This document shows positions 1-64,000 of a stretch of 64,000 nucleotides of DNA, one piece after another; within the stretch, counting starts at the first letter, position 1; each line of letters opens with the position of its first letter. A program made the position numbers and the translations under genes. The DNA is from a bacterium (GTDB lineage: Bacteria; Armatimonadota; UBA5829), in contig JAJFTD010000123.1 of NCBI GenBank assembly GCA_021373255.1, positions 2,351-66,350 of the forward strand, in the 5' to 3' direction. Below the pieces are notes generated by a model. That model searched no databases and was not told where the DNA came from. It worked only from the letters and a program-made list of their open reading frames with translations.

Positions 1-288
1 AGATTTTATGGCATATATGATCGCTATAGAGTCCTGGCGCCATTCACCAAGTTGGCTTCTGCTCACGCCTCTGAATCTATTATTATCAAAAAACAAGGTA
101 AACCTAAGCTGGTAATAAGAGATAGCATTGAGCTTCAAAAATGGGCTGATAATTATGTTCCTCAGTCTCCAATGCCTAGAATAATTAAGTCTAGGGTGTT
201 GGTATATGGGCATTATCCATACATGATCTACCTGTTCATGGGGCCAAACAATCATGCAGAAAAAGTCATCCTTGGGATAAATTACTGA
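1..288 (+). CDS. 3' end of an unidentified ORF that enters the window from upstream (partial)
   Basis: Frame 1 is open from nt 1 to the TGA at 286-288, so the listed TTG at 52 is probably internal. No recognisable motif. It lies directly upstream of immunity-like cassettes. Confidence 0.35.
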   Translation, partial: RFYGIYDRYRVLAPFTKLASAHASESIIIKKQGKPKLVIRDSIELQKWADNYVPQSPMPRIIKSRVLVYGHYPYMIYLFMGPNNHAEKVILGINY

Positions 289-302
289 TCCGTGATGCGT
301 TG

Positions 303-337
303 TTGAAGGTATTTCGGGATTTCCGGAGCGGATGAAC
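303..337. repeat. Cassette-junction box, left-arm copy (ttgaaggtatttcgggattt...)
   Basis: The 14-mer gtatttcgggattt (309-322) is the exact reverse complement of aaatcccgaaatac at 907-920. ttgaaggtatttc is shared with 875-890. Confidence 0.6.
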
Positions 338-471
338 AGTAATCTGCGTTAACCAACCTTAATCTTCGCTCCTCAAATCCCAGAACAATGAGTACTTCGT
401 GCAGGGGATTGTTATGACGGGGATTAAGGGGTAGAGAAAAAAATATCAGAGCTAGCCTCGGAGGTATCGCA

Positions 472-879
472 TTGCAAGACGATTCAAATGCAGAAATTCA
501 GCAACTCACAGTTGTACTTAGTCAGCTTGCATCACTATTGAGAAGAACAGGCCACCCACGGGATACCGAGCGCGCTGATGATATTGAGAGCGTTATCAGC
601 TTGTTGACCACTGATAAAGCGAAGGCAATCGAAGAGCTAGTAAGTAATACTTTTTGGGGCGGAGCCGGTTCATATATCGACGAGGGGATAAACTGCTCAG
701 GGAATGAAGTAGATCACAGAAACGCCTATCGGGAGTATCGTCAGCTTCTGCTGGAACTACTTGTCAATCTGCGCGCACAGGGACACACGCACCGGTGGTT
801 CGATGATAGGGAAGAATTGCTTAGGCATTGGATACGCAATCCGGACGACGAGATTGTAATCATCAGACATCCGTCTTGA
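472..879 (+). CDS. Small hypothetical protein (135 aa), possibly an immunity-type protein
   Basis: TTG start with GGAGG 7 nt upstream. All-helical-looking sequence with a 'FWGGAGSYID' motif. It sits in a tandem array with another immunity-like gene. Family assignment is from memory only. Confidence 0.55.
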   Translation: MQDDSNAEIQQLTVVLSQLASLLRRTGHPRDTERADDIESVISLLTTDKAKAIEELVSNTFWGGAGSYIDEGINCSGNEVDHRNAYREYRQLLLELLVNLRAQGHTHRWFDDREELLRHWIRNPDDEIVIIRHPS

Positions 880-928
880 AGGTATTTCAGGATTTGAGCG
901 AAGCGGAAATCCCGAAATACTGAATGGC
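875..928. repeat. Cassette-junction box, complete palindrome (14-bp arms, 11-nt loop)
   Basis: gtatttcaggattt (882-895), loop gagcgaagcgg, then aaatcccgaaatac (907-920), with one mismatch. It overlaps the stop codon of the 472-879 ORF. Confidence 0.65.
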
Positions 929-991
929 TACAAGCATCTTCTGCGCTAGGAAGACTAAGTGAGTTCTGCAAGCGTGCGAGGAATACCTACT

Positions 992-1957
992 ATGAATATT
1001 GCCGATGATTTCCTCATAAATGAGTATAGCGCCCTGATCTATATATATAAGGGATTGTACAAATCAAAGGCCGATATACCGACACTCAGGAAAGATGAGC
1101 TTCTTCTTCCACCTATGAAGGTCGATCCACACATATGGGGTAGGTGGCGGTTTATACCAGTTGGTTATGAACCTCTGAATGAGAAGACGCTGTTACCCAA
1201 ACACTGCTTCTATGACATATTTCTGGACAAGTGCTATGACGAATACCTCAATGAAGTCGAAATACCTAGAGAACCTATTGGAGAGTCACGCATATATTCC
1301 GTGGAGAGTGTGGATAAAGCAATAAGTAATGCGCTTGGAATTTCACTAATGAATGGCGAGATGAATCTACGCGAGTTCATCAATGTGCGCGCGGAAATGC
1401 CGCAGCCTGGACAAATTTTTGTAGGTGAGCCGATCAAGGGACATTATATCTTTGGAAAAGTGATTCTCACGAATGTGAAAACGAGAGCTTCAAACTGTAG
1501 GGTCATCAAACCGAGCAGGGCTAGGATAAGGCCCGGTGACATATTCGTGGTGCAGCCTCACGGACGCGAATACGTGTTCGGACGGGTCATCAAGGCAGAC
1601 GCTTCAATACTTGGCGGCCTGGTATATCTGGTCTATATATACAATGCATTCGCAAAAGACAAAACAGACATTCCACGCTTGGACAAGAACAACCTGCTGA
1701 TTCCACCGATTCTTACGGATAGAAGTGGCTGGCGATCCGGAATATGTGAAACGGTCGCTCAAATGCCACTTACCAAAGATGACATTCTACCGAATCACTG
1801 TTTCATGAATACTGCCCGACCGCCACGCTACTTCGATGAGCATGACGATCCATTACGAGGTTGCACGCAACCTTGTGGCAAGCATGCTCTTGAGTTAGAA
1901 AGAGGCATTGATGCTCTTATAACGGATGCTTTGGAGTTGCCCCGTAATTGGCTTTGA
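992..1957 (+). CDS. Internally duplicated hypothetical protein (322 aa), polymorphic-toxin immunity-like (Imm26-like, tentative)
   Basis: ATG at 992 with GAGGAA 10 nt upstream; the listed GTG at 959 is less likely. Two copies of 'YIYxxxxKxKxDIPxLxKxxLLxPPxxxD...LPxHCF' and two copies of 'PGxIFVxxPxxxxYxFGxVI'. Confidence 0.6.
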   Translation: MNIADDFLINEYSALIYIYKGLYKSKADIPTLRKDELLLPPMKVDPHIWGRWRFIPVGYEPLNEKTLLPKHCFYDIFLDKCYDEYLNEVEIPREPIGESRIYSVESVDKAISNALGISLMNGEMNLREFINVRAEMPQPGQIFVGEPIKGHYIFGKVILTNVKTRASNCRVIKPSRARIRPGDIFVVQPHGREYVFGRVIKADASILGGLVYLVYIYNAFAKDKTDIPRLDKNNLLIPPILTDRSGWRSGICETVAQMPLTKDDILPNHCFMNTARPPRYFDEHDDPLRGCTQPCGKHALELERGIDALITDALELPRNWL

Positions 1958-1965
1958 TCAGCAGG

Positions 1966-1995
1966 CCTGAGCGAAGCGGAAATCCCGGAACACCG
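1966..1995. repeat. Cassette-junction box, loop plus right-arm copy
   Basis: gagcgaagcggaaatcccggaacac (1969-1993) matches the loop and right arm of the palindrome at 896-920. Confidence 0.55.
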
Positions 1996-2029
1996 ACACC
2001 GTTAGGTCGCCATTTATTCACCCCCACCC

Positions 2030-2059
2030 TTGAGCAATCCCCACACCTCGTGATACAAT
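2030..2059 (+). promoter_or_regulatory. Sigma70-type promoter with extended -10 for the GH94 operon
   Basis: TTGAGC (2030-2035), 18-nt spacer, TGaTACAAT (2051-2059). GGAGG RBS at 2083-2087 precedes the ATG at 2092. Confidence 0.45.
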
Positions 2060-2091
2060 CGCGGCGGAAGCAATAATCAACGGAGGCTGAA

Positions 2092-4536
2092 ATGGCTCTG
2101 GATAAGTATGGATACTTTGACGATGAAGCTAGAGAGTTTGTTATCACCCGGCCGGATACACCTGCGCCTTGGGTGAATTATATGGGCAATGGGCGCTATT
2201 TTGGGCTGATTTCTAACGTGGGCGGGGGGTTTAGTTATTATATGGACCCCAGGGACAGCCGCATTACTCGGTTTCGGTATAACTCGCTGCCATGGGACAG
2301 ACCGGGGAGATATGTTTACCTGAAGGATGCGGACAGCGGCGAGTATTGGAGCCTTTCCTGGCAGCCTACGGCGCATAAGCCTGACGAGTATAAGTGCCAT
2401 GTTGGGATGGGTTATGAGAAGATCGAGACCCTTTACCGTGGGATCAGAAGTGAGATCACTTATACCGTGCCGCTGGATGATGACCTCGAGATCTGGCTGG
2501 TTAAGGTCAAAAACGAGGGGGATGCGACCAGGAAGCTGGGCGTTTACTCGTATGTGGAGATGTGCCTCGGGCATGCGCTGGTGGACCTTATTAATCAGCC
2601 CAACGATCAGCACTTCAACATCGTTAACTTTAACCGCGAAGACAACGCCATTTATGCCACCAAGAATTATTGGGTGACCCACAAAGGGGTGTCCGTTGAG
2701 CAGCCGAATCAGGCTTGGGACAGGTATGTGGTCTTTACCAGCGACCTGCAGGTTCAGTCTTGGGATAGTTTGAAAGATGGGTTTATCGGACCGTGGCGAA
2801 GCGAGCAGAACCCTGTGGGGATCGAAAACGGCGTGCTGGGAAATACGGATATTACTGCCGGGGACGCATGCGCAGCGCTGCAGAGTGAGATCGTGCTGGA
2901 GGCCGGGCAGGAAATCGAGTTTGTGGTGTTGATGGGCTGTGTGGAGGCGAAAGGTTACAGGGAGAAGGCGCTTCCGTTGATCGAGAAGTATCGCTCGCCT
3001 CAGGCGGCACACAAAGCGCTGAACGGGGTGAAAGCGTATTGGGAGAAGTATCTGTCCACAGTCACAGCCGAGACTCCTGATGAGGACTTGAACCGGATGA
3101 TTAACATCTGGGGCAAGCGGCAGACTTGGGTGACATTCAACTGCAACCGCAACGCCGGTTACTACCACGGTGGCCTGCTCTACGGAGTCGGGATGAGGGA
3201 TCAGTGCCAGGACACAATGGGACCGATCTTGAGCGATCCAAAGGCGGTGGCGGATAGGTTGCTGGAAGTGATATCACACCAGTTCCAAGACGGCAGCACA
3301 CTGCATAATTATTTCAAGCTCACTGGGCATGGCGAGAGGACCGGCCACTCGGACACGCCACTGTGGATACCTCTTGCGATCATCAACTACATAAAGGAGA
3401 CCGGCGACCTCAGCTACTTGATGAACGTGGTGCCGTTTCAGGACGGTGACGAGGCCGATGTGCTGGACCACGTGATGCGAGCGTGTGATTATGTGCTCAG
3501 CCAGCTTACGGAGAATCACTTGCCGAAGTTCGGACCTGGGGACTGGAACGACACGCTGGATTACGTCGGGCGAAAGGGCATCGGAGAGAGTGTGTGGGTG
3601 GCGCATTTCCTGTGCTACATCCTCAGAGAGACGGCTGAACTGCTGGACCACATCTGCAGTGAGACGTCCTGCCCGTGCGCGGATTACATCGTTGAATCAG
3701 CTCAACGTTACCGGCAGGAATATGACCTGGTAAAGCAGGCACTTAATGAGCGGTGCTGGGACGGTGAATGGTATATTCGGGGGATACGTGACGACGGCGG
3801 AGTGATCGGGCCGCACACCAACCCAGAGGGCAAGATATTCTGGAACGCGCAGAGTTGGGCGGTGATTTCAGGTGTGGCTGAGGGCGAGAGAGCTAAACTC
3901 GCACTCGATTCAGCAGACAAGCTGTGCATAACTTCGCGTGGGCCAAAGATTTTATCCCCAAGTTATACACAGCTTGATGAGGGTATAGGACTTGCCACGA
4001 GATGCGTGCCCGGCAAGAAAGAAAACGGCGCAATCTTTAACCACGTCGCAGCCTGGGCCATACTCGGCAACCTCGTTTATGGCTACGGAAACCGTGCGTA
4101 CGACTATTATCGAAAGACGCTGCCCATGGTCCAGGCCCATGACCCGGATGTGTATAAGATGGAGCCGTATGTTTATTCAGAGTATGTCACCAGCGATGAT
4201 CATCCAACGTTCGGCCAAGCCAGCCACTCGTGGCTCACGGGCTCGGGCGTTTGGATGTTCAGAGACGCGTTGGACTACATCCTCGGCGTCCGCCCGACCT
4301 ATAACGGCCTGATGATCGACCCCTGCATCCCGGATTCATGGGACGGCTACAAGGTCACCCGCCGCTTCCGGGGCGCAACATACAATATAGAAGTAAAGAA
4401 CCCGAACCACCTACAGAAGGGCGCGGTCCAGCTTGAGGTAGATGGGAAATCTGTAGACGGAAACGTGCTGCCACTGATCGAAGAAGGGCAAACCGCACGT
4501 GTCGTTTGCACGATTATGAAAGGAATTATCTCATGA
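2092..4536 (+). CDS. GH94 cellobiose/chitobiose phosphorylase
   Basis: The 814-aa protein has an N-terminus 'YGYFDDEAREFVITRPDTPAPWVNYMG...FSYY...SRITRFRYNSLP' and an overall length typical of GH94 disaccharide phosphorylases. Confidence 0.9.
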   Translation: MALDKYGYFDDEAREFVITRPDTPAPWVNYMGNGRYFGLISNVGGGFSYYMDPRDSRITRFRYNSLPWDRPGRYVYLKDADSGEYWSLSWQPTAHKPDEYKCHVGMGYEKIETLYRGIRSEITYTVPLDDDLEIWLVKVKNEGDATRKLGVYSYVEMCLGHALVDLINQPNDQHFNIVNFNREDNAIYATKNYWVTHKGVSVEQPNQAWDRYVVFTSDLQVQSWDSLKDGFIGPWRSEQNPVGIENGVLGNTDITAGDACAALQSEIVLEAGQEIEFVVLMGCVEAKGYREKALPLIEKYRSPQAAHKALNGVKAYWEKYLSTVTAETPDEDLNRMINIWGKRQTWVTFNCNRNAGYYHGGLLYGVGMRDQCQDTMGPILSDPKAVADRLLEVISHQFQDGSTLHNYFKLTGHGERTGHSDTPLWIPLAIINYIKETGDLSYLMNVVPFQDGDEADVLDHVMRACDYVLSQLTENHLPKFGPGDWNDTLDYVGRKGIGESVWVAHFLCYILRETAELLDHICSETSCPCADYIVESAQRYRQEYDLVKQALNERCWDGEWYIRGIRDDGGVIGPHTNPEGKIFWNAQSWAVISGVAEGERAKLALDSADKLCITSRGPKILSPSYTQLDEGIGLATRCVPGKKENGAIFNHVAAWAILGNLVYGYGNRAYDYYRKTLPMVQAHDPDVYKMEPYVYSEYVTSDDHPTFGQASHSWLTGSGVWMFRDALDYILGVRPTYNGLMIDPCIPDSWDGYKVTRRFRGATYNIEVKNPNHLQKGAVQLEVDGKSVDGNVLPLIEEGQTARVVCTIMKGIIS

Positions 4537-5747
4537 CAGATAAGCCGCTTGTGGCAATCACACAAGTAGAAGATATAGACAGTGCACAATCCATTGAACG
4601 AGCCGTGCGGGAGGCTGTGGGGTTGGCGTGTGATTTTAAGACGTTGTGCGCGGGCAAGAGTGTAGTGCTCAAGCCTAATGTCTACTGCCCCTCCCCTGCT
4701 CCAACCACCACTGACCCACGGGTTATCGCGGCGCTGATCAGGGCTGCAAAGGATGCTGGAGCTAGCAAGGTGACTGTCGCCGAGGGGCGCAGCATATCTA
4801 CGGCGTTGTTTCGTAAGAACGGCAGCAGCACGCGGGCTTGCTTTGAAGCTGTTGGGATGGATAAGGCCGCAATCGATAATGACGCTGAGATTGTTTATCT
4901 GGAAGAAGACGAGTTTGTGGAGGTTTCTTCGCCGGATGCAGTGGTGTTGAAGAAGGCACGCGTGCCCAGGACGATTTATGAGGCTGAGGTTCTGATCAAC
5001 GTTCCTGTGTTAAAGAATCATAGCTTAACATTAACAACATTAGGCATTAAGAATCTGCATGGGACAATCTCTGATGATGACAAACTCTTCGCTCACGACT
5101 ACCACCGAATATCACAAAAGCTGGTCGACATACTCCGCTACCACAAGCCGTCGCTCACTGTTATAGACGGCGTCAGGGGCCAGGAGGGAGATCACGCGAA
5201 TATGGGGCGAGTGGTGGAAACCAAGCTGATTATTGCCGGTTCGGACACTGTGGCGGTAGATGCGACAGCCGAGGCGGTGATGGGAATCAGCAACTTGGAG
5301 GTAGATACCACCCGGCTGGCGAACGAGCAGGGGCTGGGTGTTGGTGACAGAGGGTTGATAAAGATTACCGGTATAAACTTGAACGAAGTTGTACACAATT
5401 TCGCATTACCTGATGTGGAAATATGTGAGGAGCGTTTCCCTGGGCTGCATGTGCGGGCGGGAGATTACTGCCGGGGATGCGGTTATTATATACGGCGAGG
5501 GATAGATAGGCTGGTTGAAGAAAATGCCCTGGACCCCAATAAGCCCGTGACTATTGTCTTCGGCAAAGACCCCGAAGTCGACCCGCATACAGAGGGACGC
5601 GTGATCATCATAGGTGACTGTGCGCTGGAAAGCGCCTCGGTGAAACGTCTGCGAAACCACCTGTGGCTGACAGGTCGATTGAGGATAGTATATTGCTGCC
5701 CACCTATGGAGTTTAGAATGCGGGCACTGGAATTAGCGGGGGATTAG
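4533..5747 (+). CDS. DUF362 domain protein (possible Fe-S protein)
   Basis: ATGA start/stop overlap with the GH94 gene at 4533-4536. 'VVLKPNV...TTDPRVIAALI' is DUF362-like, and there are C-terminal Cys pairs (CRGCG, GDCALE). Confidence 0.7.
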   Translation: MTDKPLVAITQVEDIDSAQSIERAVREAVGLACDFKTLCAGKSVVLKPNVYCPSPAPTTTDPRVIAALIRAAKDAGASKVTVAEGRSISTALFRKNGSSTRACFEAVGMDKAAIDNDAEIVYLEEDEFVEVSSPDAVVLKKARVPRTIYEAEVLINVPVLKNHSLTLTTLGIKNLHGTISDDDKLFAHDYHRISQKLVDILRYHKPSLTVIDGVRGQEGDHANMGRVVETKLIIAGSDTVAVDATAEAVMGISNLEVDTTRLANEQGLGVGDRGLIKITGINLNEVVHNFALPDVEICEERFPGLHVRAGDYCRGCGYYIRRGIDRLVEENALDPNKPVTIVFGKDPEVDPHTEGRVIIIGDCALESASVKRLRNHLWLTGRLRIVYCCPPMEFRMRALELAGD

Positions 5748-5767
5748 TTTTGGAGTGCAGTAATAAA

Positions 5768-6430
5768 ATGGAAGAGTTAACGAGGCCTGCGGCGGTCTTG
5801 TTTGATATGGACGGAGTGTTGGTGGACAGCGAGCCTTGGCACATTGAAAGCTATATTCGTGCGTTCTCTGAGGTGGGGCTTACTCTGACTACTGAAGTAT
5901 ATAGGCAAAATATAATCATCGGCCAATTGTCAGTAAGAGAACTGTTTTACTCATTAGGCGGAGATAAAGAGCGCTGGGAGTATGTCTTCAAGCGTAAGAT
6001 GGCTCACACAAAGAAGCTTATGTCAGAGCATCTCGAGATAATGCCTGGGACAATCAGGCTGCTTGAAATGCTAAAGGCTGAAGGCATACCCACCGCACTG
6101 GTGACTTCGGCTGGAAAACAATCACTAGACGTTATCATGGGCAAATACAATCTTCTGCCATACTTCGACCACGTGATGACATGGGAAGATGTGCGCGCCA
6201 TTAAACCGGATCCCGATGGCTATATCAAAGCTGCACAAGTATTCGGAGTAAAACCGAAAGACTGCGTGGTATTCGAGGACAGTCCGCGGGGAGTCTTGGC
6301 GGCGCATCGTGCTGGTATGAAGTGCATTGCGGTGCCCACAGGAACCACTCACGATGGCGATTTCTCGCTTGCTAATGTAGTAGTCAGCTCCCTTGAGGAT
6401 GCGACCCTGGATTTACTTCAGGAGCTTTAG
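5768..6430 (+). CDS. HAD-IA family hydrolase (beta-phosphoglucomutase-like fold, substrate unknown)
   Basis: Motif I 'LFDMDGVLVDSE' plus a downstream 'VFEDSPRGVLAAHRAGM' motif. An alternative TTG start lies at 5750. Confidence 0.8.
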   Translation: MEELTRPAAVLFDMDGVLVDSEPWHIESYIRAFSEVGLTLTTEVYRQNIIIGQLSVRELFYSLGGDKERWEYVFKRKMAHTKKLMSEHLEIMPGTIRLLEMLKAEGIPTALVTSAGKQSLDVIMGKYNLLPYFDHVMTWEDVRAIKPDPDGYIKAAQVFGVKPKDCVVFEDSPRGVLAAHRAGMKCIAVPTGTTHDGDFSLANVVVSSLEDATLDLLQEL

Positions 6431-6435
6431 CCTTA

Positions 6436-6471
6436 CATTGGGGAACGCAGTTCACACTCCGTTCCCCAATG
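6436..6471. terminator. Bidirectional hairpin between the convergent HAD and ohr genes
   Basis: cattggggaacg (6436-6447) pairs with cgttccccaatg (6460-6471), a 12-bp perfect stem. Confidence 0.6.
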
Positions 6472-6478
6472 CATATCT

Positions 6479-6895
6479 TCATTCCACGATCAGTGCTACG
6501 TCTATGTTGCCTCTGGTGGCTTTAGAATAAGGGCAGACGTCCTGATGGGCTTTGTTCACTATCACTTCCGCCTCTTCCTGACTGACACCAGGAAGCTTGC
6601 AGTGAAGCTCTGCCGCCAGCTTCCAGCCGCCATTATCAGGGATAACACTGACATTGGACGTAATACTGGCGTCTCCAACGTCTTTCTTCTGCAACTGAGC
6701 AACCAGCTTGACAGCACCCAGGAAGCAGGCTGCGTAGGCAACCGCGAAGAGTTGCTCGGGATTAGTCCCCTCCCCTCCCGGTCCGCCGAGTTCCTTTGGT
6801 AGAGAAAGGTCAACATCTATTTTACCGTCCGATGTCCTGCCGTGTCCCTCACGACCTCCGGTGACTGTCGCGGTAGCGGTGTAGAGTTTCTGCAT
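6479..6895 (-). CDS. ohr: Organic hydroperoxide resistance protein (OsmC/Ohr family)
   Basis: 'MQKLYTATATVTGGREG...' with the two conserved Cys contexts 'AACFLG' and 'VCPYSKA'. ATG at 6895 has an upstream GGGGGA RBS; the listed start at 6958 is probably too long. Confidence 0.85.
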   Translation of the reverse strand: MQKLYTATATVTGGREGHGRTSDGKIDVDLSLPKELGGPGGEGTNPEQLFAVAYAACFLGAVKLVAQLQKKDVGDASITSNVSVIPDNGGWKLAAELHCKLPGVSQEEAEVIVNKAHQDVCPYSKATRGNIDVALIVE

Positions 6896-7116
6896 TTGAT
6901 GGTATCCCCCTGGTTGAACGAGTTTGACTACCTTCGTATTGTTACCCAGGAAGCTCATCTTTTAACCGCTAAAGATTTTCGGTTATTTATATATCAACCC
7001 GGCATTCCGATCAGAGCAAGCGCAATAATCGTAAATCTCCGGGAGAGTTTTTTGCTCGACAGGTAGTGCTAACCGATTACATCAATTGCCAAAACTCAGT
7101 AGGTGCCTTTCGTGAG

Positions 7117-7887
7117 CTAGGATATAATTAATTTGATTGCGGCTGCGCCCGCGAGTAGCAACACTACAGTTTCGAATGTACGTTGGGATATTCTGAGGAG
7201 CATCCATTTTCCAATAAACACACCAACCAGAATAGCCGGGAGCAGCATCAGGTCGATCAACAAACCATGAACAGTCAGCATCGGCTTGGCAGGGTGCAGC
7301 CTGCTTAAAACGGCGTATACGGGGACCTTGCTCAGGTTCATAATGAAAAAGAACCAGGCCAGGGTACCGATGAACTGCCGCTTAGGCATCTTGAGACCGG
7401 CAAGATAAATGGACATAACCGGGCCAGCAGCGTTTGAGACCATTGTGGTGAACCCTGCCACGGCACCTGTGCCAAGGACTCCGAGTTTGGATTGAGGGGT
7501 AAGCTTGTCGCCGAATCGGCCTTTAAGTATATGAAGCGCAAGCATTCCAAGCACCATAACCCCGATCACTATGCCCAGGATGTCCTTGGTGCTCTTCGAC
7601 TCACCTACCAACCACAGCGATATCATACCCGCAATCATCCCCGCAGCCACCCACGGGAACAGTTTCACCAGCTTGTCCCACTGGGCGTGCTGCCTATACC
7701 ACAACACCGCGAATACATCTCCGAAGATCAACATGGGAGTCATAATGCCGGTGGCTTGCCAACCGCCGAATGCCATCGCAAGGATCGTCACTACCAGTAT
7801 GCCCGCACCAGGCATCCCCGTCTTCGATATACCAACCAACAGCGCTGCTGCTGCTCCGTATATCCATTGCCAAAGCTGTATATCCAT
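7117..7887 (-). CDS. TauE/SafE (DUF81) family anion exporter
   Basis: A 256-aa polytopic membrane protein with 'GISKTGMPGAGILVV' and a repeated-half architecture typical of TauE/SafE. Confidence 0.75.
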   Translation of the reverse strand: MDIQLWQWIYGAAAALLVGISKTGMPGAGILVVTILAMAFGGWQATGIMTPMLIFGDVFAVLWYRQHAQWDKLVKLFPWVAAGMIAGMISLWLVGESKSTKDILGIVIGVMVLGMLALHILKGRFGDKLTPQSKLGVLGTGAVAGFTTMVSNAAGPVMSIYLAGLKMPKRQFIGTLAWFFFIMNLSKVPVYAVLSRLHPAKPMLTVHGLLIDLMLLPAILVGVFIGKWMLLRISQRTFETVVLLLAGAAAIKLIIS

Positions 7888-7985
7888 TTCTACTTCCCAT
7901 ACAATAAATATCAGAGACTAGCTCCGAGGAATATTATACACGAGATTGATGCGCAAAAGTTGTAGAACAATCGCGTATCTTAAAC

Positions 7986-8014
7986 TTGACAGGATGCATA
8001 GCAGGTGGTTAAAT
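7986..8014 (+). promoter_or_regulatory. Candidate sigma70 promoter for the LacI-family gene
   Basis: TTGACA (7986-7991), 17-nt spacer, TTAAAT (8009-8014), about 40 nt upstream of the CDS. Confidence 0.4.
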
Positions 8015-8052
8015 AAGCATGAGGTTGCGTTATTCGTGATCAGATTTGGAGG

Positions 8053-9090
8053 ATGCCTGTGGGCAAACATACTGTAACTATTAAGGATGTAGCCGCACTG
8101 GCAAATGTATCTGTTGCCACTGTCTCGAATGTAATACGCGGCAAGGATGGTCTTTATTCAACGGAAACGGCACAGCGTGTGTGGGATACTATAAACTCCT
8201 GCGGTTATCAGCCGAACCACGCCGCTCGCAGCCTGGTACTTCGCAGAACCAACACCCTCGGTATTGCCATAGAAGAAGAAACACATGGTGTATTCACCCG
8301 CAACGCCTACATCAGTGGCATCCTGGATGGTTTTCTGGAACATGCCCTAGTTGAAGATTATCAGATAAGAATTGTCCTCACAAAAGATTCCACAATAAAC
8401 CAGATCAGATCCACATGTGAAGATGGATCAATGGACGGTATACTTGTAATCGCTCCCACCCTGATTGGCGATTTCATTCCATGGCTGAAAACCTCACATT
8501 TGCCATCAGTAGTTGTGGGCAGCATTCCTCCCGATCTACCATGTCCGTGCATAGATGTGGATGATGTGCAGGCCGTGTACAGGCTCACGAAACTCCTGAT
8601 TGACAATGGGCATCGCAATATCGGGCTGATTAAGGCGCAACCTGCATTATGGACATCCAGGCGTCGGGAGCAGGGTTATAAGATGGCACTCGACGAAGCC
8701 GGCATAAAGTGGAAATCTGCATGGATACAACATGGAACTGAAAGCACCCTGAACGCCGGTCGGACATGTGCTTTGGATATTATAAGAGAAGCACCGGAGT
8801 TGACTGCCATAGTTTGTGCCAACGACTATGTGGCGTTGGGAGCAATGGAGTCACTACGCGAGCAGAAGATCCGTGTATGCGAAGATATATCCATTGTAGG
8901 ATTCGATAACATTGAGGCCGGACGATGGTCCAGCCCCAACCTCACAACAGTGTCTCAGCCGCTCCACGACATGGGCCGAAAAGCCACGGAGATGCTGATA
9001 GACCAAATAAGAACGGGCATAAAGGAAGCAATCACTACCCTTTACCCCGGCACGCTGATACAACGTCAAAGCGTTAAGAAGATCGCGTAA
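8053..9090 (+). CDS. LacI family transcriptional regulator
   Basis: N-terminal HTH 'VTIKDVAALANVSVATVSNVIRG' plus a periplasmic-binding-protein-like core. GTG at 8059 has better RBS spacing than ATG at 8053. Confidence 0.9.
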   Translation: MPVGKHTVTIKDVAALANVSVATVSNVIRGKDGLYSTETAQRVWDTINSCGYQPNHAARSLVLRRTNTLGIAIEEETHGVFTRNAYISGILDGFLEHALVEDYQIRIVLTKDSTINQIRSTCEDGSMDGILVIAPTLIGDFIPWLKTSHLPSVVVGSIPPDLPCPCIDVDDVQAVYRLTKLLIDNGHRNIGLIKAQPALWTSRRREQGYKMALDEAGIKWKSAWIQHGTESTLNAGRTCALDIIREAPELTAIVCANDYVALGAMESLREQKIRVCEDISIVGFDNIEAGRWSSPNLTTVSQPLHDMGRKATEMLIDQIRTGIKEAITTLYPGTLIQRQSVKKIA

Positions 9091-9095
9091 CCGTT

Positions 9096-9851
9096 TTATT
9101 CGTCTTCGCTTTCCATCTCACCGACCTTGAGCTGGACGTCTGCCCTCTCTTCAATCCTCTCCACACGGCCGTCGCGAATCCATACGATACGGTCTGAAAT
9201 GTCGAGCATTTTGAGGTCATGCGTGGCGGAGATGATGGTGACTCCCTGCTCCCTGTTGAGCTTTCTCAGGAGTGCGATAATTTCCTTGCCGGTCTTGAGG
9301 TCAAGGTTGCCTGTCGGCTCATCGGCGAGGATAATCGCGGGATTATTGGCAAGCGATCTTGCAATGGCGACGCGCTGCTGCTGTCCACCTGAAAGCTCAG
9401 TCGGCTTGTGATGGAACCGCTCACCAAGGCCAACCAGCCTCAGGAGTTCCATGCCTCTTTCGATACCCTCATCCTGCGGGGTACCTGCAAAGACCGTAGG
9501 AAGCACCACGTTTTCCAACGCCGTCATAACCGGAATCAGGTTAAAACTCTGGAAAATATAGCCGATAGTGCGGCAGCGGAGGTAGGCCAGTTCCTGAGCG
9601 TCGAGCTGAGCCATGTCGACGTCATTGATGAACACCGAACCCGACGATGGCTTATCCAATCCACCAACCATATTAAAGAGCGTGGACTTACCCGACCCGG
9701 ACGGGCCCATTATCGATATATACTCACCTTTGTAGATGTCGAGTTGTATGCCCTTCAACGCTTGAAGGGTCTGGCCGCCCATTGTAAACTCTTTGATAAG
9801 GTCTTTAGTGCGGACGACATATTCTCTCTTAGGAGCAGTTGCCGTTGCCAT
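9096..9851 (-). CDS. ABC transporter ATP-binding protein, MacB/LolD/FtsE type
   Basis: Walker A 'GPSGSGKST', signature 'LSGGQQQRV', Walker B 'ILADEPT'. It lies immediately downstream of an FtsX-type permease gene. Confidence 0.9.
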   Translation of the reverse strand: MATATAPKREYVVRTKDLIKEFTMGGQTLQALKGIQLDIYKGEYISIMGPSGSGKSTLFNMVGGLDKPSSGSVFINDVDMAQLDAQELAYLRCRTIGYIFQSFNLIPVMTALENVVLPTVFAGTPQDEGIERGMELLRLVGLGERFHHKPTELSGGQQQRVAIARSLANNPAIILADEPTGNLDLKTGKEIIALLRKLNREQGVTIISATHDLKMLDISDRIVWIRDGRVERIEERADVQLKVGEMESEDE

Positions 9852-9893
9852 TATATATTGTCACCTCGCAACGATGTAAAGGATCAGTTGACT

Positions 9894-11177
9894 CTATATC
9901 TCGGCCCGCAGAGCAATAGCCGCGGGCATATTAGCGGCGCGAAGCGCCGGTGCGATTGTAGCCACAATAGTGATAAACAGCCCTATCCCGACGGCTTCAA
10001 AGAACATCTTGAACACGTCAGCAGGACTAAGAGTTGCAAGCACCGCCCATCCTCGGGAGAAGCCCGCCATAACCACCATCAAAACAAATCCGATCAACCA
10101 GCCAAATATGGATGCGACAATGCCCATCATACCGGATTCAAGCATAAACAGGAGAACAACAAACTTGTCCAAGGCACCAAGGCACTTCATTGTCCCAATT
10201 TCCTTGAAGCGCTCGGTGACGGACATAAGCATGCTGTTGGTGATGCCTACGCTGCAGACCAGCAGCGACATTATCACGAGCCAATAGGTGCGGTATCTTA
10301 CGTTCCTGTCCGGCACCAGCACATTGTCGCCATCGGCCAGCCGGATGGAACCCGCATTTGTATTATCTTTGGTGAAGTCCGCCAGGATCCTGCGGCCATT
10401 GTGATTTACGATCATCACGCTCTTCATATCAGCATCCTTGCTCGGACCTCGGGCTTGCTTGAGGGCGTCAGCCAGCGTGAGCGCGTATCGTTTGTCCAAC
10501 GTCGTAATGGCACTTGAGGGCACAGTCTTGAAAATAGCGTATCGCTTAGCCCGGCTGGTCCAGAGTGAGACCCAATAAGGTTGCTTGGCTATCTCGGCTG
10601 CGAGCGCGCTCTGTTTTATTGTGCTTGCATCACCAGCGATGTGCTTGATCATACCCCACGGCACTCCGGCCTTCTTAGCCTCACCAAGACTCAGGTCTCG
10701 ATCACCAGTTGTAACTTCATAGAGCTTCTTGTCAACCTTCTTCAGGCTTCTGGATTCTGACTTAACCCGAGCCAGATTACGGTCTGCCCTCTTGGCATCG
10801 GCAATACCCTGTGCAATAGCAGTGAGACTGAATGTCTTGCTGCCTGATGAAACGCGCTCGATAACGGTACGGGAAATGCCCGCCTTGATCCCTTCATCGA
10901 CGCTGATCGATTTCCATGCAGAAAACTCTCCGAGACCATTCACCTGTCCATCAAGCATGAACGTTCCAGGCGCAATTTTCTCAGGCAGCGGCCACTGCAA
11001 CAAAGATTGGGTAAGCACTGTTGTAAGGAACGCAATACCCAGAAAAATGCCGCTTGCCGTGACGATCGAACGCCCGAACCTGGCTTTCATGCTATCCAGA
11101 GCAATCTGAAATGCGCGTCGGAATGGAAGCTGCGTCTGTCTCCCAATAGTAGGGTTATTTACGGTTGCCTTTGACAC
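9894..11177 (-). CDS. FtsX/MacB-type ABC permease with a large extracytoplasmic domain
   Basis: TM1 'IVTASGIFLGIAFLT', a loop of about 250 aa, then an FtsX core 'FKEIGTMKCLGALDKF...'. GTG at 11177 has GGAGG 9 nt upstream; the listed TTG at 11225 would overlap the upstream gene by 71 nt. Confidence 0.8.
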   Translation of the reverse strand: MSKATVNNPTIGRQTQLPFRRAFQIALDSMKARFGRSIVTASGIFLGIAFLTTVLTQSLLQWPLPEKIAPGTFMLDGQVNGLGEFSAWKSISVDEGIKAGISRTVIERVSSGSKTFSLTAIAQGIADAKRADRNLARVKSESRSLKKVDKKLYEVTTGDRDLSLGEAKKAGVPWGMIKHIAGDASTIKQSALAAEIAKQPYWVSLWTSRAKRYAIFKTVPSSAITTLDKRYALTLADALKQARGPSKDADMKSVMIVNHNGRRILADFTKDNTNAGSIRLADGDNVLVPDRNVRYRTYWLVIMSLLVCSVGITNSMLMSVTERFKEIGTMKCLGALDKFVVLLFMLESGMMGIVASIFGWLIGFVLMVVMAGFSRGWAVLATLSPADVFKMFFEAVGIGLFITIVATIAPALRAANMPAAIALRAEI

Positions 11178-11589
11178 TCTTCTTGCCTCCAGGGGACATA
11201 AGGCCGATAAGGTTCTTCTTTGCAAGGGTCTGGAGAAACATCGTAACAGATGCTTCCGCCTCCCTGCGCGTCAGCTTATAATTGCCACTGACGGAATCAA
11301 CGACAGAATTTATGTTGCGCTCGCCATCACACTGCTCCCACACATAAGAGCCCACCTCATCCAGGGCGATATGCCTGGAACCCGGCATCTTAGGAAGAAG
11401 CCGTTTGATCAACCGCGCGAGCCAGTCATCACGCAATGGGACGTCGAGCGTGATCTCACTGCCCTTACACTCCCACTTGATGACCGGATTTCGCACCGGT
11501 ATAACCGCCAACGCCTGCCTGCGGTCGATTTTCGGTTTCTTTCGAACGAGCGGAACGAACTTGCTTATAGAATCGCCTATGGCGCTCAT
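11155..11589 (-). CDS. PqqD-family (RRE-like) protein
   Basis: 'LDEVGSYVWEQCDGERNINSVVDSVSGNYKLTRREAEASVTMFLQTLAKKNLIGL' matches the PqqD winged-helix pattern. AGGAA RBS lies 6 nt upstream. Confidence 0.6.
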   Translation of the reverse strand: MSAIGDSISKFVPLVRKKPKIDRRQALAVIPVRNPVIKWECKGSEITLDVPLRDDWLARLIKRLLPKMPGSRHIALDEVGSYVWEQCDGERNINSVVDSVSGNYKLTRREAEASVTMFLQTLAKKNLIGLMSPGGKKSVKGNRK

Positions 11590-11598
11590 TTCAATTTC

Positions 11599-12513
11599 CT
11601 AATCTTTATGACACTTGATGGTATCGCGGACTCGTTCAGCCACATCATCGCCGTCCACATGGGTAGCACGCACACCGAACAAACGGTTTGATGGCTCACA
11701 ATACCACGCATAGCCCGAAATCAGCCCCGGGAATGGATGAAGCGTAAATGAACTTGCCACGGCTTTAGCAGCCTGCTTGATACCACTCCTGCGGCCTTGC
11801 AATTCGATGCCTTCGTGTCCGGCGACTGCGTGTTCAGTCAAATCATAATGATAGCCCTTGATATCAGGACCAGCGTCTTTTTTGTACCACTGCTCTATGG
11901 TATCTGTGCTGAGCAATGTAGCCGCTAAGCCCCATCGCTCGATGATCAACGCTGATTTACCTCGCTGGAAAGTCAGCAATAGATAACCCGATGCCAGAGT
12001 CTGTTTCTTGATCACATAGCCGGGTGGAACCGCAAACTCAAGCCCGAACAACGCCCAGTTTGTCCACCCATCCTCGCGATGGTCCACAATCGAACCCAGC
12101 ATCACTGGGGCAATGCCGGACATATCATCATCTCGCGCCGACACAATCTGCGCGATTATAACCCTGTCACACTGCGAGCAGTATATCAGCCGCCCCTGCC
12201 CCAACGTATCGGAGCGCCAGACAAAATTAGCCGAGTTGCTGTCCACATCATCCAACTTAACCTTGCTGGAGAACTTCAGCCTCTTTTTTCGATGCGTCTT
12301 CTCCAACCCGGAGAGATATTCCCGACCTTTTACCAGCAGGTCCGGCTTTTTACCCAACGCGGACGACCACCTTACTTCCAACGCGGAAGCAACAGGGCCA
12401 TCCACCCTAAAGTAGCCTTTCTTCGCGTCTCCATCGACTCCCACAAGGCTCCAGTCTTCTGGAACCTTGAGAGTTATCCCCTGCCACCCGACGGCGGCGA
12501 GTTTTTTTGCCAT
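11599..12513 (-). CDS. Hypothetical soluble protein (304 aa)
   Basis: Long ORF in the operon with no TM segment or recognisable motif. ATG at 12513 is preferred over GTG at 12519. Confidence 0.6.
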   Translation of the reverse strand: MAKKLAAVGWQGITLKVPEDWSLVGVDGDAKKGYFRVDGPVASALEVRWSSALGKKPDLLVKGREYLSGLEKTHRKKRLKFSSKVKLDDVDSNSANFVWRSDTLGQGRLIYCSQCDRVIIAQIVSARDDDMSGIAPVMLGSIVDHREDGWTNWALFGLEFAVPPGYVIKKQTLASGYLLLTFQRGKSALIIERWGLAATLLSTDTIEQWYKKDAGPDIKGYHYDLTEHAVAGHEGIELQGRRSGIKQAAKAVASSFTLHPFPGLISGYAWYCEPSNRLFGVRATHVDGDDVAERVRDTIKCHKD

Positions 12514-12689
12514 AATCACCAGCTATTAACTGCAGCCTGCCAATCCCGCAACTGCAGCTATATCTCTTCATGAATTACATAATCCATTGAACCACAAGCG
12601 TCACTGTCGCGCAAGGAAGCAGTTCTAGTGTATTTCTCTTCTGTTAGAGTGCGTTCGGCTGAATTGGTTGTTATTTACTAATATCCGCC

Positions 12690-12745
12690 AAATTGTGCAT
12701 CCGGCGGCTTCGGCATCAGGATGCCGAAGCAACCAGCATTGACTC
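12690..12745. repeat. Conserved intergenic hairpin element, copy 1
   Basis: attgtgcatccggcgg, then stem gcttcggcat/atgccgaagc (12707-12730), then caaccagcattg. A second copy at 25906-25960 has compensatory stem changes. Confidence 0.6.
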
Positions 12746-12815
12746 TTAGACTTTCTAACCTTGTGACTTTATGACCTTATAACATTCCAACCAATTTATC
12801 GCTGTCGCGATTAAA

Positions 12816-14810
12816 CTAATAAGGCAGATAGTTCACGGACTTCATAATAAGAGCGACTGCAATGCCTGTCATAGCGGCAAGGCCGGTGCCGCACCCAAAG
12901 CCTGCAACGAGGACCGGAGCGTATTGGGTCCATCTGACCTCTCCGAACCTCTTGCGAAAATAGAATCTGCCCAGCAGAGCGCCGCCGAACATCGGAATGG
13001 TGGTCATCGGTGCGCCTTGGATTCCACCCATAAACCCGTAGAAGAATAGCAATGGTACCTTGGCCATACTGGAAAGAGCATATAGAACCAGCGTACCGGC
13101 GCCTGCTCCAAAAATCACATTAGGCCGAAGAGCATTAAGGAGCCAGTTATCTTCCAGGCGAGCCTTATTAGCAGTCCACCAAATGGAGGCCAGGGTAGCG
13201 TTGACCGGCCACATCTTCTGCACAAATGGGAACTGCGCACTTGGAATTGGGCTGGTCTTCCAGAAGAAGCTCCAGAAGAAGAAGCTGGTCGGGAGAATAA
13301 CCGCGAGTTTCAAGCCTTCAGCCTTAAGAATGCTTGTAAATTTGGTACCGGTAAGCTCGACCTCGCGGAAGAACTGCGCCATCGGGCCAAGATCGTTCAT
13401 AGGTATCGGCGCGAACCAGATGTCCATCTCCTTGTAGCCGCTCTTGATGATGGTCGCCTCCCTGATCATCGGGAAGCCGACACCGGAACCCGTAAGGCCG
13501 ATAAGTCGGCCAGATGTATAGGAAATCAACGGTGTGTAGAGCAAACCATAGCCCGCAATGATCCACACGGGAAACTTAGGAACAAGAACATGCGCAACCG
13601 ATATCTGTATCAACGTTGCCACAAACCATATTCCAATTGATAGCAGGATATTCCAGTCTCCACGCCCTTCCGGTATCGACCGCCTCATCGTAGGTCGTGC
13701 CGCTCGGCTTCTCATTTTGAAGAATGTGCCCATCACTGTGGCAATGCCGATCATGCCAATACCCAGGGCAGTCCCGATACCAACACTCATCCAGAAGTCT
13801 ATGGTAGTAGACATCTGCGTTTGCAGATACGGGGTGCCATAGGTCCAGTGCGGGAACATACCCAGCTTGTAGAGCACAGGGTTGAGGCCGATCTGGCATA
13901 TCACCGAACTCAGGAACGAACCCATAACAATCGGGAACGGTATAACGAACCCGACCATCACATTGGCAAGATCTCCCGATAGCGCAGCCCACGCCGCAGG
14001 CAGCACCCGTTCAGTGTTGGATGTAAAATCCATAAACGGTATTGGTATCAGCTTCACCGGCTCAGCAAAAAGCACACCAGTCACAATTGGAATGAACAGG
14101 TAGATCACACCAAAGATCAATCCGATGACTGTTCCAGTGGAGAATACCTGCCACCGCCAAGACTCTTCTTTTGTTCCGGCTTCAGCAAGCGCCGTTGCGC
14201 CTGCGGCTGCAATCGGAGCCATTGGGAACGGCAGGCGCTCGACGTCTGATGTCATGCGGAATACTACGTATCCACCACCGATACTTATCATCCTGCCAAG
14301 GAATTCGTAAAGCACCAGCAGTGCTATTGGAATCACCCATGATGCGCTGAAGAACGTCCTCTGCGCAATAGCAGGATCGTTGGCCGGTGGAGCGACCCAA
14401 TGCGGGATACCTCTGGCTAGTTCGCCTATCTGCGGACACTGGACCAGATACTGGTTCCATATCAGCGTGGAGAACGGGCCGCCAGTGAGTCCTGCGGCAG
14501 CTCCGGCTCCCATAAGTCCGCCAGCCACATAGAACAGGATATAAAGCTCCTGTTTCTTAAGTGGCTGGAACGACCTGCGCGCCAGTTCCGCGAAAAGAAC
14601 TATTGTAACCCACTGCGCCGCCGCTCCAAGACCGGTGCCCGCTACCAGGCCCAGGTACATTGCACCAGGCATCATGACAAAGCCGACAAACAAGGCGCCG
14701 ATAACCGTGCGCATTGTAAAGCCGTCTTCGAATTTTTGGTGCTGGACGTCCTCCCCGGACACATCAGCCAGGGACTCTCGCGCCGTTTCTATATCTTGAT
14801 ATTCAGCCAA
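12816..14810 (-). CDS. Polytopic membrane protein, OPT (oligopeptide transporter) superfamily-like (tentative)
   Basis: 664 aa with at least 14 hydrophobic segments. N-terminal 'FTMRTVIGALFVG...YLGLVAGTGLGAA' resembles bacterial OPT proteins. TTG start has AGGTGA 6 nt upstream. Confidence 0.5.
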   Translation of the reverse strand: MAEYQDIETARESLADVSGEDVQHQKFEDGFTMRTVIGALFVGFVMMPGAMYLGLVAGTGLGAAAQWVTIVLFAELARRSFQPLKKQELYILFYVAGGLMGAGAAAGLTGGPFSTLIWNQYLVQCPQIGELARGIPHWVAPPANDPAIAQRTFFSASWVIPIALLVLYEFLGRMISIGGGYVVFRMTSDVERLPFPMAPIAAAGATALAEAGTKEESWRWQVFSTGTVIGLIFGVIYLFIPIVTGVLFAEPVKLIPIPFMDFTSNTERVLPAAWAALSGDLANVMVGFVIPFPIVMGSFLSSVICQIGLNPVLYKLGMFPHWTYGTPYLQTQMSTTIDFWMSVGIGTALGIGMIGIATVMGTFFKMRSRAARPTMRRSIPEGRGDWNILLSIGIWFVATLIQISVAHVLVPKFPVWIIAGYGLLYTPLISYTSGRLIGLTGSGVGFPMIREATIIKSGYKEMDIWFAPIPMNDLGPMAQFFREVELTGTKFTSILKAEGLKLAVILPTSFFFWSFFWKTSPIPSAQFPFVQKMWPVNATLASIWWTANKARLEDNWLLNALRPNVIFGAGAGTLVLYALSSMAKVPLLFFYGFMGGIQGAPMTTIPMFGGALLGRFYFRKRFGEVRWTQYAPVLVAGFGCGTGLAAMTGIAVALIMKSVNYLPY

Positions 14811-14892
14811 TGGTGGTCACCTGTTAGCGTTAATGCGTTGCGCGTCTTGCGTCTCGCGTCATTTAGTCGTGCGTCTTGCATTTGGCGGTGGA

Positions 14893-17800
14893 CTAGACTT
14901 TTGCAGTCTCCGTGCCACGCGCATCTTCGGCAGTTGTTGCCGCAAGGTACTTTTCTCTCTCGCTGGCTCGCATTGTTCTCCATATCAGGAATTGCTTGCG
15001 CAGCGTGTTCAGGAAGCGTCTGTTGACGCGTTTCCAATTTGATACATCACCGCTCTCACGCGTGATCTTGAGCTTTACTTCGTAGACATCTTCCATATCA
15101 GTGGGTATTGTATGCAAATCCACTGTCTGGCTCACACCGAGGTCGAAAGGAGCAAGCCATGTCTTTGCACCAACAGAGAACGACTTGCCATACTCAGTTT
15201 CAGACTCGCCGGATGTGACACCCTGAGTCACAAAATCACCTATGGAGTAGTCTTCATAAGCCTGGAACCATTCCTTGAGGAAGCCGTTGACACCAACAGC
15301 CTGCTCGCCAGTTACGGCGAACGGAAGCATAATCTCCCAATCGTCGCCGTCCGGTTCGGGGACTTTCCACGAACGGTCAACCGCTGGTGTAGCTACCTCT
15401 GACGCTTTCCTAGCAGGATAAAGCGCGCTTAAGAGCACCACCGCGACGACCACAAGCGTGGAGGTAACAGCCGACATAGAAGAAAAGTTCAAATACAATC
15501 CCGGAAGGGCATTGGTGGAGTAGAGTATCTTGCTGGCCGTCTGGCCCAATACATACCCGGCGACAGCCCCCAGGTTCGCATATACCATGGATTCAGCAAT
15601 AAAGAGAACTGCGATATGGTTTGGCGCAAGGCCGATGGCACTGAATATACCGATCTCACGAATTCTCTCGTATACCGAACCAAGCATCGTATTCAAAACG
15701 ATAAGTGCAGCAATGAGCACTGGGATAAAGACGTTGCTAAAGCCCTTGCTCGAACTGGAAGAAATCGAGCTATACCTATATATAGAACCGTCCATACCAG
15801 CGTATAAATTGAGGCCAAGCCTGGGCATAAGGGCGTCAAGCTGCTTTTGGACCTCTTCAAATGAGGCAAACTTAATCGCGATCGACCTGATGTCGCCACC
15901 CATACCCATCAGTGTATCGTAAGGTATAGTAAACACTGTGTTTGGATCAAGGTGCTGATATTCCCTGAACCCGGCATCCCCACCCTGCTGCTGATTCTGC
16001 TTATTCATCATGATGAAGTCCACAGGGGTAAGCTGCTCGTTATCCAGGTCTTTTATCCTCTTATAAACAGATGTCCTGGTAATTGCGACAACGGTATATT
16101 TCGCGCCCGCGAACTCGATTTTTGCTTTACCTACATCGCTGGGTTTGATGTTCAGGGCAGTCGCAACGGCATCCGGAATGATGATCGAATAAGGATCGAC
16201 TTTGCCGGGAACACGCTTGCCGTTTTTGTAACCAAACCAGTCACCAGCCAGAATCGCCTTACGGTTCTTCGTGTTGAGGTCCATGATATCGACCTCTTCA
16301 GGAGTCATCCCACACGCGGCCTTGGCATCATAAGAAGCATCGCCATTCCGCAGCGTCAAGAACGACTGCTCACCAAGGATAGTACCAAAGAACCACGACC
16401 TTGGAGCAACCGGATAAACTTTTCCACGCTTACCAGCATTGCCGAACTCGTCCTTGAGGAGCCTGTATGCTATCTCCTGCAGCGGGGACCACATAGGCGT
16501 TCGGATCATAATTCCATCGTATACATGCGTATCAGCGTCCTTGGGAGCAGGGATTTTGTTAAATCGCAGCACTGATTGAATCGATGTGAACGATAGCACG
16601 GTAAATGTCAGCAGTACCAGCGTAGTGCAAGTAAGGACTGTCCTTGCTTTACGGCGTCTCATGTTGGAAATCCCAAGTGAGAACGCGGCAGCGGCAACAC
16701 TCATTCGACCAATGTCAGCCTTGTGGATGCCGCCCACACTACGGTTCATCTGCTTGAGCTGCTCTTCGAACTTGCCCGAGACTATCGAAATAACCAACAG
16801 GCTGAGCGCGAGCATAACAAACGCCAGCAATACAATAAATGCATTAGCCGGGCCAGTGATCTGGAACGCCGGGTGCACCAAGTAGAACACGCCACAGACT
16901 GCAAGGAAGATCAAGAAGAAAGCTGTGAGCTGCTTCCAAAGTGTCGGATAACCGAAGAACAATCGCTCACAGAAGAACGAGAACGGGATAATCAGGAACA
17001 AATAGAAGATGACTCCGTTAACTACATCTTGCGAGAGCTTGGAGACCCCAGGATAAGCCCTGGCTTCGTATCCCCAGGCTGCCCGACAGTAGGAGTCAAA
17101 CACGCTGTATTCATGTGAGTTCCTAGCATTTTCGGCAAGGTCGAGATACCTGCGTGAGGTCTGGTGCAGCATCTGGAGACCTTCGTCCTTGACACCCTTT
17201 GCCTCAATACCTGCTAGCCTGCTTTCATCGAGCTTCCACATATCGTGGGCAACCTTGAAAGCAGTTTCTTCAAGTGTCCCACCCTGCGTGAAGTCGTAGC
17301 CAATGCCGATCGGTGACGGGTTCATCTTTATGAATACCCGCTTTGTCCCGGCTGGCAGATCGCTGGTCAGCTTGATTCTGCCCTCAATGAGCGACGGATC
17401 ATTATAAACATTATCCTGCGTGCGGCAGTAGTTGGTCTGCTTGCACTTGGGATCAGCGTATACACCCTCGATGAACGTCTCTATAGGCTGATCGAGCTTA
17501 ATGCTCTTACCATCCGCACTAACTATATCGGCGGGCACAACCTCGTTTCCCAATGTCGAATTGAGCAGCAAAAGCCTGATGGCAGCCGGGCCCGCGCTCA
17601 TCATCAGTTTGATTCTGATGCGCCTGAGTTCCTGGCTGGAGCCTATAGCAAGCTGCTTTTTCTTGTTGGTGTCTTCTGTGAATATGACGGCCATATCCTC
17701 AACGTGCGGATTACCCGGTTCGGGAACCGCAACAGCGCAACCAAACTGCTTAGGAGCGCCGTTGGTAATGCCGTCGTAAATGTTGAGCATCGTCAACGCG

Positions 17801-20259
17801 GATAGAGACTGCGGATCGACCAAATCATATACGGAAGTCGCCTTGCAATCAAAGACTATAACCGGCATGTCTTTATAACCGGTTGTAATCAGGAACTCGG
17901 TTGGATAAACCTCACCATACGCACCCTGGTCAGGCGCCATGACAATGTCACCGTTCACCGAATCGAGCTTGTATGCACCAATAGCTGTCTTTCTCTGGTA
18001 GTTGTAAGCTGTTACCGGAGCCACACCTGGAATGTTGAACGCGCCCTTGTCCCGGGAGGTCTTGTCTATAATGTTCGCACGAACACCCATAAAGGACCTG
18101 TATGGGCTGCGTACAACCGCCAGGCAGTCCTTAACCTTGATGTTCGGCACAAAACCCTTTCGCGGGTCATACTGGACAACATTGCCGCTCAGCCTTGCAA
18201 ACCCACCCTGCAGGCCCATTCTGCTGAACGAACACCGCTCATCAACGCCCAATCTTGATATCGGCTTGTGGCATACATAGACTCTCTTCACCCAATGAGG
18301 CAGAGCCTTGGTGAGCTTGAGTTCACCTTTTGCCAGTGACGCAGGCAAGTACTTATCAGACTTGGGTTTGAAGTAGCTTTCGCCCTTCCCTTTTGCGTCG
18401 GTATAAACACCGACCACATATCCGATTCGCAGCGGATCGACTAGTTTCACAGTCTTACGATCAGCAACTTTCGCCTCGACTACCTCGTCCTCAAGCATAG
18501 TCTTGGTGTCATGGAACCAGTGATCAGCAATGCACGCAACGAGTGTGAGCTGCTTGCCGAGGTTGTCGAAATTGACCCTGTTTGCAGTGTCGAATGGGGT
18601 ATCGACCAACTGCCGGCCATCATCTACACTCACAAGTGAAACGCCCTTGCCTCCAGCGAGGGTCACCACTTCACTGTCCAAAGCAAACTTGCCCGGCACG
18701 AAGTTGCGCCAGTTCTTGCCGGAGATTGGGTTCACACCATCCGCAAACGCTCCCGCGCGAGGGCCAAGAATGGCGGCGATCCGCTCAGAGTTCTCACGCG
18801 CCCTGGTAGCAAGGTCAGAAAACTTGCTCTGGATATCCTCGCGCATATCGTAGAAATAGCCTTTGTAAAAGACACCGACACTCTTAGTCTGGCTGCTCAA
18901 ATCCAGCCCGGCCCATATATAGAACTGCGGAGGATCGGGCACCTGATAATCAAAGCCTTTGTGGAAAGCTGAATTCAAACTGTGGCCATAGCCGAACACC
19001 AGCACCGCAAGTACTATCGGCACGACAACTATCCAGGCCATTCGTTTCTGCAAAGGCGCGATACGACGCCAAATTGCCCAAACTATGGCTAAGAGAACAA
19101 GAGTGATCAGCACAGGCGGCCAATTGACTGCGGGGTTTTGTGCGCCGACTGGCCAGTGGGAGTTCATGTAGGCGTGGTATTTATCAGATGCACCAGGGAT
19201 TCGGTAGGAATCGATGTGCTTTTCCATATAAGCCCGCATACCCGCGAGGCCCTGGAAGTGACCGCTGGTTGCAATAAACATCACCGAGCGCCGTGGCCTG
19301 AACTCAGGATTGCTGTAGAGTCTGGCTAATTCCAGCATTCCCGATATGCCACAAGCGGGTTCCGCGCTGGGTGCGAGGGCTGGGACGACCGATGTGCCGT
19401 CGTAGGAAGCGTGCAGCACTATCCACTGATCGCGGAGCTTAGGATCGGAACCGCGTATCACACCTACTATATTACGTGCGTTAACCTTCTCCCAAGGCAT
19501 CTTGCAGAACACGCGGGCATCCTGGGCGCTGCCGGACTTGATAAGCGTCTTGACCTGCGCGGCGTCATTCTTGGATATCCAGAATCTGGGCATTGAAACA
19601 GGAATGGCGCTGAATTTGGACTCCGCTTCGCCTCGCATCGTAGCATCCGGCTCCACGAACAGCAGCACTTTTGCGCCGAGCCTCGGTGCGTTGAGCCATT
19701 CAGTGCCCGAGTTAAAATCAACCAGGGCTGCGCTGCCCTTAACAACAGTTCCATCAAAATCAGGAAGCCTGCCGCTGCCTGCATCGATTACATGGACATT
19801 AATTCCTTCGGGGGGAAGGCTCGATGTGCGGACCAGGTTCGGCCACAGGGCATATATTGGAAACTGCCTTTTACCGATAACCAACCGAGAACCCTGGTCC
19901 ACCGGGACAGTAACCTTGAAACTTTCAGAATGTATATCCTTGAGCCCGATCTCTTTGAACTGGCTCTCTACATAGTCCGCAGCAGCTTCACAACCCGGGT
20001 AGCCCACCAGCCTTGAAGAACAGGATGATAGCGTGTCTACGCTCGCTTTTACACGTGACATATCCAGGGAATCTGCAATGGCTTTGTATCTGTTAGCTAC
20101 AGCCGGAGAAACGCTGTTGGCTGACACAGTGACTGCCGCCGGAACTGCCTTAACGCTTTTCGGAGCCGGTTTTTTAGCAGGATATATGAGGATTACTAGA
20201 ATAAGGGCAACAACTGCCAAGAACAAGTAATTGCTGAGCCTGAATTTGCCGTTCGCCAT
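14893..20259 (-). CDS. Fusion protein: signal anchor, PA/M28-peptidase-like ectodomain, repeat region and FtsX-type permease module (1788 aa)
   Basis: M28-like blocks 'IVLHASYDG' and 'FIATSGHFQGLAGMRAY'. FtsX blocks 'NMRRRKARTVLTCTTLVLLTF' and 'IREIGIFSAIGLAPNHIAVLFIAES...LYPARKA'. Several additional TM segments are present. Confidence 0.8.
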   Translation of the reverse strand: MANGKFRLSNYLFLAVVALILVILIYPAKKPAPKSVKAVPAAVTVSANSVSPAVANRYKAIADSLDMSRVKASVDTLSSCSSRLVGYPGCEAAADYVESQFKEIGLKDIHSESFKVTVPVDQGSRLVIGKRQFPIYALWPNLVRTSSLPPEGINVHVIDAGSGRLPDFDGTVVKGSAALVDFNSGTEWLNAPRLGAKVLLFVEPDATMRGEAESKFSAIPVSMPRFWISKNDAAQVKTLIKSGSAQDARVFCKMPWEKVNARNIVGVIRGSDPKLRDQWIVLHASYDGTSVVPALAPSAEPACGISGMLELARLYSNPEFRPRRSVMFIATSGHFQGLAGMRAYMEKHIDSYRIPGASDKYHAYMNSHWPVGAQNPAVNWPPVLITLVLLAIVWAIWRRIAPLQKRMAWIVVVPIVLAVLVFGYGHSLNSAFHKGFDYQVPDPPQFYIWAGLDLSSQTKSVGVFYKGYFYDMREDIQSKFSDLATRARENSERIAAILGPRAGAFADGVNPISGKNWRNFVPGKFALDSEVVTLAGGKGVSLVSVDDGRQLVDTPFDTANRVNFDNLGKQLTLVACIADHWFHDTKTMLEDEVVEAKVADRKTVKLVDPLRIGYVVGVYTDAKGKGESYFKPKSDKYLPASLAKGELKLTKALPHWVKRVYVCHKPISRLGVDERCSFSRMGLQGGFARLSGNVVQYDPRKGFVPNIKVKDCLAVVRSPYRSFMGVRANIIDKTSRDKGAFNIPGVAPVTAYNYQRKTAIGAYKLDSVNGDIVMAPDQGAYGEVYPTEFLITTGYKDMPVIVFDCKATSVYDLVDPQSLSALTMLNIYDGITNGAPKQFGCAVAVPEPGNPHVEDMAVIFTEDTNKKKQLAIGSSQELRRIRIKLMMSAGPAAIRLLLLNSTLGNEVVPADIVSADGKSIKLDQPIETFIEGVYADPKCKQTNYCRTQDNVYNDPSLIEGRIKLTSDLPAGTKRVFIKMNPSPIGIGYDFTQGGTLEETAFKVAHDMWKLDESRLAGIEAKGVKDEGLQMLHQTSRRYLDLAENARNSHEYSVFDSYCRAAWGYEARAYPGVSKLSQDVVNGVIFYLFLIIPFSFFCERLFFGYPTLWKQLTAFFLIFLAVCGVFYLVHPAFQITGPANAFIVLLAFVMLALSLLVISIVSGKFEEQLKQMNRSVGGIHKADIGRMSVAAAAFSLGISNMRRRKARTVLTCTTLVLLTFTVLSFTSIQSVLRFNKIPAPKDADTHVYDGIMIRTPMWSPLQEIAYRLLKDEFGNAGKRGKVYPVAPRSWFFGTILGEQSFLTLRNGDASYDAKAACGMTPEEVDIMDLNTKNRKAILAGDWFGYKNGKRVPGKVDPYSIIIPDAVATALNIKPSDVGKAKIEFAGAKYTVVAITRTSVYKRIKDLDNEQLTPVDFIMMNKQNQQQGGDAGFREYQHLDPNTVFTIPYDTLMGMGGDIRSIAIKFASFEEVQKQLDALMPRLGLNLYAGMDGSIYRYSSISSSSSKGFSNVFIPVLIAALIVLNTMLGSVYERIREIGIFSAIGLAPNHIAVLFIAESMVYANLGAVAGYVLGQTASKILYSTNALPGLYLNFSSMSAVTSTLVVVAVVLLSALYPARKASEVATPAVDRSWKVPEPDGDDWEIMLPFAVTGEQAVGVNGFLKEWFQAYEDYSIGDFVTQGVTSGESETEYGKSFSVGAKTWLAPFDLGVSQTVDLHTIPTDMEDVYEVKLKITRESGDVSNWKRVNRRFLNTLRKQFLIWRTMRASEREKYLAATTAEDARGTETAKV

Positions 20260-20617
20260 CGTTACCTTTCCCTTGCAAAGAATGGAAAAGCGTTCCTGTA
20301 AACTGATCTATAGAGAGTGGAATAGAGTTACTAGAACGTTTTATGACGTCACGCAGGAATACATGGGGATACCCAACTACACACTACCTGCGTGGTGATT
20401 ATAGCATATGGCATGGGAGCATTGCAACAACTAATGGAGTCCAAGTCCGCAGCCAGCATAGCCATTGTTCCTAATATAAGCAAACGATATAGCCTATACT
20501 GAGATAGTTCTCCATAACGGTGGTTATCACCTTCATCGCTGCTGTATAACCTCAAAAAAAGACGGTGTAAACGGTCAGCAGATAAAGTCCGGCAGTTTTA
20601 TGCTGGTATTGTTTTGA

Positions 20618-22615
20618 TTATTTCCACTTGGAGTCTGGAAGGAGTTTTTTGAGTGCGGCAATCTCATCCCGCAGCTCAGCGGCACGTTCGAAGTCAAGAG
20701 CCTTGGCCGATCTCTTCATATCACGCTCCATATCCGCAACCGTGGAGAGAATATCATCAAGAGACAGCACCTCAGCTCGCGCAGCCTTGCCGGTTTTCCC
20801 TGAAGCCGATCCATCGCTCTCTTTTCCGAGTTCAAGGAGATCCCGCACTGCTTTGGCAACAGTTGTCGGCGTGATGCCATGTTCCTGGTTATACTCGTCC
20901 TGCACTGCACGCCTGCGGTTGGTCTCGGTGATGGCACGGCGCATGGAGTCGGTCACATTATCCGCGTACATAATTACCTTGCCTGATGAGTTTCGGGCGG
21001 CACGGCCCATGGTCTGCATGAGTGATGTCTCATCGCGCAGGAAACCCTCTTTATCGGCATCGAGAATGGCGACCAGCGAGACCTCAGGAAGGTCTAGTCC
21101 CTCACGCAGGAGGTTGATGCCGATGATGGCATCATACTCACCCAGGCGCAGGTCGCGAAGAATCTCCGTGCGCTCCAGCGTCTTTATGTCCGAGTGCAGA
21201 TAATTGACTCTGAGGCCAAGTTCCAGCAGGTATTCGCTCAGATCTTCCGACATCTTCTTGGTGAGCGTCGTCACAAGCACCCGCTCACCCTTTTCGGCCC
21301 GGCGCTTCATTTCGTCGATCAGATCATCTATCTGCCCGGCAGTCGGACGCACCTCTATTTCGGGGTCCAACAGGCCGGTTGGCCGGATAAGTTGCTCCAC
21401 AATCTGCTTGCTCTGCTGGAGTTCGTAGTTGCCAGGGGTAGCCGATACAAACACAACCTGATTGATCAGCTTCTCAAACTCCTGGAACTTCATGGGCCTG
21501 TTATCCAACGCGGACGGCAAGCGGAAACCATACTCCACAAGTGTAGTCTTGCGGGACCGGTCACCTGCATACATTCCATGAAGCTGCGGCAGGGTCTGGT
21601 GCGACTCATCTATAAAAATCAGGGAGTCTTCCGGGAAATACTCAACCAATGTGTGAGGTGTGCTGCCGGGCTCGCGGCCGTCGAGAATCCGGGAATAGTT
21701 CTCGATGCCACTGCAGTAGCCGAGTTCCCGCATCATCTCCATGTCGAATCTCGTCCGCTGTTCTATGCGCTGAGCCTCAAGCAGTTGCCCGCGTGCTTGA
21801 AATTGCTTCACGCGCTCATCAAGCTCCTGTTCAATTTCCGCAAGCGCGCGCTCCATCTTATCCGCAGACGTTACAAAGTGGCTGGCGGGGAAGACAGTGA
21901 TATCGTTCTGAGTGGAGGTGATCTCTCCTGTTACCGGGTGAATCACATTGATTTTTTCGACCTCATCACCAAAGAACTCTACGCGCGTGAAGACCTCCTC
22001 GTCCACCGGCTGAATCTCCAGGATATCTCCGCGCACCCTGAACGTTCCGCGCCCAAGGGCGATGTCGTTTCGGGTAAAATGCATATCAACCAAACGCCGA
22101 AGGAGTTGGTCGCGATTGTAAACCTCCCCCACCTTAAGGCGGACTACTGTTTCGCCATAGTCCTCCTTTGCGCCGATGCCATAGATGCAGCTCACACTGG
22201 CAACCACAATTACATCACGCCGCTCCAGTACCGCCTGCGTGGCGGAGTGGCGGAGGCGATCGATCTCATCGTTAACCGCGGAGTCTTTCTCAATGTATGT
22301 ATCGCTCTGGGGAATATACGCCTCGGGGAGATAGTAATCGTAATAACTAACGAAGTATTCTACAGCGTTATCCGGGAAGAACTCACGAAACTCCGAACAA
22401 AGCTGAGCCGCAAGGGTCTTGTTGTGCGCGATCACCAGCGTCGGGCGTTGGACGGCCTGGATGACGTTTGCCATCGTAAAGGTCTTGCCCGAGCCGGTAA
22501 CACCCAGCAGTGTCTGGAATCTATGCCCGGCTTCCAACCCCTCGGTTAGTTGCGCTATGGCTCGGGGCTGGTCACCCGTAGGCTTGAAGTCTGATCTGAT
22601 CTTAAACTGGTTCAT
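20618..22615 (-). CDS. uvrB: Excinuclease ABC subunit B
   Basis: '[11 protein letters not shown]', Walker A '[15 protein letters not shown]', helicase motifs and a C-terminal UVR motif '[16 protein letters not shown]'. ATG at 22615 is preferred over the listed TTG at 22645. Confidence 0.97.
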
Positions 22616-22709
22616 TTGGCTCTTCCGTATCGCACGTTTGTTCAATGTACATGATACGGCTATGAGGGTCTTTGGTCAAGGTGGCGGACAGCTAATGTTG
22701 GCGGGTTAA

Positions 22710-24641
22710 TTAGAAGCTCAGAGCACTAAATTCTACTCGCAGCCGCTTTTGTGATTGCGACCAGATCAGCCGACCCTCTTGCCTGCCGATTGCTTTAGCA
22801 AGAGCAACCTCTGCATCAGTGTAGTCGAAGAGCGGCGACTTCTGATACGTCCCCAGTAGTTGCAGCCGCCAGGAACGCATAAACGTGTAACCGAAGTCGG
22901 CAAATGCACTTATACTTCGATCATTGAGTCCGTAGATGGTCGTCAAATGCGTATCCCATTTGAGCGATGGGCGTAGACTCAGGTCCGCGCTGATTCTCTG
23001 ATCATTGTAGCCCCGAGCAGCATTTGCCCAGGAATAGGTGTAGTTCAATCCGAGCGAGCCTATATCACCCAAGCCGCGATAATAGCCTGCATTTGCATAC
23101 AGAGATGTGCCCGGAGAGCTGCCGCCCCAATCACGGGCGACGGTCAGGCTTGTGTTCAGGTTAGAGTTTGGGCCAAATTGCAGAGGCTTGCCATAGAATT
23201 GCATACCCAAGCCGGTGCCGGTTCTGCTGCCATTATTGGATACGGAATTCTGGTAGCTTGCCCGTGTGCTGAATGCATAAGTAACAGCGTTGCTTATCAG
23301 AGGTTTGGGGCGCGATTGGAGATATGCGCGACTGGAATAGGTGCCATCGTAATTTCTCCTCTTGTTGCCAATGAAGTTCAACGAGAATGTATAGTCACCC
23401 ATCGACCGGCTGTAGTCCATGTTGCCGTAGATATTCTCATGCGAGGGAAAGTCCAGGTAAGTGAACACCTGCGAATCCGCATTAAGCTGCTGCCTATGGT
23501 TCCACCGCAGGCCCCAATCGCTGGTAGCGAGCTGATCGAGAGTAATAGCACCCTCGGAAGAACTGCCGATATTGTAATCCTGCTGCATATCTACCTGCCA
23601 CCCCGGACGCCCGGAGTAGTATCCCCACCCCGTAGGCTCGGAATGCTTTATCCTAAACGAGCCGGTGCCATTAGGGGTAAGCGAATAGTAGATAGGCAAA
23701 TCCACACGCACACCATCAGAGCCGTAAGTAATCATCTGGTTGGCTCCAGTGGCCGTGCCCTTCAGCGGGACTACATGCAGCGGTATGCTGAGGACCTTAT
23801 CACCTTCCATGTAGAGGTTGGCATGCTTTATCTTAACCTCTTCGCCGGGGTGGATCAGAATACTTTTTGCCCGAATGAAGACGTTAGCTTCAGCGATAGC
23901 CTCAAAATCAAATGTGAGCTTTTCGTCGGGTTCTTCATCAGGTTGCACAAGGAAATCCCTACCTCTGAACAACATGCGTTTCGCTCCATCTTCGGCTGGA
24001 GTGATAAGCACGCCTTTCATCGAGGTGAGATCGTAGTATAATGCGCTGGCTTCAACTTTTTTGTCATCACGGCTGATAATGATGTTGTCCCCACCCATCC
24101 GCGCCCGCGCGCGAAGGATGTTCTTACGGACATCAATCTGTGCCTCTTCGGCCTGTATGTCAAGCCCCCGGTTGTAGATCTTCACCCCACCTGCAGAATC
24201 AACTATCTGTTTGCCGACATCATACCCGAGGTGTTTGTCCGAAGACACGGAGATAAACGACTCATCAAACATCTCCGTGCCTGGGGCAAGGAAGTCTACA
24301 CGAAGCTGCGCAACAGCCCGGCCGTTCGCCGCAACCGCAGAAACCAGAGCCGTGCCGACAGTCGTGTCGCTCCGAAGCCTGGCTCGCGCCACACCCGCAA
24401 CGGTGCGCACGTTGGTTTCAATGATTCCGAGGCTTGTGGTAAACGTTACGAGGGTATCATCCGCTACAGGGTGGCCCGATTCATCGCGGACCTCGGCTGT
24501 GATTGTTGTACTGCTAAGCGAATCGGCAACTATCGCCTGGGGCTGAGCCCTGAGCCAAAGAGAGTAATCGTTTACTGCAGCCTGGGACGCCATGCAAAAG
24601 GTGAGTATAGCAACTATTACAACTAGCTGTTTAATACGCAT
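22710..24641 (-). CDS. LptD/OstA-like outer-membrane beta-barrel protein with an N-terminal Ig-like (Big_1-type) domain
   Basis: Signal peptide 'MRIKQLVVIVAILTFCMASQA'. Ig-like 'TTITAEVRDESGHPVADDTLVTFTTSLG'. OstA-like strands 'GGVKIYNRGLDIQAEEAQIDV...'. The Y/G/S/N-rich C-terminal half ends in Phe (...EFSALSF). Confidence 0.55.
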   Translation of the reverse strand: MRIKQLVVIVAILTFCMASQAAVNDYSLWLRAQPQAIVADSLSSTTITAEVRDESGHPVADDTLVTFTTSLGIIETNVRTVAGVARARLRSDTTVGTALVSAVAANGRAVAQLRVDFLAPGTEMFDESFISVSSDKHLGYDVGKQIVDSAGGVKIYNRGLDIQAEEAQIDVRKNILRARARMGGDNIIISRDDKKVEASALYYDLTSMKGVLITPAEDGAKRMLFRGRDFLVQPDEEPDEKLTFDFEAIAEANVFIRAKSILIHPGEEVKIKHANLYMEGDKVLSIPLHVVPLKGTATGANQMITYGSDGVRVDLPIYYSLTPNGTGSFRIKHSEPTGWGYYSGRPGWQVDMQQDYNIGSSSEGAITLDQLATSDWGLRWNHRQQLNADSQVFTYLDFPSHENIYGNMDYSRSMGDYTFSLNFIGNKRRNYDGTYSSRAYLQSRPKPLISNAVTYAFSTRASYQNSVSNNGSRTGTGLGMQFYGKPLQFGPNSNLNTSLTVARDWGGSSPGTSLYANAGYYRGLGDIGSLGLNYTYSWANAARGYNDQRISADLSLRPSLKWDTHLTTIYGLNDRSISAFADFGYTFMRSWRLQLLGTYQKSPLFDYTDAEVALAKAIGRQEGRLIWSQSQKRLRVEFSALSF

Positions 24642-24711
24642 TACGAATATGATACACCTCAGCCTGTACTGGGTCAAATATTCGAGCTGGCGTCACATAA
24701 AAAATCAGGCA

Positions 24712-24748
24712 GATAAATAAAGCCGCCGGAACATAGTTCACGGCGGCT
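24712..24748 (-). terminator. Rho-independent terminator or attenuator after the SurA-like gene
   Basis: Stem agccgccg/cggcggct (24721-24748), followed on the minus strand by a T-rich tract ttatttat. Confidence 0.5.
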
Positions 24749-24776
24749 GTGTTAAATGGTCTGTTGTTTTGTTAAA

Positions 24777-25730
24777 CTAGCGGCCCATGGTCATCGGGGG
24801 CTGCTGCGGAGGGTTCTTTACAGCTTCAGCCACAGACTCAAAGCCAGTAATATTGACCTTGATCTTCGCGTCTTTCTTTCTCTTGGTGAGTTCTTTCTGG
24901 AATGAAGGATCGCCCTGAGCCTTCTGCATTGCGACAAGACCAGCAACCTCATCCTTGACTTCTTTCAGCTTGATGTCGGTCTTGCCCTGGGTGTCTTTGA
25001 CTTTCAACAGACAATACTGTGTGGGGGACTTGGGCTGTGACAGCTCGAACATCTCGCTGACTTCACCCTTCTTGGTGTCCTTGATAGCACTGGTAAGCTG
25101 CGGCGGCAGGCCGGGCTGGGTATCGTCTACCCAAGTCTCGATCGGGCCACCCATCATAGCCATGCGGCTATCGGTGAACTTGGTAACAACGGTATCGAAG
25201 CTCTCGCCGTCCTTGAGGGCTTTCTGGGCTTCTTCGATCTTGGACTTGTCCGGGTTGATCAACAGCGCGATGTATTTGCGCGGACCGTGGACGTAGCGGG
25301 TCTTCATTGTGTTGTAGGCCGACTCAAGTTCCTTGTCTCCGGCCTTGAACTTCTTGGTAGCGATGTTGATCATAGCCTGGCTGATCCGGGCCTGATTCTT
25401 TACGCCACTCTCGCCCATCATCTTAACCTGGCGCTCGTAGATACCATCACGCTTCATCGTTTCGATCTGACTGGTGATCTGCGCATCGGTCGGGGACACA
25501 CCGTCTTGCTTTGCCCAATCGAGAATAATCTGCTGCTCGATAAGACCCTGCAGAACTTCCTTACCTGCCCTCTGGCTAGTCTGCGCGAGATATTCCGGTG
25601 CTGAGATGCTGGACCCGTTGACCGTGGCCACCGTATCCGGAACGCCCTCAACTTTCATGCCTTTGCCACAGCCCGACAACACAATTGCAATCGCAGCAGC
25701 GGCAGCTACCCCAATGGTGGCTTTCTTCAT
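24777..25730 (-). CDS. SurA/PrsA-like periplasmic chaperone lipoprotein
   Basis: Lipobox 'IVLSGC'. SurA-N-like 'VATVNGSSISAPEYLAQ...LIEQQIILDWAKQDG'. It is located immediately upstream of the LptD-like gene. Confidence 0.65.
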   Translation of the reverse strand: MKKATIGVAAAAAIAIVLSGCGKGMKVEGVPDTVATVNGSSISAPEYLAQTSQRAGKEVLQGLIEQQIILDWAKQDGVSPTDAQITSQIETMKRDGIYERQVKMMGESGVKNQARISQAMINIATKKFKAGDKELESAYNTMKTRYVHGPRKYIALLINPDKSKIEEAQKALKDGESFDTVVTKFTDSRMAMMGGPIETWVDDTQPGLPPQLTSAIKDTKKGEVSEMFELSQPKSPTQYCLLKVKDTQGKTDIKLKEVKDEVAGLVAMQKAQGDPSFQKELTKRKKDAKIKVNITGFESVAEAVKNPPQQPPMTMGR

Positions 25731-25905
25731 GCTATGTTGGCTCCTTGTTCTGAAATATGAGACACTAAAACCAGTATTAGCGACCGGACAACTGTATTCC
25801 TGCCCGTCTGCATTATATTAGCTACCCACAATGCTTCAGCCTGAAACAGACCGGCCTATTGGACTACGTCAGCAGAAGAGGGAAAGTTCCGTAAGAATGG
25901 GTCTG

Positions 25906-25960
25906 GGAACACATCACATTATGCGTCCGGCGGTTTCGGGAAAGGGTTTCCCGAAACAAC
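25906..25960. repeat. Conserved intergenic hairpin element, copy 2
   Basis: attatgcgtccggcgg, then stem gtttcgggaaa/tttcccgaaac (25923-25947), then caacgtgcatta. It is colinear with 12690-12745. Confidence 0.6.
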
Positions 25961-26029
25961 GTGCATTATCTCTTCGTTCCTTTTCGTGTTTTCGCTCTTT
26001 CGTGATTAAAGTTCTCCCGCATGGGCCGG

Positions 26030-26977
26030 TTACATATAGTCAACTCGTACGCGTTCACGGCCGCTGATGTACTTGTCTATGGCAAGTGCGGCTATGACAC
26101 CCTCGGCAGTAGCTATAATGGCTTGTTTTGGATGAATGCATGTAACATCACCCACAGCGTACACGCCTGGGACATCTGTGGCGTAGTTGCGGTCGATCGC
26201 CACACAACCTTCTGGGGTTAGGTGAAGCGTGCCTCCGAGGAAATTGGTGATTGGCGCGGTACCGGTCAGCAGCATGAAAACACCGTCCAGAGGTAATACG
26301 GATTCAGCCCCGTTGGCATCTGTCACAGCCACTCCCGCGACAGCCTGTTCACCTACAATCTCTCGGACTTTAACACCGAGGTGAGTCACTATGTTAGGTG
26401 CTGATGTTACCTCATCCAACAGTTCTGCGGGAGCGGATAAATGGCTCTTAGGACAGATCAGGTGGACATTGCTGGCGAAGCGCGCGAGGAACAGCGCCTC
26501 TTCAGCAGCGATCTCGTTATGACCGACAACCCCAGCCGTGCGGCCGGAATAGAATGCGGCGTCGCAGGTAACGCAATAGCTGACGCCCCGGCCCAGAAAC
26601 TCTTCTTCACCATCAACTCGCTGTGCCCTGCCGAGTGAGCCGGTAGCAACAACTAAAGTGCGGCCGTAGTAAGCTCCGTCAGATGTATAGGCAACTTTGG
26701 GGTCCGAAGTAACATCCACGGCCATAACAGAAGCTTTGCAGTAGTGTGCGCCGAAGTCGATGGCCTGCATACGAATTGTTTCCAGCAGGTCAGCGCCCGA
26801 CACCGAGCCACGAACGCCGGGGTAGTTCTCTATCTTACCAGTGGAAGCGAGGGCACCCGCACCAGGAGCACGGTCGAGAATAATCGCACTCAACTTGGCA
26901 CGTGCCGCATATAACGCACACGCAAGGCCCGCTGGCCCTCCACCGATTATCACTACATCATAAGCATCGTTTGCCAT
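26030..26977 (-). CDS. Thioredoxin-reductase-like flavoprotein (CxxC present, NADPH-site motifs divergent)
   Basis: FAD site 'VIIGGGPAG' and redox 'CVTCD'. Where E. coli TrxB has 'GGGNTA' and 'HRRD', this protein has 'GHNEIA' and 'CPKS'. Confidence 0.8.
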   Translation of the reverse strand: MANDAYDVVIIGGGPAGLACALYAARAKLSAIILDRAPGAGALASTGKIENYPGVRGSVSGADLLETIRMQAIDFGAHYCKASVMAVDVTSDPKVAYTSDGAYYGRTLVVATGSLGRAQRVDGEEEFLGRGVSYCVTCDAAFYSGRTAGVVGHNEIAAEEALFLARFASNVHLICPKSHLSAPAELLDEVTSAPNIVTHLGVKVREIVGEQAVAGVAVTDANGAESVLPLDGVFMLLTGTAPITNFLGGTLHLTPEGCVAIDRNYATDVPGVYAVGDVTCIHPKQAIIATAEGVIAALAIDKYISGRERVRVDYM

Positions 26978-26984
26978 TGTATCC

Positions 26985-28052
26985 CTACATGTGGATCATT
27001 GCCCGCACGACACCGTCTCTCTTCTCCATCGCCAGCTTGAAAGCATCTTCAGTTTCATCAAACGAGAAAACATGAGTAGCCATGGAAGCCGCATCTATCT
27101 TGCCCTCGCTGATAAGTTCAATGCACTTTTCGACTAAATTGCGGCTGCGGCGCACGAATTGGACAGTGAGTTCCCTGCGACGCGAAACCGACGCGTCAAA
27201 ACAATAACTATCTTCATCGGGTATGCCGATGATCATTATCTTACCCTTTGGGCGGAGGACATAAGCCGTCTGCCTAACGGCATCAGGACTACCGGCACAC
27301 TCGAACACCAGGTCCGTACCGCCTGTTTCATCAATAATATGCTGGGTAGAACCAGCAGAGTCTAAAACTATATCAGCTCCGAGCTTTTTTGCAATCGCAC
27401 GCCTCTCGGGAACCGGGTCCACCACAATCAGCTTGCTCGCGCCCTCGAGTTTCGCGGCTTGCAGCACCGACAAACCAATTGCTCCGCTGCCGAGTATAGT
27501 CACGCTCTCGCCGCCCTTCATCTCAGCCAACTGCACTGCATACATACCCACAGCCAGCGGTTCAACTATCGCAGCCTCATCGAGAGTCATGTTGTCCGGT
27601 ATGGGTATACACAGGTCAGCACGCCACGCTATGTACTCACGCAGAGTCCCCTGGAACGGTGGAGTGCCGAAAAACTGGACGTTAGGGCATATATTGATAT
27701 AGCCTTGTTTGCACATCTCGCAGTGCCCGCATGATTTACTGGGCTCAAGAGCGACCCGATCACCGACTTTTAATGTCTTAACATCGGCGCCAACCGCAGC
27801 CACCACTCCCGAAGACTCATGCCCGAGTATGTGAGGCTCTTTCGGAACCTGCTCGCCTATCTTGCCGTGGCGATAGTAATGCACATCCGATGCGCACACG
27901 CCAGTCGAGCCGATCTTCACCAACACTTCGTCAGAACCATATTCAGGCACTGGTTCATCATGGAATCTGAAATCAAGCGGTTTGTGCAGCCTCAGTACTT
28001 TCAATTTATTCCTCCGGGTACTACCAACTTCATACGAGCTTTGATTAGGCAT
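26985..28052 (-). CDS. Zn-dependent alcohol/polyol dehydrogenase (MDR family, sorbitol/threonine dehydrogenase-like)
   Basis: 'GVCASDVHYY', 'GHESSGVV', structural-Zn Cys cluster 'CGHCEMCKQGYINIC', NAD site 'ILGSGAIG'. ATG at 28052 is preferred because the listed start at 28085 abuts the upstream terminator. Confidence 0.85.
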   Translation of the reverse strand: MPNQSSYEVGSTRRNKLKVLRLHKPLDFRFHDEPVPEYGSDEVLVKIGSTGVCASDVHYYRHGKIGEQVPKEPHILGHESSGVVAAVGADVKTLKVGDRVALEPSKSCGHCEMCKQGYINICPNVQFFGTPPFQGTLREYIAWRADLCIPIPDNMTLDEAAIVEPLAVGMYAVQLAEMKGGESVTILGSGAIGLSVLQAAKLEGASKLIVVDPVPERRAIAKKLGADIVLDSAGSTQHIIDETGGTDLVFECAGSPDAVRQTAYVLRPKGKIMIIGIPDEDSYCFDASVSRRRELTVQFVRRSRNLVEKCIELISEGKIDAASMATHVFSFDETEDAFKLAMEKRDGVVRAMIHM

Positions 28053-28083
28053 TGGTAATATGATCTCCTGCCCCATTACTCGC

Positions 28084-28126
28084 ATAAAAAATAAACGGCG
28101 AGCAGAACTTGGCCTGCTCGCCGTTT
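28084..28126 (-). terminator. Rho-independent terminator of the 728-aa gene
   Basis: 13-bp stem aaacggcgagcag/ctgctcgccgttt (28093-28126), followed on the minus strand by attttttat. Confidence 0.8.
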
Positions 28127-28153
28127 AGTATTACTATTAAATGCCGCCCGACC

Positions 28154-30340
28154 TTACCAGCGAAGAGTGATCTTGCGCTCTCCGGGTGGGCACTGCTGCA
28201 GTGTGACATAGTAAATGCCGTCGACAATCTCCTGGGAGATGGTGCTTGGCCTGCCGTCAACCTGGATATCTCTTGGTGAGCTTCTTAACACCAATACGGT
28301 CTTGCGACCGGCAAGAATTTCCATCTCAGCCCGGCCTGCACCGTCGGTGAGTCTGCGCAGGCACAAAGCGCCTATGAGATCCAAGAACTTCGATCTTCTG
28401 CCTACCAGCCTGTATATCTTGAACGAGTGCGGGACAAGTTTGAACTCCGGCTCGCCGTCGGGAAGCAACCGGCGCTCACCGCAGTCCCAGAAGTTCGCTC
28501 TGCCGGGCCTGCCGATTGCGCTGCCTTCCTTATCGGAAAGATTACTCATCACCAGGTAATCATTGATATTCATGCTCCAGACGACACCGTCGCTGCACGA
28601 GTCGACAATCAGCGAAGACGCATCTACCTCTCTTAATGCATAGCGAATAGCCTTTTCCGCCATTTCAGCCGTGTCACTAGAGAGCCCGAAACCGCAGAAC
28701 ACAGCCAACGTCGAGCGGTCACGCCACTCCGCGACCACAGGCACCTTGTTATCTGCAATTTCAGCTTCATACAAAACATTAGCGCGCGAGCCAAACACAC
28801 GTCGTACGTCAGCAATCTTATAGACATTGGGCTGCGCATCTTCAGCAAGAAACGCCGATCGCCGCACACGTGAGACATCGTTGAACGCAATTGGCTCATC
28901 AGATACTACCTGCAGGTCTTCCTCCTGCCTCACACCTATCAGCTCGAATATCCCAGGGAACGACTTCGCGCAAGGCTGCAGACCCGGTGTCTCAGGATCG
29001 GAAGAGAGGCCAAGGCCAGCGCCAAACGCAATCGCCGCGCGCCTCTCCCGGCCTTGCCACCAGTTCCTGATAACAAGCATTTGCTCTATTGTAAGAGGGA
29101 AATGCTCTTCGAATACCAGTAACTGGACTTCCGGGTGCTCCTCCAGATCTCTCTGAAGAGTCTCGGCGTGAAATGTAAGCATCGGAACATGCGCTCGGAA
29201 GGCAAGCTGCTTCGCCAACGCCCAATAATGAGCGAACACTGTCTCATAAGTAAACGGCTCAGCGTGCTGAGTGCCGCTGTATGAAAAGACAAACGCCACA
29301 GGCGATGTCGGGCGGCCCAATCTATTCGCATACTCGGCTGCACCTATCAGGCGTTTGGTGTGATCACGATCTACACCCGCCGGCTCATACCAGTATTTAT
29401 TGAAGCTGCAAGGAGCAGCAGCCAGCGCGGCGAATGTGGAATCGTTGTAAAACTCCAGAGGAACCAGCTTGCCGCCGGCATCAACTCCAGTACTCGTGGC
29501 TACAACTAAATCCTTACCCAGCGCATGAGCCATAACCTCAGTAAAATATAGAGATGGAGACTTACTCAGATCGTCTCCCGTACGCATCGTCCCATTTACC
29601 ACCTGCTCTTGCCGCATCCTTGTGACCAGGAAGTCCAGGCCTGGTATGCGAGCGACAAGCGCTGTGTTACAGGAAGCATTGAGCGTCCCCTCGGGAGTAT
29701 CCTGGGTGGTAGGAATGAAGGTAGACGGCACAATACCGGCTTTCTTCGCGCCGACGGACTTGGCGTGCGATACAAGCTCGGTATAGAAATCAAGAAGTGT
29801 CTGTTCTTTGGCTTGTTGAACTCTCAGGTATTCAGTAGTCTCTTCGCGTGCTTTTGGATATTCGACTTCGGGGAATTTTTTTGTAAAGTCGGCATAGAAA
29901 CGATCTTGCGAGCCTGGGATGTCAACAAGGTAGGTGGGACCATCGAAGACCACATAGTCATAGCCGTATTGCTTCACAAACAGCGTAGTCAGGTCTTTCA
30001 GGTATGCTCGCCAGGCTTCCGAAGCAAATGATGCATAGAAACCAACGTCACCATACTTCATGGCGTTGTTCTCGGCATCGTATTGGGCTTCTTCAATACC
30101 AACCTTGTCACCGGCGGAAATGGTGGATTGGATTTGAATACAGGCAAGATATCCCCGACTGTGAGCATCGGTGGCAAAGCCCATGAAAGCGTCTTTCAGC
30201 CCTCCGACCACTTCATCGTAGGGCAGAGCATTGAAGGCGTTATACGGAACCTCGAATCCCAACTGTTCAAGGGCATCGAAGTACTTCAGCCGCTTATCGG
30301 CATTCGCCACTTCCTGCGGCTTTACGGGTAATGCGTTCAT
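28154..30340 (-). CDS. Hypothetical protein, glycoside-hydrolase-like TIM barrel plus GH42-style middle domain (tentative)
   Basis: 728 aa counted from ATG 30340 (GGGGGAG RBS). No signal peptide. 'YGYDYVVFDGP' and the overall layout are reminiscent of GHL/GH42-type enzymes, but no catalytic motif was verified. Confidence 0.4.
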   Translation of the reverse strand: MNALPVKPQEVANADKRLKYFDALEQLGFEVPYNAFNALPYDEVVGGLKDAFMGFATDAHSRGYLACIQIQSTISAGDKVGIEEAQYDAENNAMKYGDVGFYASFASEAWRAYLKDLTTLFVKQYGYDYVVFDGPTYLVDIPGSQDRFYADFTKKFPEVEYPKAREETTEYLRVQQAKEQTLLDFYTELVSHAKSVGAKKAGIVPSTFIPTTQDTPEGTLNASCNTALVARIPGLDFLVTRMRQEQVVNGTMRTGDDLSKSPSLYFTEVMAHALGKDLVVATSTGVDAGGKLVPLEFYNDSTFAALAAAPCSFNKYWYEPAGVDRDHTKRLIGAAEYANRLGRPTSPVAFVFSYSGTQHAEPFTYETVFAHYWALAKQLAFRAHVPMLTFHAETLQRDLEEHPEVQLLVFEEHFPLTIEQMLVIRNWWQGRERRAAIAFGAGLGLSSDPETPGLQPCAKSFPGIFELIGVRQEEDLQVVSDEPIAFNDVSRVRRSAFLAEDAQPNVYKIADVRRVFGSRANVLYEAEIADNKVPVVAEWRDRSTLAVFCGFGLSSDTAEMAEKAIRYALREVDASSLIVDSCSDGVVWSMNINDYLVMSNLSDKEGSAIGRPGRANFWDCGERRLLPDGEPEFKLVPHSFKIYRLVGRRSKFLDLIGALCLRRLTDGAGRAEMEILAGRKTVLVLRSSPRDIQVDGRPSTISQEIVDGIYYVTLQQCPPGERKITLRW

Positions 30341-30851
30341 ACAGAGCTCCCCCCCGGAGTTAGCTAGCATTGATATCACTGGACGTTTCAAGTCGCCCTA
30401 TACTGCCATAGAAGCATCCACGTGAATAATGCTGGTTAAATACCATCCGCGAAACGAGTGCAAACAGCCAAAAGAAAAAATCTGGCATTACTGACAAAAT
30501 TTGGCGCTGCGTAAGCACATGATATCTAGTGCTTAGTGACAACTAGAGAGATTTTGTCGTCAACCTGCTCCTCACAAGTTGAGCATTGAACTAATTATAC
30601 ACCACTGCAATGGTTAAGTCTATATTTGTCTGCGACATTCGTTTATTACAGAGGCATTTTCTCAGCGCGTTCTCGACTATGTAGGAATACCTTAACCTTG
30701 CAAGATCAACAAAGATTACGAATCAGATATGCAGCGTTCCTCATGCGCGATTCGAACACACCATCTTCTTTGTTTCGTAACATTATCCATGTCGTTAGCA
30801 CTACAATTAACTATTGCATTATAACACAGTTTTCTGCTTTACAAGTAAACA

Positions 30852-32117
30852 CTATACACTACGCACAAGCTCACCTATTCGATTATCCAGGGCAAGCTGA
30901 TCCTTAGCAAATGACTCTAATGCCGAGATAGACATTAAGTCGTCCAGCGGAGCGCCAGGCCACTGAGACAAGTCTGGAATCTTACCCTTTTCACGAATAC
31001 GCTGCCGGTCCTCGGCACTCCAACCATAGAACAGGTTCACATCATGGCTTTGAGCCAGCCGGACAAGGTCAGGCCCATCAGTCAATTGATCAGCCTGACG
31101 AACAGCATCCTCCACAAAACCAATAAACTGAGCATCAACTGTCCAGAGTTGCTCAAAATTTGATACGTCCGAATCAGGCATATAGTTCACATTTACCTCA
31201 AGCTCATCGGAGGTATGCCTACGAATATCAGCCTTGTGGATGCTTAAATCAAGATACTCCTGAGCAACCTTGGGAGGGATGGTGAGAACATCGACACCGG
31301 CCAATGTTACAACCTGGTTGCCTGACCGCATACTCGCGGCTATTTGATATGTGTATATATCGGCATGGCTCTTTCTAAGGTCCCTCACCCACTCATAAGA
31401 CGCAAGAGCCGCTTTTTCACCAACATTAGTTGGGTCACCGAGTTTGTTCTCCTCTACAAGCGAATTCAGCCTGCCCAGAAATACGTTAACAAATCTCGGC
31501 CCCGAGAACCGCGCGGCCAAATAGTTCTGCCTGGCCGAGAAACCGAGAGTGAAGTTGATTGGTATATTATCGCAGGACAGCCGCCGCGCCGAGATGAAAC
31601 CATCAGGAGTGAGTGGTATTTTTACATAAAAATGGCTAGGGTTGATGGCGTAATAACGTCTGGCGAAGACCAGGCTGCTGTGAACATCGAACCCTACATC
31701 GGGGTGCAATTCAACGCTCACATTAGCGCCAAATTTGCTCACGAGGCTCAGTGCGATCTTAGCATTGACCAGAAATGCAAGCTCGATCACCAGGTCGTGG
31801 TGGGTAATACCTGGGCTGGCTTGCCTGATCTTTTCAACCGCACGCACGATCAGATCGTCCATAACTCCGGTCTGGACTACTTGATTCACAAGAGTGTTGT
31901 TGGTGGTAAGCGCCTGCAATTCCACCGACCACACGCGGGCAGCCGCATCAGCATCACCCGTATCCAGCCAGAGCTGGGTTTCCAGGTCCTTTAACCATGC
32001 AAACTTCTCCCGGCTCTCATGAGTAAACTCGCCCGGTCCCTCGTATTCCTCCAAAGCCAGTTGGTGGACCACACCTGCAAGCTGTGGATCCTCATGCACA
32101 CTGATCTGATCAACCAT
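30852..32117 (-). CDS. Transaldolase-family protein
   Basis: 'FYVKIPLTPDG' and 'NFTLGFSARQ' match transaldolase signature regions. ATG at 32117 has GGAGG 5 nt upstream; the listed start at 32243 is less likely. Confidence 0.7.
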   Translation of the reverse strand: MVDQISVHEDPQLAGVVHQLALEEYEGPGEFTHESREKFAWLKDLETQLWLDTGDADAAARVWSVELQALTTNNTLVNQVVQTGVMDDLIVRAVEKIRQASPGITHHDLVIELAFLVNAKIALSLVSKFGANVSVELHPDVGFDVHSSLVFARRYYAINPSHFYVKIPLTPDGFISARRLSCDNIPINFTLGFSARQNYLAARFSGPRFVNVFLGRLNSLVEENKLGDPTNVGEKAALASYEWVRDLRKSHADIYTYQIAASMRSGNQVVTLAGVDVLTIPPKVAQEYLDLSIHKADIRRHTSDELEVNVNYMPDSDVSNFEQLWTVDAQFIGFVEDAVRQADQLTDGPDLVRLAQSHDVNLFYGWSAEDRQRIREKGKIPDLSQWPGAPLDDLMSISALESFAKDQLALDNRIGELVRSV

Positions 32118-32345
32118 TTCATCCTCCTCTACAACGGCGTCAAACGCCGCTTTTCCGTCGTGGTGATGCTGGCAGCCCTCGGGCACCAGCAGTTTCGTAG
32201 GAACTGCGAAAGCCGTCGACGCAGTCGATGCGAGAAGCCCCACTACGGTTGCCTATACGAATATGACGGGTAACATATCGCTAGTGTTGTTAGCCTGCAT
32301 TATGCATAGTTTTTACCCAAAATACCCCAAAAGGATGAGAATAAA

Positions 32346-32804
32346 ATGAGAATAGCTATTGGAGCGGACCACGCGGGATATGAGCTGAAGGAACACATTC
32401 GAGAATTCCTCGAAGAAGAAGGGCACGAAGTCACGGATGTGGGGGCGCTTACCTATGACAGAGGCGATGACTACCCCATCTACGCAGCCGATGTGGCAAG
32501 GCAAGTAAGCAGTGGGCAGGCAGAGCGCGGGATATTGGTTTGTGATTCGGGCATAGGAGTAGATATTGTAGCAAACAAATTCGCGGGAGTGCGGTCGGCT
32601 CTAGTGCACGATGAAGAACTCGCGCGTCTCACCCGGCAGCACAACGATAGCAATATCCTGTCGCTTGGAGCGATGTTCATGGATGAAAACAAAGCCGAGC
32701 GTATAGTGGAGAAATGGCTGGAGACTGAGTTCAGCGGGGTCGAGCGGCACGAGAGACGGGTAAACGAGATTACCCAATTGGAGAGTGAACGATGCTGGAA
32801 GTAA
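32346..32804 (+). CDS. rpiB: Ribose-5-phosphate isomerase B
   Basis: '[18 protein letters not shown]...', '[14 protein letters not shown]', 152 aa. Confidence 0.92.
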
Positions 32805-34858
32805 AAGTCGAACCCGAGCTTGAACAGCTCGCAGTGAACACGATAAGGTTTTTGGCAGTGGACGCTGTAGAGAAGGCAAAGTCCGGTCACCCAGGTCTGC
32901 CCTCGGGGGCGGCGGACTACGCCTATGTTCTGTGGACGAAGTATCTAAAGTTCAACCCCTCGGTGCCTAGCTGGCAGGACAGGGACCGGTTCGTTCTTTC
33001 AGCGGGGCATGGGTCGATGTTGCTATATGCCCTGCTGCACTTGTCCGGCTACAATTTATCAATGGAGCAGATAAAAAACTTCCGGCAGTGGGGCAGCATC
33101 ACCCCTGGCCACCCCGAGCATGAGCTTGCACCAGGCGTTGAATCGACAACAGGACCTCTGGGACAAGGTTTCGCGAACGGTGTGGGAATGGCTATCGCAG
33201 CGAAAATGATGGCAGCGAGGTTCAACCGGCCGGGTTATCCAATTATTGGCCACCGCGTATACGCAATCGTGAGTGACGGCGACCTGATGGAGGGAATTTC
33301 GCATGAGGCCGCATCACTGGCCGGGCACCTGGGGTTGGACAATATCATCTATATATACGATGACAACCACATCAGCATAGAGGGTGACACTGAGCTGGCG
33401 TATTCCGATGATGTGGAAGACAGATTCGAGGGTTACGGGTGGCATGTGCAGAGGATCAACGGCCACGACCGCAAGGCGGCTGATGAAGCCATCCACGCGG
33501 CTGTAAACGAAGACCGCAGGCCCAGCCTGATTATCGCTCGCACCCACATCGGCTACGGCGCACCGCATAAGCAGGATACTAAGGACGCTCACGGAGAGGC
33601 ACTGGGGCCGGAAGAAGTCGAAGCGATGAAAAAAAACCTGGGCTGGCCGTTGGAGCCGACATTTCTTGTGCCGGAAAGTGTGTATGAACTGTTTTCGGAG
33701 AGGCGAAAGCTGCTGGAAGAGGCGTTTCACGAGTGGTCGGTAATGTTCATGCATTATCGCGAGGAATACCCGCAGGAGGCGAGAGTGTGGGCGGATATGA
33801 TGGGACTCAAGGTGCCTGATAATATAACTGATAGGCTGATCGGCACAGTGGATATGTCCAAGGATGCGGCCACTCGAGAGTCCAGTGGAGTGGTTATGCA
33901 GGAGATTGCGAAGTGCGTGCCGGGATTTTGCGGGGGATCAGCGGATTTGGCTCCATCAACAAGAACGATTCTGGAAGACTATGGACACATCGAAAAAGAC
34001 AGATTCGATGGCCGCAACTTCCACTTCGGGGTGCGCGAGCATGCCATGGGAGGTATCTGCACAGGTCTGGCGCTAAATGGAGGGCTGATACCCTATGCCG
34101 CAACGTTCCTCATATTCTCGGATTACATGCGCCCCACCCTGCGCCTGGCGTCTATGCAGCACGTGCAGGTCGTTTATGTCTACACACACGACAGTGTATT
34201 TCTTGGCGAAGACGGCCCAACACACGAACCCATAGAACATCTAACCTCTATTAGAGCGATACCCGGAATAAATATCATTCGTCCGGCAGATGCGGCGGAG
34301 ACGGCTGTTGCGTGGGCGGTAGCTATGAAAAACCACCACGGCCCCACCGCGCTGGCCTTAACCCGGCAGAAGGTGCCGCAGATTCAGAGGCAGGACTCAC
34401 AAAGCGCCCTTGGCCTTGAAAAGGGAGCGTATGTCATATCAGATCCTGATGGGCAGCTTGACTTGATATTGATAGCGTCGGGCTCTGAGGTGCACGTGGC
34501 GGTTGCAGCGGCAGGGATGCTCGCGGAGAATGGCTTGAAAGCTCGCGTGGTGAGCTTCCCCAGCCACGAACTGTTCGAGCAGCAGTCGAGGGAGTATAAA
34601 GAAACTATCCTGCCGCCGGACATCAATAACAGGGTGGTAATAGAAGCCGCATCACCCATGAGTTGGTATCGTTACGCCGGACCATACGGGCTAATAATCG
34701 GGCTGGACAGGTTCGGAGCATCGGCGCCGTGGAAAGCTATCGCAAAGGAACTGGGATACACACCGGAAGCCGTGACCCAGCGGGTGATGGAGTATATTGA
34801 ACAGCGACGACAAGAACCCAAGAGGCCAACGATTGATGGCGCACCTGCGTGCGAGTGA
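32792..34858 (+). CDS. tkt: Transketolase
   Basis: '[20 protein letters not shown]', ThDP motif '[14 protein letters not shown]', 688 aa. It overlaps rpiB by 13 nt. Confidence 0.96.
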
Positions 34859-34887
34859 TTGATGTAAACCAAGCGTACAAGAAGTGA

Positions 34888-34907
34888 TGGCGGGCGAAAA
34901 CCCGCCA
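34888..34907 (+). terminator. Weak hairpin downstream of tkt
   Basis: tggcggg cgaaaa cccgcca, with no clear T-tract following. Confidence 0.3.
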
Positions 34908-35074
34908 CCTCAAATGAATGGGGACGGAACGGTACACTACGCAATAGAGCGCAGCGGACTATATCTAATATGGACTATACCATGCACATTGTGTGATGTC
35001 AACGCATTTAATTACTTGATTTTCTCAACTAATACCAACTTATCCAGACAGCCCTGCCACTCCGGCGGGGCTGT

Positions 35075-37165
35075 CTATTCGGTCTTTTCGGAGTTCTTCT
35101 GCATCTCTTTCTGAAGTTCTGCCGCCCGCTCCGGGGAGTAGACTGGGAACATCAGATAAGGCCCATCTATCTGCAGGTTCACATCGTCACCCTTGATAGA
35201 CATATCATACATGTGCTTCTTGAACCCGTCTGGTCTGCTTTCGTGTCTGATGGTTTCTGAGCGGTCTGTTGACTTGGTAACCGTCGTCACAAAGGGTGTC
35301 TGTTCGTGCTTGTTGATGCGTAGTGTGAGCTTAGCGATGGCGGAAGGGTCTGTCGGTATTTGTGAAGCTCTCTTTAGTTCAGGAAACTGCTCCAGCATGG
35401 CTGCTGCCATCGCATCTCTGTCCACAGGTATTTCGCCGTCAGACCCTCTCATCCCCGGATAATGCTCATCTACCCACTTCTCAAGCCACGGAGTAATACG
35501 GCTGTGGAGTTCTGGATCAGCAGCATGCATAGCTTTCGCTATACTGTCAAACTCATCTCTTGTCTCCTCCTTGGCTGCTCCCTTGGCACCCTTGCGGAAC
35601 ACATCGACAAGATAATTCAAATCGAGCCTGAATAATGCTAGACCAGCTTCAGACTTGGCTAACGCCTTGTCTTCAGCAGAGAGTGCATTGTAAAGTTTCC
35701 AAAACGGCTCGCTCCGCTCATTTACGCTCCACGCCACTGATGAAAGATCTCGAGAATCATAAATCCATTCAGAAGCAGCGCCTTGAGGCAGATCTAGGAT
35801 CATCATTGCATCATCAAGCTCTACACCATCACTATTGAGCTTATCATAAAGGTGATTCAGAATGTTTATGGGGGCAAGTTTCCTGTGCAGATCATACCAT
35901 CTATGTGAAGTTCCAACCAGCAGCTTGCTATCTTGATCAATCCAGAAACTTACCTGTGCCTCATTTTGCATATAGAAAATGCAATTGACTAACGTCTCCC
36001 CGTTGTCAGCAACAAAGCTGTCACCATACGCCTGCTTGTGACTTCTGAAATCTTCGCAGATGATTGAAAACCCGGAAGCTTTCGCAATCGCAACAATGTT
36101 GTCGGCTACGGTAGCATTCTCATCTTTTGGCTTCTCAACCTTGATCTTCTTTCCCCACGGACTGCCCTCTCCGTAATTGATTGCAACTCCTTGCATGCAA
36201 GGCGCACATTGCGCACTGGGCGGCTCTGGATCTTTAGGCTGTTCGGGCAATCGATCCTTAAGCTCATCGCGAAGACCAGGATCGTAGTTGATCGGGCAAA
36301 TACCATTACCATTACGCGATTCCAAGTCTGGATGCAGAGATGGGTATTCGCCATCAGTAATATGAAATGCTAGTGTGGCTGTCTGTAAGTCAGCTTCAGA
36401 GAACTGCGGTTGCTTCATCTCAGGTGCGAACTTGGCCATATCTTGTTGAAGATTCGCTAATACTTCACGATACAACTGATCAATATATACCGACACAGGC
36501 GATGATACATCACTAGCTTTGAACATCACTCGCTCACCAGCAAATACTCGCTCCCTTGTACCTGGTGGAAGCGCAGCCATAACTTTAGCAAGGCTCCTTA
36601 TGATAGGATCACGCGACCTGTCCCGCGAATAGTCCTGACTAAGCTCCTGTTTAGGCTCAGGGAGGTTGTCGGGAAGGCTTGCCAACTTTATCATAGCGTC
36701 CCATTCCCAGTTCGCGTGGGCAAGACCGGCTTCCGGGAGTTTCTTATAATAATCCTCAACCAATTTCTCTTGCACTGGATCACGGATAATGCGGTATTGT
36801 TTTTCGCCTTTAACCGTGGTGGAAGTAAGGGCCAATTGGGTGGCATCAACAAGGCCGCGAAGAAGTTTGCCTAAAGGGAGTTCGTTTGTGCAGACCACCA
36901 AAGGCAGATCACGAACCTGCCAATCTTCTTTGCTCTTTCCACAATAGATCATCACCCCGGTCTGCTTCACGATATCATCGACAATCGAGTGCAGGCGTTT
37001 ATTGGTGGATGTATAAGTGACTTTCTGTGCAAGGCGGGAGTCTAGTTTTACCGGATCGGTTTCCACTGCTGGAGCCTTGATGGTGTTGGGGTCGACAGTA
37101 ACTTTATCAGCGAACGCCGGTAAGGTTAGGATGAGTGTAATTACCACGAAAAGTGTAGTCTTCAA
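35075..37165 (-). CDS. Secreted hypothetical protein (696 aa)
   Basis: Signal peptide 'MKTTLFVVITLILTLPAFA'. TTG start has GAGGG 6 nt upstream. No recognisable catalytic motif. Confidence 0.7.
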   Translation of the reverse strand: MKTTLFVVITLILTLPAFADKVTVDPNTIKAPAVETDPVKLDSRLAQKVTYTSTNKRLHSIVDDIVKQTGVMIYCGKSKEDWQVRDLPLVVCTNELPLGKLLRGLVDATQLALTSTTVKGEKQYRIIRDPVQEKLVEDYYKKLPEAGLAHANWEWDAMIKLASLPDNLPEPKQELSQDYSRDRSRDPIIRSLAKVMAALPPGTRERVFAGERVMFKASDVSSPVSVYIDQLYREVLANLQQDMAKFAPEMKQPQFSEADLQTATLAFHITDGEYPSLHPDLESRNGNGICPINYDPGLRDELKDRLPEQPKDPEPPSAQCAPCMQGVAINYGEGSPWGKKIKVEKPKDENATVADNIVAIAKASGFSIICEDFRSHKQAYGDSFVADNGETLVNCIFYMQNEAQVSFWIDQDSKLLVGTSHRWYDLHRKLAPINILNHLYDKLNSDGVELDDAMMILDLPQGAASEWIYDSRDLSSVAWSVNERSEPFWKLYNALSAEDKALAKSEAGLALFRLDLNYLVDVFRKGAKGAAKEETRDEFDSIAKAMHAADPELHSRITPWLEKWVDEHYPGMRGSDGEIPVDRDAMAAAMLEQFPELKRASQIPTDPSAIAKLTLRINKHEQTPFVTTVTKSTDRSETIRHESRPDGFKKHMYDMSIKGDDVNLQIDGPYLMFPVYSPERAAELQKEMQKNSEKTE

Positions 37166-37238
37166 TGTAAACCCTCACACGTGAATTTGTTGAGCAAAGA
37201 AAACTACACAATGCTCCGAAATATAAGCGACCGCCCGG

Positions 37239-38450
37239 CTATCGGAAAGATGAGCGATGCAGGCGGCGGTATTCGCCGGGGGTTTTACCCATGTATTTCT
37301 GAAAGACCTTGGTGAAGTAGCTCTGGTCGCTGAAGCCGCAGTCCAGGCAAATTTGTATTAGGCTCTTATCTGTGCGGGTGAGCAGCTCATGGGCCCTTTC
37401 CACGCGCATTCGGGCGAGCAGATCGGTGAATGAGTGGCCGAAGTGGTGCTTTACAACCCGGCTGAAGTGTGACGGCGACAGACACGCGACATCAGCGACT
37501 TCATCTCTCGATATTTCTTCATTTAGGTGATCCTGCATATACTTCAGCGCAGCGCCGAGAAGAACGGTGCTGGGATACTGGCGATTAGACTTGATGGCAT
37601 CCATCATCCGCTCGAGCATCGAAACCAGCCACGCGCACAAATCTTCCTCACTGTCGATCTGGGCGAGGTCGGCCACGGATGAGTAATTGGCGCCCAGAAG
37701 TTCGGCGGGATCGCCCCCAGCTTCGACTGCGCTTCGCGACATATTCACTACGAGTTCGAGAATGAAGCTCTTGAGAAGTGTCGGCCGGTCACGTCCGAGA
37801 AAGTAAATACCGACCAGAATCCTGTTTATGATCTCCCGCGCGGCCGGGCGGTCACCACGTTTGATAGCCGCAATCAAGCCCGGTTCTTCCATTAGATAAA
37901 TGTCTCTTATGGATTGGTAGTTCTGACCTTTGAGTTCGTGAATAGCTTCAGCGCGGTCGCTTTCCCGTTCGGCGGCTATGCGCCTGAGTTCAAGAAGTGC
38001 GGCGTTGGTGAGGTTAGCTTCCTCGGCCATAGTGAGCAAATCTGAGGCAGCCCTGCGGGTATCGGCAGGGGAAAGTGTGCCGCGCTCCCTGGCATAGGTA
38101 CCAACAGCTACCTTCTCGACAACCAGCCCACCGATCACAATCGAGTTCTCCATCACAGGCACGGCCCAAATCACATGGCCTCTGGGGCATACGATCATCG
38201 ATGGCTCACCCCAACGCAGCGCCTCCTCGATAGCTCGCTTGCGCGATTCAGAGCACATATGATCCTCAATCGCTCCCTGGCACGGAATCTTACCAGCCAG
38301 AGGAACACCATGTGCATTCGTGAGCACGCACGATAAGCCCCACAGACGCCTGTATTCCTGCGATAACGCATCGAATGTCGGCTTCACGTGGCCCAAAGGT
38401 CGCGAGGAGAACCTTACCGAACCCTGTTCCATTGTAAACTCGGTAGTCAT
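37239..38450 (-). CDS. AraC-family transcriptional regulator with an N-terminal sensory (PocR-like) domain
   Basis: C-terminal double HTH 'LSPSHFSRVVKHHFG...CGFSDQSYFTKVFQKYMGKTPGEYRR'. The N-terminal region of about 170 aa, with several Cys, is PocR-like by memory. Confidence 0.8.
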   Translation of the reverse strand: MTTEFTMEQGSVRFSSRPLGHVKPTFDALSQEYRRLWGLSCVLTNAHGVPLAGKIPCQGAIEDHMCSESRKRAIEEALRWGEPSMIVCPRGHVIWAVPVMENSIVIGGLVVEKVAVGTYARERGTLSPADTRRAASDLLTMAEEANLTNAALLELRRIAAERESDRAEAIHELKGQNYQSIRDIYLMEEPGLIAAIKRGDRPAAREIINRILVGIYFLGRDRPTLLKSFILELVVNMSRSAVEAGGDPAELLGANYSSVADLAQIDSEEDLCAWLVSMLERMMDAIKSNRQYPSTVLLGAALKYMQDHLNEEISRDEVADVACLSPSHFSRVVKHHFGHSFTDLLARMRVERAHELLTRTDKSLIQICLDCGFSDQSYFTKVFQKYMGKTPGEYRRLHRSSFR

Positions 38451-38545
38451 ATATAAACCAATATTACCTCATCTAGTGCCAACACGCAAGCAAAGTTGGT
38501 GGTATAATCAACTCATCAGTTTAAAGCATGTGGAGGTAGGGTAAC

Positions 38546-39652
38546 TTGTCCGTAAGAAACAGACACAACAGAGCGCTTCGGAAAGAGCCCAGACTGGAAG
38601 GCGTGGCGCCTCCGCAACTTCTGCGTGAAGATTTCGCCACACTGGATGCCAAAATGGTCCTCAGGTGCGCTTACGATGTGGAGCAACTTATACTGGCGCA
38701 GTCCATTCAAGGGCACGCGCATATGGGACACGGCATATTCTATGGAAAAACTTATCCCAACACTACATTGGACGATATTATACGCGCCTTACGCTTGGAG
38801 CCCGGCACAGCCAAGGACGAACGGCAGGAACTCATTGACGAAGTAATGGAATTCGTAGACAGGGTGGCGGCTGGAGAACACATTAAAACGGCTTGCAACG
38901 CCGATGGTGATCCGCTTGTCAGGTGTGGAATCCTAAGACAGCTTGAAATCGACCCAATGGGCGTATTGCAGGGTTTGTATATTGGTGGAATGAGGGATGA
39001 TGCCGAGATCAGGACATTAGCTAACAAACGATTCGGTGTAGAGATGGGTTATGGAAAGTGCTACCTTGTGGATCAGGTTGTATTGAAACGACTTGGGTTG
39101 GATGGGTTTGAACTAGCACGAGAAGCTCATGAAAACGAAATTGATGAGTTTGAGCGAGCAGGACTTTTCGCTGGTAATGGTGACCCGCATGTAGCTTATA
39201 TGTATGTGCGTTACAGAACTGGCCCGGGAGCATCAGATGACGCAGCGATTGTGATGGCGGGAAAAATGTTCGGTTTCTCAGCGGCTGTTGGATGCTTCCT
39301 TGCTGACGCAGTAGACACTCTGGAAAAATATGTGCCGGAGTATTCAGATCAGGACTCGGGGATCAGCGAACATATCGAGCAAGCGTTTCCCAAGCTGGGA
39401 GTAACCAAGGATGATGCAGTGGATCTGGCATATCTATGCGCAATACCGCACGAAATGGAGGGAAAGCTTCCGGACTGTTCACTTCGCCACCTGCTTCAGG
39501 TTGATCGAAGGTTGGATCAGTGCGCATTAGAAAGTCACTTGGCTTTCATAGCCGGAAAGCCCTATTCGATTATGAACTTGGACCATGGTGAATGCACCAA
39601 TCAAGAGTTTTATTATTACATAGATAAAAAATGGTCTGGGTTCCAAAAGTAA
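38546..39652 (+). CDS. Hypothetical protein (up to 368 aa, start uncertain)
   Basis: Long ORF divergent from the AraC gene, with no motif recognised. The listed start is a TTG; ATG alternatives lie at about 38654 and 38726. Confidence 0.5.
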   Translation: MSVRNRHNRALRKEPRLEGVAPPQLLREDFATLDAKMVLRCAYDVEQLILAQSIQGHAHMGHGIFYGKTYPNTTLDDIIRALRLEPGTAKDERQELIDEVMEFVDRVAAGEHIKTACNADGDPLVRCGILRQLEIDPMGVLQGLYIGGMRDDAEIRTLANKRFGVEMGYGKCYLVDQVVLKRLGLDGFELAREAHENEIDEFERAGLFAGNGDPHVAYMYVRYRTGPGASDDAAIVMAGKMFGFSAAVGCFLADAVDTLEKYVPEYSDQDSGISEHIEQAFPKLGVTKDDAVDLAYLCAIPHEMEGKLPDCSLRHLLQVDRRLDQCALESHLAFIAGKPYSIMNLDHGECTNQEFYYYIDKKWSGFQK

Positions 39653-39819
39653 ATCAACTCTATTTTGACTGGGCGATAATCACTACTTCAGGTGTTGGCA
39701 TTGTATAACTCGATAGCCTTGCCTTATTACGAAGACGAGTGCTGGGCGTAAGCTCACATCAGGCAAATATCAAGTTATGAACGTCCAGCACCCTATTTCA
39801 TACGAGGAGGATAAATGGA

Positions 39820-40263
39820 TTGAGATTAACCTGTTTTGTATGCAGTATAGTAGTATTAGCCACTTTGATTGGTTGCGGTGGTGGAGACGGTGGTGGATCG
39901 GCCGGCCCCAGTGTCACGATTGTTGTACCTCCAGGGGCAGCCCCTACCGGAATAACACCATCAGTGACCTATAAATCCGCAAGCCAGCTTCCTAATGAAA
40001 TCAGTCCAACCATATTCATTGCCGCTGCGCAGTGTTTGCCGGCAGGCACAGAATTCAGCACGCGAGCAACACTGTCATTCCATCTGGCCACACCTTTAAC
40101 GAATGGAATATCTCTCGGGCTCTTTGAGTGGGATGGTACAGGTAATTTTATAGAGAAAGATGTGCAGGAGTATACTATTGCCATCAGCTCTGACCGAATG
40201 ACAGTAAATGTTCATGTAGATAACTTCAGCCAGCAGGAATACTACGCTTTGCTTAAGATATAA
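39820..40263 (+). CDS. Small lipoprotein (147 aa)
   Basis: Lipobox 'ATLIGCGGGDGGG'. TTG start has GGAGG 9 nt upstream. Confidence 0.6.
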   Translation: MRLTCFVCSIVVLATLIGCGGGDGGGSAGPSVTIVVPPGAAPTGITPSVTYKSASQLPNEISPTIFIAAAQCLPAGTEFSTRATLSFHLATPLTNGISLGLFEWDGTGNFIEKDVQEYTIAISSDRMTVNVHVDNFSQQEYYALLKI

Positions 40264-40299
40264 AAACTACTGGACTTGTTAACAGGAACCAAACATAAA

Positions 40300-40330
40300 G
40301 GCGTGCGGAAAACTCCCGCACGCCTTATAT
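40300..40330. terminator. Bidirectional rho-independent terminator
   Basis: ggcgtgcgg aaaactc ccgcacgcc (40300-40324), flanked by aaa on one side and ttatatatt on the other, between convergent genes. Confidence 0.75.
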
Positions 40331-40380
40331 ATTCTTCTATCACCTAGAAACCTTCCGACAATCAACAAAATACTGTAGAT

Positions 40381-41067
40381 TTACTTTGCCGGCTCTTCAA
40401 TAGCAGTGGCACCGGCTTTTTCATTACTGTCTTTTCCAGATTGCTCATCGTTGATAATCTGTGTTTTCAGCTTAGCCACTGCGTCCCCAGCAGCAAGTGC
40501 GCGCATATCCTCTTCTTCTGCACTAACTGCTGATTGTGGAGTGCTTCCAGTCACCAACAATGTCTTCACTGGCTTTCCACTTCGAACGTTGACCAGTTCT
40601 ACCGCAACAGTCATCTGTGCCGTTTTCTTGGCAGAGTCAAACCGATAGTCCTCAATCGAGCCAGACATATAGAAGTCAGCTGAAAGTAACTGGGCAAGCT
40701 TAAGACACTTGGACCGATCCTCAGAGAATGGTGCGGAAACATCTTGCGTTTTGAGGCTGGCATCTTCTTTTGCACGCTTGATTGGTGCGAGCCGATCATA
40801 GAACATGTAAACCCAATACTTATTATTTCCCGAGAGCATGCTCCGAAGAGCCGATGCAATGTCTTCTCCAAAAGTATTAGGTATATTTACGCTCGCAGAT
40901 TTATCAAATGGAAATACTACAAGTGAAGACGAAGAAGTAACAGTAGCGCTCTTCTTTTTCGACTTCAATAATCCGAAAAGTGCTGCATCGGCTGACCCGA
41001 CTGCCATGGCACTAATTATGGCGATCAAGCTCAAGCTGAGCCAGAGCCGAGTTCTTCCGTTGATCAT
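40381..41067 (-). CDS. Secreted LpoB/CsgG/TolB-N-fold-like protein (228 aa), last gene of the envelope locus
   Basis: Signal peptide '...AMAVGSADA'. 'LVVFPFDKS...GEDIASALRSML...LSADFYMSGSIED...AQMTVAVELVNVRSGK' is paralogous to the N-terminus of the 605-aa protein. GGAGG RBS is present. Confidence 0.65.
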   Translation of the reverse strand: MINGRTRLWLSLSLIAIISAMAVGSADAALFGLLKSKKKSATVTSSSSLVVFPFDKSASVNIPNTFGEDIASALRSMLSGNNKYWVYMFYDRLAPIKRAKEDASLKTQDVSAPFSEDRSKCLKLAQLLSADFYMSGSIEDYRFDSAKKTAQMTVAVELVNVRSGKPVKTLLVTGSTPQSAVSAEEEDMRALAAGDAVAKLKTQIINDEQSGKDSNEKAGATAIEEPAK

Positions 41068-41113
41068 CGTAAGATAGCCTCCAAGCTTATGAATCAGTAA
41101 AAGTCAATGCGTA

Positions 41114-41137
41114 CGGTCCGAGCATTTGCTCGGACCG
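41114..41137 (-). terminator. Intercistronic hairpin (giant gene to 228-aa gene)
   Basis: cggtccgagc/gctcggaccg, a 10-bp stem with a 4-nt loop and no strong T-tract. Confidence 0.4.
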
Positions 41138-41163
41138 CGCTCTCATCAAATAAGCACCAGCAA

Positions 41164-44100
41164 CTACGGTATTGCCGGCGGTGCATCAAGTTCTTCTGCA
41201 TTCGCTGCGGGAGCCGCTAACTTTGCTCGACTCGTCAGCGAAGTAAGACCCTTATAAGTCGTATTCGGATTAATGATCAGTTCGCAATCAACGAATGTTT
41301 TGATCCAATATCCTGACCACGACTTCAATACTCGTTCTGCTCCAGCACGTGTAGCACTTACCAGAACGTATTGCTGCTGGTCAGCATCAAATCGCCAAGC
41401 ATAATCACGAATCCATCCAGCAGCACTGGCATCAGCAAGAGATTTCTCCACATTGAGGTATCTTACTTTAACCTCGCTAAATGGAATACCTGCATCTTCG
41501 TACGGAACAACGGTAGCACCAGTAGAATTCTTCCTCCAGTTGAAGAATATATTGCCGAACTGGTTCCATCCCGTATATACAGGGATCACACACGGTGCCA
41601 ATTCCGTCTGGCCCGTTACTGAATTGACCTGCGTACTGTAAGCCTTCGAATAGGCTTTGATCAGTCTGTATGTCCTATCGAATTCCAAAGGATATGTGGA
41701 ATTACCTGCAGCCAGTAATCCAGTGATATAGTCAACCTCACTTACAGACTCAGCCGGGTAATCTGTCTTCGGCTTAATCCATACAGCATCACCAGGTAGA
41801 ATTACAGGGAATGCCTGCAATCCATAACGGAAATATGCCCTGCCTCTCGGATCCCAGCGAACGATTTGCATCTTGCTGGCTCTCTCATACCCGAATATGG
41901 AACTCGGATCTGTGCCATTTATTACCATGGGCGGCGTGATCATATCAACACATGGCAAGTTAGCCGTTGCATTATTCGGCTGTGACGGATCCTTAACGGC
42001 AACTGTTCTCATAGGTCCGCCTACGGTTATCCTAACTCCATCATTCAAGCCATCATAGCTCTCATCAGTTTGAGCCTTGTCCCAGATAGAGTCGCCAGCC
42101 CAAAGCAAGCCCAAGCGCCATTCGCCACTCGTGCTTAATGTCAGGTTTTCACCCGTTATCAGAGCAGCATCGGAACCCTTAGGATAGCTGGGTATCTGGA
42201 CGTTTCCGATCCAGTAATCCGGGTCCATAAACTCATCATCAGTAAGCATTGTAACACTGGCTGTAAGTGAGAGTGATGTGGAATCAGGCTTGGTAACCTG
42301 CACCACAATATTCTCCAGCATAACATTTGAAGGCTTACTCGTTAAAGCATTTTTCGGGAACTTGATCTTTCCCTCAAGAAGCACATTTGTCCCGACTGCG
42401 GCATAAGATAGGCCCATAGCCGCAGATGGATTAGACTCATCTGCTTTTACCAGTTTTATATCATCGAAGAACGGTACCAGTAAAACCGGACCGAGCTTCA
42501 GTGATGGCGTTGCGGCAGCATCTGTACCATCTGTAGCTTCTACTGTATAGTTATGTTTTCCAATAGTAAAGCTAGTTCCAGGAACCGTTACCTTATATTC
42601 TACTCCAGCCGCGTAATTAGGTGTAGTGCCTGACACTGACCGAGTCATTACGAGCCGCTGTTGAGCAGTGGTGCCGCTATCAATTACCAGAGTTAAACCC
42701 TCTACTCTAGATGTGCCAGACATTGCTACAGGAGCATCGCCATCTGCATCCACATATGTAGCCTTGTAGGTAAATAACTGGGTAGTCTTACCAGCAGCTG
42801 GATCAACAGTATAACTTGTTATGGTCGGCGCAGCATTATGGTCTCTTACAACCAAATTATCTTCATATAAAGGATCAGCATATTGATAGCCATCATAGGC
42901 TTCAAATGCAACTGTATAACTTCCTGGAGCAAGACCTGTCTTCTCGGCATTGAAAACAGCGCCGGTCGCATAAACAGGGTTGGCATCCTTCGGAGTCATC
43001 TTTATGATTATCTCTGCAGGAGTCGCGCCAGCCCTTATTAATCTAACATAAACTTGAGGCGTCGGCGCATTCGTTACAGACCCGTCATAGTCGCGATATG
43101 TAACCGTAAACTTGAACGTTGTTGCAGTCTGTCCGGAGAACGGCTGCATAGTCTGGCTCGTTAGTGTCGGCTTGTAGTTTACCTTCAGAGAGTAATCACC
43201 GGCAGACGTAGCTGGGAATCTGACCTTGTGGTCCGGATCGTAGCCATCCGATGCCTCGAAGTGATAATAATGATTACCCTCAGGCAAGCTAGTCTGCTTA
43301 ACCTTAAGTAACACATCCTGAGTATAATCCGTCACAGGTGTCGTTACCGGATCCATTGGGATTCCAGATGTCTGGTTATCAAATACCAGCTTCACATAAC
43401 CCTGGACTCCATCATGATAACTAGGTGGATCGTTATCCGCGTCCTTATAGTTAATCCTGAATGTCAATGTATCACCGGCAAGGAATATTGTGCTTGTCGA
43501 ATGCTTGTCGAAGTAGTTCACGTATACCGGCGGCTGCACACCAGACTTCGGTACGTATTTAATATACACGCGCTTCGTTCCACTAGGAAGCGGAGTAGTC
43601 AGGGTGATCTTTGTATCATTGTCCTGTAGTGCCGGACCGCCCAGATAGTAATTTGTGTCTGTTACAGCGCAAGTCGAGGCAACATAAACACCAACAATAG
43701 AATCTATGCTATCGATCGCATCTGGAGTAACTGACAGCAGCGAACTTCCAATGTTACCGACAGTGCCGAACTGCACCATCGTAGCCGGCATCGCACCAAG
43801 AGCAGGGCTCAGACTTATCACGTTTCCTACTGTCGGATCAAACACATGTGCCGTGTCATAGTAATTTTGATCTAACGCAGTATTAGCATTGGCATTAAGG
43901 AACACCCCATTAACCTGGCGAATATTCTGCACCTCAGGAGCGGTCCAATTGCCATTAGAATCATAATTCAGCTCTACCTGTGTTGAGTCTACCACGGTAG
44001 CCATTTTCATCTTTGGACCGTAATAAAGCGATGTCTGCGCAGTATTGCTGATTACAGGTGCCTTGTTATCACTAGGCGGTGCGCTGGTAACCTTAGGACC

Positions 44101-47100
44101 CACGCCTTCGTTACCGGTCGGGTATATCACCTTATCTGAATAAGGCAGTGAGTCAATAAGCCAAGCCGGCTTATCCTGGTAACCACTACGGGCAGTAAAC
44201 AGATACTTATGATCACCAACCGCCAGCTTCGGAATAATAAGTGTATAAGTGATTCCAGCAACAGCAGTTCCATTCCCAGACGAGCGCATAAGCAATCCGT
44301 TGATCCTGAATGTTGTATCTTTCACAACATTATCGCCATTGACTCCAAGATCATCAGCTGCGATTGTGAGTGTATCCGTGCTATTACTCTGAATTAAATA
44401 TACACGATTGATTAACGGGCCAGATGTTATCTGCATCAGTTTTCCAGCGAACTGGTCCCTGGTAATTGTCGCAGCGGCACCCTTCTCATCTGTGAATGTT
44501 GCACGAAGTAAACGGAACTTATTACTTTCAAGCGGATCCGGCAGAGGAGCTTCGCTTACTTTGCCATTATAGAAATGATCCGTATTACCGTTGCAGTCGA
44601 CCCACACTCTTGGTGAACCGGAAACAGCCACTCCTGAAGCTACATCTCCAATTTTGTAAACATACGGCATATCGCCATCGGCATCCGAATAGGTAACACT
44701 ATAAGTAACGCTTGCATTAGCGGATATGCTGCCGCCAGAAGGATTGGGGCTGGCCGCGCCATCTGCAAGTTTTGGCGGGTTATTTACCCAAGGACCATCG
44801 AAGTCACGAATATCACCATCGCTGTGATCGTATTTAGGATTGTTCTTTGTATACACGTCAAAAATCGCTACCGCAGTACCATCAGAAGCCTCAAAGTGGT
44901 ATGTATGCTTGCCACTTGAGAGCGCTGTCGTTGAATATGTATAAATAGCTCCATCACGATATGCAGGCGTACCTTGAGTAGTTAACGTCATATCATATTG
45001 CTGATCATCGATTTTCACTCTTACATAAGTCGGAGCCTGTCCATTAGGACCATCCTGGTCACGATATTTGATAGTATACACATACTGTGTGGTTCTGCTA
45101 CCCTGAATAGGCGAAACAGCATCCTTCCGAACATCTACCAGTTCCAGCGTCGGAGGTGTATTGCCGCCAATTTTCACTTGCATCTTTGTGCCGAAAATAT
45201 AAGTTGCTTTTAGTTTACTGGCAGACACAGGATTAATGAAGCGAACCTTTGCATTTAAGCGGTCTATATTATAATCACCGAGTTGGTAGTAATTCGCCCA
45301 GAGTTGCGTGCTTATATCTGCACTCGGTATAGCACTAGTTAATTTCAGGCTACCGTCACCCAGGTTGTCTGGATAGCTCGTTCGTCGCGGGTCATAATAA
45401 TTTGTGCCCTCGCGCTCTGCTGACTGCCAAACGCCCAGAACACCATTCAGCGGATCATTATCGCCATCCGTTCCCTTTACATAAAACCGAAGAGGATACT
45501 GCGTCGGCAAGAATGCAGTGAGTGGATCTGGATCAATAAAACTTGGAACGCCTCTACCCTGATGCGTAAAACGGATATCGGAATACTTGATGTATACTGT
45601 ACTCCCCTCGATATTATCGCCTACCTGAGTCAACCAGATTGAGCTATCGCCACAGTTGTATCCAGATCGGAAATAAGAGATGAGCACACGATTATATCCA
45701 GATTCATCTCCATTAGCAGCAGCAATGTTGAGGTGTACCTTATTATCAGTAGGACCAAAATTGCCAGGACCAACATAAAGATTTGTTGTTGTATCATCAC
45801 CATATATATTATAAACGGCGTCAACATCACGTATTCTCGACGGATAATCGGGTATTACTGTCTTTCTGGTTTGATCAGAAGTATCGACCCAACCGTATTG
45901 CCATTCATTAGTACCGTTCCGTCCTGGTTCGACATATAGATTGCTTGAATCTAGATTGCTTGTATCGTTTCTCAGCGCCCCAATTGATGTATATACGCCC
46001 TCGACACTTGCTATCAAAGATGGATACTCAGGTACTACGACGCACTCATCAGACAGCGGGTCGGTATTAGCAATCGCATGGCCCCTCATAACAGAATAAC
46101 GACTATCAGCCGGATCAACAGTGGCGTCCTGCCACCCACCCTTTACATCGTCTAACCGGAAGAGCTCGTTTGGATTAACGCCTGCATTAATAACCTGGGC
46201 ATCATAGATCGTGCCTGCTGGTGCAGGGAGTTCATTCGATATTGGACCCACGATCGGGGCACCGGTAATCGGAACTTCAATCTTATAATTAATATCGTCC
46301 AATTTTGTCATGTCCTGATTGCGCACAACACTGGCTGAAGGAGAGGGCGCAGTAGGATCATTAGCTGGACGATATTCAGCCCAATTCACGCCATCAAATG
46401 CGACAAAGGCATAATAGTACTGTTTCGAATACTCGTGTTCAGACTCTTTGCCCTCGAGTCTCGTCTGATAGTGATATGCTACCCCATCGCTGTATACGGA
46501 ATCACCGGAATTGTCTTTGACCATATCGTGGCCCTTATCCCAAAGGATAGTCTTGCCATCAGGGTAGTCAAGGTCATTAAGTTTGCTATCAGGCTGGAGT
46601 TGGCCGATATACACCTTCATAACAGTGGGGCCCTCTTTGGCACTATCACTGTCGCTGTAGGTAACATGGAACGTCCATATAGTCGCTGAGTTGGAAGAGC
46701 CGTCAGCAGAATCGAAGCCGCCATTGGTAAGAGTTGGCGGTTTATTTTCAGTGATTGTAGGGCCTGTGAACCAACCACCAGTAACAGGTAACTTTGTTGT
46801 CTCGCCAGCCACCAGATCATTAGGGTCTGTTTGACGGCCCCAATCATCTACGAACTCGAACCTGTATTCCCATATTCCCGGCTCCATTGTTGAAAGATCC
46901 GAACTCGCCACGGTGAATTTGTAGTAGATACCATTTTTGTACACTGTGGAATTATTGTTTAAAGGATTCAACAATCCATCCGGCAACATCCTGAATTGCT
47001 TCACACTGCCAGGATTATCCTTTTTCCTGATATATAGATAGGCAGCATAAGGACGCTGACCATCTGGATCAGTATATCTAACTTTATATTCGAATCCTGT

Positions 47101-49209
47101 ACCTTGCTCCCCACTCGTATTGCCTAAGCTATAATCACTAAGAACACAGGGATCATTCACATATGGCCCGGGCACATAGTCATTATCGTCATAGACTGTT
47201 TGGCCGTATTGATCAGTGGTGCTCATAGTAGGCACCCACCAATCACTGAATGTTTCACCATTGTAGGTATAATGATCAGGACGCTTTGGCCATATAGTTC
47301 TTTGTATGCCATCACTGGCCTCAAAGTAATATGTATGTGGGCCTTTATCTAATTTCAGTTTATATATATACTTAACACCTGTTGTGTAATTCTTTATTTG
47401 ATCAGCCGGGTCTATAGACATCGTGTAAGGTGTATAAGTTGACGCAGATGTATTCCCCGATTTAGAACTCGCTTTGTTTATCCATAACCGGATATATTCA
47501 GGAGCTTTACCATCAACCTGCTTAAAGACAATCTGGAATGTATTTTCAGTCGAAGCGGTAGAGCCTGCAAATTCAGCACGAACTGCATCAAATCCATTGC
47601 TAAAAGCTCCCGGCAATTGAGGGTTCACAGCTCGTTTGAATGGAAGTATCGTGCCGTAGAAACGCCCACCACCGTACTTTTGCATATCATCGTATCGTAC
47701 GCCTGATAAGTCAGATGTGGGCATAGTGAGCGCACAGGTAACCTTCGGATGCTCACTCGACTTCCATGGATATGGAGTTGCACTTGCATCAGCATAGCCA
47801 GGCGCTTTAACTGCCCTATCTAGATGAATGGTGTAATCAAAAACCGGATCGGCAAAAGGATCGATATTGGAATTCGCAGTTGTATACCTGCGGTGTGCAT
47901 CCCTTTTAATATCGGGATAATCCGTAACTGCGCGCGACAGTATTGGATCCAACGCAGTATTGTTTCTCGAACCAATATAACTAGGATATACTCCCCATTG
48001 TTGCGCAAACGTTGGATCAGGGAAGCAGGAAAAGACGAAAGGCTTTGGACTCCCATTGTATCCAAGAAACTGAAGGGAATCATCAGAACACCCAAAGAAA
48101 TACTTATGAGTGCCCAACGCAAGAGACTCATAAGCACTATTGCGGCACTCAAAGCCAGGGAATAAGTAAGAACTATTTGTATAAGTTCCACTAACACCAA
48201 ATTGATGTGCAGGTAATAATCGTACAATATATACCTGTTTATCTGGGTCAAGAGCGGCTGCATCTGGATTCTCTGGATACATCGGGAAAAGCTGATAATC
48301 CCCAATGCCACTTGCATCTAGATATAAGACAACACCACTCATCGGGACTTCTTTATCAGTAGACCCACTTTGATCTACCAACTCACTCTTTACCCATGGT
48401 AATGGTGGTAGGTGATCTCTATTGTGATATCGTACACGGAAAACAAATTGCTGATTGCCTGATCCATCATCTGGAGACGTTTGATTAGCATCTGCACCTG
48501 GTTCAATAGTTAATGGATCAACATCAACGTCTGCAGGCCAAGCCTGATCCGGAGCACAGGTCAGCCAGTCACGGTCACCACTGACACCAGCGTAGTCGAA
48601 ATTGACTATATTACCAACACTGTCCCTCATAGGATTCTTGCTATCATACACCGTAACACTAACAGCACTACTCTTTACTTCTTCTGGTGAATAAGCAAGT
48701 GCTATTATGCCGCCAATCGCTCTGGGAGCACCTGTTTCTGTACGTAATTCAGGAGCATATAACACAGGATGACCATAAGGATCCCATACAAGGCACTGTT
48801 GGTTCGTAGAGGGTATCCAAGAATTGGAATCAGCAGCATTTCCAGTGACATAGGTGGCCGGGTTCTGCGCAGGATTGCTCATATTCAAGCCTGCGCTGAC
48901 ACTTACTTGGTAATGTTGTTCATCACCAACAGAATAGGCATAGAACATTGGATACTTAACGTCACCGGGAAAACATAAGTAAACAAGCCCAAAACCTGTT
49001 GGTGTAGCATCACCCTTGCCGGCTGGCAAAATAACTTTATCAGGATTATCATCATTCCATACCGCATCAAACGTCCATAATGAATTGGCGGTGGCAGCCG
49101 CGGGTAGTGCGGTAAGTTTTAATGATGCCGCGTTAGCCACTCCCAATAATATAACAACCAACGCCGAAGACAGCAGTATCTCGTAAAGGCGCTTGAAGCG
49201 TATTATCAT
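41164..49209 (-). CDS. Giant secreted repeat protein (about 2681 aa), adhesin or surface-layer-like
   Basis: ATG at 49209 (GAAAGGAAG RBS) gives the signal peptide 'MIIRFKRLYEILLSSALVVILLGVANA'. About nine modules end in 'YxFxAxDG', and at least five 'GVY...NYY...LPxG..V.I.Y' motifs are present. It carries the C-terminal domain shared with the next two genes. Confidence 0.9.
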   Translation of the reverse strand: MIIRFKRLYEILLSSALVVILLGVANAASLKLTALPAAATANSLWTFDAVWNDDNPDKVILPAGKGDATPTGFGLVYLCFPGDVKYPMFYAYSVGDEQHYQVSVSAGLNMSNPAQNPATYVTGNAADSNSWIPSTNQQCLVWDPYGHPVLYAPELRTETGAPRAIGGIIALAYSPEEVKSSAVSVTVYDSKNPMRDSVGNIVNFDYAGVSGDRDWLTCAPDQAWPADVDVDPLTIEPGADANQTSPDDGSGNQQFVFRVRYHNRDHLPPLPWVKSELVDQSGSTDKEVPMSGVVLYLDASGIGDYQLFPMYPENPDAAALDPDKQVYIVRLLPAHQFGVSGTYTNSSYLFPGFECRNSAYESLALGTHKYFFGCSDDSLQFLGYNGSPKPFVFSCFPDPTFAQQWGVYPSYIGSRNNTALDPILSRAVTDYPDIKRDAHRRYTTANSNIDPFADPVFDYTIHLDRAVKAPGYADASATPYPWKSSEHPKVTCALTMPTSDLSGVRYDDMQKYGGGRFYGTILPFKRAVNPQLPGAFSNGFDAVRAEFAGSTASTENTFQIVFKQVDGKAPEYIRLWINKASSKSGNTSASTYTPYTMSIDPADQIKNYTTGVKYIYKLKLDKGPHTYYFEASDGIQRTIWPKRPDHYTYNGETFSDWWVPTMSTTDQYGQTVYDDNDYVPGPYVNDPCVLSDYSLGNTSGEQGTGFEYKVRYTDPDGQRPYAAYLYIRKKDNPGSVKQFRMLPDGLLNPLNNNSTVYKNGIYYKFTVASSDLSTMEPGIWEYRFEFVDDWGRQTDPNDLVAGETTKLPVTGGWFTGPTITENKPPTLTNGGFDSADGSSNSATIWTFHVTYSDSDSAKEGPTVMKVYIGQLQPDSKLNDLDYPDGKTILWDKGHDMVKDNSGDSVYSDGVAYHYQTRLEGKESEHEYSKQYYYAFVAFDGVNWAEYRPANDPTAPSPSASVVRNQDMTKLDDINYKIEVPITGAPIVGPISNELPAPAGTIYDAQVINAGVNPNELFRLDDVKGGWQDATVDPADSRYSVMRGHAIANTDPLSDECVVVPEYPSLIASVEGVYTSIGALRNDTSNLDSSNLYVEPGRNGTNEWQYGWVDTSDQTRKTVIPDYPSRIRDVDAVYNIYGDDTTTNLYVGPGNFGPTDNKVHLNIAAANGDESGYNRVLISYFRSGYNCGDSSIWLTQVGDNIEGSTVYIKYSDIRFTHQGRGVPSFIDPDPLTAFLPTQYPLRFYVKGTDGDNDPLNGVLGVWQSAEREGTNYYDPRRTSYPDNLGDGSLKLTSAIPSADISTQLWANYYQLGDYNIDRLNAKVRFINPVSASKLKATYIFGTKMQVKIGGNTPPTLELVDVRKDAVSPIQGSRTTQYVYTIKYRDQDGPNGQAPTYVRVKIDDQQYDMTLTTQGTPAYRDGAIYTYSTTALSSGKHTYHFEASDGTAVAIFDVYTKNNPKYDHSDGDIRDFDGPWVNNPPKLADGAASPNPSGGSISANASVTYSVTYSDADGDMPYVYKIGDVASGVAVSGSPRVWVDCNGNTDHFYNGKVSEAPLPDPLESNKFRLLRATFTDEKGAAATITRDQFAGKLMQITSGPLINRVYLIQSNSTDTLTIAADDLGVNGDNVVKDTTFRINGLLMRSSGNGTAVAGITYTLIIPKLAVGDHKYLFTARSGYQDKPAWLIDSLPYSDKVIYPTGNEGVGPKVTSAPPSDNKAPVISNTAQTSLYYGPKMKMATVVDSTQVELNYDSNGNWTAPEVQNIRQVNGVFLNANANTALDQNYYDTAHVFDPTVGNVISLSPALGAMPATMVQFGTVGNIGSSLLSVTPDAIDSIDSIVGVYVASTCAVTDTNYYLGGPALQDNDTKITLTTPLPSGTKRVYIKYVPKSGVQPPVYVNYFDKHSTSTIFLAGDTLTFRINYKDADNDPPSYHDGVQGYVKLVFDNQTSGIPMDPVTTPVTDYTQDVLLKVKQTSLPEGNHYYHFEASDGYDPDHKVRFPATSAGDYSLKVNYKPTLTSQTMQPFSGQTATTFKFTVTYRDYDGSVTNAPTPQVYVRLIRAGATPAEIIIKMTPKDANPVYATGAVFNAEKTGLAPGSYTVAFEAYDGYQYADPLYEDNLVVRDHNAAPTITSYTVDPAAGKTTQLFTYKATYVDADGDAPVAMSGTSRVEGLTLVIDSGTTAQQRLVMTRSVSGTTPNYAAGVEYKVTVPGTSFTIGKHNYTVEATDGTDAAATPSLKLGPVLLVPFFDDIKLVKADESNPSAAMGLSYAAVGTNVLLEGKIKFPKNALTSKPSNVMLENIVVQVTKPDSTSLSLTASVTMLTDDEFMDPDYWIGNVQIPSYPKGSDAALITGENLTLSTSGEWRLGLLWAGDSIWDKAQTDESYDGLNDGVRITVGGPMRTVAVKDPSQPNNATANLPCVDMITPPMVINGTDPSSIFGYERASKMQIVRWDPRGRAYFRYGLQAFPVILPGDAVWIKPKTDYPAESVSEVDYITGLLAAGNSTYPLEFDRTYRLIKAYSKAYSTQVNSVTGQTELAPCVIPVYTGWNQFGNIFFNWRKNSTGATVVPYEDAGIPFSEVKVRYLNVEKSLADASAAGWIRDYAWRFDADQQQYVLVSATRAGAERVLKSWSGYWIKTFVDCELIINPNTTYKGLTSLTSRAKLAAPAANAEELDAPPAIP

Positions 49210-49258
49210 CTGGTATCTTCCTTTCAAACTCCTGTAAACCATGTAAACTACCAAACAT

Positions 49259-49285
49259 AGGGCTGCCAATAGCTGTGGCAGCCCT
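49259..49285 (-). terminator. Intercistronic hairpin (677-aa gene to giant gene)
   Basis: agggctgcca/tggcagccct, a 10-bp perfect stem with a 7-nt loop, followed on the minus strand by atgtttggtagttt. Confidence 0.5.
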
Positions 49286-49306
49286 TGCCCGTTATCCATT
49301 TATTTA

Positions 49307-51340
49307 CTAATAGCCACCCGGTAGGGAATTAACAGCACTACCAGGGAATATTGCAGGCCGGAACACCAGCGTCACAGGCGTCTTCGCCCTGAACCAGTAG
49401 CCCCGCCATGGAACGAGAAGTGTATCGTTAGTGCTTAGACTGTCGTAAGCAGATCTATCTGAATTCCAGGCAAATACAGTACGGCTAACTAAGCCCTGAG
49501 CCACAGCTTGATCGAAGGATACGGTCAAGTTAGTCGCGCTATTATATACCTGCAACTGGCCAATATAAATCGGGTATACTAACGGGTTTCCAACCATGTT
49601 CCAGCCAGTTACCAAGTTAGTTGTTTGCTGGATACTCTGCTTTCCATACTCTTCTCCAACAATAGCTGCATCCGTGGCAATGTCGTAAGTCTTACTCGAT
49701 CCCATAGATAAGCTATAAACAGCCATCCAGAAAGCTTTGCCCGACTCAAACTGCGTTATGGGAACATAATTCTGCGTTCCCGAAGAATCATAATACAATG
49801 CACTATAGTATCCAGCGTTAATTCCAAATACATGGCTGATTGATGGATTGTTAAATGTAAATGGAACGCTCATCAACTGATAGCCATAACGCATAGCAGC
49901 TTTCTTTGCCGCAGGCACGATTATCTTTCTGCCTACAATCTGCTGCCACCCACTAGTATCACGGAACAATACATAGTAGACTAACTCCCCAGCCGCTTCT
50001 CCGTTTGCTTCAACCTGCCACTCTACCGGAGTAGATTCGGAATTGATCGGTACATTGCCGATTTCCTGAATACTGGTAGAATTAGTGCCCTCTGCAAGTT
50101 GCAAACCCTTCGGGAGGTAAAGATATGCAGTTACATTTTGCAAATCATAAGGACCTGGGTCCGTATCGGTATTATAAAGATATGCCTTGATCGTAAACGG
50201 CGAAGGCATCATTTGCGTCACACCAGTCGTGGAATCATACTGCAGTGAGTTTGGTCCTTGCACAGCTGCAGCAATGCTATCCTGACGAATCTTCGTACCC
50301 GACCTATAAGTCCACAACGTAGTAGCAACCGCATTACCAAAATAGGTAACATAAGTACGAGATATATGCGAAGCAAGAGCAACTTGCTTCCACTCCACCA
50401 TATATGCAAGGTCGTCTATAGGAACCATAGGATCGGGAACATAGTTATTTGGAAGATTATCCGCAGGATCCGTTAACCACGTACTCAGTGTAGCTAGATT
50501 ATCTAATTCGCCGATAGCAATAAAATCAGGTGACGTACAGTCCTGCTCACGAAGCGTTATGCGTGTACGTGTCACCGGGCTATCAACACTATCGTAGATC
50601 TCAAACATCGAAGGAATCTTGCTCCCAGCAAATGTATTGCCTGCGAACTGATCCGGCAATCCAGGAGTTCGCGCAAGTCCAGACCCGGTTACAAATGGGT
50701 AACCTGCTTTATCGGTATCTTCAACCACAGCATCTAGGTACAAGGAGATACCGGCTTTAACTAACTGAAGAGATGCATTGGTAACTGTATATTCAAAGCG
50801 TACCTGGTCACGCACCAGACTTATATGAACTCTAACAGTCACTGTTCCACTGCTGTCGGTCCAATCACCCTCTATATATGGGCCGCCTATACCACGCCCA
50901 TAACCAGACATTGGTACATCATAAACCCTCGGATATTTCGTCCAACTGCCCATTGTAGGGTCACCGACTACTAATGGAGAATTATCCCCTATCTTAACTC
51001 GAGAATAATTCCAGTGACCACAAATAACCGGCGGTCTCCAAACCAACCATTGATTATCATCATCAGTAGTTTCAGGATCGCCAACACGATTACTGATACC
51101 ATATCGACCACCAACCTGGAAGACTTCACCGTCGATATCAGAAATCATCTCACCCCAAACACCAAATTCAAACTCTACGTATTTATTCGAAAGTGTAATC
51201 ACATATGGGGGATTATCAGGATTAGGATGCATTGGATCAGGCGGTTCATATAAATGGTATTGTGCGATTGCAGGAACCGCCAGCAATATCGCAAATGCGA
51301 TCACAACAATCAATCTTAAGATAGCCCTCTTATAAGTCAT
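49307..51340 (-). CDS. Secreted hypothetical protein (677 aa) with a CARDB-like segment and the shared C-terminal domain
   Basis: ATG at 51340 has an upstream GGAGGAG, giving the signal peptide 'MTYKRAILRLIVVIAFAILLAVPAIA'. 'YLYLPKGLQLAEG...VEWQVEANG' is CARDB/S-layer-like. C-terminal motifs are 'GWNMVGNP' and 'WRGYWFR'. Confidence 0.85.
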   Translation of the reverse strand: MTYKRAILRLIVVIAFAILLAVPAIAQYHLYEPPDPMHPNPDNPPYVITLSNKYVEFEFGVWGEMISDIDGEVFQVGGRYGISNRVGDPETTDDDNQWLVWRPPVICGHWNYSRVKIGDNSPLVVGDPTMGSWTKYPRVYDVPMSGYGRGIGGPYIEGDWTDSSGTVTVRVHISLVRDQVRFEYTVTNASLQLVKAGISLYLDAVVEDTDKAGYPFVTGSGLARTPGLPDQFAGNTFAGSKIPSMFEIYDSVDSPVTRTRITLREQDCTSPDFIAIGELDNLATLSTWLTDPADNLPNNYVPDPMVPIDDLAYMVEWKQVALASHISRTYVTYFGNAVATTLWTYRSGTKIRQDSIAAAVQGPNSLQYDSTTGVTQMMPSPFTIKAYLYNTDTDPGPYDLQNVTAYLYLPKGLQLAEGTNSTSIQEIGNVPINSESTPVEWQVEANGEAAGELVYYVLFRDTSGWQQIVGRKIIVPAAKKAAMRYGYQLMSVPFTFNNPSISHVFGINAGYYSALYYDSSGTQNYVPITQFESGKAFWMAVYSLSMGSSKTYDIATDAAIVGEEYGKQSIQQTTNLVTGWNMVGNPLVYPIYIGQLQVYNSATNLTVSFDQAVAQGLVSRTVFAWNSDRSAYDSLSTNDTLLVPWRGYWFRAKTPVTLVFRPAIFPGSAVNSLPGGY

Positions 51341-51511
51341 CTCAGAAGTCTCCTCCAAGCAAATCGGGTATTATACTGTTATGGATTCCGCAGCGAACAT
51401 CCCGACACCAGCCGTCAGCGGATATCATTATTATTTTCCAGCTCACGTCATTGAAAGCCAGATAAGAATACCACTCGTAAGCGATACTCTTATCTTATCA
51501 ATCCCTATGTG

Positions 51512-53845
51512 CTAGAATATCGTCATCACAAGGGAATCAGTAGATTTGACTCCGCCCACATAAGTCTTAAGCCAATAGCCGTGATACGGCTGCAGCAGTT
51601 CCTGCTTGTTCACTATCTTGTAGCCCGGCGTGGGCGTAGTCGAGTATGAATAAACCGCCGGAGAAACCCATCCAGCCGTTACAGCATCGGCAAAAGACTT
51701 GACCTGCCCCTTGTAGGAAAACAGCGCGTTCCACCAGGAAGTTTCTCGATTATATGGGTTGCCGATCATATTCCAACCCTGGTATAGATAAATATTAAAG
51801 GCATTATCAGTCGGAGTAAGGTAGTGTTCTGTATTGAAGCTGTCATTAACGACTGCATCCTGCTGTAGAACCAACCAGAAGCCGGTACCCGCTGGGTAAG
51901 AATATATATTGGTCGTACCCTCTGTATAATAACCGCCACCGGTATACCAATAATAGCGTGTTGTCGGATCCAACGAATCAGGCATCCAATCTTGAGGATT
52001 GGACCACGCCAGCCAGTCCTGCGGATATGTATAATACGGAATCGTCCGGGTGGTCGATGTCTTCGGCAGCCAACGGAACAGCCTGGCTTTGGTCGAACCA
52101 GCAGAAGAAAAGTTGACAGGAAGGCCATTGCTTGTCTGTAATAAAGTCTCAGGAAATACTGATACTAAGTTACTAGAAGCTGTACTCGTAAATTGATACG
52201 GGAATGCAACCAGATGAATACCAGCAGAGAATGTCACACTTGCGACCGTAAACTGTGCCCAATCGTAAACGTTTGAACCATCAGCTTTAGATTCAGCGGT
52301 AGCATAGACCTCATGGCTGCCGGCTCCCAATGGGCTATCTGTATTTACTAGTGGCCAAGTGAAAGCTACAGCGGTTCGATTAGTATTCAAATAGCTATTT
52401 ACATTTGTGCTATCAAGGATAACATACGTGTCATCATCCAGATTGTCTGGAATTCCATCCTCATTAGTGTCAGGATAATCCAAGTAAACCTTTAATGTAG
52501 ATGTCTCAATTCCTTTTATAGCAATCTTGAACTCAGGAGTGCTTCGAACACTACTGCCCTTAACCGGCTGTTGAATCCTGAGACTCGCCGATGATAATGA
52601 AGCCGCCACATCCAGTATTCCAGCACCATACGTGGTAGTATCAAGCATAAGACCACTGGGCGCTCTAGCTGTGCTAATCAATTGGCTCCTAACCTGAGAT
52701 GCAGGCACCCCAGCGCTCATCAGCAAAGCTGCTGCGCCAGAAACATGGGGGGCAGCCATCGATGTGCCTTGATAGGATTCATAGTTATATGACGTTTTGC
52801 CCTCAGCGTCCCAGTTAATAATAGTGCTGTATATGCCACCGTCATCACCGAGGCTCAGATCACCACCAGGAGCTGCAATCTCAATCTTACCGTAATTGGA
52901 GTAATATGCTATATCTTCATAGGGTCCTAAAGCCGACACTGCGATGACTTCAGCCCAGTTAGAAGGAAAGTGCGAATAACTTGTGCTGTCATTACCAGCA
53001 GCACCAACCAGAATTATACCGGCGTCATTAAGTTCCTGTATCTTCGCGTGCTCAATCGAGTCATCGTAATAATTACCATAACTCATATTTACGACATCAG
53101 CACCATTCAACATCGCATAATCAAGGCCGCGAACAATCATATCAGTAGTGCCGCCAAGCGGGCCCAATACTCTAACAGGAAGGATCTTTACGTTATCCCA
53201 GCAGACACCAACCACACCCATGCCATTGTTGCCTTGGGCAGCTATCGTGCCAGCAACGTGGGTGCCATGAGAGGAACCTTCGCCGCTATTTACAGGCATT
53301 GGGTCTGAGTCATCATCAACACAGTCGTAGCCATCAAGAAGTCTGTCTCCCAAATCCGGGTGCGGAGCCACACCGGTGTCATTAACAGCTACGATAATAT
53401 CCGAATTGCCTTTCGCGGTATCCCACGCAGCAGGCATATTGATCATCCGCATTCCCCACAGCTTATCCCAATAAGTATCATTAGGTACTGCGCAGGGGTA
53501 GTTCATATAATTCGGTTGGATGTGATCGATAACCCACTTCACGGGCTGGGAAGAGGTAGCAAAGCGAGTAGGTGTCCGAGCATACGACCCAGTCAGCCGA
53601 ATCTGGTAGGTATTATCTACAGGGAGCACTCTAACAATGCCGGCACCCATCCTACTGACCAACTGCTCAACTGTTGAATAGCTCGTTCCAGGCTGCACAT
53701 GAATAATATACTCATTAGGTACATACTGAACATTGCCGGTATCGGCACTCGCCACAACTGCAGCAGTTAGCCACAAACTCATCAGCATCAGAAAGGTAAT
53801 GCCGGTGAGTAATATCCTCTTTGACCGACGCACGCGCGGTTCCAT
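51512..53845 (-). CDS. Subtilisin-like serine protease (peptidase S8) with I9-like propeptide and the shared C-terminal domain
   Basis: Triad contexts are 'AVNDTGV' (Asp), 'HGTHVAGTIAA' (His) and 'GTSMAAPHVSGAAALL' (Ser). A signal peptide is present, and the C-terminus carries 'GWNMIGNP' and 'YHGYWLK'. Confidence 0.92.
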   Translation of the reverse strand: MEPRVRRSKRILLTGITFLMLMSLWLTAAVVASADTGNVQYVPNEYIIHVQPGTSYSTVEQLVSRMGAGIVRVLPVDNTYQIRLTGSYARTPTRFATSSQPVKWVIDHIQPNYMNYPCAVPNDTYWDKLWGMRMINMPAAWDTAKGNSDIIVAVNDTGVAPHPDLGDRLLDGYDCVDDDSDPMPVNSGEGSSHGTHVAGTIAAQGNNGMGVVGVCWDNVKILPVRVLGPLGGTTDMIVRGLDYAMLNGADVVNMSYGNYYDDSIEHAKIQELNDAGIILVGAAGNDSTSYSHFPSNWAEVIAVSALGPYEDIAYYSNYGKIEIAAPGGDLSLGDDGGIYSTIINWDAEGKTSYNYESYQGTSMAAPHVSGAAALLMSAGVPASQVRSQLISTARAPSGLMLDTTTYGAGILDVAASLSSASLRIQQPVKGSSVRSTPEFKIAIKGIETSTLKVYLDYPDTNEDGIPDNLDDDTYVILDSTNVNSYLNTNRTAVAFTWPLVNTDSPLGAGSHEVYATAESKADGSNVYDWAQFTVASVTFSAGIHLVAFPYQFTSTASSNLVSVFPETLLQTSNGLPVNFSSAGSTKARLFRWLPKTSTTRTIPYYTYPQDWLAWSNPQDWMPDSLDPTTRYYWYTGGGYYTEGTTNIYSYPAGTGFWLVLQQDAVVNDSFNTEHYLTPTDNAFNIYLYQGWNMIGNPYNRETSWWNALFSYKGQVKSFADAVTAGWVSPAVYSYSTTPTPGYKIVNKQELLQPYHGYWLKTYVGGVKSTDSLVMTIF

Positions 53846-53992
53846 TCGTCGTTCCTCCTCCTAGACCAAACCTTGTCGCATATATCCTTACGACAAGTAA
53901 ATGCATCGAGCGATATAACCTGCCCGAAGCATAGTATTTGACGGTAGCTACTCTGCGGATGAAACACATTAGTGTCTTTCCCAGCTATATCT

Positions 53993-54020
53993 GCTTCGGG
54001 GTGGGTGACCGCCCCGAAGC
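53993..54020 (-). terminator. Intercistronic hairpin (605-aa gene to S8 gene)
   Basis: gcttcgggg/ccccgaagc, a 9-bp stem with a 10-nt loop and no T-tract. Confidence 0.4.
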
Positions 54021-54063
54021 GTATGTAGTCTACTCTGTCAATTTAGTCAAATCACGTCACAGT

Positions 54064-55881
54064 TTATAGATTAGGCGCAGGCGGGAGCCCACTAATCACG
54101 AACCTGTTCTCTTCTCCCTGAACCCAAGCCTGGCTTGTATCGGAAATATGCCTGCAATAAACTGTCCACTTCATAACTTTTTCCGAATAGTTAGCTAGTG
54201 TAGCAGCAAGGCTAATACGCTGAGCTGCAGGCAGTGAGATGGTCGGGTTAGTTTCGTATATTGGGCTGGACATATTGTTCCAACTCGGAGCTGATCCCGG
54301 AATTACAGGCTCAACTTTCACATAGTAGATGTCTGCCCCATCCTTGCGATTCCACTGCAAGTTTGTGATGCCCTGCTGAAGATCACTTATCTGAATCTCA
54401 GGAGCCGGCTCGCTAGCAACATAGGCCGGCGAAACAACATCCTGATTCCGAACTGGCTCTATAGCCGTAGCCACTATGGTGTTACTAACCGGCGTATAAT
54501 AATATTTTTCAGTATCGGATGATGTATCATCATCGTCAGTGGTCGAATCGTCGTCATCATCTTCATCAGTGCCAGTCACAACCTTATAAAGCACCCTGAC
54601 CTGATACGAGTGGGTAGTGCCGTAGGGTTCTGAAGCTAACTTATAACTCGCAGGACTGTAGCTTGTGGCTGGATTACTGGCAATCGTGAGGTAGTTAACT
54701 GTGACATCCCCACTGACACCGTAGATATCCTTGATGGTGGTCTTGCCCAAGTCCCAAGCTGTAGTCGGATCAAGAACTTTCACAGGGCGAGCGCCCTCAT
54801 CGAAGCTGTCTCTTAAAATCTGGAGTTGCAGCACATTAGTTCCATGCCCTAGCTTGCTGGGATCCCAACTAACCTGCGCCTGATCACTGGCGCCAATGTT
54901 CAATGCATCTTCTGAACCGCGGCCGGATTTGAACAACGATGCCAAACCGAAGACAATACCAGCGCCTAACAGGAATTTACCTATCTTGCTGATGGTTCCC
55001 TTGTGGGCCTTACCAGCCGCTGGAGCTCCAGTGGGAAGTGGGGCCGACGCAGCCGAACCGCCCAAATTTGGCATATCAAAGATAGCCCTGGCTTTGTCCT
55101 CGGGCTGAATGCCTCGCATGGACTTGATCACCTTGGCTTCGCTGTCGTTAGGGGAAACTGTGCGGATATCAATATAACCAATGATCTCTTTGTTCCGCAA
55201 AACGATCATTCGCATTCCAGGCTTTAGGCCATCGCGCACACCCTTGTTCAACATAACCTGGTCTTCGCCGATATTCATCTGAATAGTGGCCTCTGGAATT
55301 ACATAGTCCACCATTGTTTTCACGGCGAGGAATGCGGCATTGTTCACAGCCTCAACGATAAGTGCATCATCATCAGGAGCATATCCAACTCTTGCGCTGG
55401 ATGTACCAGTTTGAACAGCGCCGTTGAGGATCTCGCCCGAAGCCTGATCGATCATCTGAACGGCGAGCGTAACCGTGGCGCGCCTGGTAGCACCTGAACC
55501 CGCCAGTTGGACGGATTTGATGGCACCCTCAAGCATTGCATCCGCGCTAAGAGCCTCTCCTAATCTCACTAAGCCGATCTTGGAAAGCGGCATATGAAGG
55601 TCGAGTTTCTCCATCTCAGACTTAATCTGAGTCCGGGTGATGCTTACATCATACCGGCTAGTCTTGCTCATCTCCACGACTACTGCATCAGTCGCGAGCC
55701 TTGCAAGCAAATCGCCCTGTACTCCGGACTCGTTGACAAACTCAACGACTCCCACGGAATAAGTGGGCATAAGCTGCGCTCTGGCCGGTGACAGCGGCAC
55801 GGGCGCTATGGTGGATACGAGCGCTATGATGAGCGCGTAGCATATGCTCCTCACAGCCCTGCATTGCATTAGCTGCCTCAA
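54064..55881 (-). CDS. Multidomain envelope protein (605 aa): LpoB/CsgG-fold-like domain, TM segment, acidic linker and Ig/FN3-like domains
   Basis: TTG start has GGAGG 10 nt upstream. 'YSVGVVEFVNESG...LSADAMLEGAIKSV...ATVTLAVQMIDQASGE', internal TM 'FLLGAGIVFGLASLF', and 'DEDDDDDSTTDDDDTSSD'. Confidence 0.8.
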   Translation of the reverse strand: MRQLMQCRAVRSICYALIIALVSTIAPVPLSPARAQLMPTYSVGVVEFVNESGVQGDLLARLATDAVVVEMSKTSRYDVSITRTQIKSEMEKLDLHMPLSKIGLVRLGEALSADAMLEGAIKSVQLAGSGATRRATVTLAVQMIDQASGEILNGAVQTGTSSARVGYAPDDDALIVEAVNNAAFLAVKTMVDYVIPEATIQMNIGEDQVMLNKGVRDGLKPGMRMIVLRNKEIIGYIDIRTVSPNDSEAKVIKSMRGIQPEDKARAIFDMPNLGGSAASAPLPTGAPAAGKAHKGTISKIGKFLLGAGIVFGLASLFKSGRGSEDALNIGASDQAQVSWDPSKLGHGTNVLQLQILRDSFDEGARPVKVLDPTTAWDLGKTTIKDIYGVSGDVTVNYLTIASNPATSYSPASYKLASEPYGTTHSYQVRVLYKVVTGTDEDDDDDSTTDDDDTSSDTEKYYYTPVSNTIVATAIEPVRNQDVVSPAYVASEPAPEIQISDLQQGITNLQWNRKDGADIYYVKVEPVIPGSAPSWNNMSSPIYETNPTISLPAAQRISLAATLANYSEKVMKWTVYCRHISDTSQAWVQGEENRFVISGLPPAPNL

Positions 55882-56258
55882 CGATCGATTTCCTCCCTAA
55901 AGACAATTCCCTCAAACAACTTGCGGCCCATATACACTCAACCGCAAGCCAGCCAACACTACCCGCAGGGATCGCGAATAGTGCTTTTCTAGTCTAAGCC
56001 TCGTTCATTGAACAAAGCAAACTATCAGGTAGATATTCTCCGGGTAAGCAGGCCGATTGCATATAACTGTCGGGGCGTAATACGGGGACTTCCGCGTGGA
56101 TGATCGGACCTGGGGCACAACAGCCCGGCTCACTACGCCAGCCGCTCGTTCTCTCCAAGATGTCTACAACCTTCCACGGAAAGGGACACAAAACCATATG
56201 CCTTCCAACAGCCCGGTCCATAACTCATCCGCAATCAACTATAGCACAACTGCTCAGT

Positions 56259-56867
56259 TTAGGGCAAGAGTATTTCCTGCCACACAAGCCTAACTGATTG
56301 CTCCAAAGTCTCTAAGCTGCCATCGTTCCAGATTACCCTGTCAGCATGCGCAATCTTCTCGCTAATCGGCATCTGAGCGCCAATCCTGCGCAGAGCTTCA
56401 TCGCGCGAAATTCCACTCCTGCTTGTCAGACGATCAACTTGGGTCTGTTGTTCCGCTGCAACAAGCAATACTTCATCAACGATCCCCTCAAGACCACACT
56501 CAATAAGCAATGGTATCTCCACAGCCAGCACTGCTTGTGATGATGGGGATGATTTTCGGAACTTCTCTATCTCATCTTTGATTTGGCCGATGATGCGAGG
56601 GTGAGTAATTTCCTCAAGATCTCGCCGGGCCTGATCATCCGCAAATATGACCTCCGCAAGCTCAGGCCTATCTATACTGCCATCAGCACTCAGTATAGTC
56701 TCCCCGAACCTTTCGACCACCTCGCAATACGCAGGAGTGCCGACTGCCATGACCTCCCGCGAGATATCATCCGCGCTCAAGGTCCGGGCACCCAATCTTT
56801 CAAGCATCCTGAGCACCGTGCTTTTTCCGGTGCCTATACTTCCAGTAACTCCGATTATGTGTGGCAT
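56259..56867 (-). CDS. coaE: Dephospho-CoA kinase
   Basis: 'IIGVTGSIGTGKSTV' P-loop, 202 aa, typical CoaE layout. Confidence 0.9.
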   Translation of the reverse strand: MPHIIGVTGSIGTGKSTVLRMLERLGARTLSADDISREVMAVGTPAYCEVVERFGETILSADGSIDRPELAEVIFADDQARRDLEEITHPRIIGQIKDEIEKFRKSSPSSQAVLAVEIPLLIECGLEGIVDEVLLVAAEQQTQVDRLTSRSGISRDEALRRIGAQMPISEKIAHADRVIWNDGSLETLEQSVRLVWQEILLP

Positions 56868-56949
56868 GTGGTTTAGGTTGCGCGTTATGCGTTAATGAGT
56901 TATGTGTATGCGTCCGGTGTCATCTAAGTCATCTGTATTGACATTATAA

Positions 56950-56978
56950 TGGCCCGGCGCTTGCTAGCTGCCGGGCCA
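56950..56978 (-). terminator. Terminator-like hairpin downstream of rpsA
   Basis: tggcccggc/gccgggcca, a 9-bp stem, followed on the minus strand by ttataat. Confidence 0.5.
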
Positions 56979-57007
56979 GATACTAGAAGCCTTGCTATAT
57001 AAAATCG

Positions 57008-58684
57008 CTAAGCTTCGGTGTCTTCGGTCTTTTCCGGTTCGGAAGTTGCTTCGGGCTCAGCGGCCTCCTCTGTAGGAGTTTCTTCGACTACTGCTTCGGG
57101 CTCGACTGTCTCCTCAGCAGGAGTCTCTTCGACTACTGCCTCAGGCTCAGCGATCTCCTCAACAACAGGCTCGGCAACCGCAGCTTCTACTTCAGCCACG
57201 ATTTCCGCTTCCATTGCCATCTCCGCCTCTGCTGCAGCCATCGCATCTGCCTCGGAAATATCATCCTTGCGCGCAGCCTTAGCCCTAGCTTTCTTTGCTG
57301 GCTTCTCTTTTTCAACACTGAAGCCCAGATCGCCAAGCTGACTACCGATCAGGTCACCAATCGTAGTCCTGGTTTCAGGTCTGCTCTGGGTGTAGCTCCT
57401 GTATTCGGTATCGTCTCGCTCGCGCTCTTTCTGAGTCAAGAGTTGCCTGACTGACAGTGTCAGCCGCCGCTCTTCCGGCCGCAGGTCAATAACCTTAACC
57501 TCGACCTCCTGGCCAACGCTCACAACTTCCTCAGGATTGTTCACGCGCTTGAGAGCGAGTTCGGAGTTAGGAATAATGCCCTCAATTCCACCCTCGACCT
57601 GTACAAACGCGCCGAACGGAACCAGCCTGGAGATAGCGCCGGTGAAGACATCACCAACCTTATAAAGCCGCTTGATATCTTCCCACGGGTCGGGCAGAAT
57701 CTGCCTGAGACCCAGGGAAACGCGCCCCTGCTCCAAGTTCAGTTTCAGGACCATAACCTGCAGCTTCTGGCCAACCTTAACAACCTCGGACGGATGATTG
57801 ATCCTAGTCCACGACATCTCACTGATGTGCAGTAGACCATCAACTCCACCCAGGTCGATAAACGCACCGTAATCGGTAAGTCGCCTGACAACGCCCTCGC
57901 GGATCTGGCCAACAGCAAGCGTGGCAACCGTCTCCTGCCTGAGTGCATCTCTCTCTTCTTCGACAGCCAGCCTGTTAGACAGGACAACTTTCCTGCGCTC
58001 GCGGTCGACTTCGATGACCTTGAACGGCATGCTCTGCCCAACAAACTTGTCCAGATTCTTCAACTTGCCGCTCTGAACATGGGACGCGGGCACAAAGCCT
58101 CTGATTCCCAAGTCCACGACAAGTCCGCCCTTTACACGATCAGTGACCATCGCTTTAATGGTTTCACCATCAGCAAAAGACTTTTCCACACGCTCCCAGG
58201 CGTTCTCGAAATCTGCCCGCTTCTTGGACAGGATCGGGCCGCCGTCATGGCTCTCTGCCTCAACTACGTATACTTTAATCCTCTCGCCCACTGAAACAAC
58301 TTCTTCAGGCTCAAGGCTCGGGTCCCTGGTAAGCTCACTGGGCTTGATAGTCCCTTCGGACTTCGTACCCACGTCTACCAGTACGCCCTCCCTATCTATA
58401 TGAACCACCACCCCGTCGACCACGTCGCCAGGCGTAAGTGACTTGAAGGTCCCGGAGTAATCTACTCCGGTGTTGCTCATCTGAGCCATAGCAGCCTCCA
58501 TAGTCATCGGTTCTTCGGCCTCAGCAGCAGGCTCCGAAGCAACCTCAACCGGCTCTGCTTCTTTCGCAGGCTCGGCGTTCTCCGCCGGTGCCTCCGAGTC
58601 TACGTACGTAGTTCCAAACGGGGTTTCGGACATTTCGTGCACGTGAGCGGACTTTTGATCGCGCTCCACATTCTCGTCAGACAT
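57008..58684 (-). CDS. rpsA: 30S ribosomal protein S1 with acidic N- and C-terminal extensions
   Basis: Four S1 OB repeats (for example 'GDVVDGVVVHIDREGVLVDVG' and 'GVVRRLTDYGAFIDLGG'). ATG at 58684 has GAGGAG 9 nt upstream. Confidence 0.92.
   Translation of the reverse strand: MSDENVERDQKSAHVHEMSETPFGTTYVDSEAPAENAEPAKEAEPVEVASEPAAEAEEPMTMEAAMAQMSNTGVDYSGTFKSLTPGDVVDGVVVHIDREGVLVDVGTKSEGTIKPSELTRDPSLEPEEVVSVGERIKVYVVEAESHDGGPILSKKRADFENAWERVEKSFADGETIKAMVTDRVKGGLVVDLGIRGFVPASHVQSGKLKNLDKFVGQSMPFKVIEVDRERRKVVLSNRLAVEEERDALRQETVATLAVGQIREGVVRRLTDYGAFIDLGGVDGLLHISEMSWTRINHPSEVVKVGQKLQVMVLKLNLEQGRVSLGLRQILPDPWEDIKRLYKVGDVFTGAISRLVPFGAFVQVEGGIEGIIPNSELALKRVNNPEEVVSVGQEVEVKVIDLRPEERRLTLSVRQLLTQKERERDDTEYRSYTQSRPETRTTIGDLIGSQLGDLGFSVEKEKPAKKARAKAARKDDISEADAMAAAEAEMAMEAEIVAEVEAAVAEPVVEEIAEPEAVVEETPAEETVEPEAVVEETPTEEAAEPEATSEPEKTEDTEA
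57066..57175. repeat. 45-bp tandem repeat (about 2.4 copies) encoding the E/P/A/V-rich tail of S1
   Basis: Unit 57066-57110 against 57111-57155 is about 36/45 identical, and a partial third copy follows. It encodes 'EPEAVVEETP(A/T)EE..'. Confidence 0.8.
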
Positions 58685-59203
58685 TATCAAACACTCCTCT
58701 CGCGAGCTGGCCCTTCGCGGGAAACTCGCATAACTAGTCATCCGGGTGCAATCAACTTACAGCCCGGGGCAAGCCCTCATTACCGCATCAACGCGGAACT
58801 CACATCTCGCCACATCATTCAAGATCATCTGGTGACGAGACTACGCTTACGTTACCAATACTTGTCATAAGCATACGGTTAATAACGCCATATAATATAT
58901 CACATGCAAACGACAAGCTGCATGGTGTATAGTTAGACACCATACATCTTTTATCCTGCCCATGCAGGATGGACTTTCAGTTAATCCGAGGTACTATGAT
59001 AAACCCTTAATCAACCTGCGTCAACACATATAACGCGAATTAGGTAATTTCAACAGTATACTTAATTAGGACACCCACGTACCCCCGGCATAGACTGCGT
59101 CTGAGTTGGTTGTATAATAGTAATAACAGCGGCATTTTCCAAGGAATCGCCGATGAGGCTCATCGCGAAGGGACGAAAACGTACTATTTTCCGAGGAGTA
59201 ATA

Positions 59204-59971
59204 ATGGCATTGTTCAGCGGAGAATCAGCGAAGTTGGTCGGCGCGGGGCGGGTTGACCCTGATCCGAAATGGCAAATATCATCGCACTCTCACAGTTTCT
59301 GGGAGTTCATCTATTTCCTACGGGGAACCGGCCGCATAGATACCCCGCAAGCGACCATAAGACCGCAGCAATACCATTTAATAGTCTACCCGCCTGATCT
59401 GCCGCACGCAGAGATATCTGATCCAATAGAACCAGAGCAGACTATTTTCCTGGGTATCGAGATGCCTGAGACTCCACCCATAGGAGCCCACATGCTGCTG
59501 CCTGACCCAGCCGGTGAATTAGGATGGCTGTGTCAACGCATCCTTACTGAATACACGGCTTCAGGAGTCACCCCACTTGCGCGTGCTTACACCACCGCAT
59601 TCCTGCACTTGGTTCAGCGGGTAGTGGAACAAGGTGTTACAATAAAACATGATGCAGTAGATATAGCAGTGCAGTTTATTCACACTAACTATTCAAAACC
59701 TATCGGGCTCGATGAGCTTGCAAAAGCCGGATGCGTGAGTAAAACCCACCTGTCACACTGCTTCCACAGTCGGCTTGGCACCAGCCCGCTGCGTTACCTT
59801 CAGCAAGTCAGGATCGAGGCTGCAAAGCGACTATTGCTGACTACCACAACCCCCATCAACCAAATCGCATACGAAGTCGGGTTTGGAGACCCTCTATACT
59901 TCAGCAGGGTGATGAAGTCATCCACCGGTCATTCTCCGACCTCCTACCGCCGCAAAAACTCCGCAGGCTAG
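59204..59971 (+). CDS. AraC-family regulator (cupin sensor plus HTH)
   Basis: 'HSHSFWEFIYFLRG' is cupin-like, and the C-terminal 'LSHCFHSRLGTSPLRYLQQVRIEAAKRLL...GFGDPLYFSRVMK' is an AraC HTH. ATG at 59204 has GAGGAG 6 nt upstream. Confidence 0.85.
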   Translation: MALFSGESAKLVGAGRVDPDPKWQISSHSHSFWEFIYFLRGTGRIDTPQATIRPQQYHLIVYPPDLPHAEISDPIEPEQTIFLGIEMPETPPIGAHMLLPDPAGELGWLCQRILTEYTASGVTPLARAYTTAFLHLVQRVVEQGVTIKHDAVDIAVQFIHTNYSKPIGLDELAKAGCVSKTHLSHCFHSRLGTSPLRYLQQVRIEAAKRLLLTTTTPINQIAYEVGFGDPLYFSRVMKSSTGHSPTSYRRKNSAG

Positions 59972-60056
59972 TCTATACCTCCGGCAGTCACGTCCATTCA
60001 TACACCATTAGCGACAAAGTATAATCAAGCAACATATAACTCTTAGAGGTTGCTAT

Positions 60057-61157
60057 ATGAGACGCTTGAAATGGGTGAAGATCAAAATCGATGGCGGAGC
60101 GTATGAATCCGCCGGGGTTTTCGATGTGGACAATGATGGTGTGCTTGATATCGTCTGCGGCGGCTATTGGTATCAAGGGCCGCATTGGACCAGGCACAAA
60201 CTGTGTGACGTACTAGCCGAAGGAGAATACTTCGACGATTTCTCCACAATAACACTGGACGTCAACGGGAACGGCTACTTGGATGTGATCACCGGCGGCT
60301 GGTGGGGCCTGACTCTTCAGTGGCGTGAAAACCCTAAAGGTAAACCTGTGGAGTGGACGACACATGAAATCGACCAGTGTGGCTGCATCGAAACAACACG
60401 CGCTTGGGATGTGGATGGCGATGGAGAGTTGGAGATATGCCCCAATACCCCCGGTAACCCATTTGTTTTTTACAAGCTCGTAAGGGATGCTGACGGACGC
60501 GGCACGGGCCGGTTTAAGAAGTATTGCGTGTCGCCGGAGCCGGTAGGCCACGGGCTGGGGTTTGGCGATATCACGGGCAGTGGCAAGGGGTGCTTTGTTG
60601 TCAACAAGGGCTGGTGGGAACCTGGAGATGATCCATTGAACGATCCGTGGACGTTCCATCAGGAGTTCGACTTTGGCGGAATGGCAAGCGTGCCGATTAT
60701 TGTGGCCGATGTAAACGGCGATGGAATGAATGAAATCATCGTTGGCCAAGCCCATAACTATGGGTTGGACTACTATACCCAGGCTTTGAACAACGACGGC
60801 ACCAGAACATGGACCAGGCACCCGATAGACCCGTGGTTCTCGCAATATCACGACATGATGTGGTTGGACATAGACGGCGACGGGCAGTGCGAGCTTATTA
60901 CCGGCTGCAGGCATCGCGCTCACTGCGGAAATGAACCTGGTGAAGATGAGATGGTGGGATTATATATCTTCAAATGGAATGGAGAGAGCTTCACCAAGCA
61001 GGTCGTCGATTATGGCGCAGTGCCGGACCATTCTGGAACGGGGATATACTTCTCCGTGGCAGATCTGGATGGGAACGGGCTGTTGGACATAGTCGCGCCG
61101 GGCAAGGAAGGGCTCTACATATTCCGCAACCTTGGCTTCGAAAACATTGGGGAGTAG
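60057..61157 (+). CDS. FG-GAP/VCBS repeat protein without an obvious signal peptide
   Basis: Repeated 'D(V/L)D(G/N)DGxxE/DI' Ca-binding-like loops: 'FDVDNDGVLDIV', 'WDVDGDGELEI', 'ADVNGDGMNEII', 'LDIDGDGQCELI', 'ADLDGNGLLDIV'. Confidence 0.8.
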   Translation: MRRLKWVKIKIDGGAYESAGVFDVDNDGVLDIVCGGYWYQGPHWTRHKLCDVLAEGEYFDDFSTITLDVNGNGYLDVITGGWWGLTLQWRENPKGKPVEWTTHEIDQCGCIETTRAWDVDGDGELEICPNTPGNPFVFYKLVRDADGRGTGRFKKYCVSPEPVGHGLGFGDITGSGKGCFVVNKGWWEPGDDPLNDPWTFHQEFDFGGMASVPIIVADVNGDGMNEIIVGQAHNYGLDYYTQALNNDGTRTWTRHPIDPWFSQYHDMMWLDIDGDGQCELITGCRHRAHCGNEPGEDEMVGLYIFKWNGESFTKQVVDYGAVPDHSGTGIYFSVADLDGNGLLDIVAPGKEGLYIFRNLGFENIGE

Positions 61158-61164
61158 AAAAACA

Positions 61165-62217
61165 ATGGACAAGGTAAGAATCGGATTCGTCGGAGTCGGG
61201 GGCATGGGGCAGTGCGCTCATCTCAGGAACTATGTCACGGTGCCCGACTGCGAAGTAGTGGCTATCGCCGAGATCAGGCCCAAACTCGGGCAAAAAGTGG
61301 CCCAGCACTACGGGGTACCGAATGTATATACAACGCATGAGGAGATGCTGGCAACAGAGAAACTGGACGCAATAGTGGCGGCGCAGCCGTTTACCAGGCA
61401 TGGAATTCTGATACCGGAGCTTTACAAAGCCGGAGTGCCGGTGTTCACCGAAAAGCCACTGTCGGGGTCGATTGAGTATGGCGAAGCGATGCTGGAAGCC
61501 TTGCAAGCCAGCGGAACCTGGCATATGGTCGGCTATCACAAACGCAGTGACCCGGCTACTATGTATGCAAAAGCAGAAATAGACCGGCTGAAGAAATCCG
61601 GTGAACTCGGCAAGATGACATATGTCCGCCTTACGATGCCCGCTGGTGACTGGGTCGCAAGCGGATTTAATGATTTGATCATGACAGATGATCCAATGCC
61701 GGAGATGGAGTGGGAAAAACCGGCGAGTGATATGGACAAGGAAACAGCGGAGCTTTATTGCTCATTCGTCAACTACTACATCCACCAGGTAAACCTGCTG
61801 CGCCACTTGCTTGGTGAGCCTTATAAAGTCACTTACGCCGATCCATCACAGAAGATGCTGGCCGTCCAAAGCGACAGTGGGGTAGCTGGTGTAATAGAGA
61901 TGAGCCCCTATGTAACTACTATCGACTGGCACGAGGCCGCGCTTGTGGCGTTTGAGCAAGGATATGTGAAAGTCGAGTTGCCAGCGCCGCTGTCTTTGAA
62001 CCAGCCGGGACGAGTGGAGATAATGCGCGACCCCGGTAATGGCGTCACCCCTGAAACAACCTCACCCACCCTGCCATGGGTCCACGCAATGCGGCAGCAG
62101 GCGATGAACTTTGTAGCCGCCGTTAAGGGAGAGATGAAACCGATGTGCGAAGCCCCCGAGGCGCTTGAGGATTTGAAAGTGGCGAGGGAATATATAAGGC
62201 TGTTAAAGGGAAAGTAA
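61165..62217 (+). CDS. Gfo/Idh/MocA family oxidoreductase
   Basis: 'VRIGFVGVGGMGQCAHLRNY' Rossmann N-terminus. ATG at 61165 is preferred over the listed 61132. Confidence 0.85.
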   Translation: MDKVRIGFVGVGGMGQCAHLRNYVTVPDCEVVAIAEIRPKLGQKVAQHYGVPNVYTTHEEMLATEKLDAIVAAQPFTRHGILIPELYKAGVPVFTEKPLSGSIEYGEAMLEALQASGTWHMVGYHKRSDPATMYAKAEIDRLKKSGELGKMTYVRLTMPAGDWVASGFNDLIMTDDPMPEMEWEKPASDMDKETAELYCSFVNYYIHQVNLLRHLLGEPYKVTYADPSQKMLAVQSDSGVAGVIEMSPYVTTIDWHEAALVAFEQGYVKVELPAPLSLNQPGRVEIMRDPGNGVTPETTSPTLPWVHAMRQQAMNFVAAVKGEMKPMCEAPEALEDLKVAREYIRLLKGK

Positions 62218-62229
62218 GTCTCTTAAACC

Positions 62230-62260
62230 GTTGTGCCGGGATGCAGTGTCCCGGCACAAC
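62230..62260. terminator. Bidirectional hairpin between the convergent oxidoreductase and polA genes
   Basis: gttgtgccggga tgcagtg tcccggcacaac, a 12-bp perfect stem. Confidence 0.7.
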
Positions 62261-62274
62261 TATCAATCCATGCT

Positions 62275-64000
62275 CTACAACTCCGGTGGAATCCCCACAC
62301 TTTCACCGCTGGGGGTCATCTCACTCCAATTTTTGCCCCACTTCACGTCCGCCCTTACAGGAACTCTCATTGCGTAAGCCTGTTCCATCCCCTCTCGCAC
62401 CAGGTTGTGAACCGTATCAAGCTCTTCAGGCGGGACTTCCAAAAGAAGCTCATCGTGTACCTGCAGGAGCATCTTGCTCTTTACTCCCGAAGCCTTGAGG
62501 GCATTGTGCACACGGATCATTGCCAGTTTCATGATATCTGCGGCAGTGCCCTGGATGGGCATGTTTACAGCGGCGCGCTCGGCAAACTGCCTGATGTTGC
62601 GGTTGGCGCTGTTGATGTCGGGGATATACCGGCGCCTGCCCATCAGCGTGGACACATAGCCTTGATTATGGGCAAGTTCGGTGGTCTCATCAATGTAGCG
62701 TCGAACTCCGGGCAGCTTGGCGAAGTAGGTCTCGATGAAATCATGCGCCTCATGGACCGACACCCCCAGCGCCTTTGAAAGGGTGAAATCCGCCATTCCA
62801 TAGATCACCGCGAAGTTGACTGTCTTAGCGCGGCGGCGCATCTCAGGAGTCACATCCTGCGGAGTAACACTGAATAATGTGCACGCCGTTGCAGTGTGGA
62901 TATCTTCATCATTTTCAAATGCGCTGATTAGTGCTTCGTCACCTGTCACGTGAGCGAGAATGCGAAGCTCGATCTGAGAATAGTCCGCTGAGAGAAGCAG
63001 ATTGTCACCCGATGCAATGAACGCCTTTCGTATTTCCCTACCGAGTTCCGTACGGACGGGAATGTTTTGCAGGTTCGGGTCGCTGGACGACAGCCGCCCG
63101 GTAGCAGTCACAGCCTGGTTTAGCGATGTATGAATGCGGCCTGTCCTGGGATTGATCAGCTTGGGTAAGGCATCCGCATAGGTAGACTTGATCTTGGTAA
63201 GCTCACGATAGCGCAAGACGTCCTGAACTATTGGATACTCGACAGCGAGTTCCTCAAGAGCAGACGCACTGGTTGAGTAGCCGGTCTTCGTCTTCTTAGA
63301 TGCCTGCAATCCGAGCCTATCAAAAAGGACAGCCTGGAGCTGCTTCGTAGAGCCGATGTTGAACTCTTCGCCCGCCTGCTCGAATATGCGCCGCTCTACT
63401 TCGCGAATCTCTACGTTCAGCGTGACCGACAGCGCTCCGAGTTGCTCCACATCCACGGCAACACCGTTCAACTCCATATCAGCGAGGATGGGGGCGAGGG
63501 GGAGTTCGACATCACGGAACAACGCCGTAAGATCATCAGCCTCCAATCGCTCTTCCATAATGGGCTTCAGCCGGTAGATGGCTTCAGCTTCGCCGCAGAT
63601 CATGGTAACATCGTCGACCTGCGTGTCCTGCTTCTTCGCCGTAATGCCGGGCAGCTCAAGTGATATCTGTTCAAAGGCTACATCGCCTATATCAAACGAG
63701 CCACGAGAGGAGTCCAGCAGGTACGCCGCAAGCATGGAGTCAAACTCGACACCCTTCAGATGCACCCCACGCAGGGCCAGAGCAGCGTGATTGAGTTTGG
63801 AGTCATGGCAATATTTCGCTACGGATGCTGAACTTAGGATTTCTTTGAACTGTGAGAGATCAGCCTGAAACGAGCTATCCAGCGCGAGTTCGAGTGAATC
63901 CCCCATCTTCTTTATGGGATCAATGATCTCGACATAGGCCGTATCACCAGGACCCTTGCAGAAGCTGATGCCGATCAACTCGGCATCTATGGACTTGCCG
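62275..64000 (-). CDS. polA: DNA polymerase I (C-terminal 3'-5' exo-like and polymerase domains; N-terminus lies beyond the window)
   Basis: 'LSADYSQIELRILAH' (motif A), 'RRRAKTVNFAVIYG' (motif B) and 'QVHDELLLEV' (motif C). The frame stays open to nt 64000. Confidence 0.96.
   Translation of the reverse strand, partial: GKSIDAELIGISFCKGPGDTAYVEIIDPIKKMGDSLELALDSSFQADLSQFKEILSSASVAKYCHDSKLNHAALALRGVHLKGVEFDSMLAAYLLDSSRGSFDIGDVAFEQISLELPGITAKKQDTQVDDVTMICGEAEAIYRLKPIMEERLEADDLTALFRDVELPLAPILADMELNGVAVDVEQLGALSVTLNVEIREVERRIFEQAGEEFNIGSTKQLQAVLFDRLGLQASKKTKTGYSTSASALEELAVEYPIVQDVLRYRELTKIKSTYADALPKLINPRTGRIHTSLNQAVTATGRLSSSDPNLQNIPVRTELGREIRKAFIASGDNLLLSADYSQIELRILAHVTGDEALISAFENDEDIHTATACTLFSVTPQDVTPEMRRRAKTVNFAVIYGMADFTLSKALGVSVHEAHDFIETYFAKLPGVRRYIDETTELAHNQGYVSTLMGRRRYIPDINSANRNIRQFAERAAVNMPIQGTAADIMKLAMIRVHNALKASGVKSKMLLQVHDELLLEVPPEELDTVHNLVREGMEQAYAMRVPVRADVKWGKNWSEMTPSGESVGIPPEL

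Follow-up and report, generated by a model that had tools for sequence, protein, structure and literature searches.

A conserved six-gene cluster of Armatimonadota may encode an FtsX-type mechanotransmission complex with a degenerate peptidase ectodomain

Six genes (A to F) on the minus strand of the window, i. e. of the whole 64,000-nucleotide stretch of DNA that was analysed, combine an ATP-driven FtsX-type motor carrying a huge, inactive-looking peptidase ectodomain with a peptide-transporter-like protein and two cytoplasmic binding proteins. The cluster probably has a role in envelope or peptidoglycan remodelling. As a specific model we tentatively favour, at somewhat less than even odds, a type VII (MacB/FtsX-fold) ABC mechanotransmission complex engaged in this remodelling, with B importing the released peptides. 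A literature search found no paper describing this six-gene combination, which the original prediction had likewise not recognised as a described system.

Results and discussion

Layout and conservation of the cluster

The six co-directional genes occupy positions 20259-9096 (Table 1), and their lengths are those originally predicted. So are the distances between them (A-B 82 nt, B-C 302 nt, C-D 9 nt, a 23-nt overlap of D and E, E-F 42 nt), provided that C starts at ATG 12513, as in the called protein P0121 (304 aa), and E at GTG 11177. Upstream, a 358-nt gap separates A from uvrB and contains a promoter-like site, predicted only by its consensus match (10 of 12 positions plus the extended -10 TG). 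Downstream lies a LacI-family regulator gene convergent to the cluster. The hairpin in the B-C spacer has no T tract and gave no Rfam match; this long spacer is lineage-specific, the closest relatives having about 40 nt at B-C. The spacers of the cluster are themselves not conserved, and no conserved small ORF turned up in them.

Table 1. Positions of the cluster genes, the regions of protein A and two predicted sites in the window
Feature	Position	Strand	Remarks
Gene A	14893-20259	minus	1788-aa ORF
A residues 34-375, PA domain and first half of M28 fold, active site remodelled	19135..20160	minus	profile search
A residues 375-429, TM hairpin within M28 fold	18973..19137	minus	lineage-specific insertion
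A residues 430-1075, second half of M28 fold, then ~500-aa ectodomain	17035..18972	minus	alignment
A residues 1076-1206, 3-TM bundle and cytoplasmic linker	16642..17034	minus	conserved region
A residues 1207-1620, MacB-type FtsX module (TM1, periplasmic core domain, TM2-4)	15400..16641	minus	Pfam FtsX 1511-1620, TM prediction
A residues 1621-1788, cytoplasmic C-terminal domain	14896..15399	minus	highly conserved
Gene B	12816-14810	minus	664-aa ORF
Gene C	11599-12519	minus	306 aa from GTG; 304 aa from ATG at 12513 (11599-12513)
Gene D	11155-11589	minus	144-aa ORF
Gene E	9894-11225	minus	443 aa from TTG; 427 aa from GTG at 11177 (9894-11177)
Gene F	9096-9851	minus	251-aa ORF
Promoter-like site (TTGCAA, 18-nt spacer, TG-TATAAT)	20398..20427	minus	358-nt gap between uvrB and A
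Perfect 10-bp hairpin GCTTCGGCAT-CCTG-ATGCCGAAGC	12707..12730	minus	302-nt B-C spacer

The order A-B-C-D-E-F was found in 52 of 80 species-level genomes of the Armatimonadota, a little-studied phylum. When only the 61 loci with enough flanking DNA to be informative are counted, 52 of these contain the complete cluster, which is strong synteny. The order is kept down to about 45-55% protein identity, with short gaps between the genes in most loci. This conservation, in a phylum described as poor in conserved operons, argues against the possibility that A, B and C-D-E-F are three independent units, neighbours by history without a joint machine: A as a membrane protein with a function of its own, B as a general oligopeptide importer and C-D-E-F as a separate small ABC system. 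So does the finding that A has an FtsX module and no ATPase of its own, F being the sole FtsX-type ATPase gene in the cluster. We regard such independence as unlikely, although several loci speak for it. B stands alone among variable, unrelated neighbours in 8 of the 61 informative loci; C-D-E-F occurs without A or B in L083, L084 and L086; and L076 (Abditibacterium) and L088 have A-B but lack C-F. In Chthonomonadales, unrelated genes, some of them defence or mobile genes, are inserted at A|B and B|C over 0.4-2.8 kb, and the B-C spacer of the window with its hairpin points in the same direction. The cluster can be divided: C-D-E-F is an older, separable core, which is found in other phyla without A or B. 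In Hydrogenedentota-like loci this block is preserved beside genes for other envelope proteins, namely a lipoprotein, a TM protein with a single pass and a protein resembling GT-C. Since Fimbriimonadales have B alone and the C-D-E-F loci outside the Armatimonadota lack it, the coupling of B to the cluster may be one of co-regulation only.

Protein A, a pseudo-peptidase fused to an FtsX permease

Protein A is polytopic, with about 10 TM segments. It combines a giant ectodomain with an FtsX permease module and ends in a cytoplasmic tail; about 1,250 residues lie outside the membrane, and orthologs in related loci have 1500-2240 aa. Its extracytoplasmic part is made up of a PA/M28-fold domain without the canonical catalytic set, a second ectodomain and a MacB-type periplasmic core domain. 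Pfam detected Peptidase_M28 at residues 263-366 (the first half of the profile only) and FtsX at residues 1511-1620. The N-terminal region (34-375) matched the PA-M28 aminopeptidases 2ek8 (5e-24) and YwaD 6hc6 (2e-19) in profile searches, and also transferrin receptor and nicalin. The TM hairpin that follows is present in the clade of the window and in Chthonomonadales (L027); L001, L020 and L053 lack it, their M28 fold being contiguous. For the ectodomain of about 500 aa behind this fold, a profile search of PDB sequences gave no match.

The positions of His97, Glu151 and Glu152 of Vibrio aminopeptidase are occupied in A by Y/S, an invariant H and F, respectively, that of Asp117 by E/D in the family and that of His256 by Asp. 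In the second half of the fold the motifs GLDL and VDTPFD are invariant, and 'WYHTPED' of YwaD aligns with 'LVDTPFD'. Across the family, Glu151, the general base, and three of the five M28 metal ligands are replaced; because the canonical M28 active site is missing in all 52 homologs examined, the label 'peptidase' is doubtful for A. The ectodomain resembles a pseudo-peptidase, e. g. transferrin receptor or nicalin. An alternative set of residues is conserved (D287, E/D300, H334, D453, D553), which could still form a catalytic metal site.

These acidic and His residues at the former metal site are also what one would expect if the cluster were a nutritional device for proteolysis and uptake. 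A would then be an active non-canonical metallo-aminopeptidase with ABC-powered access to protein substrates, B would take up the products as food, and C and D would handle the imported peptides. The M28/PA fold of A and the OPT fold of B (see below) fit this, as does the insertion of a prolyl oligopeptidase gene between A and B in L071; in L073 and L077, B has a tricorn-like protease beside it. In addition, cultured Armatimonadota need external amino acids. Yet the catalytic residues are replaced, the existence of C-D-E-F without A and B and the ftsW/rodA-adjacent paralogs of C would be left unaccounted for, and we know of no precedent for an ABC-powered feeding protease. A nutritional role thus seems quite improbable to us.

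The region of the 3-TM bundle is conserved, with a mean column identity of 74%, and no similarity of the bundle to FtsX TM2-4 was detected. MacB_PCD was recorded for the A orthologs in L001 and L089. The cytoplasmic C-terminal domain (60% mean identity, invariant motif NWKRVNRRF..R.QFLIWRT) had no match in a search of PDB sequences.

Residues 1075-1764 matched the PADLOC model 'CARF_m8--CARF_LolE_TM' (E 4e-54), the bundle region (1076-1206) aligning to positions 74-207 of this model, PDLC01991. A also matched 'CARF_m8--CARF_Beta-galactosidase_LolE_TM' (1e-24). Therefore the membrane core of A is not wholly uncatalogued. Names of this kind reportedly go back to the survey of CARF proteins by Makarova et al. 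(2020). They could suggest a membrane effector controlled by a nucleotide second messenger, with the tail of A as a CARF-like sensor in antiviral defence. However, the TM bundle and FtsX module supply nearly all of the score; the tail alone reached 10.9 bits (E 0.022, CARF_m8 model positions 550-683), the last 127 model positions are missing from A, and the tail has no CARF match in Pfam or PDB sequences. No cas or cyclase genes were found nearby, and conservation in most of the phylum beside housekeeping genes is unlike that of a defence island. We consider a defence function highly improbable.

The second permease, the ATPase and the putative transporter

The second FtsX permease is E (FtsX domain of Pfam at residues 317-434, numbering of the 443-aa ORF), paralogous to the module in the C-terminal part of A; the FtsX helices of the two share 27% identity (hhalign probability 96%), a value similar to that of LolC and LolE. 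Its ectodomain of about 240 aa is lineage-specific; most lineages have orthologs of 203-220 aa, while those of the closest relatives reach lengths of up to 628 aa. The heterodimer of A and E that had been proposed is plausible in view of the helix identity. It is not required, because E was found without A elsewhere.

F can be assigned by its sequence to the LolD/MacB/FtsE group of ABC ATPases (Pfam ABC_tran 6.6e-34) and is about 70% identical to F of the Hydrogenedentota-like loci. The best NCBIfam matches, all below cut-offs, were LolD (231.7 bits), MacB, DevA and the darobactin exporter ATPase DarD; E and F also scored under the cut-offs of the FtsX and FtsE families.

B is, according to its predicted structure, a divergent membrane transporter of the OPT/YSL fold. 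Its AF2 model (pLDDT 75) matched barley YS1 (7wst) in Foldseek with E 1.8e-10 and TM scores of 0.62/0.67, the next hits having TM scores below 0.2. Neither Pfam nor NCBIfam gave a match even at E<10. B has more than 2245 homologs. The 'OPT-like' label given earlier to the 664-aa protein is therefore borne out by structure prediction and not by sequence profiles.

The cytoplasmic proteins C and D

C and D, which have no signal peptides or TM segments, always accompany E and F. C is predicted to be a cytoplasmic tandem Mog1/PsbP-fold protein: its AF2 model (pLDDT 91.9) matched PsbP, Mog1 and the two-domain protein Tli4/TplEi in Foldseek. No Pfam or NCBIfam match was obtained for the 306-aa ORF even at E<10; clustered at 50% identity, the family falls into 1511 groups. 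The Cys/His cluster of C, which is conserved (C112, C115, H145, C272, C301, H302), is a probable zinc site.

D is a cytoplasmic protein with a domain of the peptide-binding PqqD/RRE type (Pfam PqqD 1.6e-12, 48 bits at a cut-off of 23.4 bits, over the winged-helix part). D and E are translationally coupled in most loci, the stop of D overlapping the start of E, and in L020 the two are one ORF. To our knowledge no role of a PqqD fold is known in any type VII ABC system.

D could instead recognise an antimicrobial peptide, or the leader of a ribosomal peptide whose gene lies elsewhere, which A-E-F would expel or extract like MacB, BceAB or the darobactin exporter, with B re-importing or detoxifying it. 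The PqqD/RRE fold of D is bona fide, its nearest models being those of lasso-peptide and PQQ chaperones; F matched the models of the darobactin exporter ATPase (3e-63) and of a lactococcin 972 bacteriocin exporter (1.7e-55); and resistance to peptide antibiotics is a known effect of FtsX-type transporters like BceAB. On the other hand, D scored far below the cut-offs of all lasso, PQQ and other PqqD models of NCBIfam, and it is an orphan, as originally predicted: no precursor gene or modifying enzyme was found in or near the cluster at any locus examined, nor any conserved small ORF in the spacers. The cluster is also single-copy across most of the phylum beside housekeeping genes, unlike an island for secondary metabolism or resistance. 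Peptide export or resistance is accordingly improbable, in our estimate at the level of roughly one case in ten.

Cell-wall context and a possible mechanism

In all six further loci with C-family paralogs (phylum known for two), the paralog lies directly 3' of a gene for a SEDS peptidoglycan polymerase (FtsW/RodA). In four of them the next gene encodes a secreted protein in which a zincin motif, HEYGH (HEXXH), is invariant. In L088 the trio of FtsW/RodA, C paralog and HEYGH protein is located just downstream of A-B. This context points to the cell wall, which is more specific than the 'peptide or envelope-protein processing' machine suggested before, of which the syntenic cluster and the domain guesses stand (the PA/M28-like-FtsX fusion, OPT-like B, soluble C, PqqD-like D, FtsX permease E and MacB/LolD-type ATPase F) and the peptidase has become doubtful. 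Against a cell-wall role, the cluster in the window contains no gene for a peptidoglycan hydrolase, penicillin-binding protein or SEDS protein, and ftsW lies within 10 kb in only 2 of the 52 complete loci.

A possible interpretation is that an F dimer energises a pseudo-heterodimer of A and E in the way LolD2 energises LolC-LolE. Driven by ATP binding and hydrolysis, the ectodomain of A would then move and would act on a polypeptide component of the envelope or activate an enzyme that does so. Peptidoglycan stem peptides would be the most likely target, by analogy to FtsEX with EnvC, a degenerate LytM protein. C and D could be cytoplasmic adaptors linking the motor to the tails of its partners or to a peptide cue, and B would probably import the released peptides. 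An FtsX motor with a degenerate peptidase fold follows the logic of FtsEX-EnvC (PMC7668044, PMC10214136). In favour of a joint machine of this kind we count the conserved gene order, the coupling of D and E, the helix identity of A and E, the OPT fold of B, the C-D-E-F block beside envelope proteins, the SEDS-linked C paralogs and the prolyl oligopeptidase of L071; the solo occurrence of B, the inserts at A|B and B|C and E without A count against it.

Comparison with known systems

Among the single proteins, B has a predicted fold that matches OPT/YSL transporters (barley YS1, PDB 7wst) across its whole length, yet at 13-15% identity and without a match to their Pfam or NCBIfam models. D shares the winged-helix part of PqqD and RiPP recognition elements but is coupled to an FtsX permease and has no radical-SAM, lasso, YcaO or other maturase gene near it. 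C has predicted tandem domains like the T6SS immunity protein Tli4; it differs from the Mog1/PsbP-fold proteins (PsbP, Mog1, Tli4/TplEi) in its cytoplasmic location, its Cys/His cluster, its gene neighbourhoods and an identity of 9-12%. Like transferrin receptor and nicalin, A uses a PA and M28 fold without canonical catalytic residues as an extracytoplasmic or lumenal binding module, but it is bacterial, fused to an ABC permease and in some lineages split by a TM hairpin. Its 3-TM bundle, FtsX module and part of the tail align to positions 69-683 of the 810 of PDLC01991, to which A adds an N-terminal ectodomain of about 1000 aa, and no link to CRISPR or defence genes turned up.

With the lipoprotein extractor LolCDE the cluster shares two paralogous FtsX-type permeases of unequal function and one ATPase gene, LolD being the best NCBIfam match of F. 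However, all scores are under the Lol cut-offs, a conserved LolA or LolB partner is missing, and A is four times the size of LolC/E, having additional TM segments as well as an ectodomain of peptidase fold and a tail in the cytoplasm.

FtsEX with EnvC, PcsB or RipC, type VII ABC regulators of peptidoglycan hydrolases, likewise consists of an FtsX-fold permease and a cytoplasmic ATPase. EnvC, a degenerate LytM/M23 protein, is also an extracytoplasmic output domain of peptidase ancestry that has lost its canonical catalytic residues, and family members of the cluster have a genomic link to cell-wall synthesis genes. In contrast to FtsEX, the pseudo-peptidase here is of the M28/PA fold and forms one polypeptide with the permease, the cluster has two distinct permeases, of which E is usually almost without ectodomain, and PqqD-like D, PsbP-like C and OPT-fold B have no counterpart.

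MacAB-TolC, BceAB and YbbAP-TesA have the same MacB-type TM1-PCD-TM2-4 module (MacB_PCD in A orthologs). The cluster differs in having no membrane-fusion protein, TolC-like duct or two-component kinase, an unfused NBD, and a partner domain that is fused and of the M28 fold. These systems work by mechanotransmission to an enzyme or duct outside the cytoplasm that is their dedicated partner (PMC5985334, PMC12646458), and it is this logic that we propose for the cluster.

Organization and conservation of the gene cluster

The six minus-strand genes (A to F in transcription order) were found as ORFs at the predicted positions and with the predicted sizes and spacing; two small differences in length reflect the choice of start codon. 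C has 304 residues when read from the ATG at 12513, the start also used in the database gene call P0121, and for E, initiation at the GTG at 11177 yields 427 residues and the 23-nt overlap with D. A convergent LacI-family gene borders the cluster downstream and uvrB upstream, and the 358-nt gap to uvrB contains a putative promoter, a TG-extended -10-like site. The remaining genes of the window are unrelated housekeeping genes (transketolase, transaldolase, ribosomal protein S1, SurA-like isomerase and others). Searches for tRNA genes across the window and for Rfam elements in 8000-23000 gave no matches. A precursor-peptide ORF or a riboswitch was sought in the 302-nt and 358-nt spacers, where there was no Rfam match and ORFs were only of chance size; the spacer sequence is not kept among the closest relatives. 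The lineage-specific 302-nt spacer between B and C holds a hairpin with neither a T tract nor an Rfam match, which could serve in processing or attenuation. Elsewhere, the window encodes a protein with Ig-like domains and a protein without Pfam matches. A block of lower G+C content encodes a 2711-aa and a 683-aa protein, both without any Pfam match and adjoining an S8 subtilase. This block may have been acquired as an island, or be the locus of a giant surface protein.

Features of the window and of loci with cluster relatives (aa, amino acids; TM, transmembrane; L-numbers denote loci in other genomes, with their own coordinates)
Sequence	Position	Feature	Remarks
Window	14893..20259	A, minus strand	1788 aa, M28/PA-FtsX fusion
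Window	18973-19137	Two-helix TM hairpin	A residues 375-429, surface loop of M28-fold ectodomain
Window	12816..14810	B, minus strand	664 aa, predicted OPT/YSL fold
Window	12707-12730	Hairpin in B-C spacer	Perfect 10-bp GC-rich stem, CCTG loop
Window	11599..12513	C, minus strand	304 aa, predicted tandem Mog1/PsbP
Window	11155..11589	D, minus strand	144 aa, PqqD-like
Window	9894..11177	E, minus strand	427 aa, FtsX permease
Window	9096..9851	F, minus strand	251 aa, ATPase
Window	22710-24677	Invasin/Big_1 Ig-like domain protein	655 aa, upstream of uvrB
Window	28154-30391	Protein with zero Pfam matches	745 aa
Window	40000-54000	Lower G+C block (~45% vs ~52%)	ORFs 41164-49299, 49307-51358, 51512-53845
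L027	8621-9820	DUF2092 + redoxin/thioredoxin fusion gene	Between A and B
L038	8494-9648	DUF2092 + redoxin/thioredoxin fusion gene	Between A and B
L027	11942-12769	Pseudopilin-like protein gene	Between B and C
L088	5989-8342	Pseudopilin-like protein genes	Between B and C; three N_methyl + SBP_bac_10 genes
L020	13373-14509	D and E as a single ORF	378 aa; complete MAG chromosome OY969427.1
L083	10001-14577	C-D-E(short)-F, no A or B	
L084	2726-8705	C-D-E(short)-F, no A or B	Hydrogenedentota MAG
L086	5148-9433	C-D-E(short)-F, no A or B	
L085	5560-10146	SEDS-C-HEYGH trio	
L087	8383-13223	SEDS-C-HEYGH trio	
L088	8675-12744	SEDS-C-HEYGH trio	Armatimonadota lineage
L091	4805-9251	SEDS-C-HEYGH trio	
L090	2321-4684	SEDS-C, at least	
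L092	1094-3441	SEDS-C, at least	

Conservation of the gene neighbourhood, the check proposed with the original prediction, was examined by scanning one genome per GTDB species for relatives of B. This gave at least 595 loci, the best 80 of which were analysed by tBLASTn and ORF analysis. The closest relatives of B are proteins from Armatimonadota MAGs, and these best 80 loci all belong to the Armatimonadota bar one MAG labelled Janthinobacterium, which is taken to be mis-binned. The complete order A-B-C-D-E-F is present in 52 of the 80. Among the 61 loci with sufficient flank, these 52 stand beside eight that have only B (most from Fimbriimonadales, one from bacterium HR15) and one with only A-B (Abditibacterium, L076); no conserved common neighbour was found at the B-only loci. 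Identity to the window proteins drops to about 45% for A, 50% for B, 27% for C, 32% for D and 65% for F; the synteny is old and maintained and not a recent shared segment. For the Armatimonadota the cluster is almost a signature. The alternative that these are independent neighbouring units has the loci with B alone on its side and the old synteny against it; we consider it unlikely.

Additional genes occur at two positions. Between A and B, some Chthonomonadales carry a fusion of DUF2092, which we take to be a LolA-like fold, with a redoxin/thioredoxin; other lineages have defence or mobile genes (a DNA methylase with Uma2; AAA_21 with DUF4276) or a prolyl oligopeptidase. Between B and C, pseudopilin-like protein genes are found in L088 and in L027, the latter with equivalents in about 15 Chthonomonadales loci. 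The Chthonomonadales insert encodes a membrane protein of about 275 aa with a C-terminus of the HSGHNNVLYCDGHV type, which resembles the H-X9-DG motif of pseudopilin-like proteins. It was tested as a paralog of C and proved not to be one.

A peptidase-fold ectodomain fused to an FtsX permease

Protein A consists of an N-in signal-anchor, a PA and M28-fold ectodomain, a further ectodomain of about 500 residues (A3), a 3-TM bundle with a cytoplasmic linker, an FtsX module of the MacB type (TM1, periplasmic core domain, TM2-4) and a cytoplasmic tail of 168 residues (A4). The tail is highly conserved, and the 3-TM bundle and linker are also well conserved. Pfam FtsX matches with 8.9e-16, the TM map agrees with the topology TM1-extracytoplasmic domain-TM2-4, and the L001 and L089 orthologs of A carry a MacB_PCD annotation. 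Profile searches of the PDB returned no relatives of A3 and no match for A4; a relation of the tail to C was tested and none was found. BceB and ADOP proteins are a precedent for two FtsX modules in one protein. That the N-terminal half of A (TM1, ectodomain and 3 TM) is a degenerate second module of this kind found no support, as hhalign of the 3-TM bundle against the FtsX TM2-4 gave a probability of 0.05%.

The M28 fold is recognized by Pfam (33 bits, cut-off 21.3), and the ectodomain profile matches the PA-containing M28 aminopeptidases 2ek8 (5e-24) and YwaD (6hc6, 2e-19) as well as the M28-fold transferrin receptor and nicalin. Active-site residues (Vibrio aminopeptidase numbering) were read from the profile alignments and from an alignment of 53 sequences, A and 52 homologs. 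Throughout this family the catalytic apparatus is replaced: His97 by Tyr/Ser/Phe, the general base Glu151 by an invariant His, Glu152 by Phe/Tyr/His and His256 by Asp, with Glu or Asp at the position of Asp117. Neither the canonical set of co-catalytic zinc ligands (His, Asp, Glu, Asp, His) nor the general base Glu is present in A or any of the 52 homologs. Thus A is not a canonical M28 peptidase; the predicted PA/M28-like-FtsX fusion holds in its fold and its FtsX module. An alternative cluster of acidic and His residues is conserved in the ectodomain and may be a different metal site. A feeding system made up of a protease and an importer would suit the fold of A and the predicted fold of B; the replaced active site speaks against it, and we regard it as quite unlikely.

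A TM hairpin interrupts a surface loop of the M28-fold ectodomain; the window clade and Chthonomonadales have it, other lineages do not. It is an unusual tether for an ectodomain.

The PADLOC model PDLC01991 (CARF_m8--CARF_LolE_TM; the CARF_m8 names are reportedly derived from Makarova et al. 2020) matches residues 1075-1764 of A with an E-value of 4e-54, from which the possibility of a CARF-regulated defence effector arises. The score stems from the membrane core. On its own, the tail matches weakly (10.9 bits, E 0.022, model positions 550-683), A has no counterpart to the last 127 positions of the model, and no CARF match was found in Pfam or among PDB sequences. The match is no demonstration of a CARF domain in A; what it shows, at the level of sequence similarity, is that the membrane core is a member of a family already represented in PADLOC. 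A defence effector of this type is extremely unlikely. The cluster was also rejected as a defence system in general, since PADLOC returned only generic ATPase matches for F besides this model for A, and the context is housekeeping.

The permease-ATPase pair and the proteins B, C and D

The predicted pair of an FtsX permease and a MacB-type ATPase was confirmed: E matches Pfam FtsX (6.7e-16) and has a TM map in agreement with FtsX topology, and F matches ABC_tran (6.6e-34), with LolD, MacB, DevA, DarD and FtsE as the best NCBIfam models. The TM2-4 helices of E and A are 27% identical. F invariably adjoins E in the loci examined. The ectodomain of E comprises about 240 aa in the window, is larger in the nearest relatives and is nearly absent in most lineages, where the proteins have 203-220 aa. 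By these matches, A and E have the permease topology of a type VII (MacB/FtsX-fold) ABC system, and F, its gene next to that of E, is an ATPase of the cognate MacB/LolD/FtsE group.

D and E are translationally coupled nearly everywhere, with overlaps of 4 or 23 nt. The single D-E ORF of one MAG chromosome (L020) may be a genuine gene fusion, or result from a frameshift introduced during assembly. D matches PqqD (PF05402) with 48 bits (cut-off 23.4) and is below the cut-off of every NCBIfam PqqD subfamily model. Neither in the window cluster nor in the related loci examined is there a precursor peptide or maturase gene (radical SAM, lasso cyclase/protease, YcaO etc.) beside it, so that D is indeed an orphan PqqD-like protein. 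For peptide export or resistance with D as the leader-recognition element, the PqqD match speaks in favour and the missing precursor against; this is very unlikely.

For B and C only structure prediction was of help. The sequence of B gave no Pfam match at E<10, no NCBIfam match at E<0.01 and no PDB match. Its AF2 model (pLDDT 75) matches over its full length only the OPT/YSL transporter barley YS1 (7wst; Foldseek E 1.8e-10, probability 1.00, TM 0.62/0.67). Hence the assignment of B as OPT-like is upheld by the predicted fold, which covers the full length, but not by the OPT family sequence models. C gave nothing with Pfam, NCBIfam or PDB sequence profiles. Its high-confidence model (pLDDT 91.9) contains two Mog1/PsbP-like domains in tandem, the arrangement of the T6SS immunity protein Tli4/TplEi. 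C has neither a signal peptide nor a TM segment. The conserved residues C112-x2-C115, H145, C272 and C301-H302 form a probable zinc site.

Relatives of C outside the cluster

The C profile covers 1511 clusters at 50% identity, including proteins from Latescibacterota and Hydrogenedentota MAGs. The distant contexts recovered fall into two classes. In the first, which lies outside the Armatimonadota, C-D-E-F occurs without A and B, and F is about 70% identical to that of the window. Upstream of the four genes, L084 and L086 encode a single-pass membrane protein with a zinc ribbon as well as a lipoprotein-like protein; a multi-TM protein follows them in L083 and L084, which from its GT-C-like motifs (SSKPPL), without Pfam support, looks like a GT-C glycosyltransferase. 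These neighbours look like lineage-specific extracytoplasmic partners replacing A.

In the second class, the C-family gene lies next to a gene for a SEDS peptidoglycan polymerase (FtsW/RodA/SpoVE). In four of the six loci the next gene encodes a protein of 600-720 aa with the invariant zincin motif W[LM]RE..HEYGH..LP, and three of these four proteins start with a signal-peptide-like hydrophobic N-terminus. In L088, A-B is followed after about 3 kb, which hold the three pseudopilin-like genes, by this trio. Thus the C family recurs beside genes for peptidoglycan polymerases and extracytoplasmic peptidase-fold proteins, and the trio may be an undescribed partner set of the SEDS polymerases. From the two context classes, C-D-E-F is an ancient core to which A and B were added in Armatimonadota. 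We nominate the C family, with its roughly 1,500 sequence clusters, as a candidate SEDS partner since it lies directly downstream of, and co-directional with, ftsW/rodA in all six loci, which are of unknown or poorly known lineage. This side finding may have wider importance than the cluster itself.

Proposed function and comparison with known systems

Beyond the parts list and its topology, which are shown, we infer the following mechanism. F2 would power the A-E pair, by analogy with LolC-LolE, and the movement would be passed on to the large ectodomain of A. As this has a peptidase fold and is probably non-catalytic, it could bind an envelope polypeptide or activate an enzyme that acts on it. 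Peptidoglycan would be the preferred target because C-family genes are linked to SEDS genes. C and D would be cytoplasmic adaptors, and B would import peptides. A, E, F, C and D are probably subunits of a single type VII ABC complex working by mechanotransmission; the reading as a whole we put forward tentatively, as somewhat doubtful. Against it stand that the cluster in the window itself has no cell-wall gene, that B is separable from the other genes, that E is found without A elsewhere, and that we know of no role for the PqqD fold in type VII ABC systems. A more far-reaching version, which must be called a long shot, is a closed-loop envelope machine of an undescribed kind. Here the ATP-driven FtsX motor would work the pseudo-peptidase ectodomain on the cell wall and a dedicated OPT-fold transporter would import the released peptides. 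The cytoplasmic PqqD-like and zinc-binding PsbP-like proteins would read either these peptides or the FtsW/RodA tails, thereby setting the activities of both motor and SEDS polymerase. If so, SEDS proteins would have in the C family a widespread, unrecognized cytoplasmic partner.

Few type VII ABC systems are known, each of them important: FtsEX in cell division, LolCDE in lipoprotein sorting, MacAB in efflux and YbbAP-TesA in membrane clean-up. By sequence, the cluster belongs neither to FtsEX nor to LolCDE. F reaches 200.8 bits with the FtsE equivalog TIGR02673 (cut-off 264.85) and 231.7 bits with LolD TIGR02211 (cut-off 307.75); E scores 20-29 bits with the FtsX equivalog models (cut-offs 225-255), and the lolCE models give 15-25 bits for E and A (cut-off 362). 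FtsEX, associated with the divisome, controls a peptidoglycan hydrolase or its activator. The window cluster contains no hydrolase gene, yet C-family genes adjoin ftsW/rodA in all six further loci, four of which also encode a probably secreted HEXXH protein. Functionally, FtsEX with EnvC would be the closest analogy. EnvC is a degenerate LytM protein that gates amidases (PMC7668044, PMC10214136).

Our literature search found no description of the six-gene cluster in Armatimonadota and no paper linking PqqD to ABC systems of the MacB type or of type VII, in agreement with the original prediction, where the combination was not recognized as a described system. The envelope biology of this phylum is, to our knowledge, almost unknown. 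The motor is of a known kind. New to the type VII class, as far as it is described in the papers found, are the M28-fold pseudo-peptidase fused to an FtsX permease, an obligatory cytoplasmic subunit of the PqqD/RRE fold outside RiPP biosynthesis, an obligatory tandem PsbP-fold subunit with a probable zinc site and a co-encoded transporter of predicted OPT fold; new, too, is that the C family is linked to SEDS genes.

What the first reader, a model, noticed from the sequence alone, without database searches (positions are those of the whole stretch)
40381..55881. Five-gene envelope locus with no assignable secretion or sorting system: giant repeat protein, subtilase, and two LpoB/CsgG-fold-like paralogues at its ends
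Five same-strand genes occupy 15.5 kb, encoding proteins of 605 aa, 777 aa (S8 protease), 677 aa, about 2681 aa and 228 aa. The four intergenic gaps of about 100-220 nt were inspected and a hairpin was found in each. Every product has a signal peptide or membrane anchor. The proteins are tied together by shared modules. A C-terminal domain of about 200-260 aa is common to the giant protein, the 677-aa protein and the protease. A 'YxFxAxDG' module occurs in both the giant protein and the protease. A TolB-N/LpoB/CsgG-like module occurs in the first and last gene products. I see none of the usual cargo signatures: no T9SS CTD, PEP-CTERM, LPXTG, SLH, RTX/T1SS, autotransporter barrel or TpsB partner. 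My inference is a self-contained surface-structure or adhesin assembly system. In it the dedicated subtilase would process proteins bearing the shared C-terminal domain, and the LpoB-like proteins would provide outer-membrane anchoring.
Basis: partly seen in the sequence, partly recalled or inferred. Interest (0 to 1): 0.8.

Follow-up and report, generated by a model that had tools for sequence, protein, structure and literature searches.

The report
Conserved Armatimonadota envelope gene cluster
The five genes are a real cluster, conserved across the little-studied phylum Armatimonadota, that encodes exported proteins sharing an uncharacterised C-terminal domain; in relatives that domain sits just before a type IX-secretion-like sorting tail, and the cluster has a sixth, LptD-like outer-membrane gene that lies 15.7 kb away in this genome.

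Summary
The observation largely holds. There are five minus-strand genes (605, 777, 677, 2681 and 228 aa), each starting with a signal-peptide-like segment. A hairpin sits in every gap. A shared ~200-aa C-terminal domain is found in the protease, the 677-aa protein and the giant (HMM E 4e-30 to 5e-54). The first and last products are LpoB/CsgG-fold paralogues. One claim fails: the giant's 'FxAxDG' module (9 copies) is not detectably present in the protease.

The order g1-S8-g3-[giant]-[g5] recurs across Armatimonadota classes, usually between coaE and uvrB. It is followed by a sixth gene, an LptD-like beta-barrel protein. In this window that gene lies at 22710-24677.

The shared domain is an internal duplication with no Pfam or NCBIfam family and no solved relative. 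It is not a sorting signal in its own right. In 77 of 104 relatives a middle domain and a FlgD-Ig domain follow it. In four FCB-group proteins tested the tail is a genuine T9SS type A CTD. The window lineage has lost that tail.

I read the locus as an unrecognised envelope surface-protein system. The shared domain would act as a common docking module. The function itself is inferred, not shown.

The parts
54064..55881 (-). g1, 605 aa. Layout: signal peptide (conserved AxA-Q site), LpoB/CsgG/PelC-fold domain (~aa 40-195), MreC-like beta-barrel (~aa 200-270), linker, Gly-rich hydrophobic helix (aa 300-317), two Fn3-like domains assigned from sequence patterns only, and a C-terminal PPxxP motif. 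It is the most conserved member of the cluster.
   Evidence: It has 123 homologues, the full-length ones mostly 35-69% identical. Of 24 scanned, 17 hit LpoB, 10 hit CsgG (best 3.3e-10) and 12 hit the MreC barrel.
54931..54984 (-). Moderately hydrophobic Gly-rich segment of g1 (IGKFLLGAGIVFGLASLF). It may span a membrane; its topology is unresolved.
   Evidence: Mean Kyte-Doolittle hydropathy is about 1.59 over 19 aa (my arithmetic), just under the 1.6 threshold used. The segment stays hydrophobic across the family.
51512..53845 (-). g2, 777 aa. Layout: signal peptide, fervidolysin-like propeptide, S8 subtilase (aa 148-396; D156, H193, N285, S362), a region of unassigned fold (~aa 430-530), then the shared domain.
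51557..52240 (-). Shared 'GWN' domain copy in g2 (aa 536-763).
   Evidence: E 3.9e-30.
49307..51340 (-). g3, 677 aa. Layout: signal peptide, galactose-mutarotase-like beta-supersandwich (~aa 45-335), Ig-like domain, then the shared domain. It is the cargo present in the most lineages.
   Evidence: pLDDT 83.8, pTM 0.81; YidC P1 domain, GH94 N-terminal domain, polysaccharide lyase, OpgD; probability 1.0, TM up to 0.55 relative to the target.
49310..49906 (-). Shared 'GWN' domain copy in g3. It is an all-beta, two-lobed domain formed by an internal duplication of a ~90-aa unit.
   Evidence: 5.3e-54; pLDDT 89.5, pTM 0.86; best PDB match E 0.01, TM <= 0.26; no PDB sequence match; hhalign of the two halves: 97.3% probability, E 2e-11.
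41164..49209 (-). g4, 2681 aa. Layout: signal peptide, nine ~90-aa 'FxAxDG' beta-sandwich modules, the shared domain, then a C-terminal LDAPPAIP motif. It is a lineage-specific addition to the cluster.
   Evidence: equal to P0153; module profile matches PDB 6fhj_A residues 829-901, E 1e-6.
42514..48483 (-). Span holding the nine 'FxAxDG' repeat modules of g4 (aa 273-410, 574-668, 724-823, 862-974, 1394-1478, 1517-1710, 1940-2023, 2050-2141 and 2164-2262).
   Evidence: domain E-values 2e-15 to 6e-26.
41239..41949 (-). Shared 'GWN' domain copy in g4 (aa 2451-2687 of the ORF).
   Evidence: 4.6e-35.
40381..41067 (-). g5, 228 aa. Signal peptide plus an LpoB/PelC-fold domain, with no lipobox. It is a paralogue of the g1 N-terminal domain. 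Homologues in other lineages end in a hydrophobic helix that this copy lacks.
   Evidence: LpoB 26.8 bits, cutoff 22.3; best PDB sequences 5t10/5t11, E 0.04-0.05.
53872..53897 (-). Hairpin in the g1-g2 gap (9-bp stem).
51460..51495 (-). Hairpin in the g2-g3 gap (16-bp perfect stem).
49259..49285 (-). Hairpin in the g3-g4 gap (10-bp stem, followed by TATGTTTGGT).
41115..41136 (-). Hairpin in the g4-g5 gap (9-bp core within an 11-pair stem).
40298..40326 (-). Strong intrinsic-terminator-like hairpin after g5 (13-bp stem, followed by TATGTTTGGT).
22710..24677 (-). fam2, 655 aa, the sixth conserved cluster member. Layout: signal peptide, Big_1/invasin-D3 domain, LptD-like junction region, and a C-terminal predicted beta-barrel ending in Phe. 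In relatives it directly follows g5 or g3. Here 15.7 kb separates it from g5, and it is still followed by uvrB.
   Evidence: present in 17 of 20 loci; LptD 7omm_A, E 2.7e-4, over the junction including the PYY..L.P motif.

Best explanation
This is the window's copy of an Armatimonadota-wide envelope gene cluster. The ancestral order is coaE - g1 - [S8 protease] - g3 - [giant] - [g5] - LptD-like barrel - uvrB.

Three Sec-exported proteins belong to it: an active subtilase, a protein with a carbohydrate-enzyme-type beta-supersandwich, and a 2681-aa giant made of beta-sandwich repeats. All three end in the same ~200-aa two-lobed beta domain, which I call 'GWN' after its motif GWNxIGNP...GYW.

I propose that GWN is the envelope-proximal docking or pedestal module of cell-surface proteins. 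It would hold diverse passenger domains on the cell by binding a common envelope receptor, either an outer-membrane glycan or LPS, or the conserved partner proteins.

Ancestrally GWN is the first part of a three-domain C-terminal cassette: GWN, a middle domain, and a FlgD-Ig domain like a T9SS CTD. Genuine T9SS substrates of the FCB group carry the same cassette. The window lineage has lost the two distal domains and keeps only GWN.

g1 and g5 are paralogous periplasmic proteins of the PelC/LpoB/CsgG fold, and neither is lipidated. Together with the LptD-like barrel (fam2) they are the conserved envelope platform next to which the cargo genes are kept.

The subtilase is a co-displayed enzyme, possibly a maturase, and is not a core component. 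The hairpins between genes probably act as partial terminators that set unequal expression.

Shown here: the gene structure, the domain sharing, the internal duplication, the cassette architecture in relatives, the synteny, and the fold-class assignments.

Inferred: surface location, the docking role of GWN, any physical link between the cargo and g1, g5 or fam2, and the role of the hairpins.
For: - Domain sharing is restricted to the three cargo genes in the whole window.
- GWN always sits at the C-terminal end of very different passengers: S8, beta-propellers, FG-GAP, Ig arrays, phosphoesterase. It occurs in 8054 representative proteins at E<=1e-3.
- In 77 of 104 GWN-bearing ORFs from related loci, a tail of 208-326 aa follows (most 245-270 aa). 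The tail is a middle domain plus FlgD_ig (above the Pfam cutoff) in Armatimonadota, and TIGR04183 (above cutoff) in the 4 of 4 FCB proteins tested.
- The tail profile also hits the CTDs of PorU and PorZ.
- The tail almost never occurs without GWN: 80 of 83 tail hits also carry GWN.
- A third architecture, GWN-mid-GWN, puts GWN in the place of the CTD.
- Synteny: g1 in 19, fam2 in 17 and g5 in 10 of 20 loci. Independent gene calls confirm this in L065-L068.
- g1 and g5 fold class.
- fam2's similarity to LptD covers the hallmark jellyroll-to-barrel junction.
- GWN is a confident all-beta model, weakly jelly-roll or bicupin-like, with conserved aromatic residues. That is compatible with a glycan- or protein-binding module.
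- Fimbriimonas has LPS genes and T2SS, and no T9SS is listed (PMC4072686).
Against: - No localisation, binding or expression data exist.
- GWN has no significant structural relative, so a binding function is a guess.
- GWN proteins also occur in genomes and loci without g1 or g5 nearby (Nitrospirota, Coprothermobacterota, Capsulimonadaceae). The domain therefore does not need these partners in cis.
- fam2's LptD similarity is modest: E 2.7e-4, only one of the PDB LptD sequences matched, and no Pfam or NCBIfam LptD model hit.
- If fam2 and g5 are simply the housekeeping LptD and an LptE-like partner, the adjacency may reflect a shared envelope regulon rather than a machine.
- The distal cassette was lost repeatedly (window clade, Abditibacteriota). 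The ancestral cassette function and the function in the window may therefore differ.
Confidence: 0.45

Rival explanations
1. There is no dedicated machine. g5 and fam2 are the lineage's LptE-like and LptD outer-membrane LPS translocon, and g1 is a periplasmic paralogue with a housekeeping envelope role. The protease, g3 and the giant are ordinary Sec-exported proteins that stay in the periplasm or leave through the type II secretion system, which needs no recognisable cargo signal. The shared domain is just a popular C-terminal binding module, comparable to a CBM. The genes stay together because they belong to one core-genome envelope regulon beside rpsA-coaE and uvrB.
For: - The cluster sits between housekeeping genes in several classes.
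- fam2 matches LptD at the junction motif.
- Weak LptE hits occur in the g1 family (3 of 24, best 2.7e-4).
- Fimbriimonas encodes LPS synthesis and 21 T2SS genes.
- The cargo set varies between lineages: the protease, the giant and g5 are each dispensable.
- GWN occurs widely without g1 or g5.
Against: - The g1-cargo adjacency survives across classes of a phylum in which the rest of the neighbourhood is not conserved.
- g1 and the giant share an extreme C-terminal PPxxP motif, which hints at a common partner.
- The fam2 barrel region is about 400 aa, against about 550 aa in E. coli LptD (from memory), and fam2 carries an unusual N-terminal Big_1 domain.
- No LptD or LptE curated model is matched.
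Confidence: 0.3
2. The cluster is a previously unrecognised outer-membrane export and attachment pathway. The LptD-like barrel, together with rings or plugs of the PelC/LptE-fold proteins g1 and g5, would translocate or anchor cargo recognised through the GWN(-mid-FlgD-Ig) cassette. A cluster-encoded protease (S8, or C11 in some lineages) would play a sortase-like role analogous to PorU, possibly coupling cargo to LPS as the T9SS attachment complex does.
For: - Barrel, PelC-fold proteins, protease and cassette-bearing cargo are all encoded together.
- The cassette is homologous to that of genuine T9SS cargo, and its last domain resembles the PorU and PorZ CTDs.
- The protease itself carries the cassette, as PorU carries a CTD.
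- T9SS is described as limited to Bacteroidota (PMC11611037 and PMC10994853). Armatimonadota cassette proteins would therefore need another route.
Against: - The case is entirely architectural.
- The window lineage lacks the CTD-like domain, yet it keeps g1, g5 and fam2.
- The protease and g5 are absent in some lineages.
- Absence of T9SS genes from these genomes was not tested here.
- An LptD-type barrel has no precedent as a protein translocon.
Confidence: 0.15
3. A self-contained five-gene adhesin system in which the subtilase specifically cleaves the shared C-terminal domain of its neighbours, and the two LpoB-like proteins anchor the structure in the outer membrane.
For: - The S8 catalytic triad and the propeptide are intact.
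- There is precedent for subtilases that mature giant adhesins: SphB1 acting on FhaB in Bordetella (from memory).
- The domain is shared by exactly the three non-LpoB proteins.
Against: - The protease is missing from several Fimbriimonadales loci, and two loci carry a C11 peptidase gene with no S8 domain at the g2 position.
- The protease bears the domain itself.
- g1 and g5 have no lipobox, so they cannot be outer-membrane lipoproteins.
- The cluster is not self-contained, because the fam2 barrel is part of it.
- The giant is a late, lineage-specific addition.
Confidence: 0.1

Closest known systems
Type IX secretion (T9SS) cargo with a type A C-terminal domain (Bacteroidota and other FCB-group bacteria)
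   Same: The shared domain of the window proteins is homologous to the first domain of a three-part C-terminal cassette (GWN, middle domain, Ig-like CTD). In Gracilimonas, Winogradskyella, a Bacteroidetes MAG and a Calditrichota MAG that cassette ends in a TIGR04183 CTD above cutoff. Armatimonadota orthologues end in a FlgD-Ig domain that also matches the PorU and PorZ CTDs.
   Different: The three window proteins lack the middle domain and the CTD entirely, and no trace of either is found in six frames. T9SS is described as confined to Bacteroidota, and no T9SS gene is seen in any of the loci. The Armatimonadota terminal domain scores as FlgD_ig, and it is below cutoff for TIGR04183.
PelC-PelB, CsgG (curli, type VIII secretion) and LptE-LptD: periplasmic alpha/beta-fold proteins working with an outer-membrane barrel
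   Same: g1 and g5 belong to the LpoB/CsgG/PelC/TolB-N fold class. In most relatives g5 lies directly upstream of a barrel protein whose jellyroll-to-barrel junction aligns with LptD.
   Different: g1 and g5 have no lipobox. No CsgG-type transmembrane hairpins were demonstrated. No curli or Pel genes are present. g1 carries extra domains: an MreC-like barrel, a hydrophobic helix and Fn3-like domains. fam2 has an N-terminal Big_1 domain and a shorter barrel, and it fails the curated LptD models.
Subtilase-containing surface complexes and adhesin maturases: dentilisin PrtP-PrcA-PrcB, T7SS mycosin, and SphB1 acting on FhaB
   Same: A secreted S8 protease is encoded next to large surface proteins. 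The best NCBIfam hits are mycosin and PrtP.
   Different: Scores are far below the family cutoffs (146 vs 279 bits; 92 vs 300 bits). There is no T7SS, no autotransporter barrel and no TpsB partner. The protease is dispensable in some lineages.
Giant Ig-repeat adhesins such as the BapA, LapA and SiiE classes
   Same: g4 has a signal peptide, is very large, and holds an array of nine divergent beta-sandwich modules.
   Different: There is no RTX or T1SS signal, no LPXTG and no retention module. The repeats belong to no Pfam family. The nearest solved sequence is a module of PDB 6fhj, which from memory is a Paenibacillus xanthanase.

Membership tests
T9SS cargo (type A CTD) | C-terminal ~80-aa sorting domain matching TIGR04183 or PF18962 (or the type B or C models) | tested here: not met
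   No hit at E<=0.1 in any of the five proteins. A profile of the middle domain plus Ig tail finds nothing in the window in six frames.
T9SS cargo (type A CTD) | Homology of the region upstream of the CTD to proven CTD-bearing proteins | tested here: met
   The GWN profile hits FCB proteins whose C-termini pass TIGR04183 (L035, L048, L051, L056).
T9SS cargo (type A CTD) | The genome encodes the T9SS core (SprA/Sov, PorV, PorU, PorK-N) | not testable with these tools
   Only the 64-kb window and +/-10-kb loci were available. None of the ORFs I scanned in them matched a T9SS core family, but the ORFs were not scanned exhaustively. The literature places T9SS in Bacteroidota.
Peptidase S8 (subtilase) | PF00082 above cutoff, with Asp, His and Ser catalytic residues | tested here: met
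   170.6 bits against a cutoff of 21.8. D156 (NDTG), H193 (HGTH) and S362 (GTSMA) are present, with N285 as the oxyanion residue.
T7SS mycosin / dentilisin PrtP | Equivalog model score above the curated cutoff | tested here: not met
   TIGR03921 scores 146.1 against 278.75. NF033595 scores 92.3 against 300.
LpoB (PBP1b activator) | PF13036 above the gathering score | tested here: met
   g5 scores 26.8 against 22.3. g1 alone scores 18.9, which is below cutoff, but 17 of 24 family members hit. TIGR02722 scores 19.7 against 110.55, so g5 is not an LpoB equivalog.
LpoB / CsgG / PelC lipoproteins | Lipobox Cys for outer-membrane lipid anchoring | tested here: not met
   There is no Cys at the end of the signal peptide in g1, g5 or their homologues. 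A conserved AxA-Q signal peptidase I site is present instead.
CsgG (curli channel, T8SS) | PF03783 above cutoff, plus curli partner genes (csgA/B/E/F) | tested here: not met
   g5 scores 14.1 against 20.8. Ten of 24 g1 relatives hit CsgG (best 3.3e-10), but the window g1 does not. No curli genes are in the locus.
LptD (outer-membrane LPS translocon), for fam2 at 22710-24677 | OstA/LptD_N jellyroll plus LptD barrel models, and the junction motif | tested here: inconclusive
   The family profile hits Neisseria LptD 7omm_A at E 2.7e-4 across the junction. No Pfam or NCBIfam LptD model is hit at E<=1, and the other PDB LptD sequences are not hit.
LptE | PF04390 above cutoff; a lipoprotein | tested here: not met
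   g1 scores 17.4 against 23. g5 has no hit. Three of 24 g1 relatives hit weakly. There is no lipobox.
Autotransporter / two-partner secretion / T1SS-RTX / LPXTG / PEP-CTERM / SLH | The corresponding Pfam or NCBIfam signature domain in the cargo or in a neighbour | tested here: not met
   None is reported at E<=0.1 for the five proteins or at E<=0.001 for ten neighbouring ORFs.

The most novel reading that the evidence does not exclude
Armatimonadota may have their own outer-membrane display pathway. An LptD-like barrel (fam2), with the non-lipidated PelC/LptE-fold proteins g1 and g5, would export or anchor proteins marked by the GWN(-middle-FlgD-Ig) cassette, and a cluster-encoded protease would act as the sortase-like component. 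This would be an evolutionary cousin or analogue of the T9SS attachment step. It would link surface-protein display to the LPS export site in a diderm Terrabacteria phylum. It would also imply that the 'T9SS-type' cargo cassette is older and more widespread than T9SS itself.
Probability: 0.18. Interest if true: 0.85.

Novelty: new variant of a known kind. Interest (0 to 1): 0.6.

Why it matters
Armatimonadota are a widespread diderm phylum with few cultured members, and little is known about their envelope. This cluster is one of the few gene orders kept across the phylum's classes, yet four of its six members belong to no curated family.

The shared domain occurs in more than 8000 representative proteins from metagenomes. 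It is missing from Pfam, NCBIfam and the PDB. It forms the conserved stem of a cassette that ends in a T9SS sorting domain in FCB-group bacteria.

Working out what the cassette binds would annotate thousands of proteins at once. Testing whether the LptD-like barrel and the PelC-fold proteins handle such cargo could show how cells anchor surface enzymes outside the known sorting systems.

Tried and rejected
1. Rfam scan of the whole window found nothing, so the hairpins are not a known RNA family. The five hairpins have unrelated stem sequences, so they are not a repeat element.
2. Profiles of GWN, g1 and g5 against PDB sequences gave no significant hits. The only weak ones were 5t10/5t11 for g5.
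3. Foldseek of the isolated GWN model against the PDB gave only insignificant bicupin and HA70 matches. Against BFVD there was one hit (E 1.8e-4, TM 0.51), to a 'putative hemin binding protein' from an uncultured marine phage contig. It was not informative.
4. A word-indexed search with the GWN profile returned only 10 fragments. The exhaustive search was needed.
5. The 'YxFxAxDG' module is not shared with the protease.
6. A lipoprotein anchor for g1 and g5 is rejected, because neither has a lipobox.
7. Recent horizontal transfer as the cause of the GC dip (45-47% against about 52%) is judged unlikely, because the cluster is syntenic across the phylum.
8. An exact look-up of the window's own g3 in the contig index found no record.
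9. Cluster look-up of the GWN-mid-GWN proteins gave no taxonomy beyond 'bacterium'.
10. Literature searches for Armatimonadota with T9SS, and for the motif strings, found nothing relevant.

Full report
**Gene structure**

The region holds five minus-strand ORFs: 54064-55881, 51512-53845, 49307-51358, 41164-49299 and 40381-41067. Database proteins identical to the window products start at the internal Met codons. With those starts the gaps are 218, 171, 97 and 96 nt.

Each gap folds into a stable hairpin with a stem of 9 to 16 pairs. The gap folds have z-scores from -2.4 to -3.8 against shuffles. A 13-bp terminator-like hairpin follows the last gene. The stems are unrelated in sequence, and Rfam finds nothing. 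I read the hairpins as partial intrinsic terminators; this is an inference.

In every product the only strongly hydrophobic window is at the N-terminus, and each has an AxA-type cleavage site.

**The individual proteins**

- g2 is an S8 subtilase (E 6e-50). It has a fervidolysin-like propeptide and the residues D156, H193 and S362. It falls far below the curated cutoffs for mycosin and dentilisin PrtP.
- g5 passes the Pfam LpoB cutoff (26.8 vs 22.3 bits).
- g1 does not pass the LpoB cutoff on its own (18.9 bits). Among 24 diverse relatives, however, 17 hit LpoB, 10 hit CsgG (best 3.3e-10) and 12 hit the MreC beta-barrel.
- g1 and g5 align with each other at E 4e-5. Neither has a lipobox. g1 relatives share an invariant AxA-Q signal peptidase I site.
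- g3 and g4 match nothing in Pfam or NCBIfam.
- The AlphaFold model of g3 (pLDDT 83.8, pTM 0.81) has three parts: a galactose-mutarotase-like beta-supersandwich, an Ig-like domain and the shared domain. The supersandwich resembles the YidC P1 domain, GH94 N-terminal domains, a polysaccharide lyase and OpgD (Foldseek probability 1.0).
- g4 contains nine copies of a ~90-aa 'FxAxDG' beta-sandwich module. The nearest solved sequence is a module of PDB 6fhj (E 1e-6).

**The shared C-terminal domain (GWN)**

- Pairwise BLAST support is weak. A profile built from g3 relatives finds exactly three copies in the window: g2 aa 536-763 (4e-30), g3 aa 485-683 (5e-54) and g4 aa 2451-2687 (5e-35). Nothing else is found in six frames.
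- Modelled alone, the domain is a confident all-beta, two-lobed structure (pLDDT 89.5, pTM 0.86).
- Its two halves are homologous (hhalign 97.3%, E 2e-11). It is therefore a tandem duplication of a unit with the pattern G[WY][NQ]x[IV][GS]xP...Y...G[YF]W.
- It has no significant relative in the PDB by structure (best E 0.01, TM <= 0.26) or by sequence profile.
- An exhaustive profile search finds it in 8054 representative proteins at E<=1e-3 and in 2601 at E<=1e-10.

**What follows the shared domain in relatives**

Of 104 domain-bearing ORFs in 64 related loci, 77 have a further 208-326 residues after it. This tail consists of a conserved middle domain with no known relative, followed by an Ig-like domain.

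- In Armatimonadota the last domain passes Pfam FlgD_ig.
- In Gracilimonas, Winogradskyella, a Bacteroidetes MAG and a Calditrichota MAG it passes the T9SS type A sorting-domain model TIGR04183.
- The tail profile also hits the C-terminal domains of PorU (6e-4) and PorZ (8e-3).
- The tail almost never occurs without the shared domain: 80 of 83 tail hits also carry it.

Among the best 150 representatives, three architectures appear: GWN-mid-CTD, GWN-mid-GWN, and terminal GWN alone.

The window clade (the window, L001-L003 and L065) has lost the tail from all three proteins. L004 and L005 keep it on the protease and g3. L006 keeps it on all. Abditibacteriota have also lost it.

The proteins nevertheless belong to families whose ancestral C-terminus is a T9SS-cargo-type cassette.

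**Synteny**

A profile-guided scan of one genome per species returned 64 loci. In Armatimonadota of several classes (Chthonomonadales, Fimbriimonadales, Abditibacteriales and unnamed lineages), the order g1 - S8 protease - g3 - [giant] - g5 recurs.

Clustering all ORFs of 20 loci gave these counts:

| Gene | Loci (of 20) |
|---|---|
| g1 | 19 |
| fam2 | 17 |
| g5 | 10 |
| coaE | 7 |
| rpsA | 6 |

Other points from the comparison:

- The giant occurs only in the clade near the window.
- Several Fimbriimonadales loci lack the protease and g5.
- In two loci a clostripain-type C11 peptidase gene follows g1, and the g2 position holds a protein without the S8 domain.
- Independent gene calls with precomputed Pfam hits confirm the order in four further genomes.

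**The sixth gene, fam2**

fam2 encodes a ~650-aa protein placed directly after g5 or g3. In the window it lies at 22710-24677 on the same strand, 15.7 kb beyond g5, and uvrB follows it immediately. An Abditibacteriota genome has coaE-g1-g2-g3-fam2-uvrB, and the closest relative has g5-fam2 contiguous. The 15.7 kb is therefore an insertion or rearrangement specific to this lineage.

fam2 has a signal peptide and a Big_1/invasin-D3 domain. Its C-terminal half is beta-rich and ends in a conserved aromatic residue. The family profile matches Neisseria LptD (7omm_A, E 2.7e-4) across the jellyroll-to-barrel junction, including the PYY..L.P motif. No curated LptD model and no other PDB LptD sequence is hit. 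I call it LptD-like with moderate confidence.

**Further ties between the members**

- g5 homologues in six lineages end in a hydrophobic helix. This is the same layout as g1: signal peptide, LpoB-like domain, linker, helix. The window's g5 has lost the helix.
- The g4 family ends in [LI][DE]xPPxxP in 11 of 11 cases. The g1 family ends in PPxxP in 83 of 109 cases under a strict pattern and 105 of 109 under a loose one. Other ORFs almost never do.
- If one partner reads both tails, the C-terminus of g1 must lie outside the cytoplasm, as g4's does. The hydrophobic segment of g1 would then not be a simple inner-membrane span. I could not model g1 to test this.

**Interpretation**

The evidence shows a conserved, uncharacterised envelope cluster. 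The cargo proteins share a C-terminal module that is the proximal part of a T9SS-cargo-like cassette.

My preferred reading (0.45) is that the module is a common docking or pedestal domain for surface display. In this reading g1, g5 and the LptD-like barrel form the conserved envelope platform, and the protease is an accessory co-displayed enzyme.

The main rival (0.3) holds that g5 and fam2 are simply the LPS translocon and that the cargo leaves through T2SS or stays periplasmic. Fimbriimonas has LPS and T2SS genes, and no T9SS is listed.

A genuinely new export and attachment pathway built on the LptD-like barrel is possible (0.15-0.18).

g1 and g5 lack a lipid anchor, the protease is dispensable in some lineages, and the barrel gene is left out.

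T9SS is described as limited to Bacteroidota (PMC11611037 and PMC10994853). I could not scan whole Armatimonadota genomes to verify that it is absent from them.

**Novelty and interest**

I found no literature on this cluster or on the domain, and no curated family covers g3, g4, GWN, the middle domain or the non-Big_1 part of fam2. The kind of thing is familiar: surface proteins with a C-terminal anchoring cassette, encoded next to envelope accessory proteins. I therefore rate it a new variant of a known kind, with interest 0.6. The function rests on architecture and synteny only.

Noticed in passing
window 22710-24677 (-), with uvrB at 20618-22645 (-): An LptD-like outer-membrane protein (signal peptide, Big_1/invasin-D3 domain, LptD-like junction, barrel ending in Phe) is the conserved sixth gene of the cluster in 17 of 20 related loci. 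Here it is detached from g5 and still sits next to uvrB, as in an Abditibacteriota genome.
   Followed up: yes
window 24678-40380: A 15.7-kb block separates g5 from the LptD-like gene. It holds an AraC/PocR regulator (37239-38450) and several ORFs with no Pfam family (for example 696 aa at 35075-37165 and 745 aa at 28154-30391). The two genes are adjacent in the closest relatives (L003, L065), so this looks like a lineage-specific insertion or rearrangement.
   Followed up: partly
C-termini of g1 (window 54064-54100) and g4 (window 41164-41200); families P0022-P0141, P0153, P0211 and others: The g1 family and the giant-protein family share an extreme C-terminal proline motif. g4 relatives end in [LI][DE]xPPxxP in 11 of 11 cases. 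g1 relatives end in PPxxP in 83-105 of 109 cases, depending on how strict the pattern is. Some g5 homologues also end this way. No known sorting signal looks like this.
   Followed up: partly
window 40000-54000: G+C drops to 45-47.6% over g5-g2, against about 50-54% on both sides. Because the cluster is syntenic across the phylum, I attribute the drop to the Asn/Thr/Ser/Tyr-rich composition of the exported proteins and not to recent transfer. This was not tested.
   Followed up: no
window 40298-40326, 49259-49285 and 53872-53897: Three of the hairpins are followed by nearly the same tail (TATGTTTGGT, or GGTTTGGTCTA in one case). This may be the organism's terminator tail signature in place of a plain U-run.
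   Followed up: no
L031:5378-6625 and L043:4802-6052: In two Armatimonadota loci a clostripain-family (C11) cysteine peptidase gene follows g1, and the protein in the g2 position lacks the S8 domain. The cluster thus carries a different protease type in these lineages.
   Followed up: partly
P0154-P0210 (representative proteins, unclassified 'bacterium'): A third cassette architecture, GWN - middle domain - GWN, has a second GWN at the extreme C-terminus in place of the Ig-like CTD. It accounts for about 47 of the best 150 hits and sits on proteins of up to 5087 aa that carry PQQ or FG-GAP passenger domains.
   Followed up: partly
L014:13748-15553, L016:13948-15792, L021:15127-16965: Another conserved ~610-aa protein with no family (fam6) follows the LptD-like gene in five loci, four of them the Fimbriimonadales-type loci that lack the protease and g5, plus L021. 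It is absent from the window.
   Followed up: no
window 14893-20259 (-): A 1788-aa protein combines a Peptidase_M28 domain with an FtsX-like permease C-terminal domain. A 664-aa ORF with no family lies next to it (12816-14810).
   Followed up: no
L006:2-5035, L008:1-4125, L009:2-3982, L012:2-4018, L018:1-4026, L028:3-3395: Many loci carry an additional large cassette-bearing protein (about 1100-1700 aa) immediately upstream of g1. The window has coaE there instead.
   Followed up: partly

Follow-up and report, generated by a model that had tools for sequence, protein, structure and literature searches.

A C-terminal module common to three neighboring secreted proteins of an Armatimonadota bacterium and its possible role in surface retention

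Introduction

Why do a subtilase, a 677-aa protein (p677) and a giant repeat protein, three neighboring secreted proteins of an Armatimonadota bacterium, all end in a common all-beta domain of ~170–240 residues? An initial annotation of the window (the whole 64,000-nucleotide stretch analyzed) had described five sequence blocks shared by the three C-termini, taken them as one conserved module on otherwise unrelated cargo, and suggested a sorting or attachment signal. Here, we examine the homology of the three copies, the extent of their family and the role that the module might serve. In our reading, it is a new domain, as yet without a name and without catalytic activity, that would serve retention or binding and so co-localize the products of the cluster.

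Results

The features of the locus are collected in Table 1. A signal-peptide-like N-terminus can be read from each of the three proteins. The protease belongs to Peptidase S8, as PF00082 matched at 170.6 bits (cutoff 21.8) and the Asp, His and Ser motifs (VAVNDTG, HGTHVAG and GTSMAAPHV) are present. The N-terminal ~460 aa of p677 matched nothing in Pfam or NCBIfam, and the long repeats of the giant protein matched nothing in Pfam; the probable start of the giant protein is Met31 (nt 49209), which gives a protein of 2681 aa (P0020). The matches of w605 to the Pfam models LpoB, MreC and LptE were weak and all below the curated cutoffs.

Table 1. Coordinates of the features in the window.
Feature	Position	Strand	Remarks
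w605	54064..55881	-	signal peptide, weak LpoB/CsgG/LptE-like N-terminal domain, central hydrophobic helix, acidic stretch
S8 protease ORF	51512..53845	-	777-aa protein
Peptidase_S8 (subtilase) catalytic domain	52658..53404	-	PF00082 E = 6e-50, aa 148-396
S8 module copy	51539..52237	-	independent HMM E = 1.8e-29, envelope aa 542-774 (stop-to-stop ORF)
677-aa secreted protein	49307..51358	-	ATG at 51340
677 module copy	49343..49900	-	independent HMM E = 1.2e-34
Giant secreted protein	41164..49299	-	2711-aa ORF; signal peptide, long repeats, then module
Giant module copy	41251..41958	-	aa 2448-2683 of 2711-aa ORF; independent HMM E = 5.2e-28
Giant post-module linker (S/A/T-rich) and extreme C-terminal motif	41167..41250	-	ends ...AEELDAPPAIP-COOH
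w228, secreted LpoB-like protein	40381..41067	-	PF13036 LpoB E = 5.5e-6, 26.8 bits (cutoff 22.3)
Strong terminator-like hairpin, 3' of w228	40326-40298	-	

Are the three C-termini homologous? BLASTP between the C-terminal stretches gave E = 7e-8 for p677 against S8, 6e-6 for the giant protein against S8 and 3e-4 for the giant protein against p677. Furthermore, an HMM trained on 30 remote members of the family from outside the window, none of them more than 33% identical to any window copy, recovered all three copies among the 349 window ORFs of at least 60 aa (E values in Table 1) and no fourth module-bearing ORF among them, even at E <= 10. The giant copy, which this HMM covered in two envelopes (aa 2448-2527 and aa 2546-2683), was also matched by the A2-HMM at E = 6e-65. 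These results uphold the homology proposed in the initial annotation and the statistical significance of its five blocks, all of which are family-wide conserved columns (GW.l.SvP / pG.GyW / GWNqIGnPf / sl.eA..aGWi / L.PW.GYWi); its coordinates also lie close to the HMM envelopes.

What that annotation missed is the internal repeat: blocks 1–2 and blocks 3–5 each represent one copy of a ~85-aa unit (GWNLISxP ... WDP..Y ... PGxGYW), which has been duplicated in tandem to give the module. The two halves of the module aligned with each other in hhalign at E = 3.1e-13 with a probability of 98%. All three window proteins carry both units, with the family columns GW.l.SvP / W.P..Y / G.GYW in unit 1 and GWN.IGnP / A..aGW / YD..Y / PW.GYW in unit 2. 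In p677, unit 1 reads GYQLMSVPF...SGKAFWMAV and unit 2 GWNMVGNPL...AVAQGLV...PWRGYWFRA. In the S8 protease, an insertion of ~60 aa separates GIHLVAFPY from AGTGFWLVL within unit 1, and unit 2 reads GWNMIGNPY...AVTAGWV...PYHGYWLKT. In the giant protein, CVDMITPP...PGDAVWIK is followed by an insertion and then by GWNQFGNIF...AGWIRDYAWRFD...WSGYWIK. Trp, Tyr, Gly and Pro make up most of the conserved positions, a composition that would suit a glycan-binding face but also a hydrophobic core; the conserved aromatics may simply be core residues.

What follows the module differs from protein to protein. Only 8 aa remain in the S8 protease, whose C-terminus is ...KSTDSLVMTIF. The 677-aa protein ends ...FRPAIFPGSAVNSLPGGY-COOH, its last residues, read directly, being ...PGSAVNSLPGGY; its orthologues were found at 19 loci, and the ending is a conserved one (PGGY-COOH on the p677 type). 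About 35–40 giant-type cluster representatives share the ending (D/E)-x-P-P-(P/A)-x-P-(E/D/K/N) after a linker of 20–35 aa; D.EKPPAP, which resembles it, was found within the tails of sister-lineage proteins. In none of the three window proteins do the last 40 aa contain the terminal hydrophobic helix or basic tail of LPXTG, PEP-CTERM or GlyGly-CTERM-type signals, which were consequently rejected.

The gene order w605, S8 with module, p677 with module, giant with module and w228 is kept across Armatimonadota, including Abditibacteriota, Fimbriimonadales and Chthonomonadales, and adjoins rpsA-coaE. In 24 loci, the gene directly upstream of S8 is an orthologue of w605; in 18, a w228 orthologue is found downstream of the cluster; and giant orthologues with the same C-terminal module were found at L003-L006, L008-L010 and L048. 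In 39 of 40 cases, the module sequences grouped by host-protein type, indicating that the link between each protein and its own module predates the diversification of the phylum and has been maintained ever since. The S8, 677 and giant orthologues of sister Armatimonadota carry an extra homologous tail of ~255 aa after the module, ending ...VLTR; this CTD-like tail has been gained or lost among the orthologues, while the module is constant.

How widespread is the module? An exhaustive HMMER scan found 10,388 cluster representatives (E <= 1e-3), of which 2,901 also passed a threshold of E <= 1e-10. They occur in many phyla with very different envelopes, mostly Gram-negative, and on one contig binned as a Thermoplasmatota archaeon. 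A rare, locus-specific signal is thus ruled out, and the shared C-terminal module is, on sequence grounds, part of a very large, widespread, still unnamed domain family. The cargo includes S8, M64/VWA, alpha/beta-hydrolase, metallophosphatase, CarboxypepD_reg and fn3 domains, PQQ/BNR/NHL/FG-GAP propellers, GxGYxYP, NAGPA, polysaccharide deacetylase, Glucodextran_B, BACON, LamG and Ig arrays. Domains other than those of glycoside hydrolases dominate this census, and such diversity marks the module as a generic add-on, in keeping with the earlier view of one conserved module on unrelated cargo. Some proteins, such as P0012 (235 aa) and P0019 (340 aa), comprise hardly anything besides the module and a short N-terminal region, some having a CTD and others none; P0174 (342 aa) was counted with them by its length alone. 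The module itself can therefore be the functional passenger.

The position of the module was surveyed in 166 proteins, namely the 150 best-scoring matches and 16 others, a sample skewed to the query's own architecture. In 99 of the 166, no more than 15 aa separated the end of the last module from the C-terminus, in 143 no more than 50 aa, and in 19 more than 100 aa followed it. The module is thus strongly biased to the C-terminus, but it is not strictly C-terminal, as it also occurs internally and in tandem: many family proteins have two detected full-length copies ~170 aa apart, and three module stretches were reported in seven proteins (e.g., P0022, P0035 and P0057). Wherever a recognized sorting domain was present, the module lay upstream of it, as with Por_Secre_tail above cutoff in P0019, P0174 and L053 and with FlgD_ig in P0095, P0097, L018 and L014. 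The module is consequently a passenger-side domain and not the CTD.

AlphaFold2 modeled the 677 module with a pLDDT of 90.3 and a pTM of 0.86 from 40 sequences (pLDDT 89.5–90.3 over five models) and with a pLDDT of 82 from 7 sequences. The confident, compact model fits an autonomous domain, and its predicted strands are only 3–7 residues long. Foldseek against the PDB found nothing at E <= 0.001; the best match reached E = 0.02 at TM ~0.2, no known lectin or CBM fold corresponded to the module, and the best 50 matches were mostly weak ones of cupin type. With E >= 0.02, TM 0.15–0.3, rmsd 7–20 A and no metal-binding His/Glu motif, the latter are no evidence of a cupin relationship.

Profile searches agreed with the initial annotation, which could name no family. 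In the three window proteins, Pfam and NCBIfam left the module unmatched at E <= 0.1 and found no PF18962 or TIGR04183; forty diverse module sequences had no Pfam match, Por_Secre_tail included; the Pfam models of SLH, CWB2, LysM and Listeria GW/SH3_8 were absent from both sets at E <= 0.1; and a PDB profile search yielded nothing beyond RemZ (E = 0.13) and a MarR protein (E = 1.4). Identity with the T9SS CTD was rejected, as the module is 170–240 aa long, internally duplicated, present in 2–3 copies in many proteins and not always terminal. An autotransporter or outer-membrane beta-barrel C-terminal domain was rejected as well, with no Pfam match, short strands and a terminal Phe in the S8 copy only. 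So was a CBM or lectin of known fold, given the lack of similarity to solved structures, the C-terminal bias (143/166) and cargo that is mostly not glycoside hydrolases.

Discussion

What might the module do? We tentatively favor an independently folding, non-catalytic, extracytoplasmic all-beta domain for retention or binding, which is probably not cleaved off as an export signal. The module, which arose by tandem duplication of a ~85-aa unit, would remain on the mature, Sec-exported passenger and fasten it to an extracellular target shared by all carriers; the most plausible candidate is a polymer belonging to the envelope of the producing cell. The S8 protease, p677 and the giant repeat protein might in this way stay close to one another on the cell surface. 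Binding modules typically occur in several copies and thereby gain avidity, whereas a terminal export signal would not be expected to be repeated, and the tethering of surface proteins to a common target is more likely than a cleavable export signal. Of the two roles suggested by the initial annotation, attachment is still the best reading, while sorting is weakened by the tandem copies and the position upstream of recognized sorting domains.

Some points count against retention. T9SS cargo is already anchored via the CTD pathway, so that an additional envelope anchor would be redundant; in such proteins, the target of the module may lie outside the cell, or the module may be no more than a spacer near the membrane. 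Furthermore, the conserved post-module endings (DxPPPxP-COOH on the giant type and PGGY-COOH on the p677 type) hint at recognition of the terminus, which fits a sorting pathway.

Could the folded module be a sorting or secretion signal, like the T9SS CTD? A dedicated machinery for translocation or attachment at the outer membrane, to which the LpoB-like flanking proteins would belong, would then recognize it, and the S8 protease encoded alongside would possibly cleave it. In the T9SS, CTDs with a folded beta-sandwich are well established as secretion signals (PMC10994853), which speaks for this explanation, as do the strong C-terminal bias, the diverse cargo and the conserved extreme C-terminal motifs. 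Moreover, nothing folded follows the module in any of the three proteins of the window clade, and the phylum-wide cluster contains a protease and two envelope-type proteins. However, the module occurs in tandem and internally, always precedes Por_Secre_tail or FlgD_ig-type CTDs where these are present (sister Armatimonadota orthologues included), and has hosts in phyla whose envelopes differ greatly, with one copy even on the Thermoplasmatota-binned contig. At 170–240 aa with variable insertions, it is also far bigger than known CTD signals, and the cluster has no candidate translocon gene. We consider a sorting signal unlikely.

It is doubtful, too, that the module is an unrecognized carbohydrate-binding or adhesin domain that brings enzymes and adhesins to an external polymer or to the surface of another cell. 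The tandem multiplicity, the aromatic-rich conserved positions and some glycan-active or glycan-associated partners (GxGYxYP, NAGPA, Glucodextran_B, BACON, polysaccharide deacetylase and LamG) would suit such targeting, as would the small fn3 + module + CTD proteins, in which the module would be the functional part. Against it, CBMs lie at arbitrary positions whereas the module is overwhelmingly last or penultimate, most of the cargo (proteases, phosphatases, propellers, Ig arrays) is not glycoside-hydrolase-like, and no solved CBM or lectin fold is similar. In addition, the module is kept phylum-wide on three or four co-clustered proteins adjoining housekeeping genes.

A still less probable alternative is co-assembly, in which the S8, p677 and giant modules would bind each other or a shared scaffold (w605, w228) to form one multi-protein surface structure. 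All consecutive structural genes of the conserved cluster do carry the module, each in its own diverged paralogue type as would be expected of distinct interfaces, and the pseudo-symmetric two-unit build is common in interaction domains, but in other phyla, which have no such cluster, thousands of members are attached to single enzymes unrelated to one another. It is highly improbable that the module is an inert spacer or stalk, with no role but to keep the passenger at a distance from the CTD or the membrane-proximal end. Its penultimate position before CTDs and its lack of catalytic motifs would fit, but its G, W, N, P and Y columns are (near-)invariant across phyla and it has persisted very long on each orthologue, more than is usual for spacers such as Ig or fn3 linkers, and some proteins are almost only module.

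Which known systems does the putative retention domain recall? The T9SS CTD (Por_Secre_tail, PF18962 / TIGR04183; FlgD_ig-like) is likewise a folded, C-terminal, all-beta domain on Sec-exported and very diverse cargo, and it often occurs in the same proteins. However, it has ~75–100 aa against 170–240 aa, and the module has no sequence match to it, is duplicated and repeatable, and lies upstream of the true CTD. CBM and lectin beta-sandwiches are also non-catalytic and beta-rich, are attached to enzymes, at times as tandem copies, and have conserved aromatics, but the module matches no solved structure of theirs in sequence or fold, has a strong terminal bias and rides on cargo that is mostly not glycoside hydrolases. 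The (bi)cupins, with two tandem small beta-barrel or sandwich units, were the sole recurring theme of the weak Foldseek matches (the oxalate decarboxylase 5hi0; the cupins 4uxa and 3fjs).

In the NCBIfam choice-of-anchor concept, an extracytoplasmic domain stands just N-terminal to lineage-dependent C-terminal endings; NF041740 (choice_anch_T) is one such model in the library searched. No NCBIfam model matches the module, and neither PEP-CTERM nor LPXTG was seen after it in the proteins examined, but the arrangement is similar in that the module precedes Por_Secre_tail, a FlgD_ig-like tail, DxPPPxP-COOH or nothing, depending on the lineage.

Listeria GW modules, SLH and CWB2 are tandem repeats of ~80 aa at one end of many unrelated secreted proteins, and at the slpA/cwp84 locus of Clostridioides difficile, a protease and large surface proteins share one anchoring module. 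Neither these families nor LysM matched the module in Pfam at E <= 0.1 or appeared among the best 50 Foldseek matches; unlike GW, SLH and CWB2, it is hosted by Armatimonadota and other, mostly Gram-negative, phyla, where envelope binding is putative. Nevertheless, the module too is built of terminal tandem repeats of ~80 aa, has a Gly-Trp motif in each unit as Listeria GW modules do, and is shared by a protease and large proteins of one locus. The retention logic that we propose resembles that of SLH, CWB2 and the Listeria GW modules.

A C-Terminal Module Shared by Three Consecutive Proteins

The C-termini of three consecutive window proteins, namely a giant protein, a 677-aa protein (p677) and an S8 protease, are homologous. 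The initial annotation had aligned them block by block, and the observation is confirmed with very strong statistical support. When the exact stretches delimited there were compared by BLASTP, the E values were 7e-8 (p677 vs. S8), 6e-6 (giant vs. S8) and 3e-4 (giant vs. p677). Furthermore, an independent profile was made from 30 distant members, none of which exceeds 33% identity to a window copy, with no window sequences or close relatives included. Against the 349 stop-to-stop ORFs of the window, this profile gave three matches only (E = 1.2e-34, 1.8e-29 and 5.2e-28), with no fourth ORF even at E ≤ 10, and no further copies were found in the window by a motif scan or an HMM scan. The five blocks originally aligned correspond to columns that are conserved family-wide. 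The module envelopes differ in length because insertions interrupt a core of about 170 aa.

Positions of the shared module and associated features (window coordinates unless a locus is named)
Feature	Position	Strand	Remarks
w228	40381-41067	minus	LpoB/CsgG/LptE-like (TolB_N-type) N-terminal region; same position in 24 loci for w605 and in 18 loci for this gene
Three consecutive ORFs (giant, 677-aa, S8)	41164-53845	minus	
Linker and ending ...EELDAPPAIP, giant	41167-41250	minus	
Module envelope, giant	41251-41958	minus	HMM, 236 aa
p677-type ending	49310-49342	minus	11-12 aa after module; common to p677 and orthologues
Module envelope, p677	49343-49900	minus	HMM, 186 aa
Module envelope, S8 protease	51539-52237	minus	HMM, 233 aa
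w605	54064-55881	minus	LpoB/CsgG/LptE-like (TolB_N-type) N-terminal region, weak
Example of extra tail, locus L014	8585-11296		last 258 aa

All three proteins have signal-peptide-like N-termini, as read from the sequence. The third, of 777 aa, contains a Peptidase_S8 domain (PF00082, E = 6e-50) whose Asp, His and Ser motifs are intact; apart from this domain and a sub-threshold prodomain on the same protein, Pfam and NCBIfam matched nothing on the three proteins, and their C-termini were unmatched. The giant ORF comprises 2711 aa, with a probable start at Met31 (nt 49209) that makes the product identical to database protein P0020. Its first 30 codons are probably untranslated because P0020 starts at this Met31 and a hairpin with a 10-bp stem (49259-49285, minus strand) lies upstream, between the stop of the p677 gene (49307) and the giant start. 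The 2,400-aa giant passenger (41959-49209, minus strand) has no Pfam or NCBIfam match whatsoever. It contains repeated "...G.H.Y.FEA.DG..." strand motifs, e.g., GPHTYYFEASDG, GKHTYHFEASDG and GNHYYHFEASDG, and their recurrence suggests an unrecognised Ig-like repeat. In locus L001 (ENA contig_85606, 267 kb; 3516-11005), the giant orthologue is split into called genes of 1094, 114, 282, 434 and 334 aa, which is probably an assembly frameshift error and not true pseudogenisation. Elsewhere in the window, a 1788-aa protein (14893-20259, minus strand) combines Peptidase_M28 and an FtsX-like permease domain, an unusual fusion.

The Module Is a Tandem Duplication with a Predicted Beta Fold

The distant relatives P0011, P0012 and P0019 carry the motif pair GWNL(I/V)S.P ... 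G.GYW twice in succession. When the two halves of the module were compared profile-to-profile using a 40-sequence alignment, they matched over 73 columns with E = 3.1e-13 and a probability of 98%; with only 7 sequences, the E value was 3.9e-5. The halves are homologous, and the module therefore arose by tandem duplication of a ~85-aa unit, with blocks 1-2 in unit 1 and blocks 3-5 in unit 2. A Thermoplasmatota-binned protein (locus L035) terminates in two unit-2-type copies, which confirms the ~85-aa unit as the building block. AlphaFold2 predicted a compact, mostly-beta domain of 14 strands and two short helices. The prediction had a pLDDT of 82.3 and a pTM of 0.80 with 7 sequences, rising to 90.3 and 0.86 with 40 sequences, for which all five models scored 89.5-90.3.

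A New, Very Widespread Domain Family

No Pfam family covered the module in whole proteins, in 40 isolated modules or in 62 full-length relatives, and no NCBIfam model covered it in the window proteins or full-length relatives. The source annotations of the relatives read "hypothetical" or borrow names from other domains. PDB sequence searches with the 7- and 40-sequence profiles gave nothing significant, and Foldseek searches of the PDB with two models gave no match at E ≤ 0.001. The possibility of a known lectin or carbohydrate-binding fold, raised in the initial annotation, was borne out neither by sequence profiles nor by Foldseek. Among viral predicted structures (BFVD), the uncharacterised A0A8D9C8P8 has the same fold as the better model (TMq 0.60). 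Kinship with cupins or bicupins was rejected (best Foldseek E about 0.02-0.03, TM only 0.15-0.3), as was kinship with SPP1 Dit (weak Foldseek match, TM about 0.2), and membership tests rejected an outer-membrane barrel, a tripartite sorting signal and the SLH, CWB2, LysM and GW families. A literature search found the motif strings absent, the gene cluster described below undescribed, and nothing relevant on the Armatimonadota envelope or sorting. Taken together, the module is a new, unnamed and very widespread domain family with a confidently predicted fold that lacks a solved relative.

The one PDB profile match kept as a lead is RemZ (8gl8_D, Fjoh_0803), a T9SS substrate of Flavobacterium (PMC10994853). 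The match (residues 694-733 and 847-870; E = 0.13, not significant) falls in an unresolved passenger region. If real, this similarity would tie the module family to gliding-motility adhesins. Overall, a role in binding external substrates or as an adhesin appears unlikely to us.

A HMMER scan run exhaustively over 1.84 billion cluster representatives (clusters at 50% identity) gave 10,388 proteins at a cutoff of E ≤ 1e-3; of these, 2,901 pass E ≤ 1e-10 and 110 pass E ≤ 1e-30. A word-indexed protein search, which returned 12-24 matches and missed the query's own sequences, undersamples the family and was excluded from this size estimate. In a scan of GTDB species genomes, the nearest relatives (50-55% identity) were found in Armatimonadota MAGs, which assigns the window to this phylum. 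The module also occurred in Fimbriimonadales, Chthonomonadales, Abditibacteriota, Bacteroidota (Cyclobacteriaceae, Flavobacteriales), Salinibacter/Rhodothermales, Balneolaceae, Ignavibacteriaceae, Krumholzibacteriia, Marinimicrobia, Nitrospirota and Desulfobacteraceae, as well as in one gammaproteobacterial and one Thermoplasmatota MAG. The archaeal occurrence is known from MAG binning alone (L035); the same contig (2051-3917) also has a multi-pass membrane protein and, by eye only, a possible CapB-like ligase and a possible IS110-like transposase.

Position, Tails and Cargo

Could the module be a sorting signal? Its position speaks on both sides. Among 166 family proteins (the 150 best-scoring matches, which are biased to the query's own architecture, plus 16 others), the last module ends no more than 15 aa from the C-terminus in 99 and no more than 50 aa from it in 143, and more than 100 aa follow it in 19. 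Two full-length copies ~170 aa apart were detected in many proteins, and for seven of these the representative search gave three stretches. The long post-module tails consist of Por_Secre_tail domains, FlgD_ig-like beta-sandwiches (both T9SS-type terminal sorting domains, CTDs) or CarboxypepD_reg domains, and the T9SS-type CTDs among them resemble those of PorU and PorZ. The order cargo, module, Por_Secre_tail is clear in P0019 (38 bits, cutoff 23) and in a Marinimicrobia protein (L053). Por_Secre_tail (PF18962) is also precomputed, as presence without position, for P0174 and several further matches. The cargo is diverse: S8, M64/VWA, alpha/beta-hydrolase and metallophosphatase domains, PQQ, BNR, NHL and FG-GAP propellers, CarboxypepD_reg, fn3, GxGYxYP, NAGPA, LamG and polysaccharide deacetylase. 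Some proteins, such as P0012 and P0019, are hardly more than a short N-terminal region and the module, with or without a CTD.

In favour of sorting, conserved endings at the extreme C-terminus follow the module. In the giant type, ...PNT(T/S)YNG is followed by an S/A/T-rich linker of 20-35 aa and then by (D/E)-x-P-P-(P/A)-x-P-(E/D/K/N)-COOH, as found in about 35-40 cluster representatives of 533-4908 aa. This ending may serve as a short (polyproline) recognition motif at the terminus; a similar D.EKPPAP motif occurs ~55 aa into the tails of sister lineages. The p677-type ending reads ...FRPxxxPxxxV(T/S)xxxGG(Y)-COOH. However, a terminal export signal is expected to be single, strictly terminal and never placed before another export signal, and the module breaks all three expectations. 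We therefore regard a sorting signal as improbable. The initial annotation had proposed a sorting or attachment signal: the underlying pattern of one C-terminal module on unrelated cargo holds, whereas the sorting half is weakened by copy number, position and the upstream-of-CTD order.

A Conserved Armatimonadota Gene Cluster with the Module

The three module genes lie in chromosomal surroundings that include uvrB, transketolase, transaldolase, rpsA and coaE. Synteny was analysed by an HMM scan of six-frame ORFs in 79 fetched loci and by BLAST of the flanking window proteins. The order rpsA, coaE, an optional module protein (1,250-1,900 aa), w605, S8+module, p677+module, giant+module, w228 was found, whole or largely, in about 25 Armatimonadota loci, including Abditibacteriota, Fimbriimonadales and Chthonomonas. 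The flanking w605, which is weakly LpoB/CsgG-like, contains a hydrophobic helix in its centre as well as an Asp run, and a strong terminator-like hairpin lies downstream of the LpoB-like w228. In a nearest-neighbour analysis, 39 of 40 modules clustered by host-protein type, and the window copies scored 150-250 bits to their own orthologues versus only 26-40 bits among themselves. The three paralogous modules therefore predate the diversification of the phylum, each having stayed on its protein. G+C is lower across 40001-52000 (0.45-0.465) than in the flanks (0.49-0.53). The rpsA-coaE synteny of the cluster spans the phylum, which argues against recent horizontal transfer.

In Fimbriimonadales and Chthonomonadales, the module of every cluster protein is followed by a further tail of ~255 aa; these tails are homologous to one another and end in ...P(I/L)V(L/V)TR-COOH (loci L010, L014, L018 and L020). 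Over the final 70-80 aa they are similar to FlgD_ig, to T9SS CTDs and to the CTDs of PorU and PorZ; the occurrence of a T9SS-like CTD in Armatimonadota is noteworthy in its own right. Because this tail is absent from the window's clade (L002-L006) and present in the sister lineages, what stays constant is the module, and what varies is the CTD-like tail.

Discussion

We tentatively favour, at somewhat less than even confidence, an autonomous, non-catalytic retention or binding domain. Such a domain would bring the S8 protease, p677 and the giant protein together on one shared target outside the cell, the most plausible candidate being the envelope of the cell itself, and would be kept on the mature proteins. 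This reading explains more because it accommodates both the multiplicity of the module and its penultimate position before CTDs. It is also favoured by the existence of small, mostly-module proteins, by how strongly Trp, Tyr and Gly positions are conserved, and by the presence of the module on every structural product of an envelope cluster that encodes a protease. A co-assembly domain, joining the proteins of such a cluster, is in our judgement very unlikely, and an inert spacer, set against the conserved positions, is hardly credible.

The absence of Pfam and NCBIfam models for a family with more than 10,000 representatives and a confident fold is a real and sizeable annotation gap, and naming it would label thousands of "hypothetical" surface proteins at once. 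With its terminal or pre-CTD position, the module can serve in practice to mark surface and secreted proteins in phyla that have received little study, such as Armatimonadota, Krumholzibacteriota, Marinimicrobia and Ignavibacteria. Should the module prove to be an anchor, surface display would be a possible use; should it prove to be a sorting element, it would represent a new pathway of secretion or attachment. The phylum-conserved cluster is a good candidate for a core Armatimonadota envelope or surface structure, and the module is not a new principle but a pointer to it.

To our knowledge, outer-membrane protein export in Armatimonadota is unstudied phylum-wide. A bolder and quite unlikely proposal is that the module and its short endings, DxPPPxP-COOH in the giant type and PGGY-COOH in the p677 type, form the recognition element of an undescribed sorting or surface-attachment pathway, with the Armatimonadota-wide cluster as core machinery; it draws on the conserved residues at the very terminus, which look like a recognition motif. 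The S8 protease would then be the processing enzyme and the LpoB/CsgG-like w605 and w228 envelope components, so that the system would correspond in function to the T9SS CTD with PorU, or to exosortase systems.

Probably, however, the module plays a known kind of role, C-terminal targeting or retention. SlpA and Cwp84 of C. difficile carry CWB2. Under the retention or binding reading, the logic of the cluster, a protease and surface proteins bearing one module, would by analogy be that of SlpA/Cwp84, SLH and GW-module proteins.
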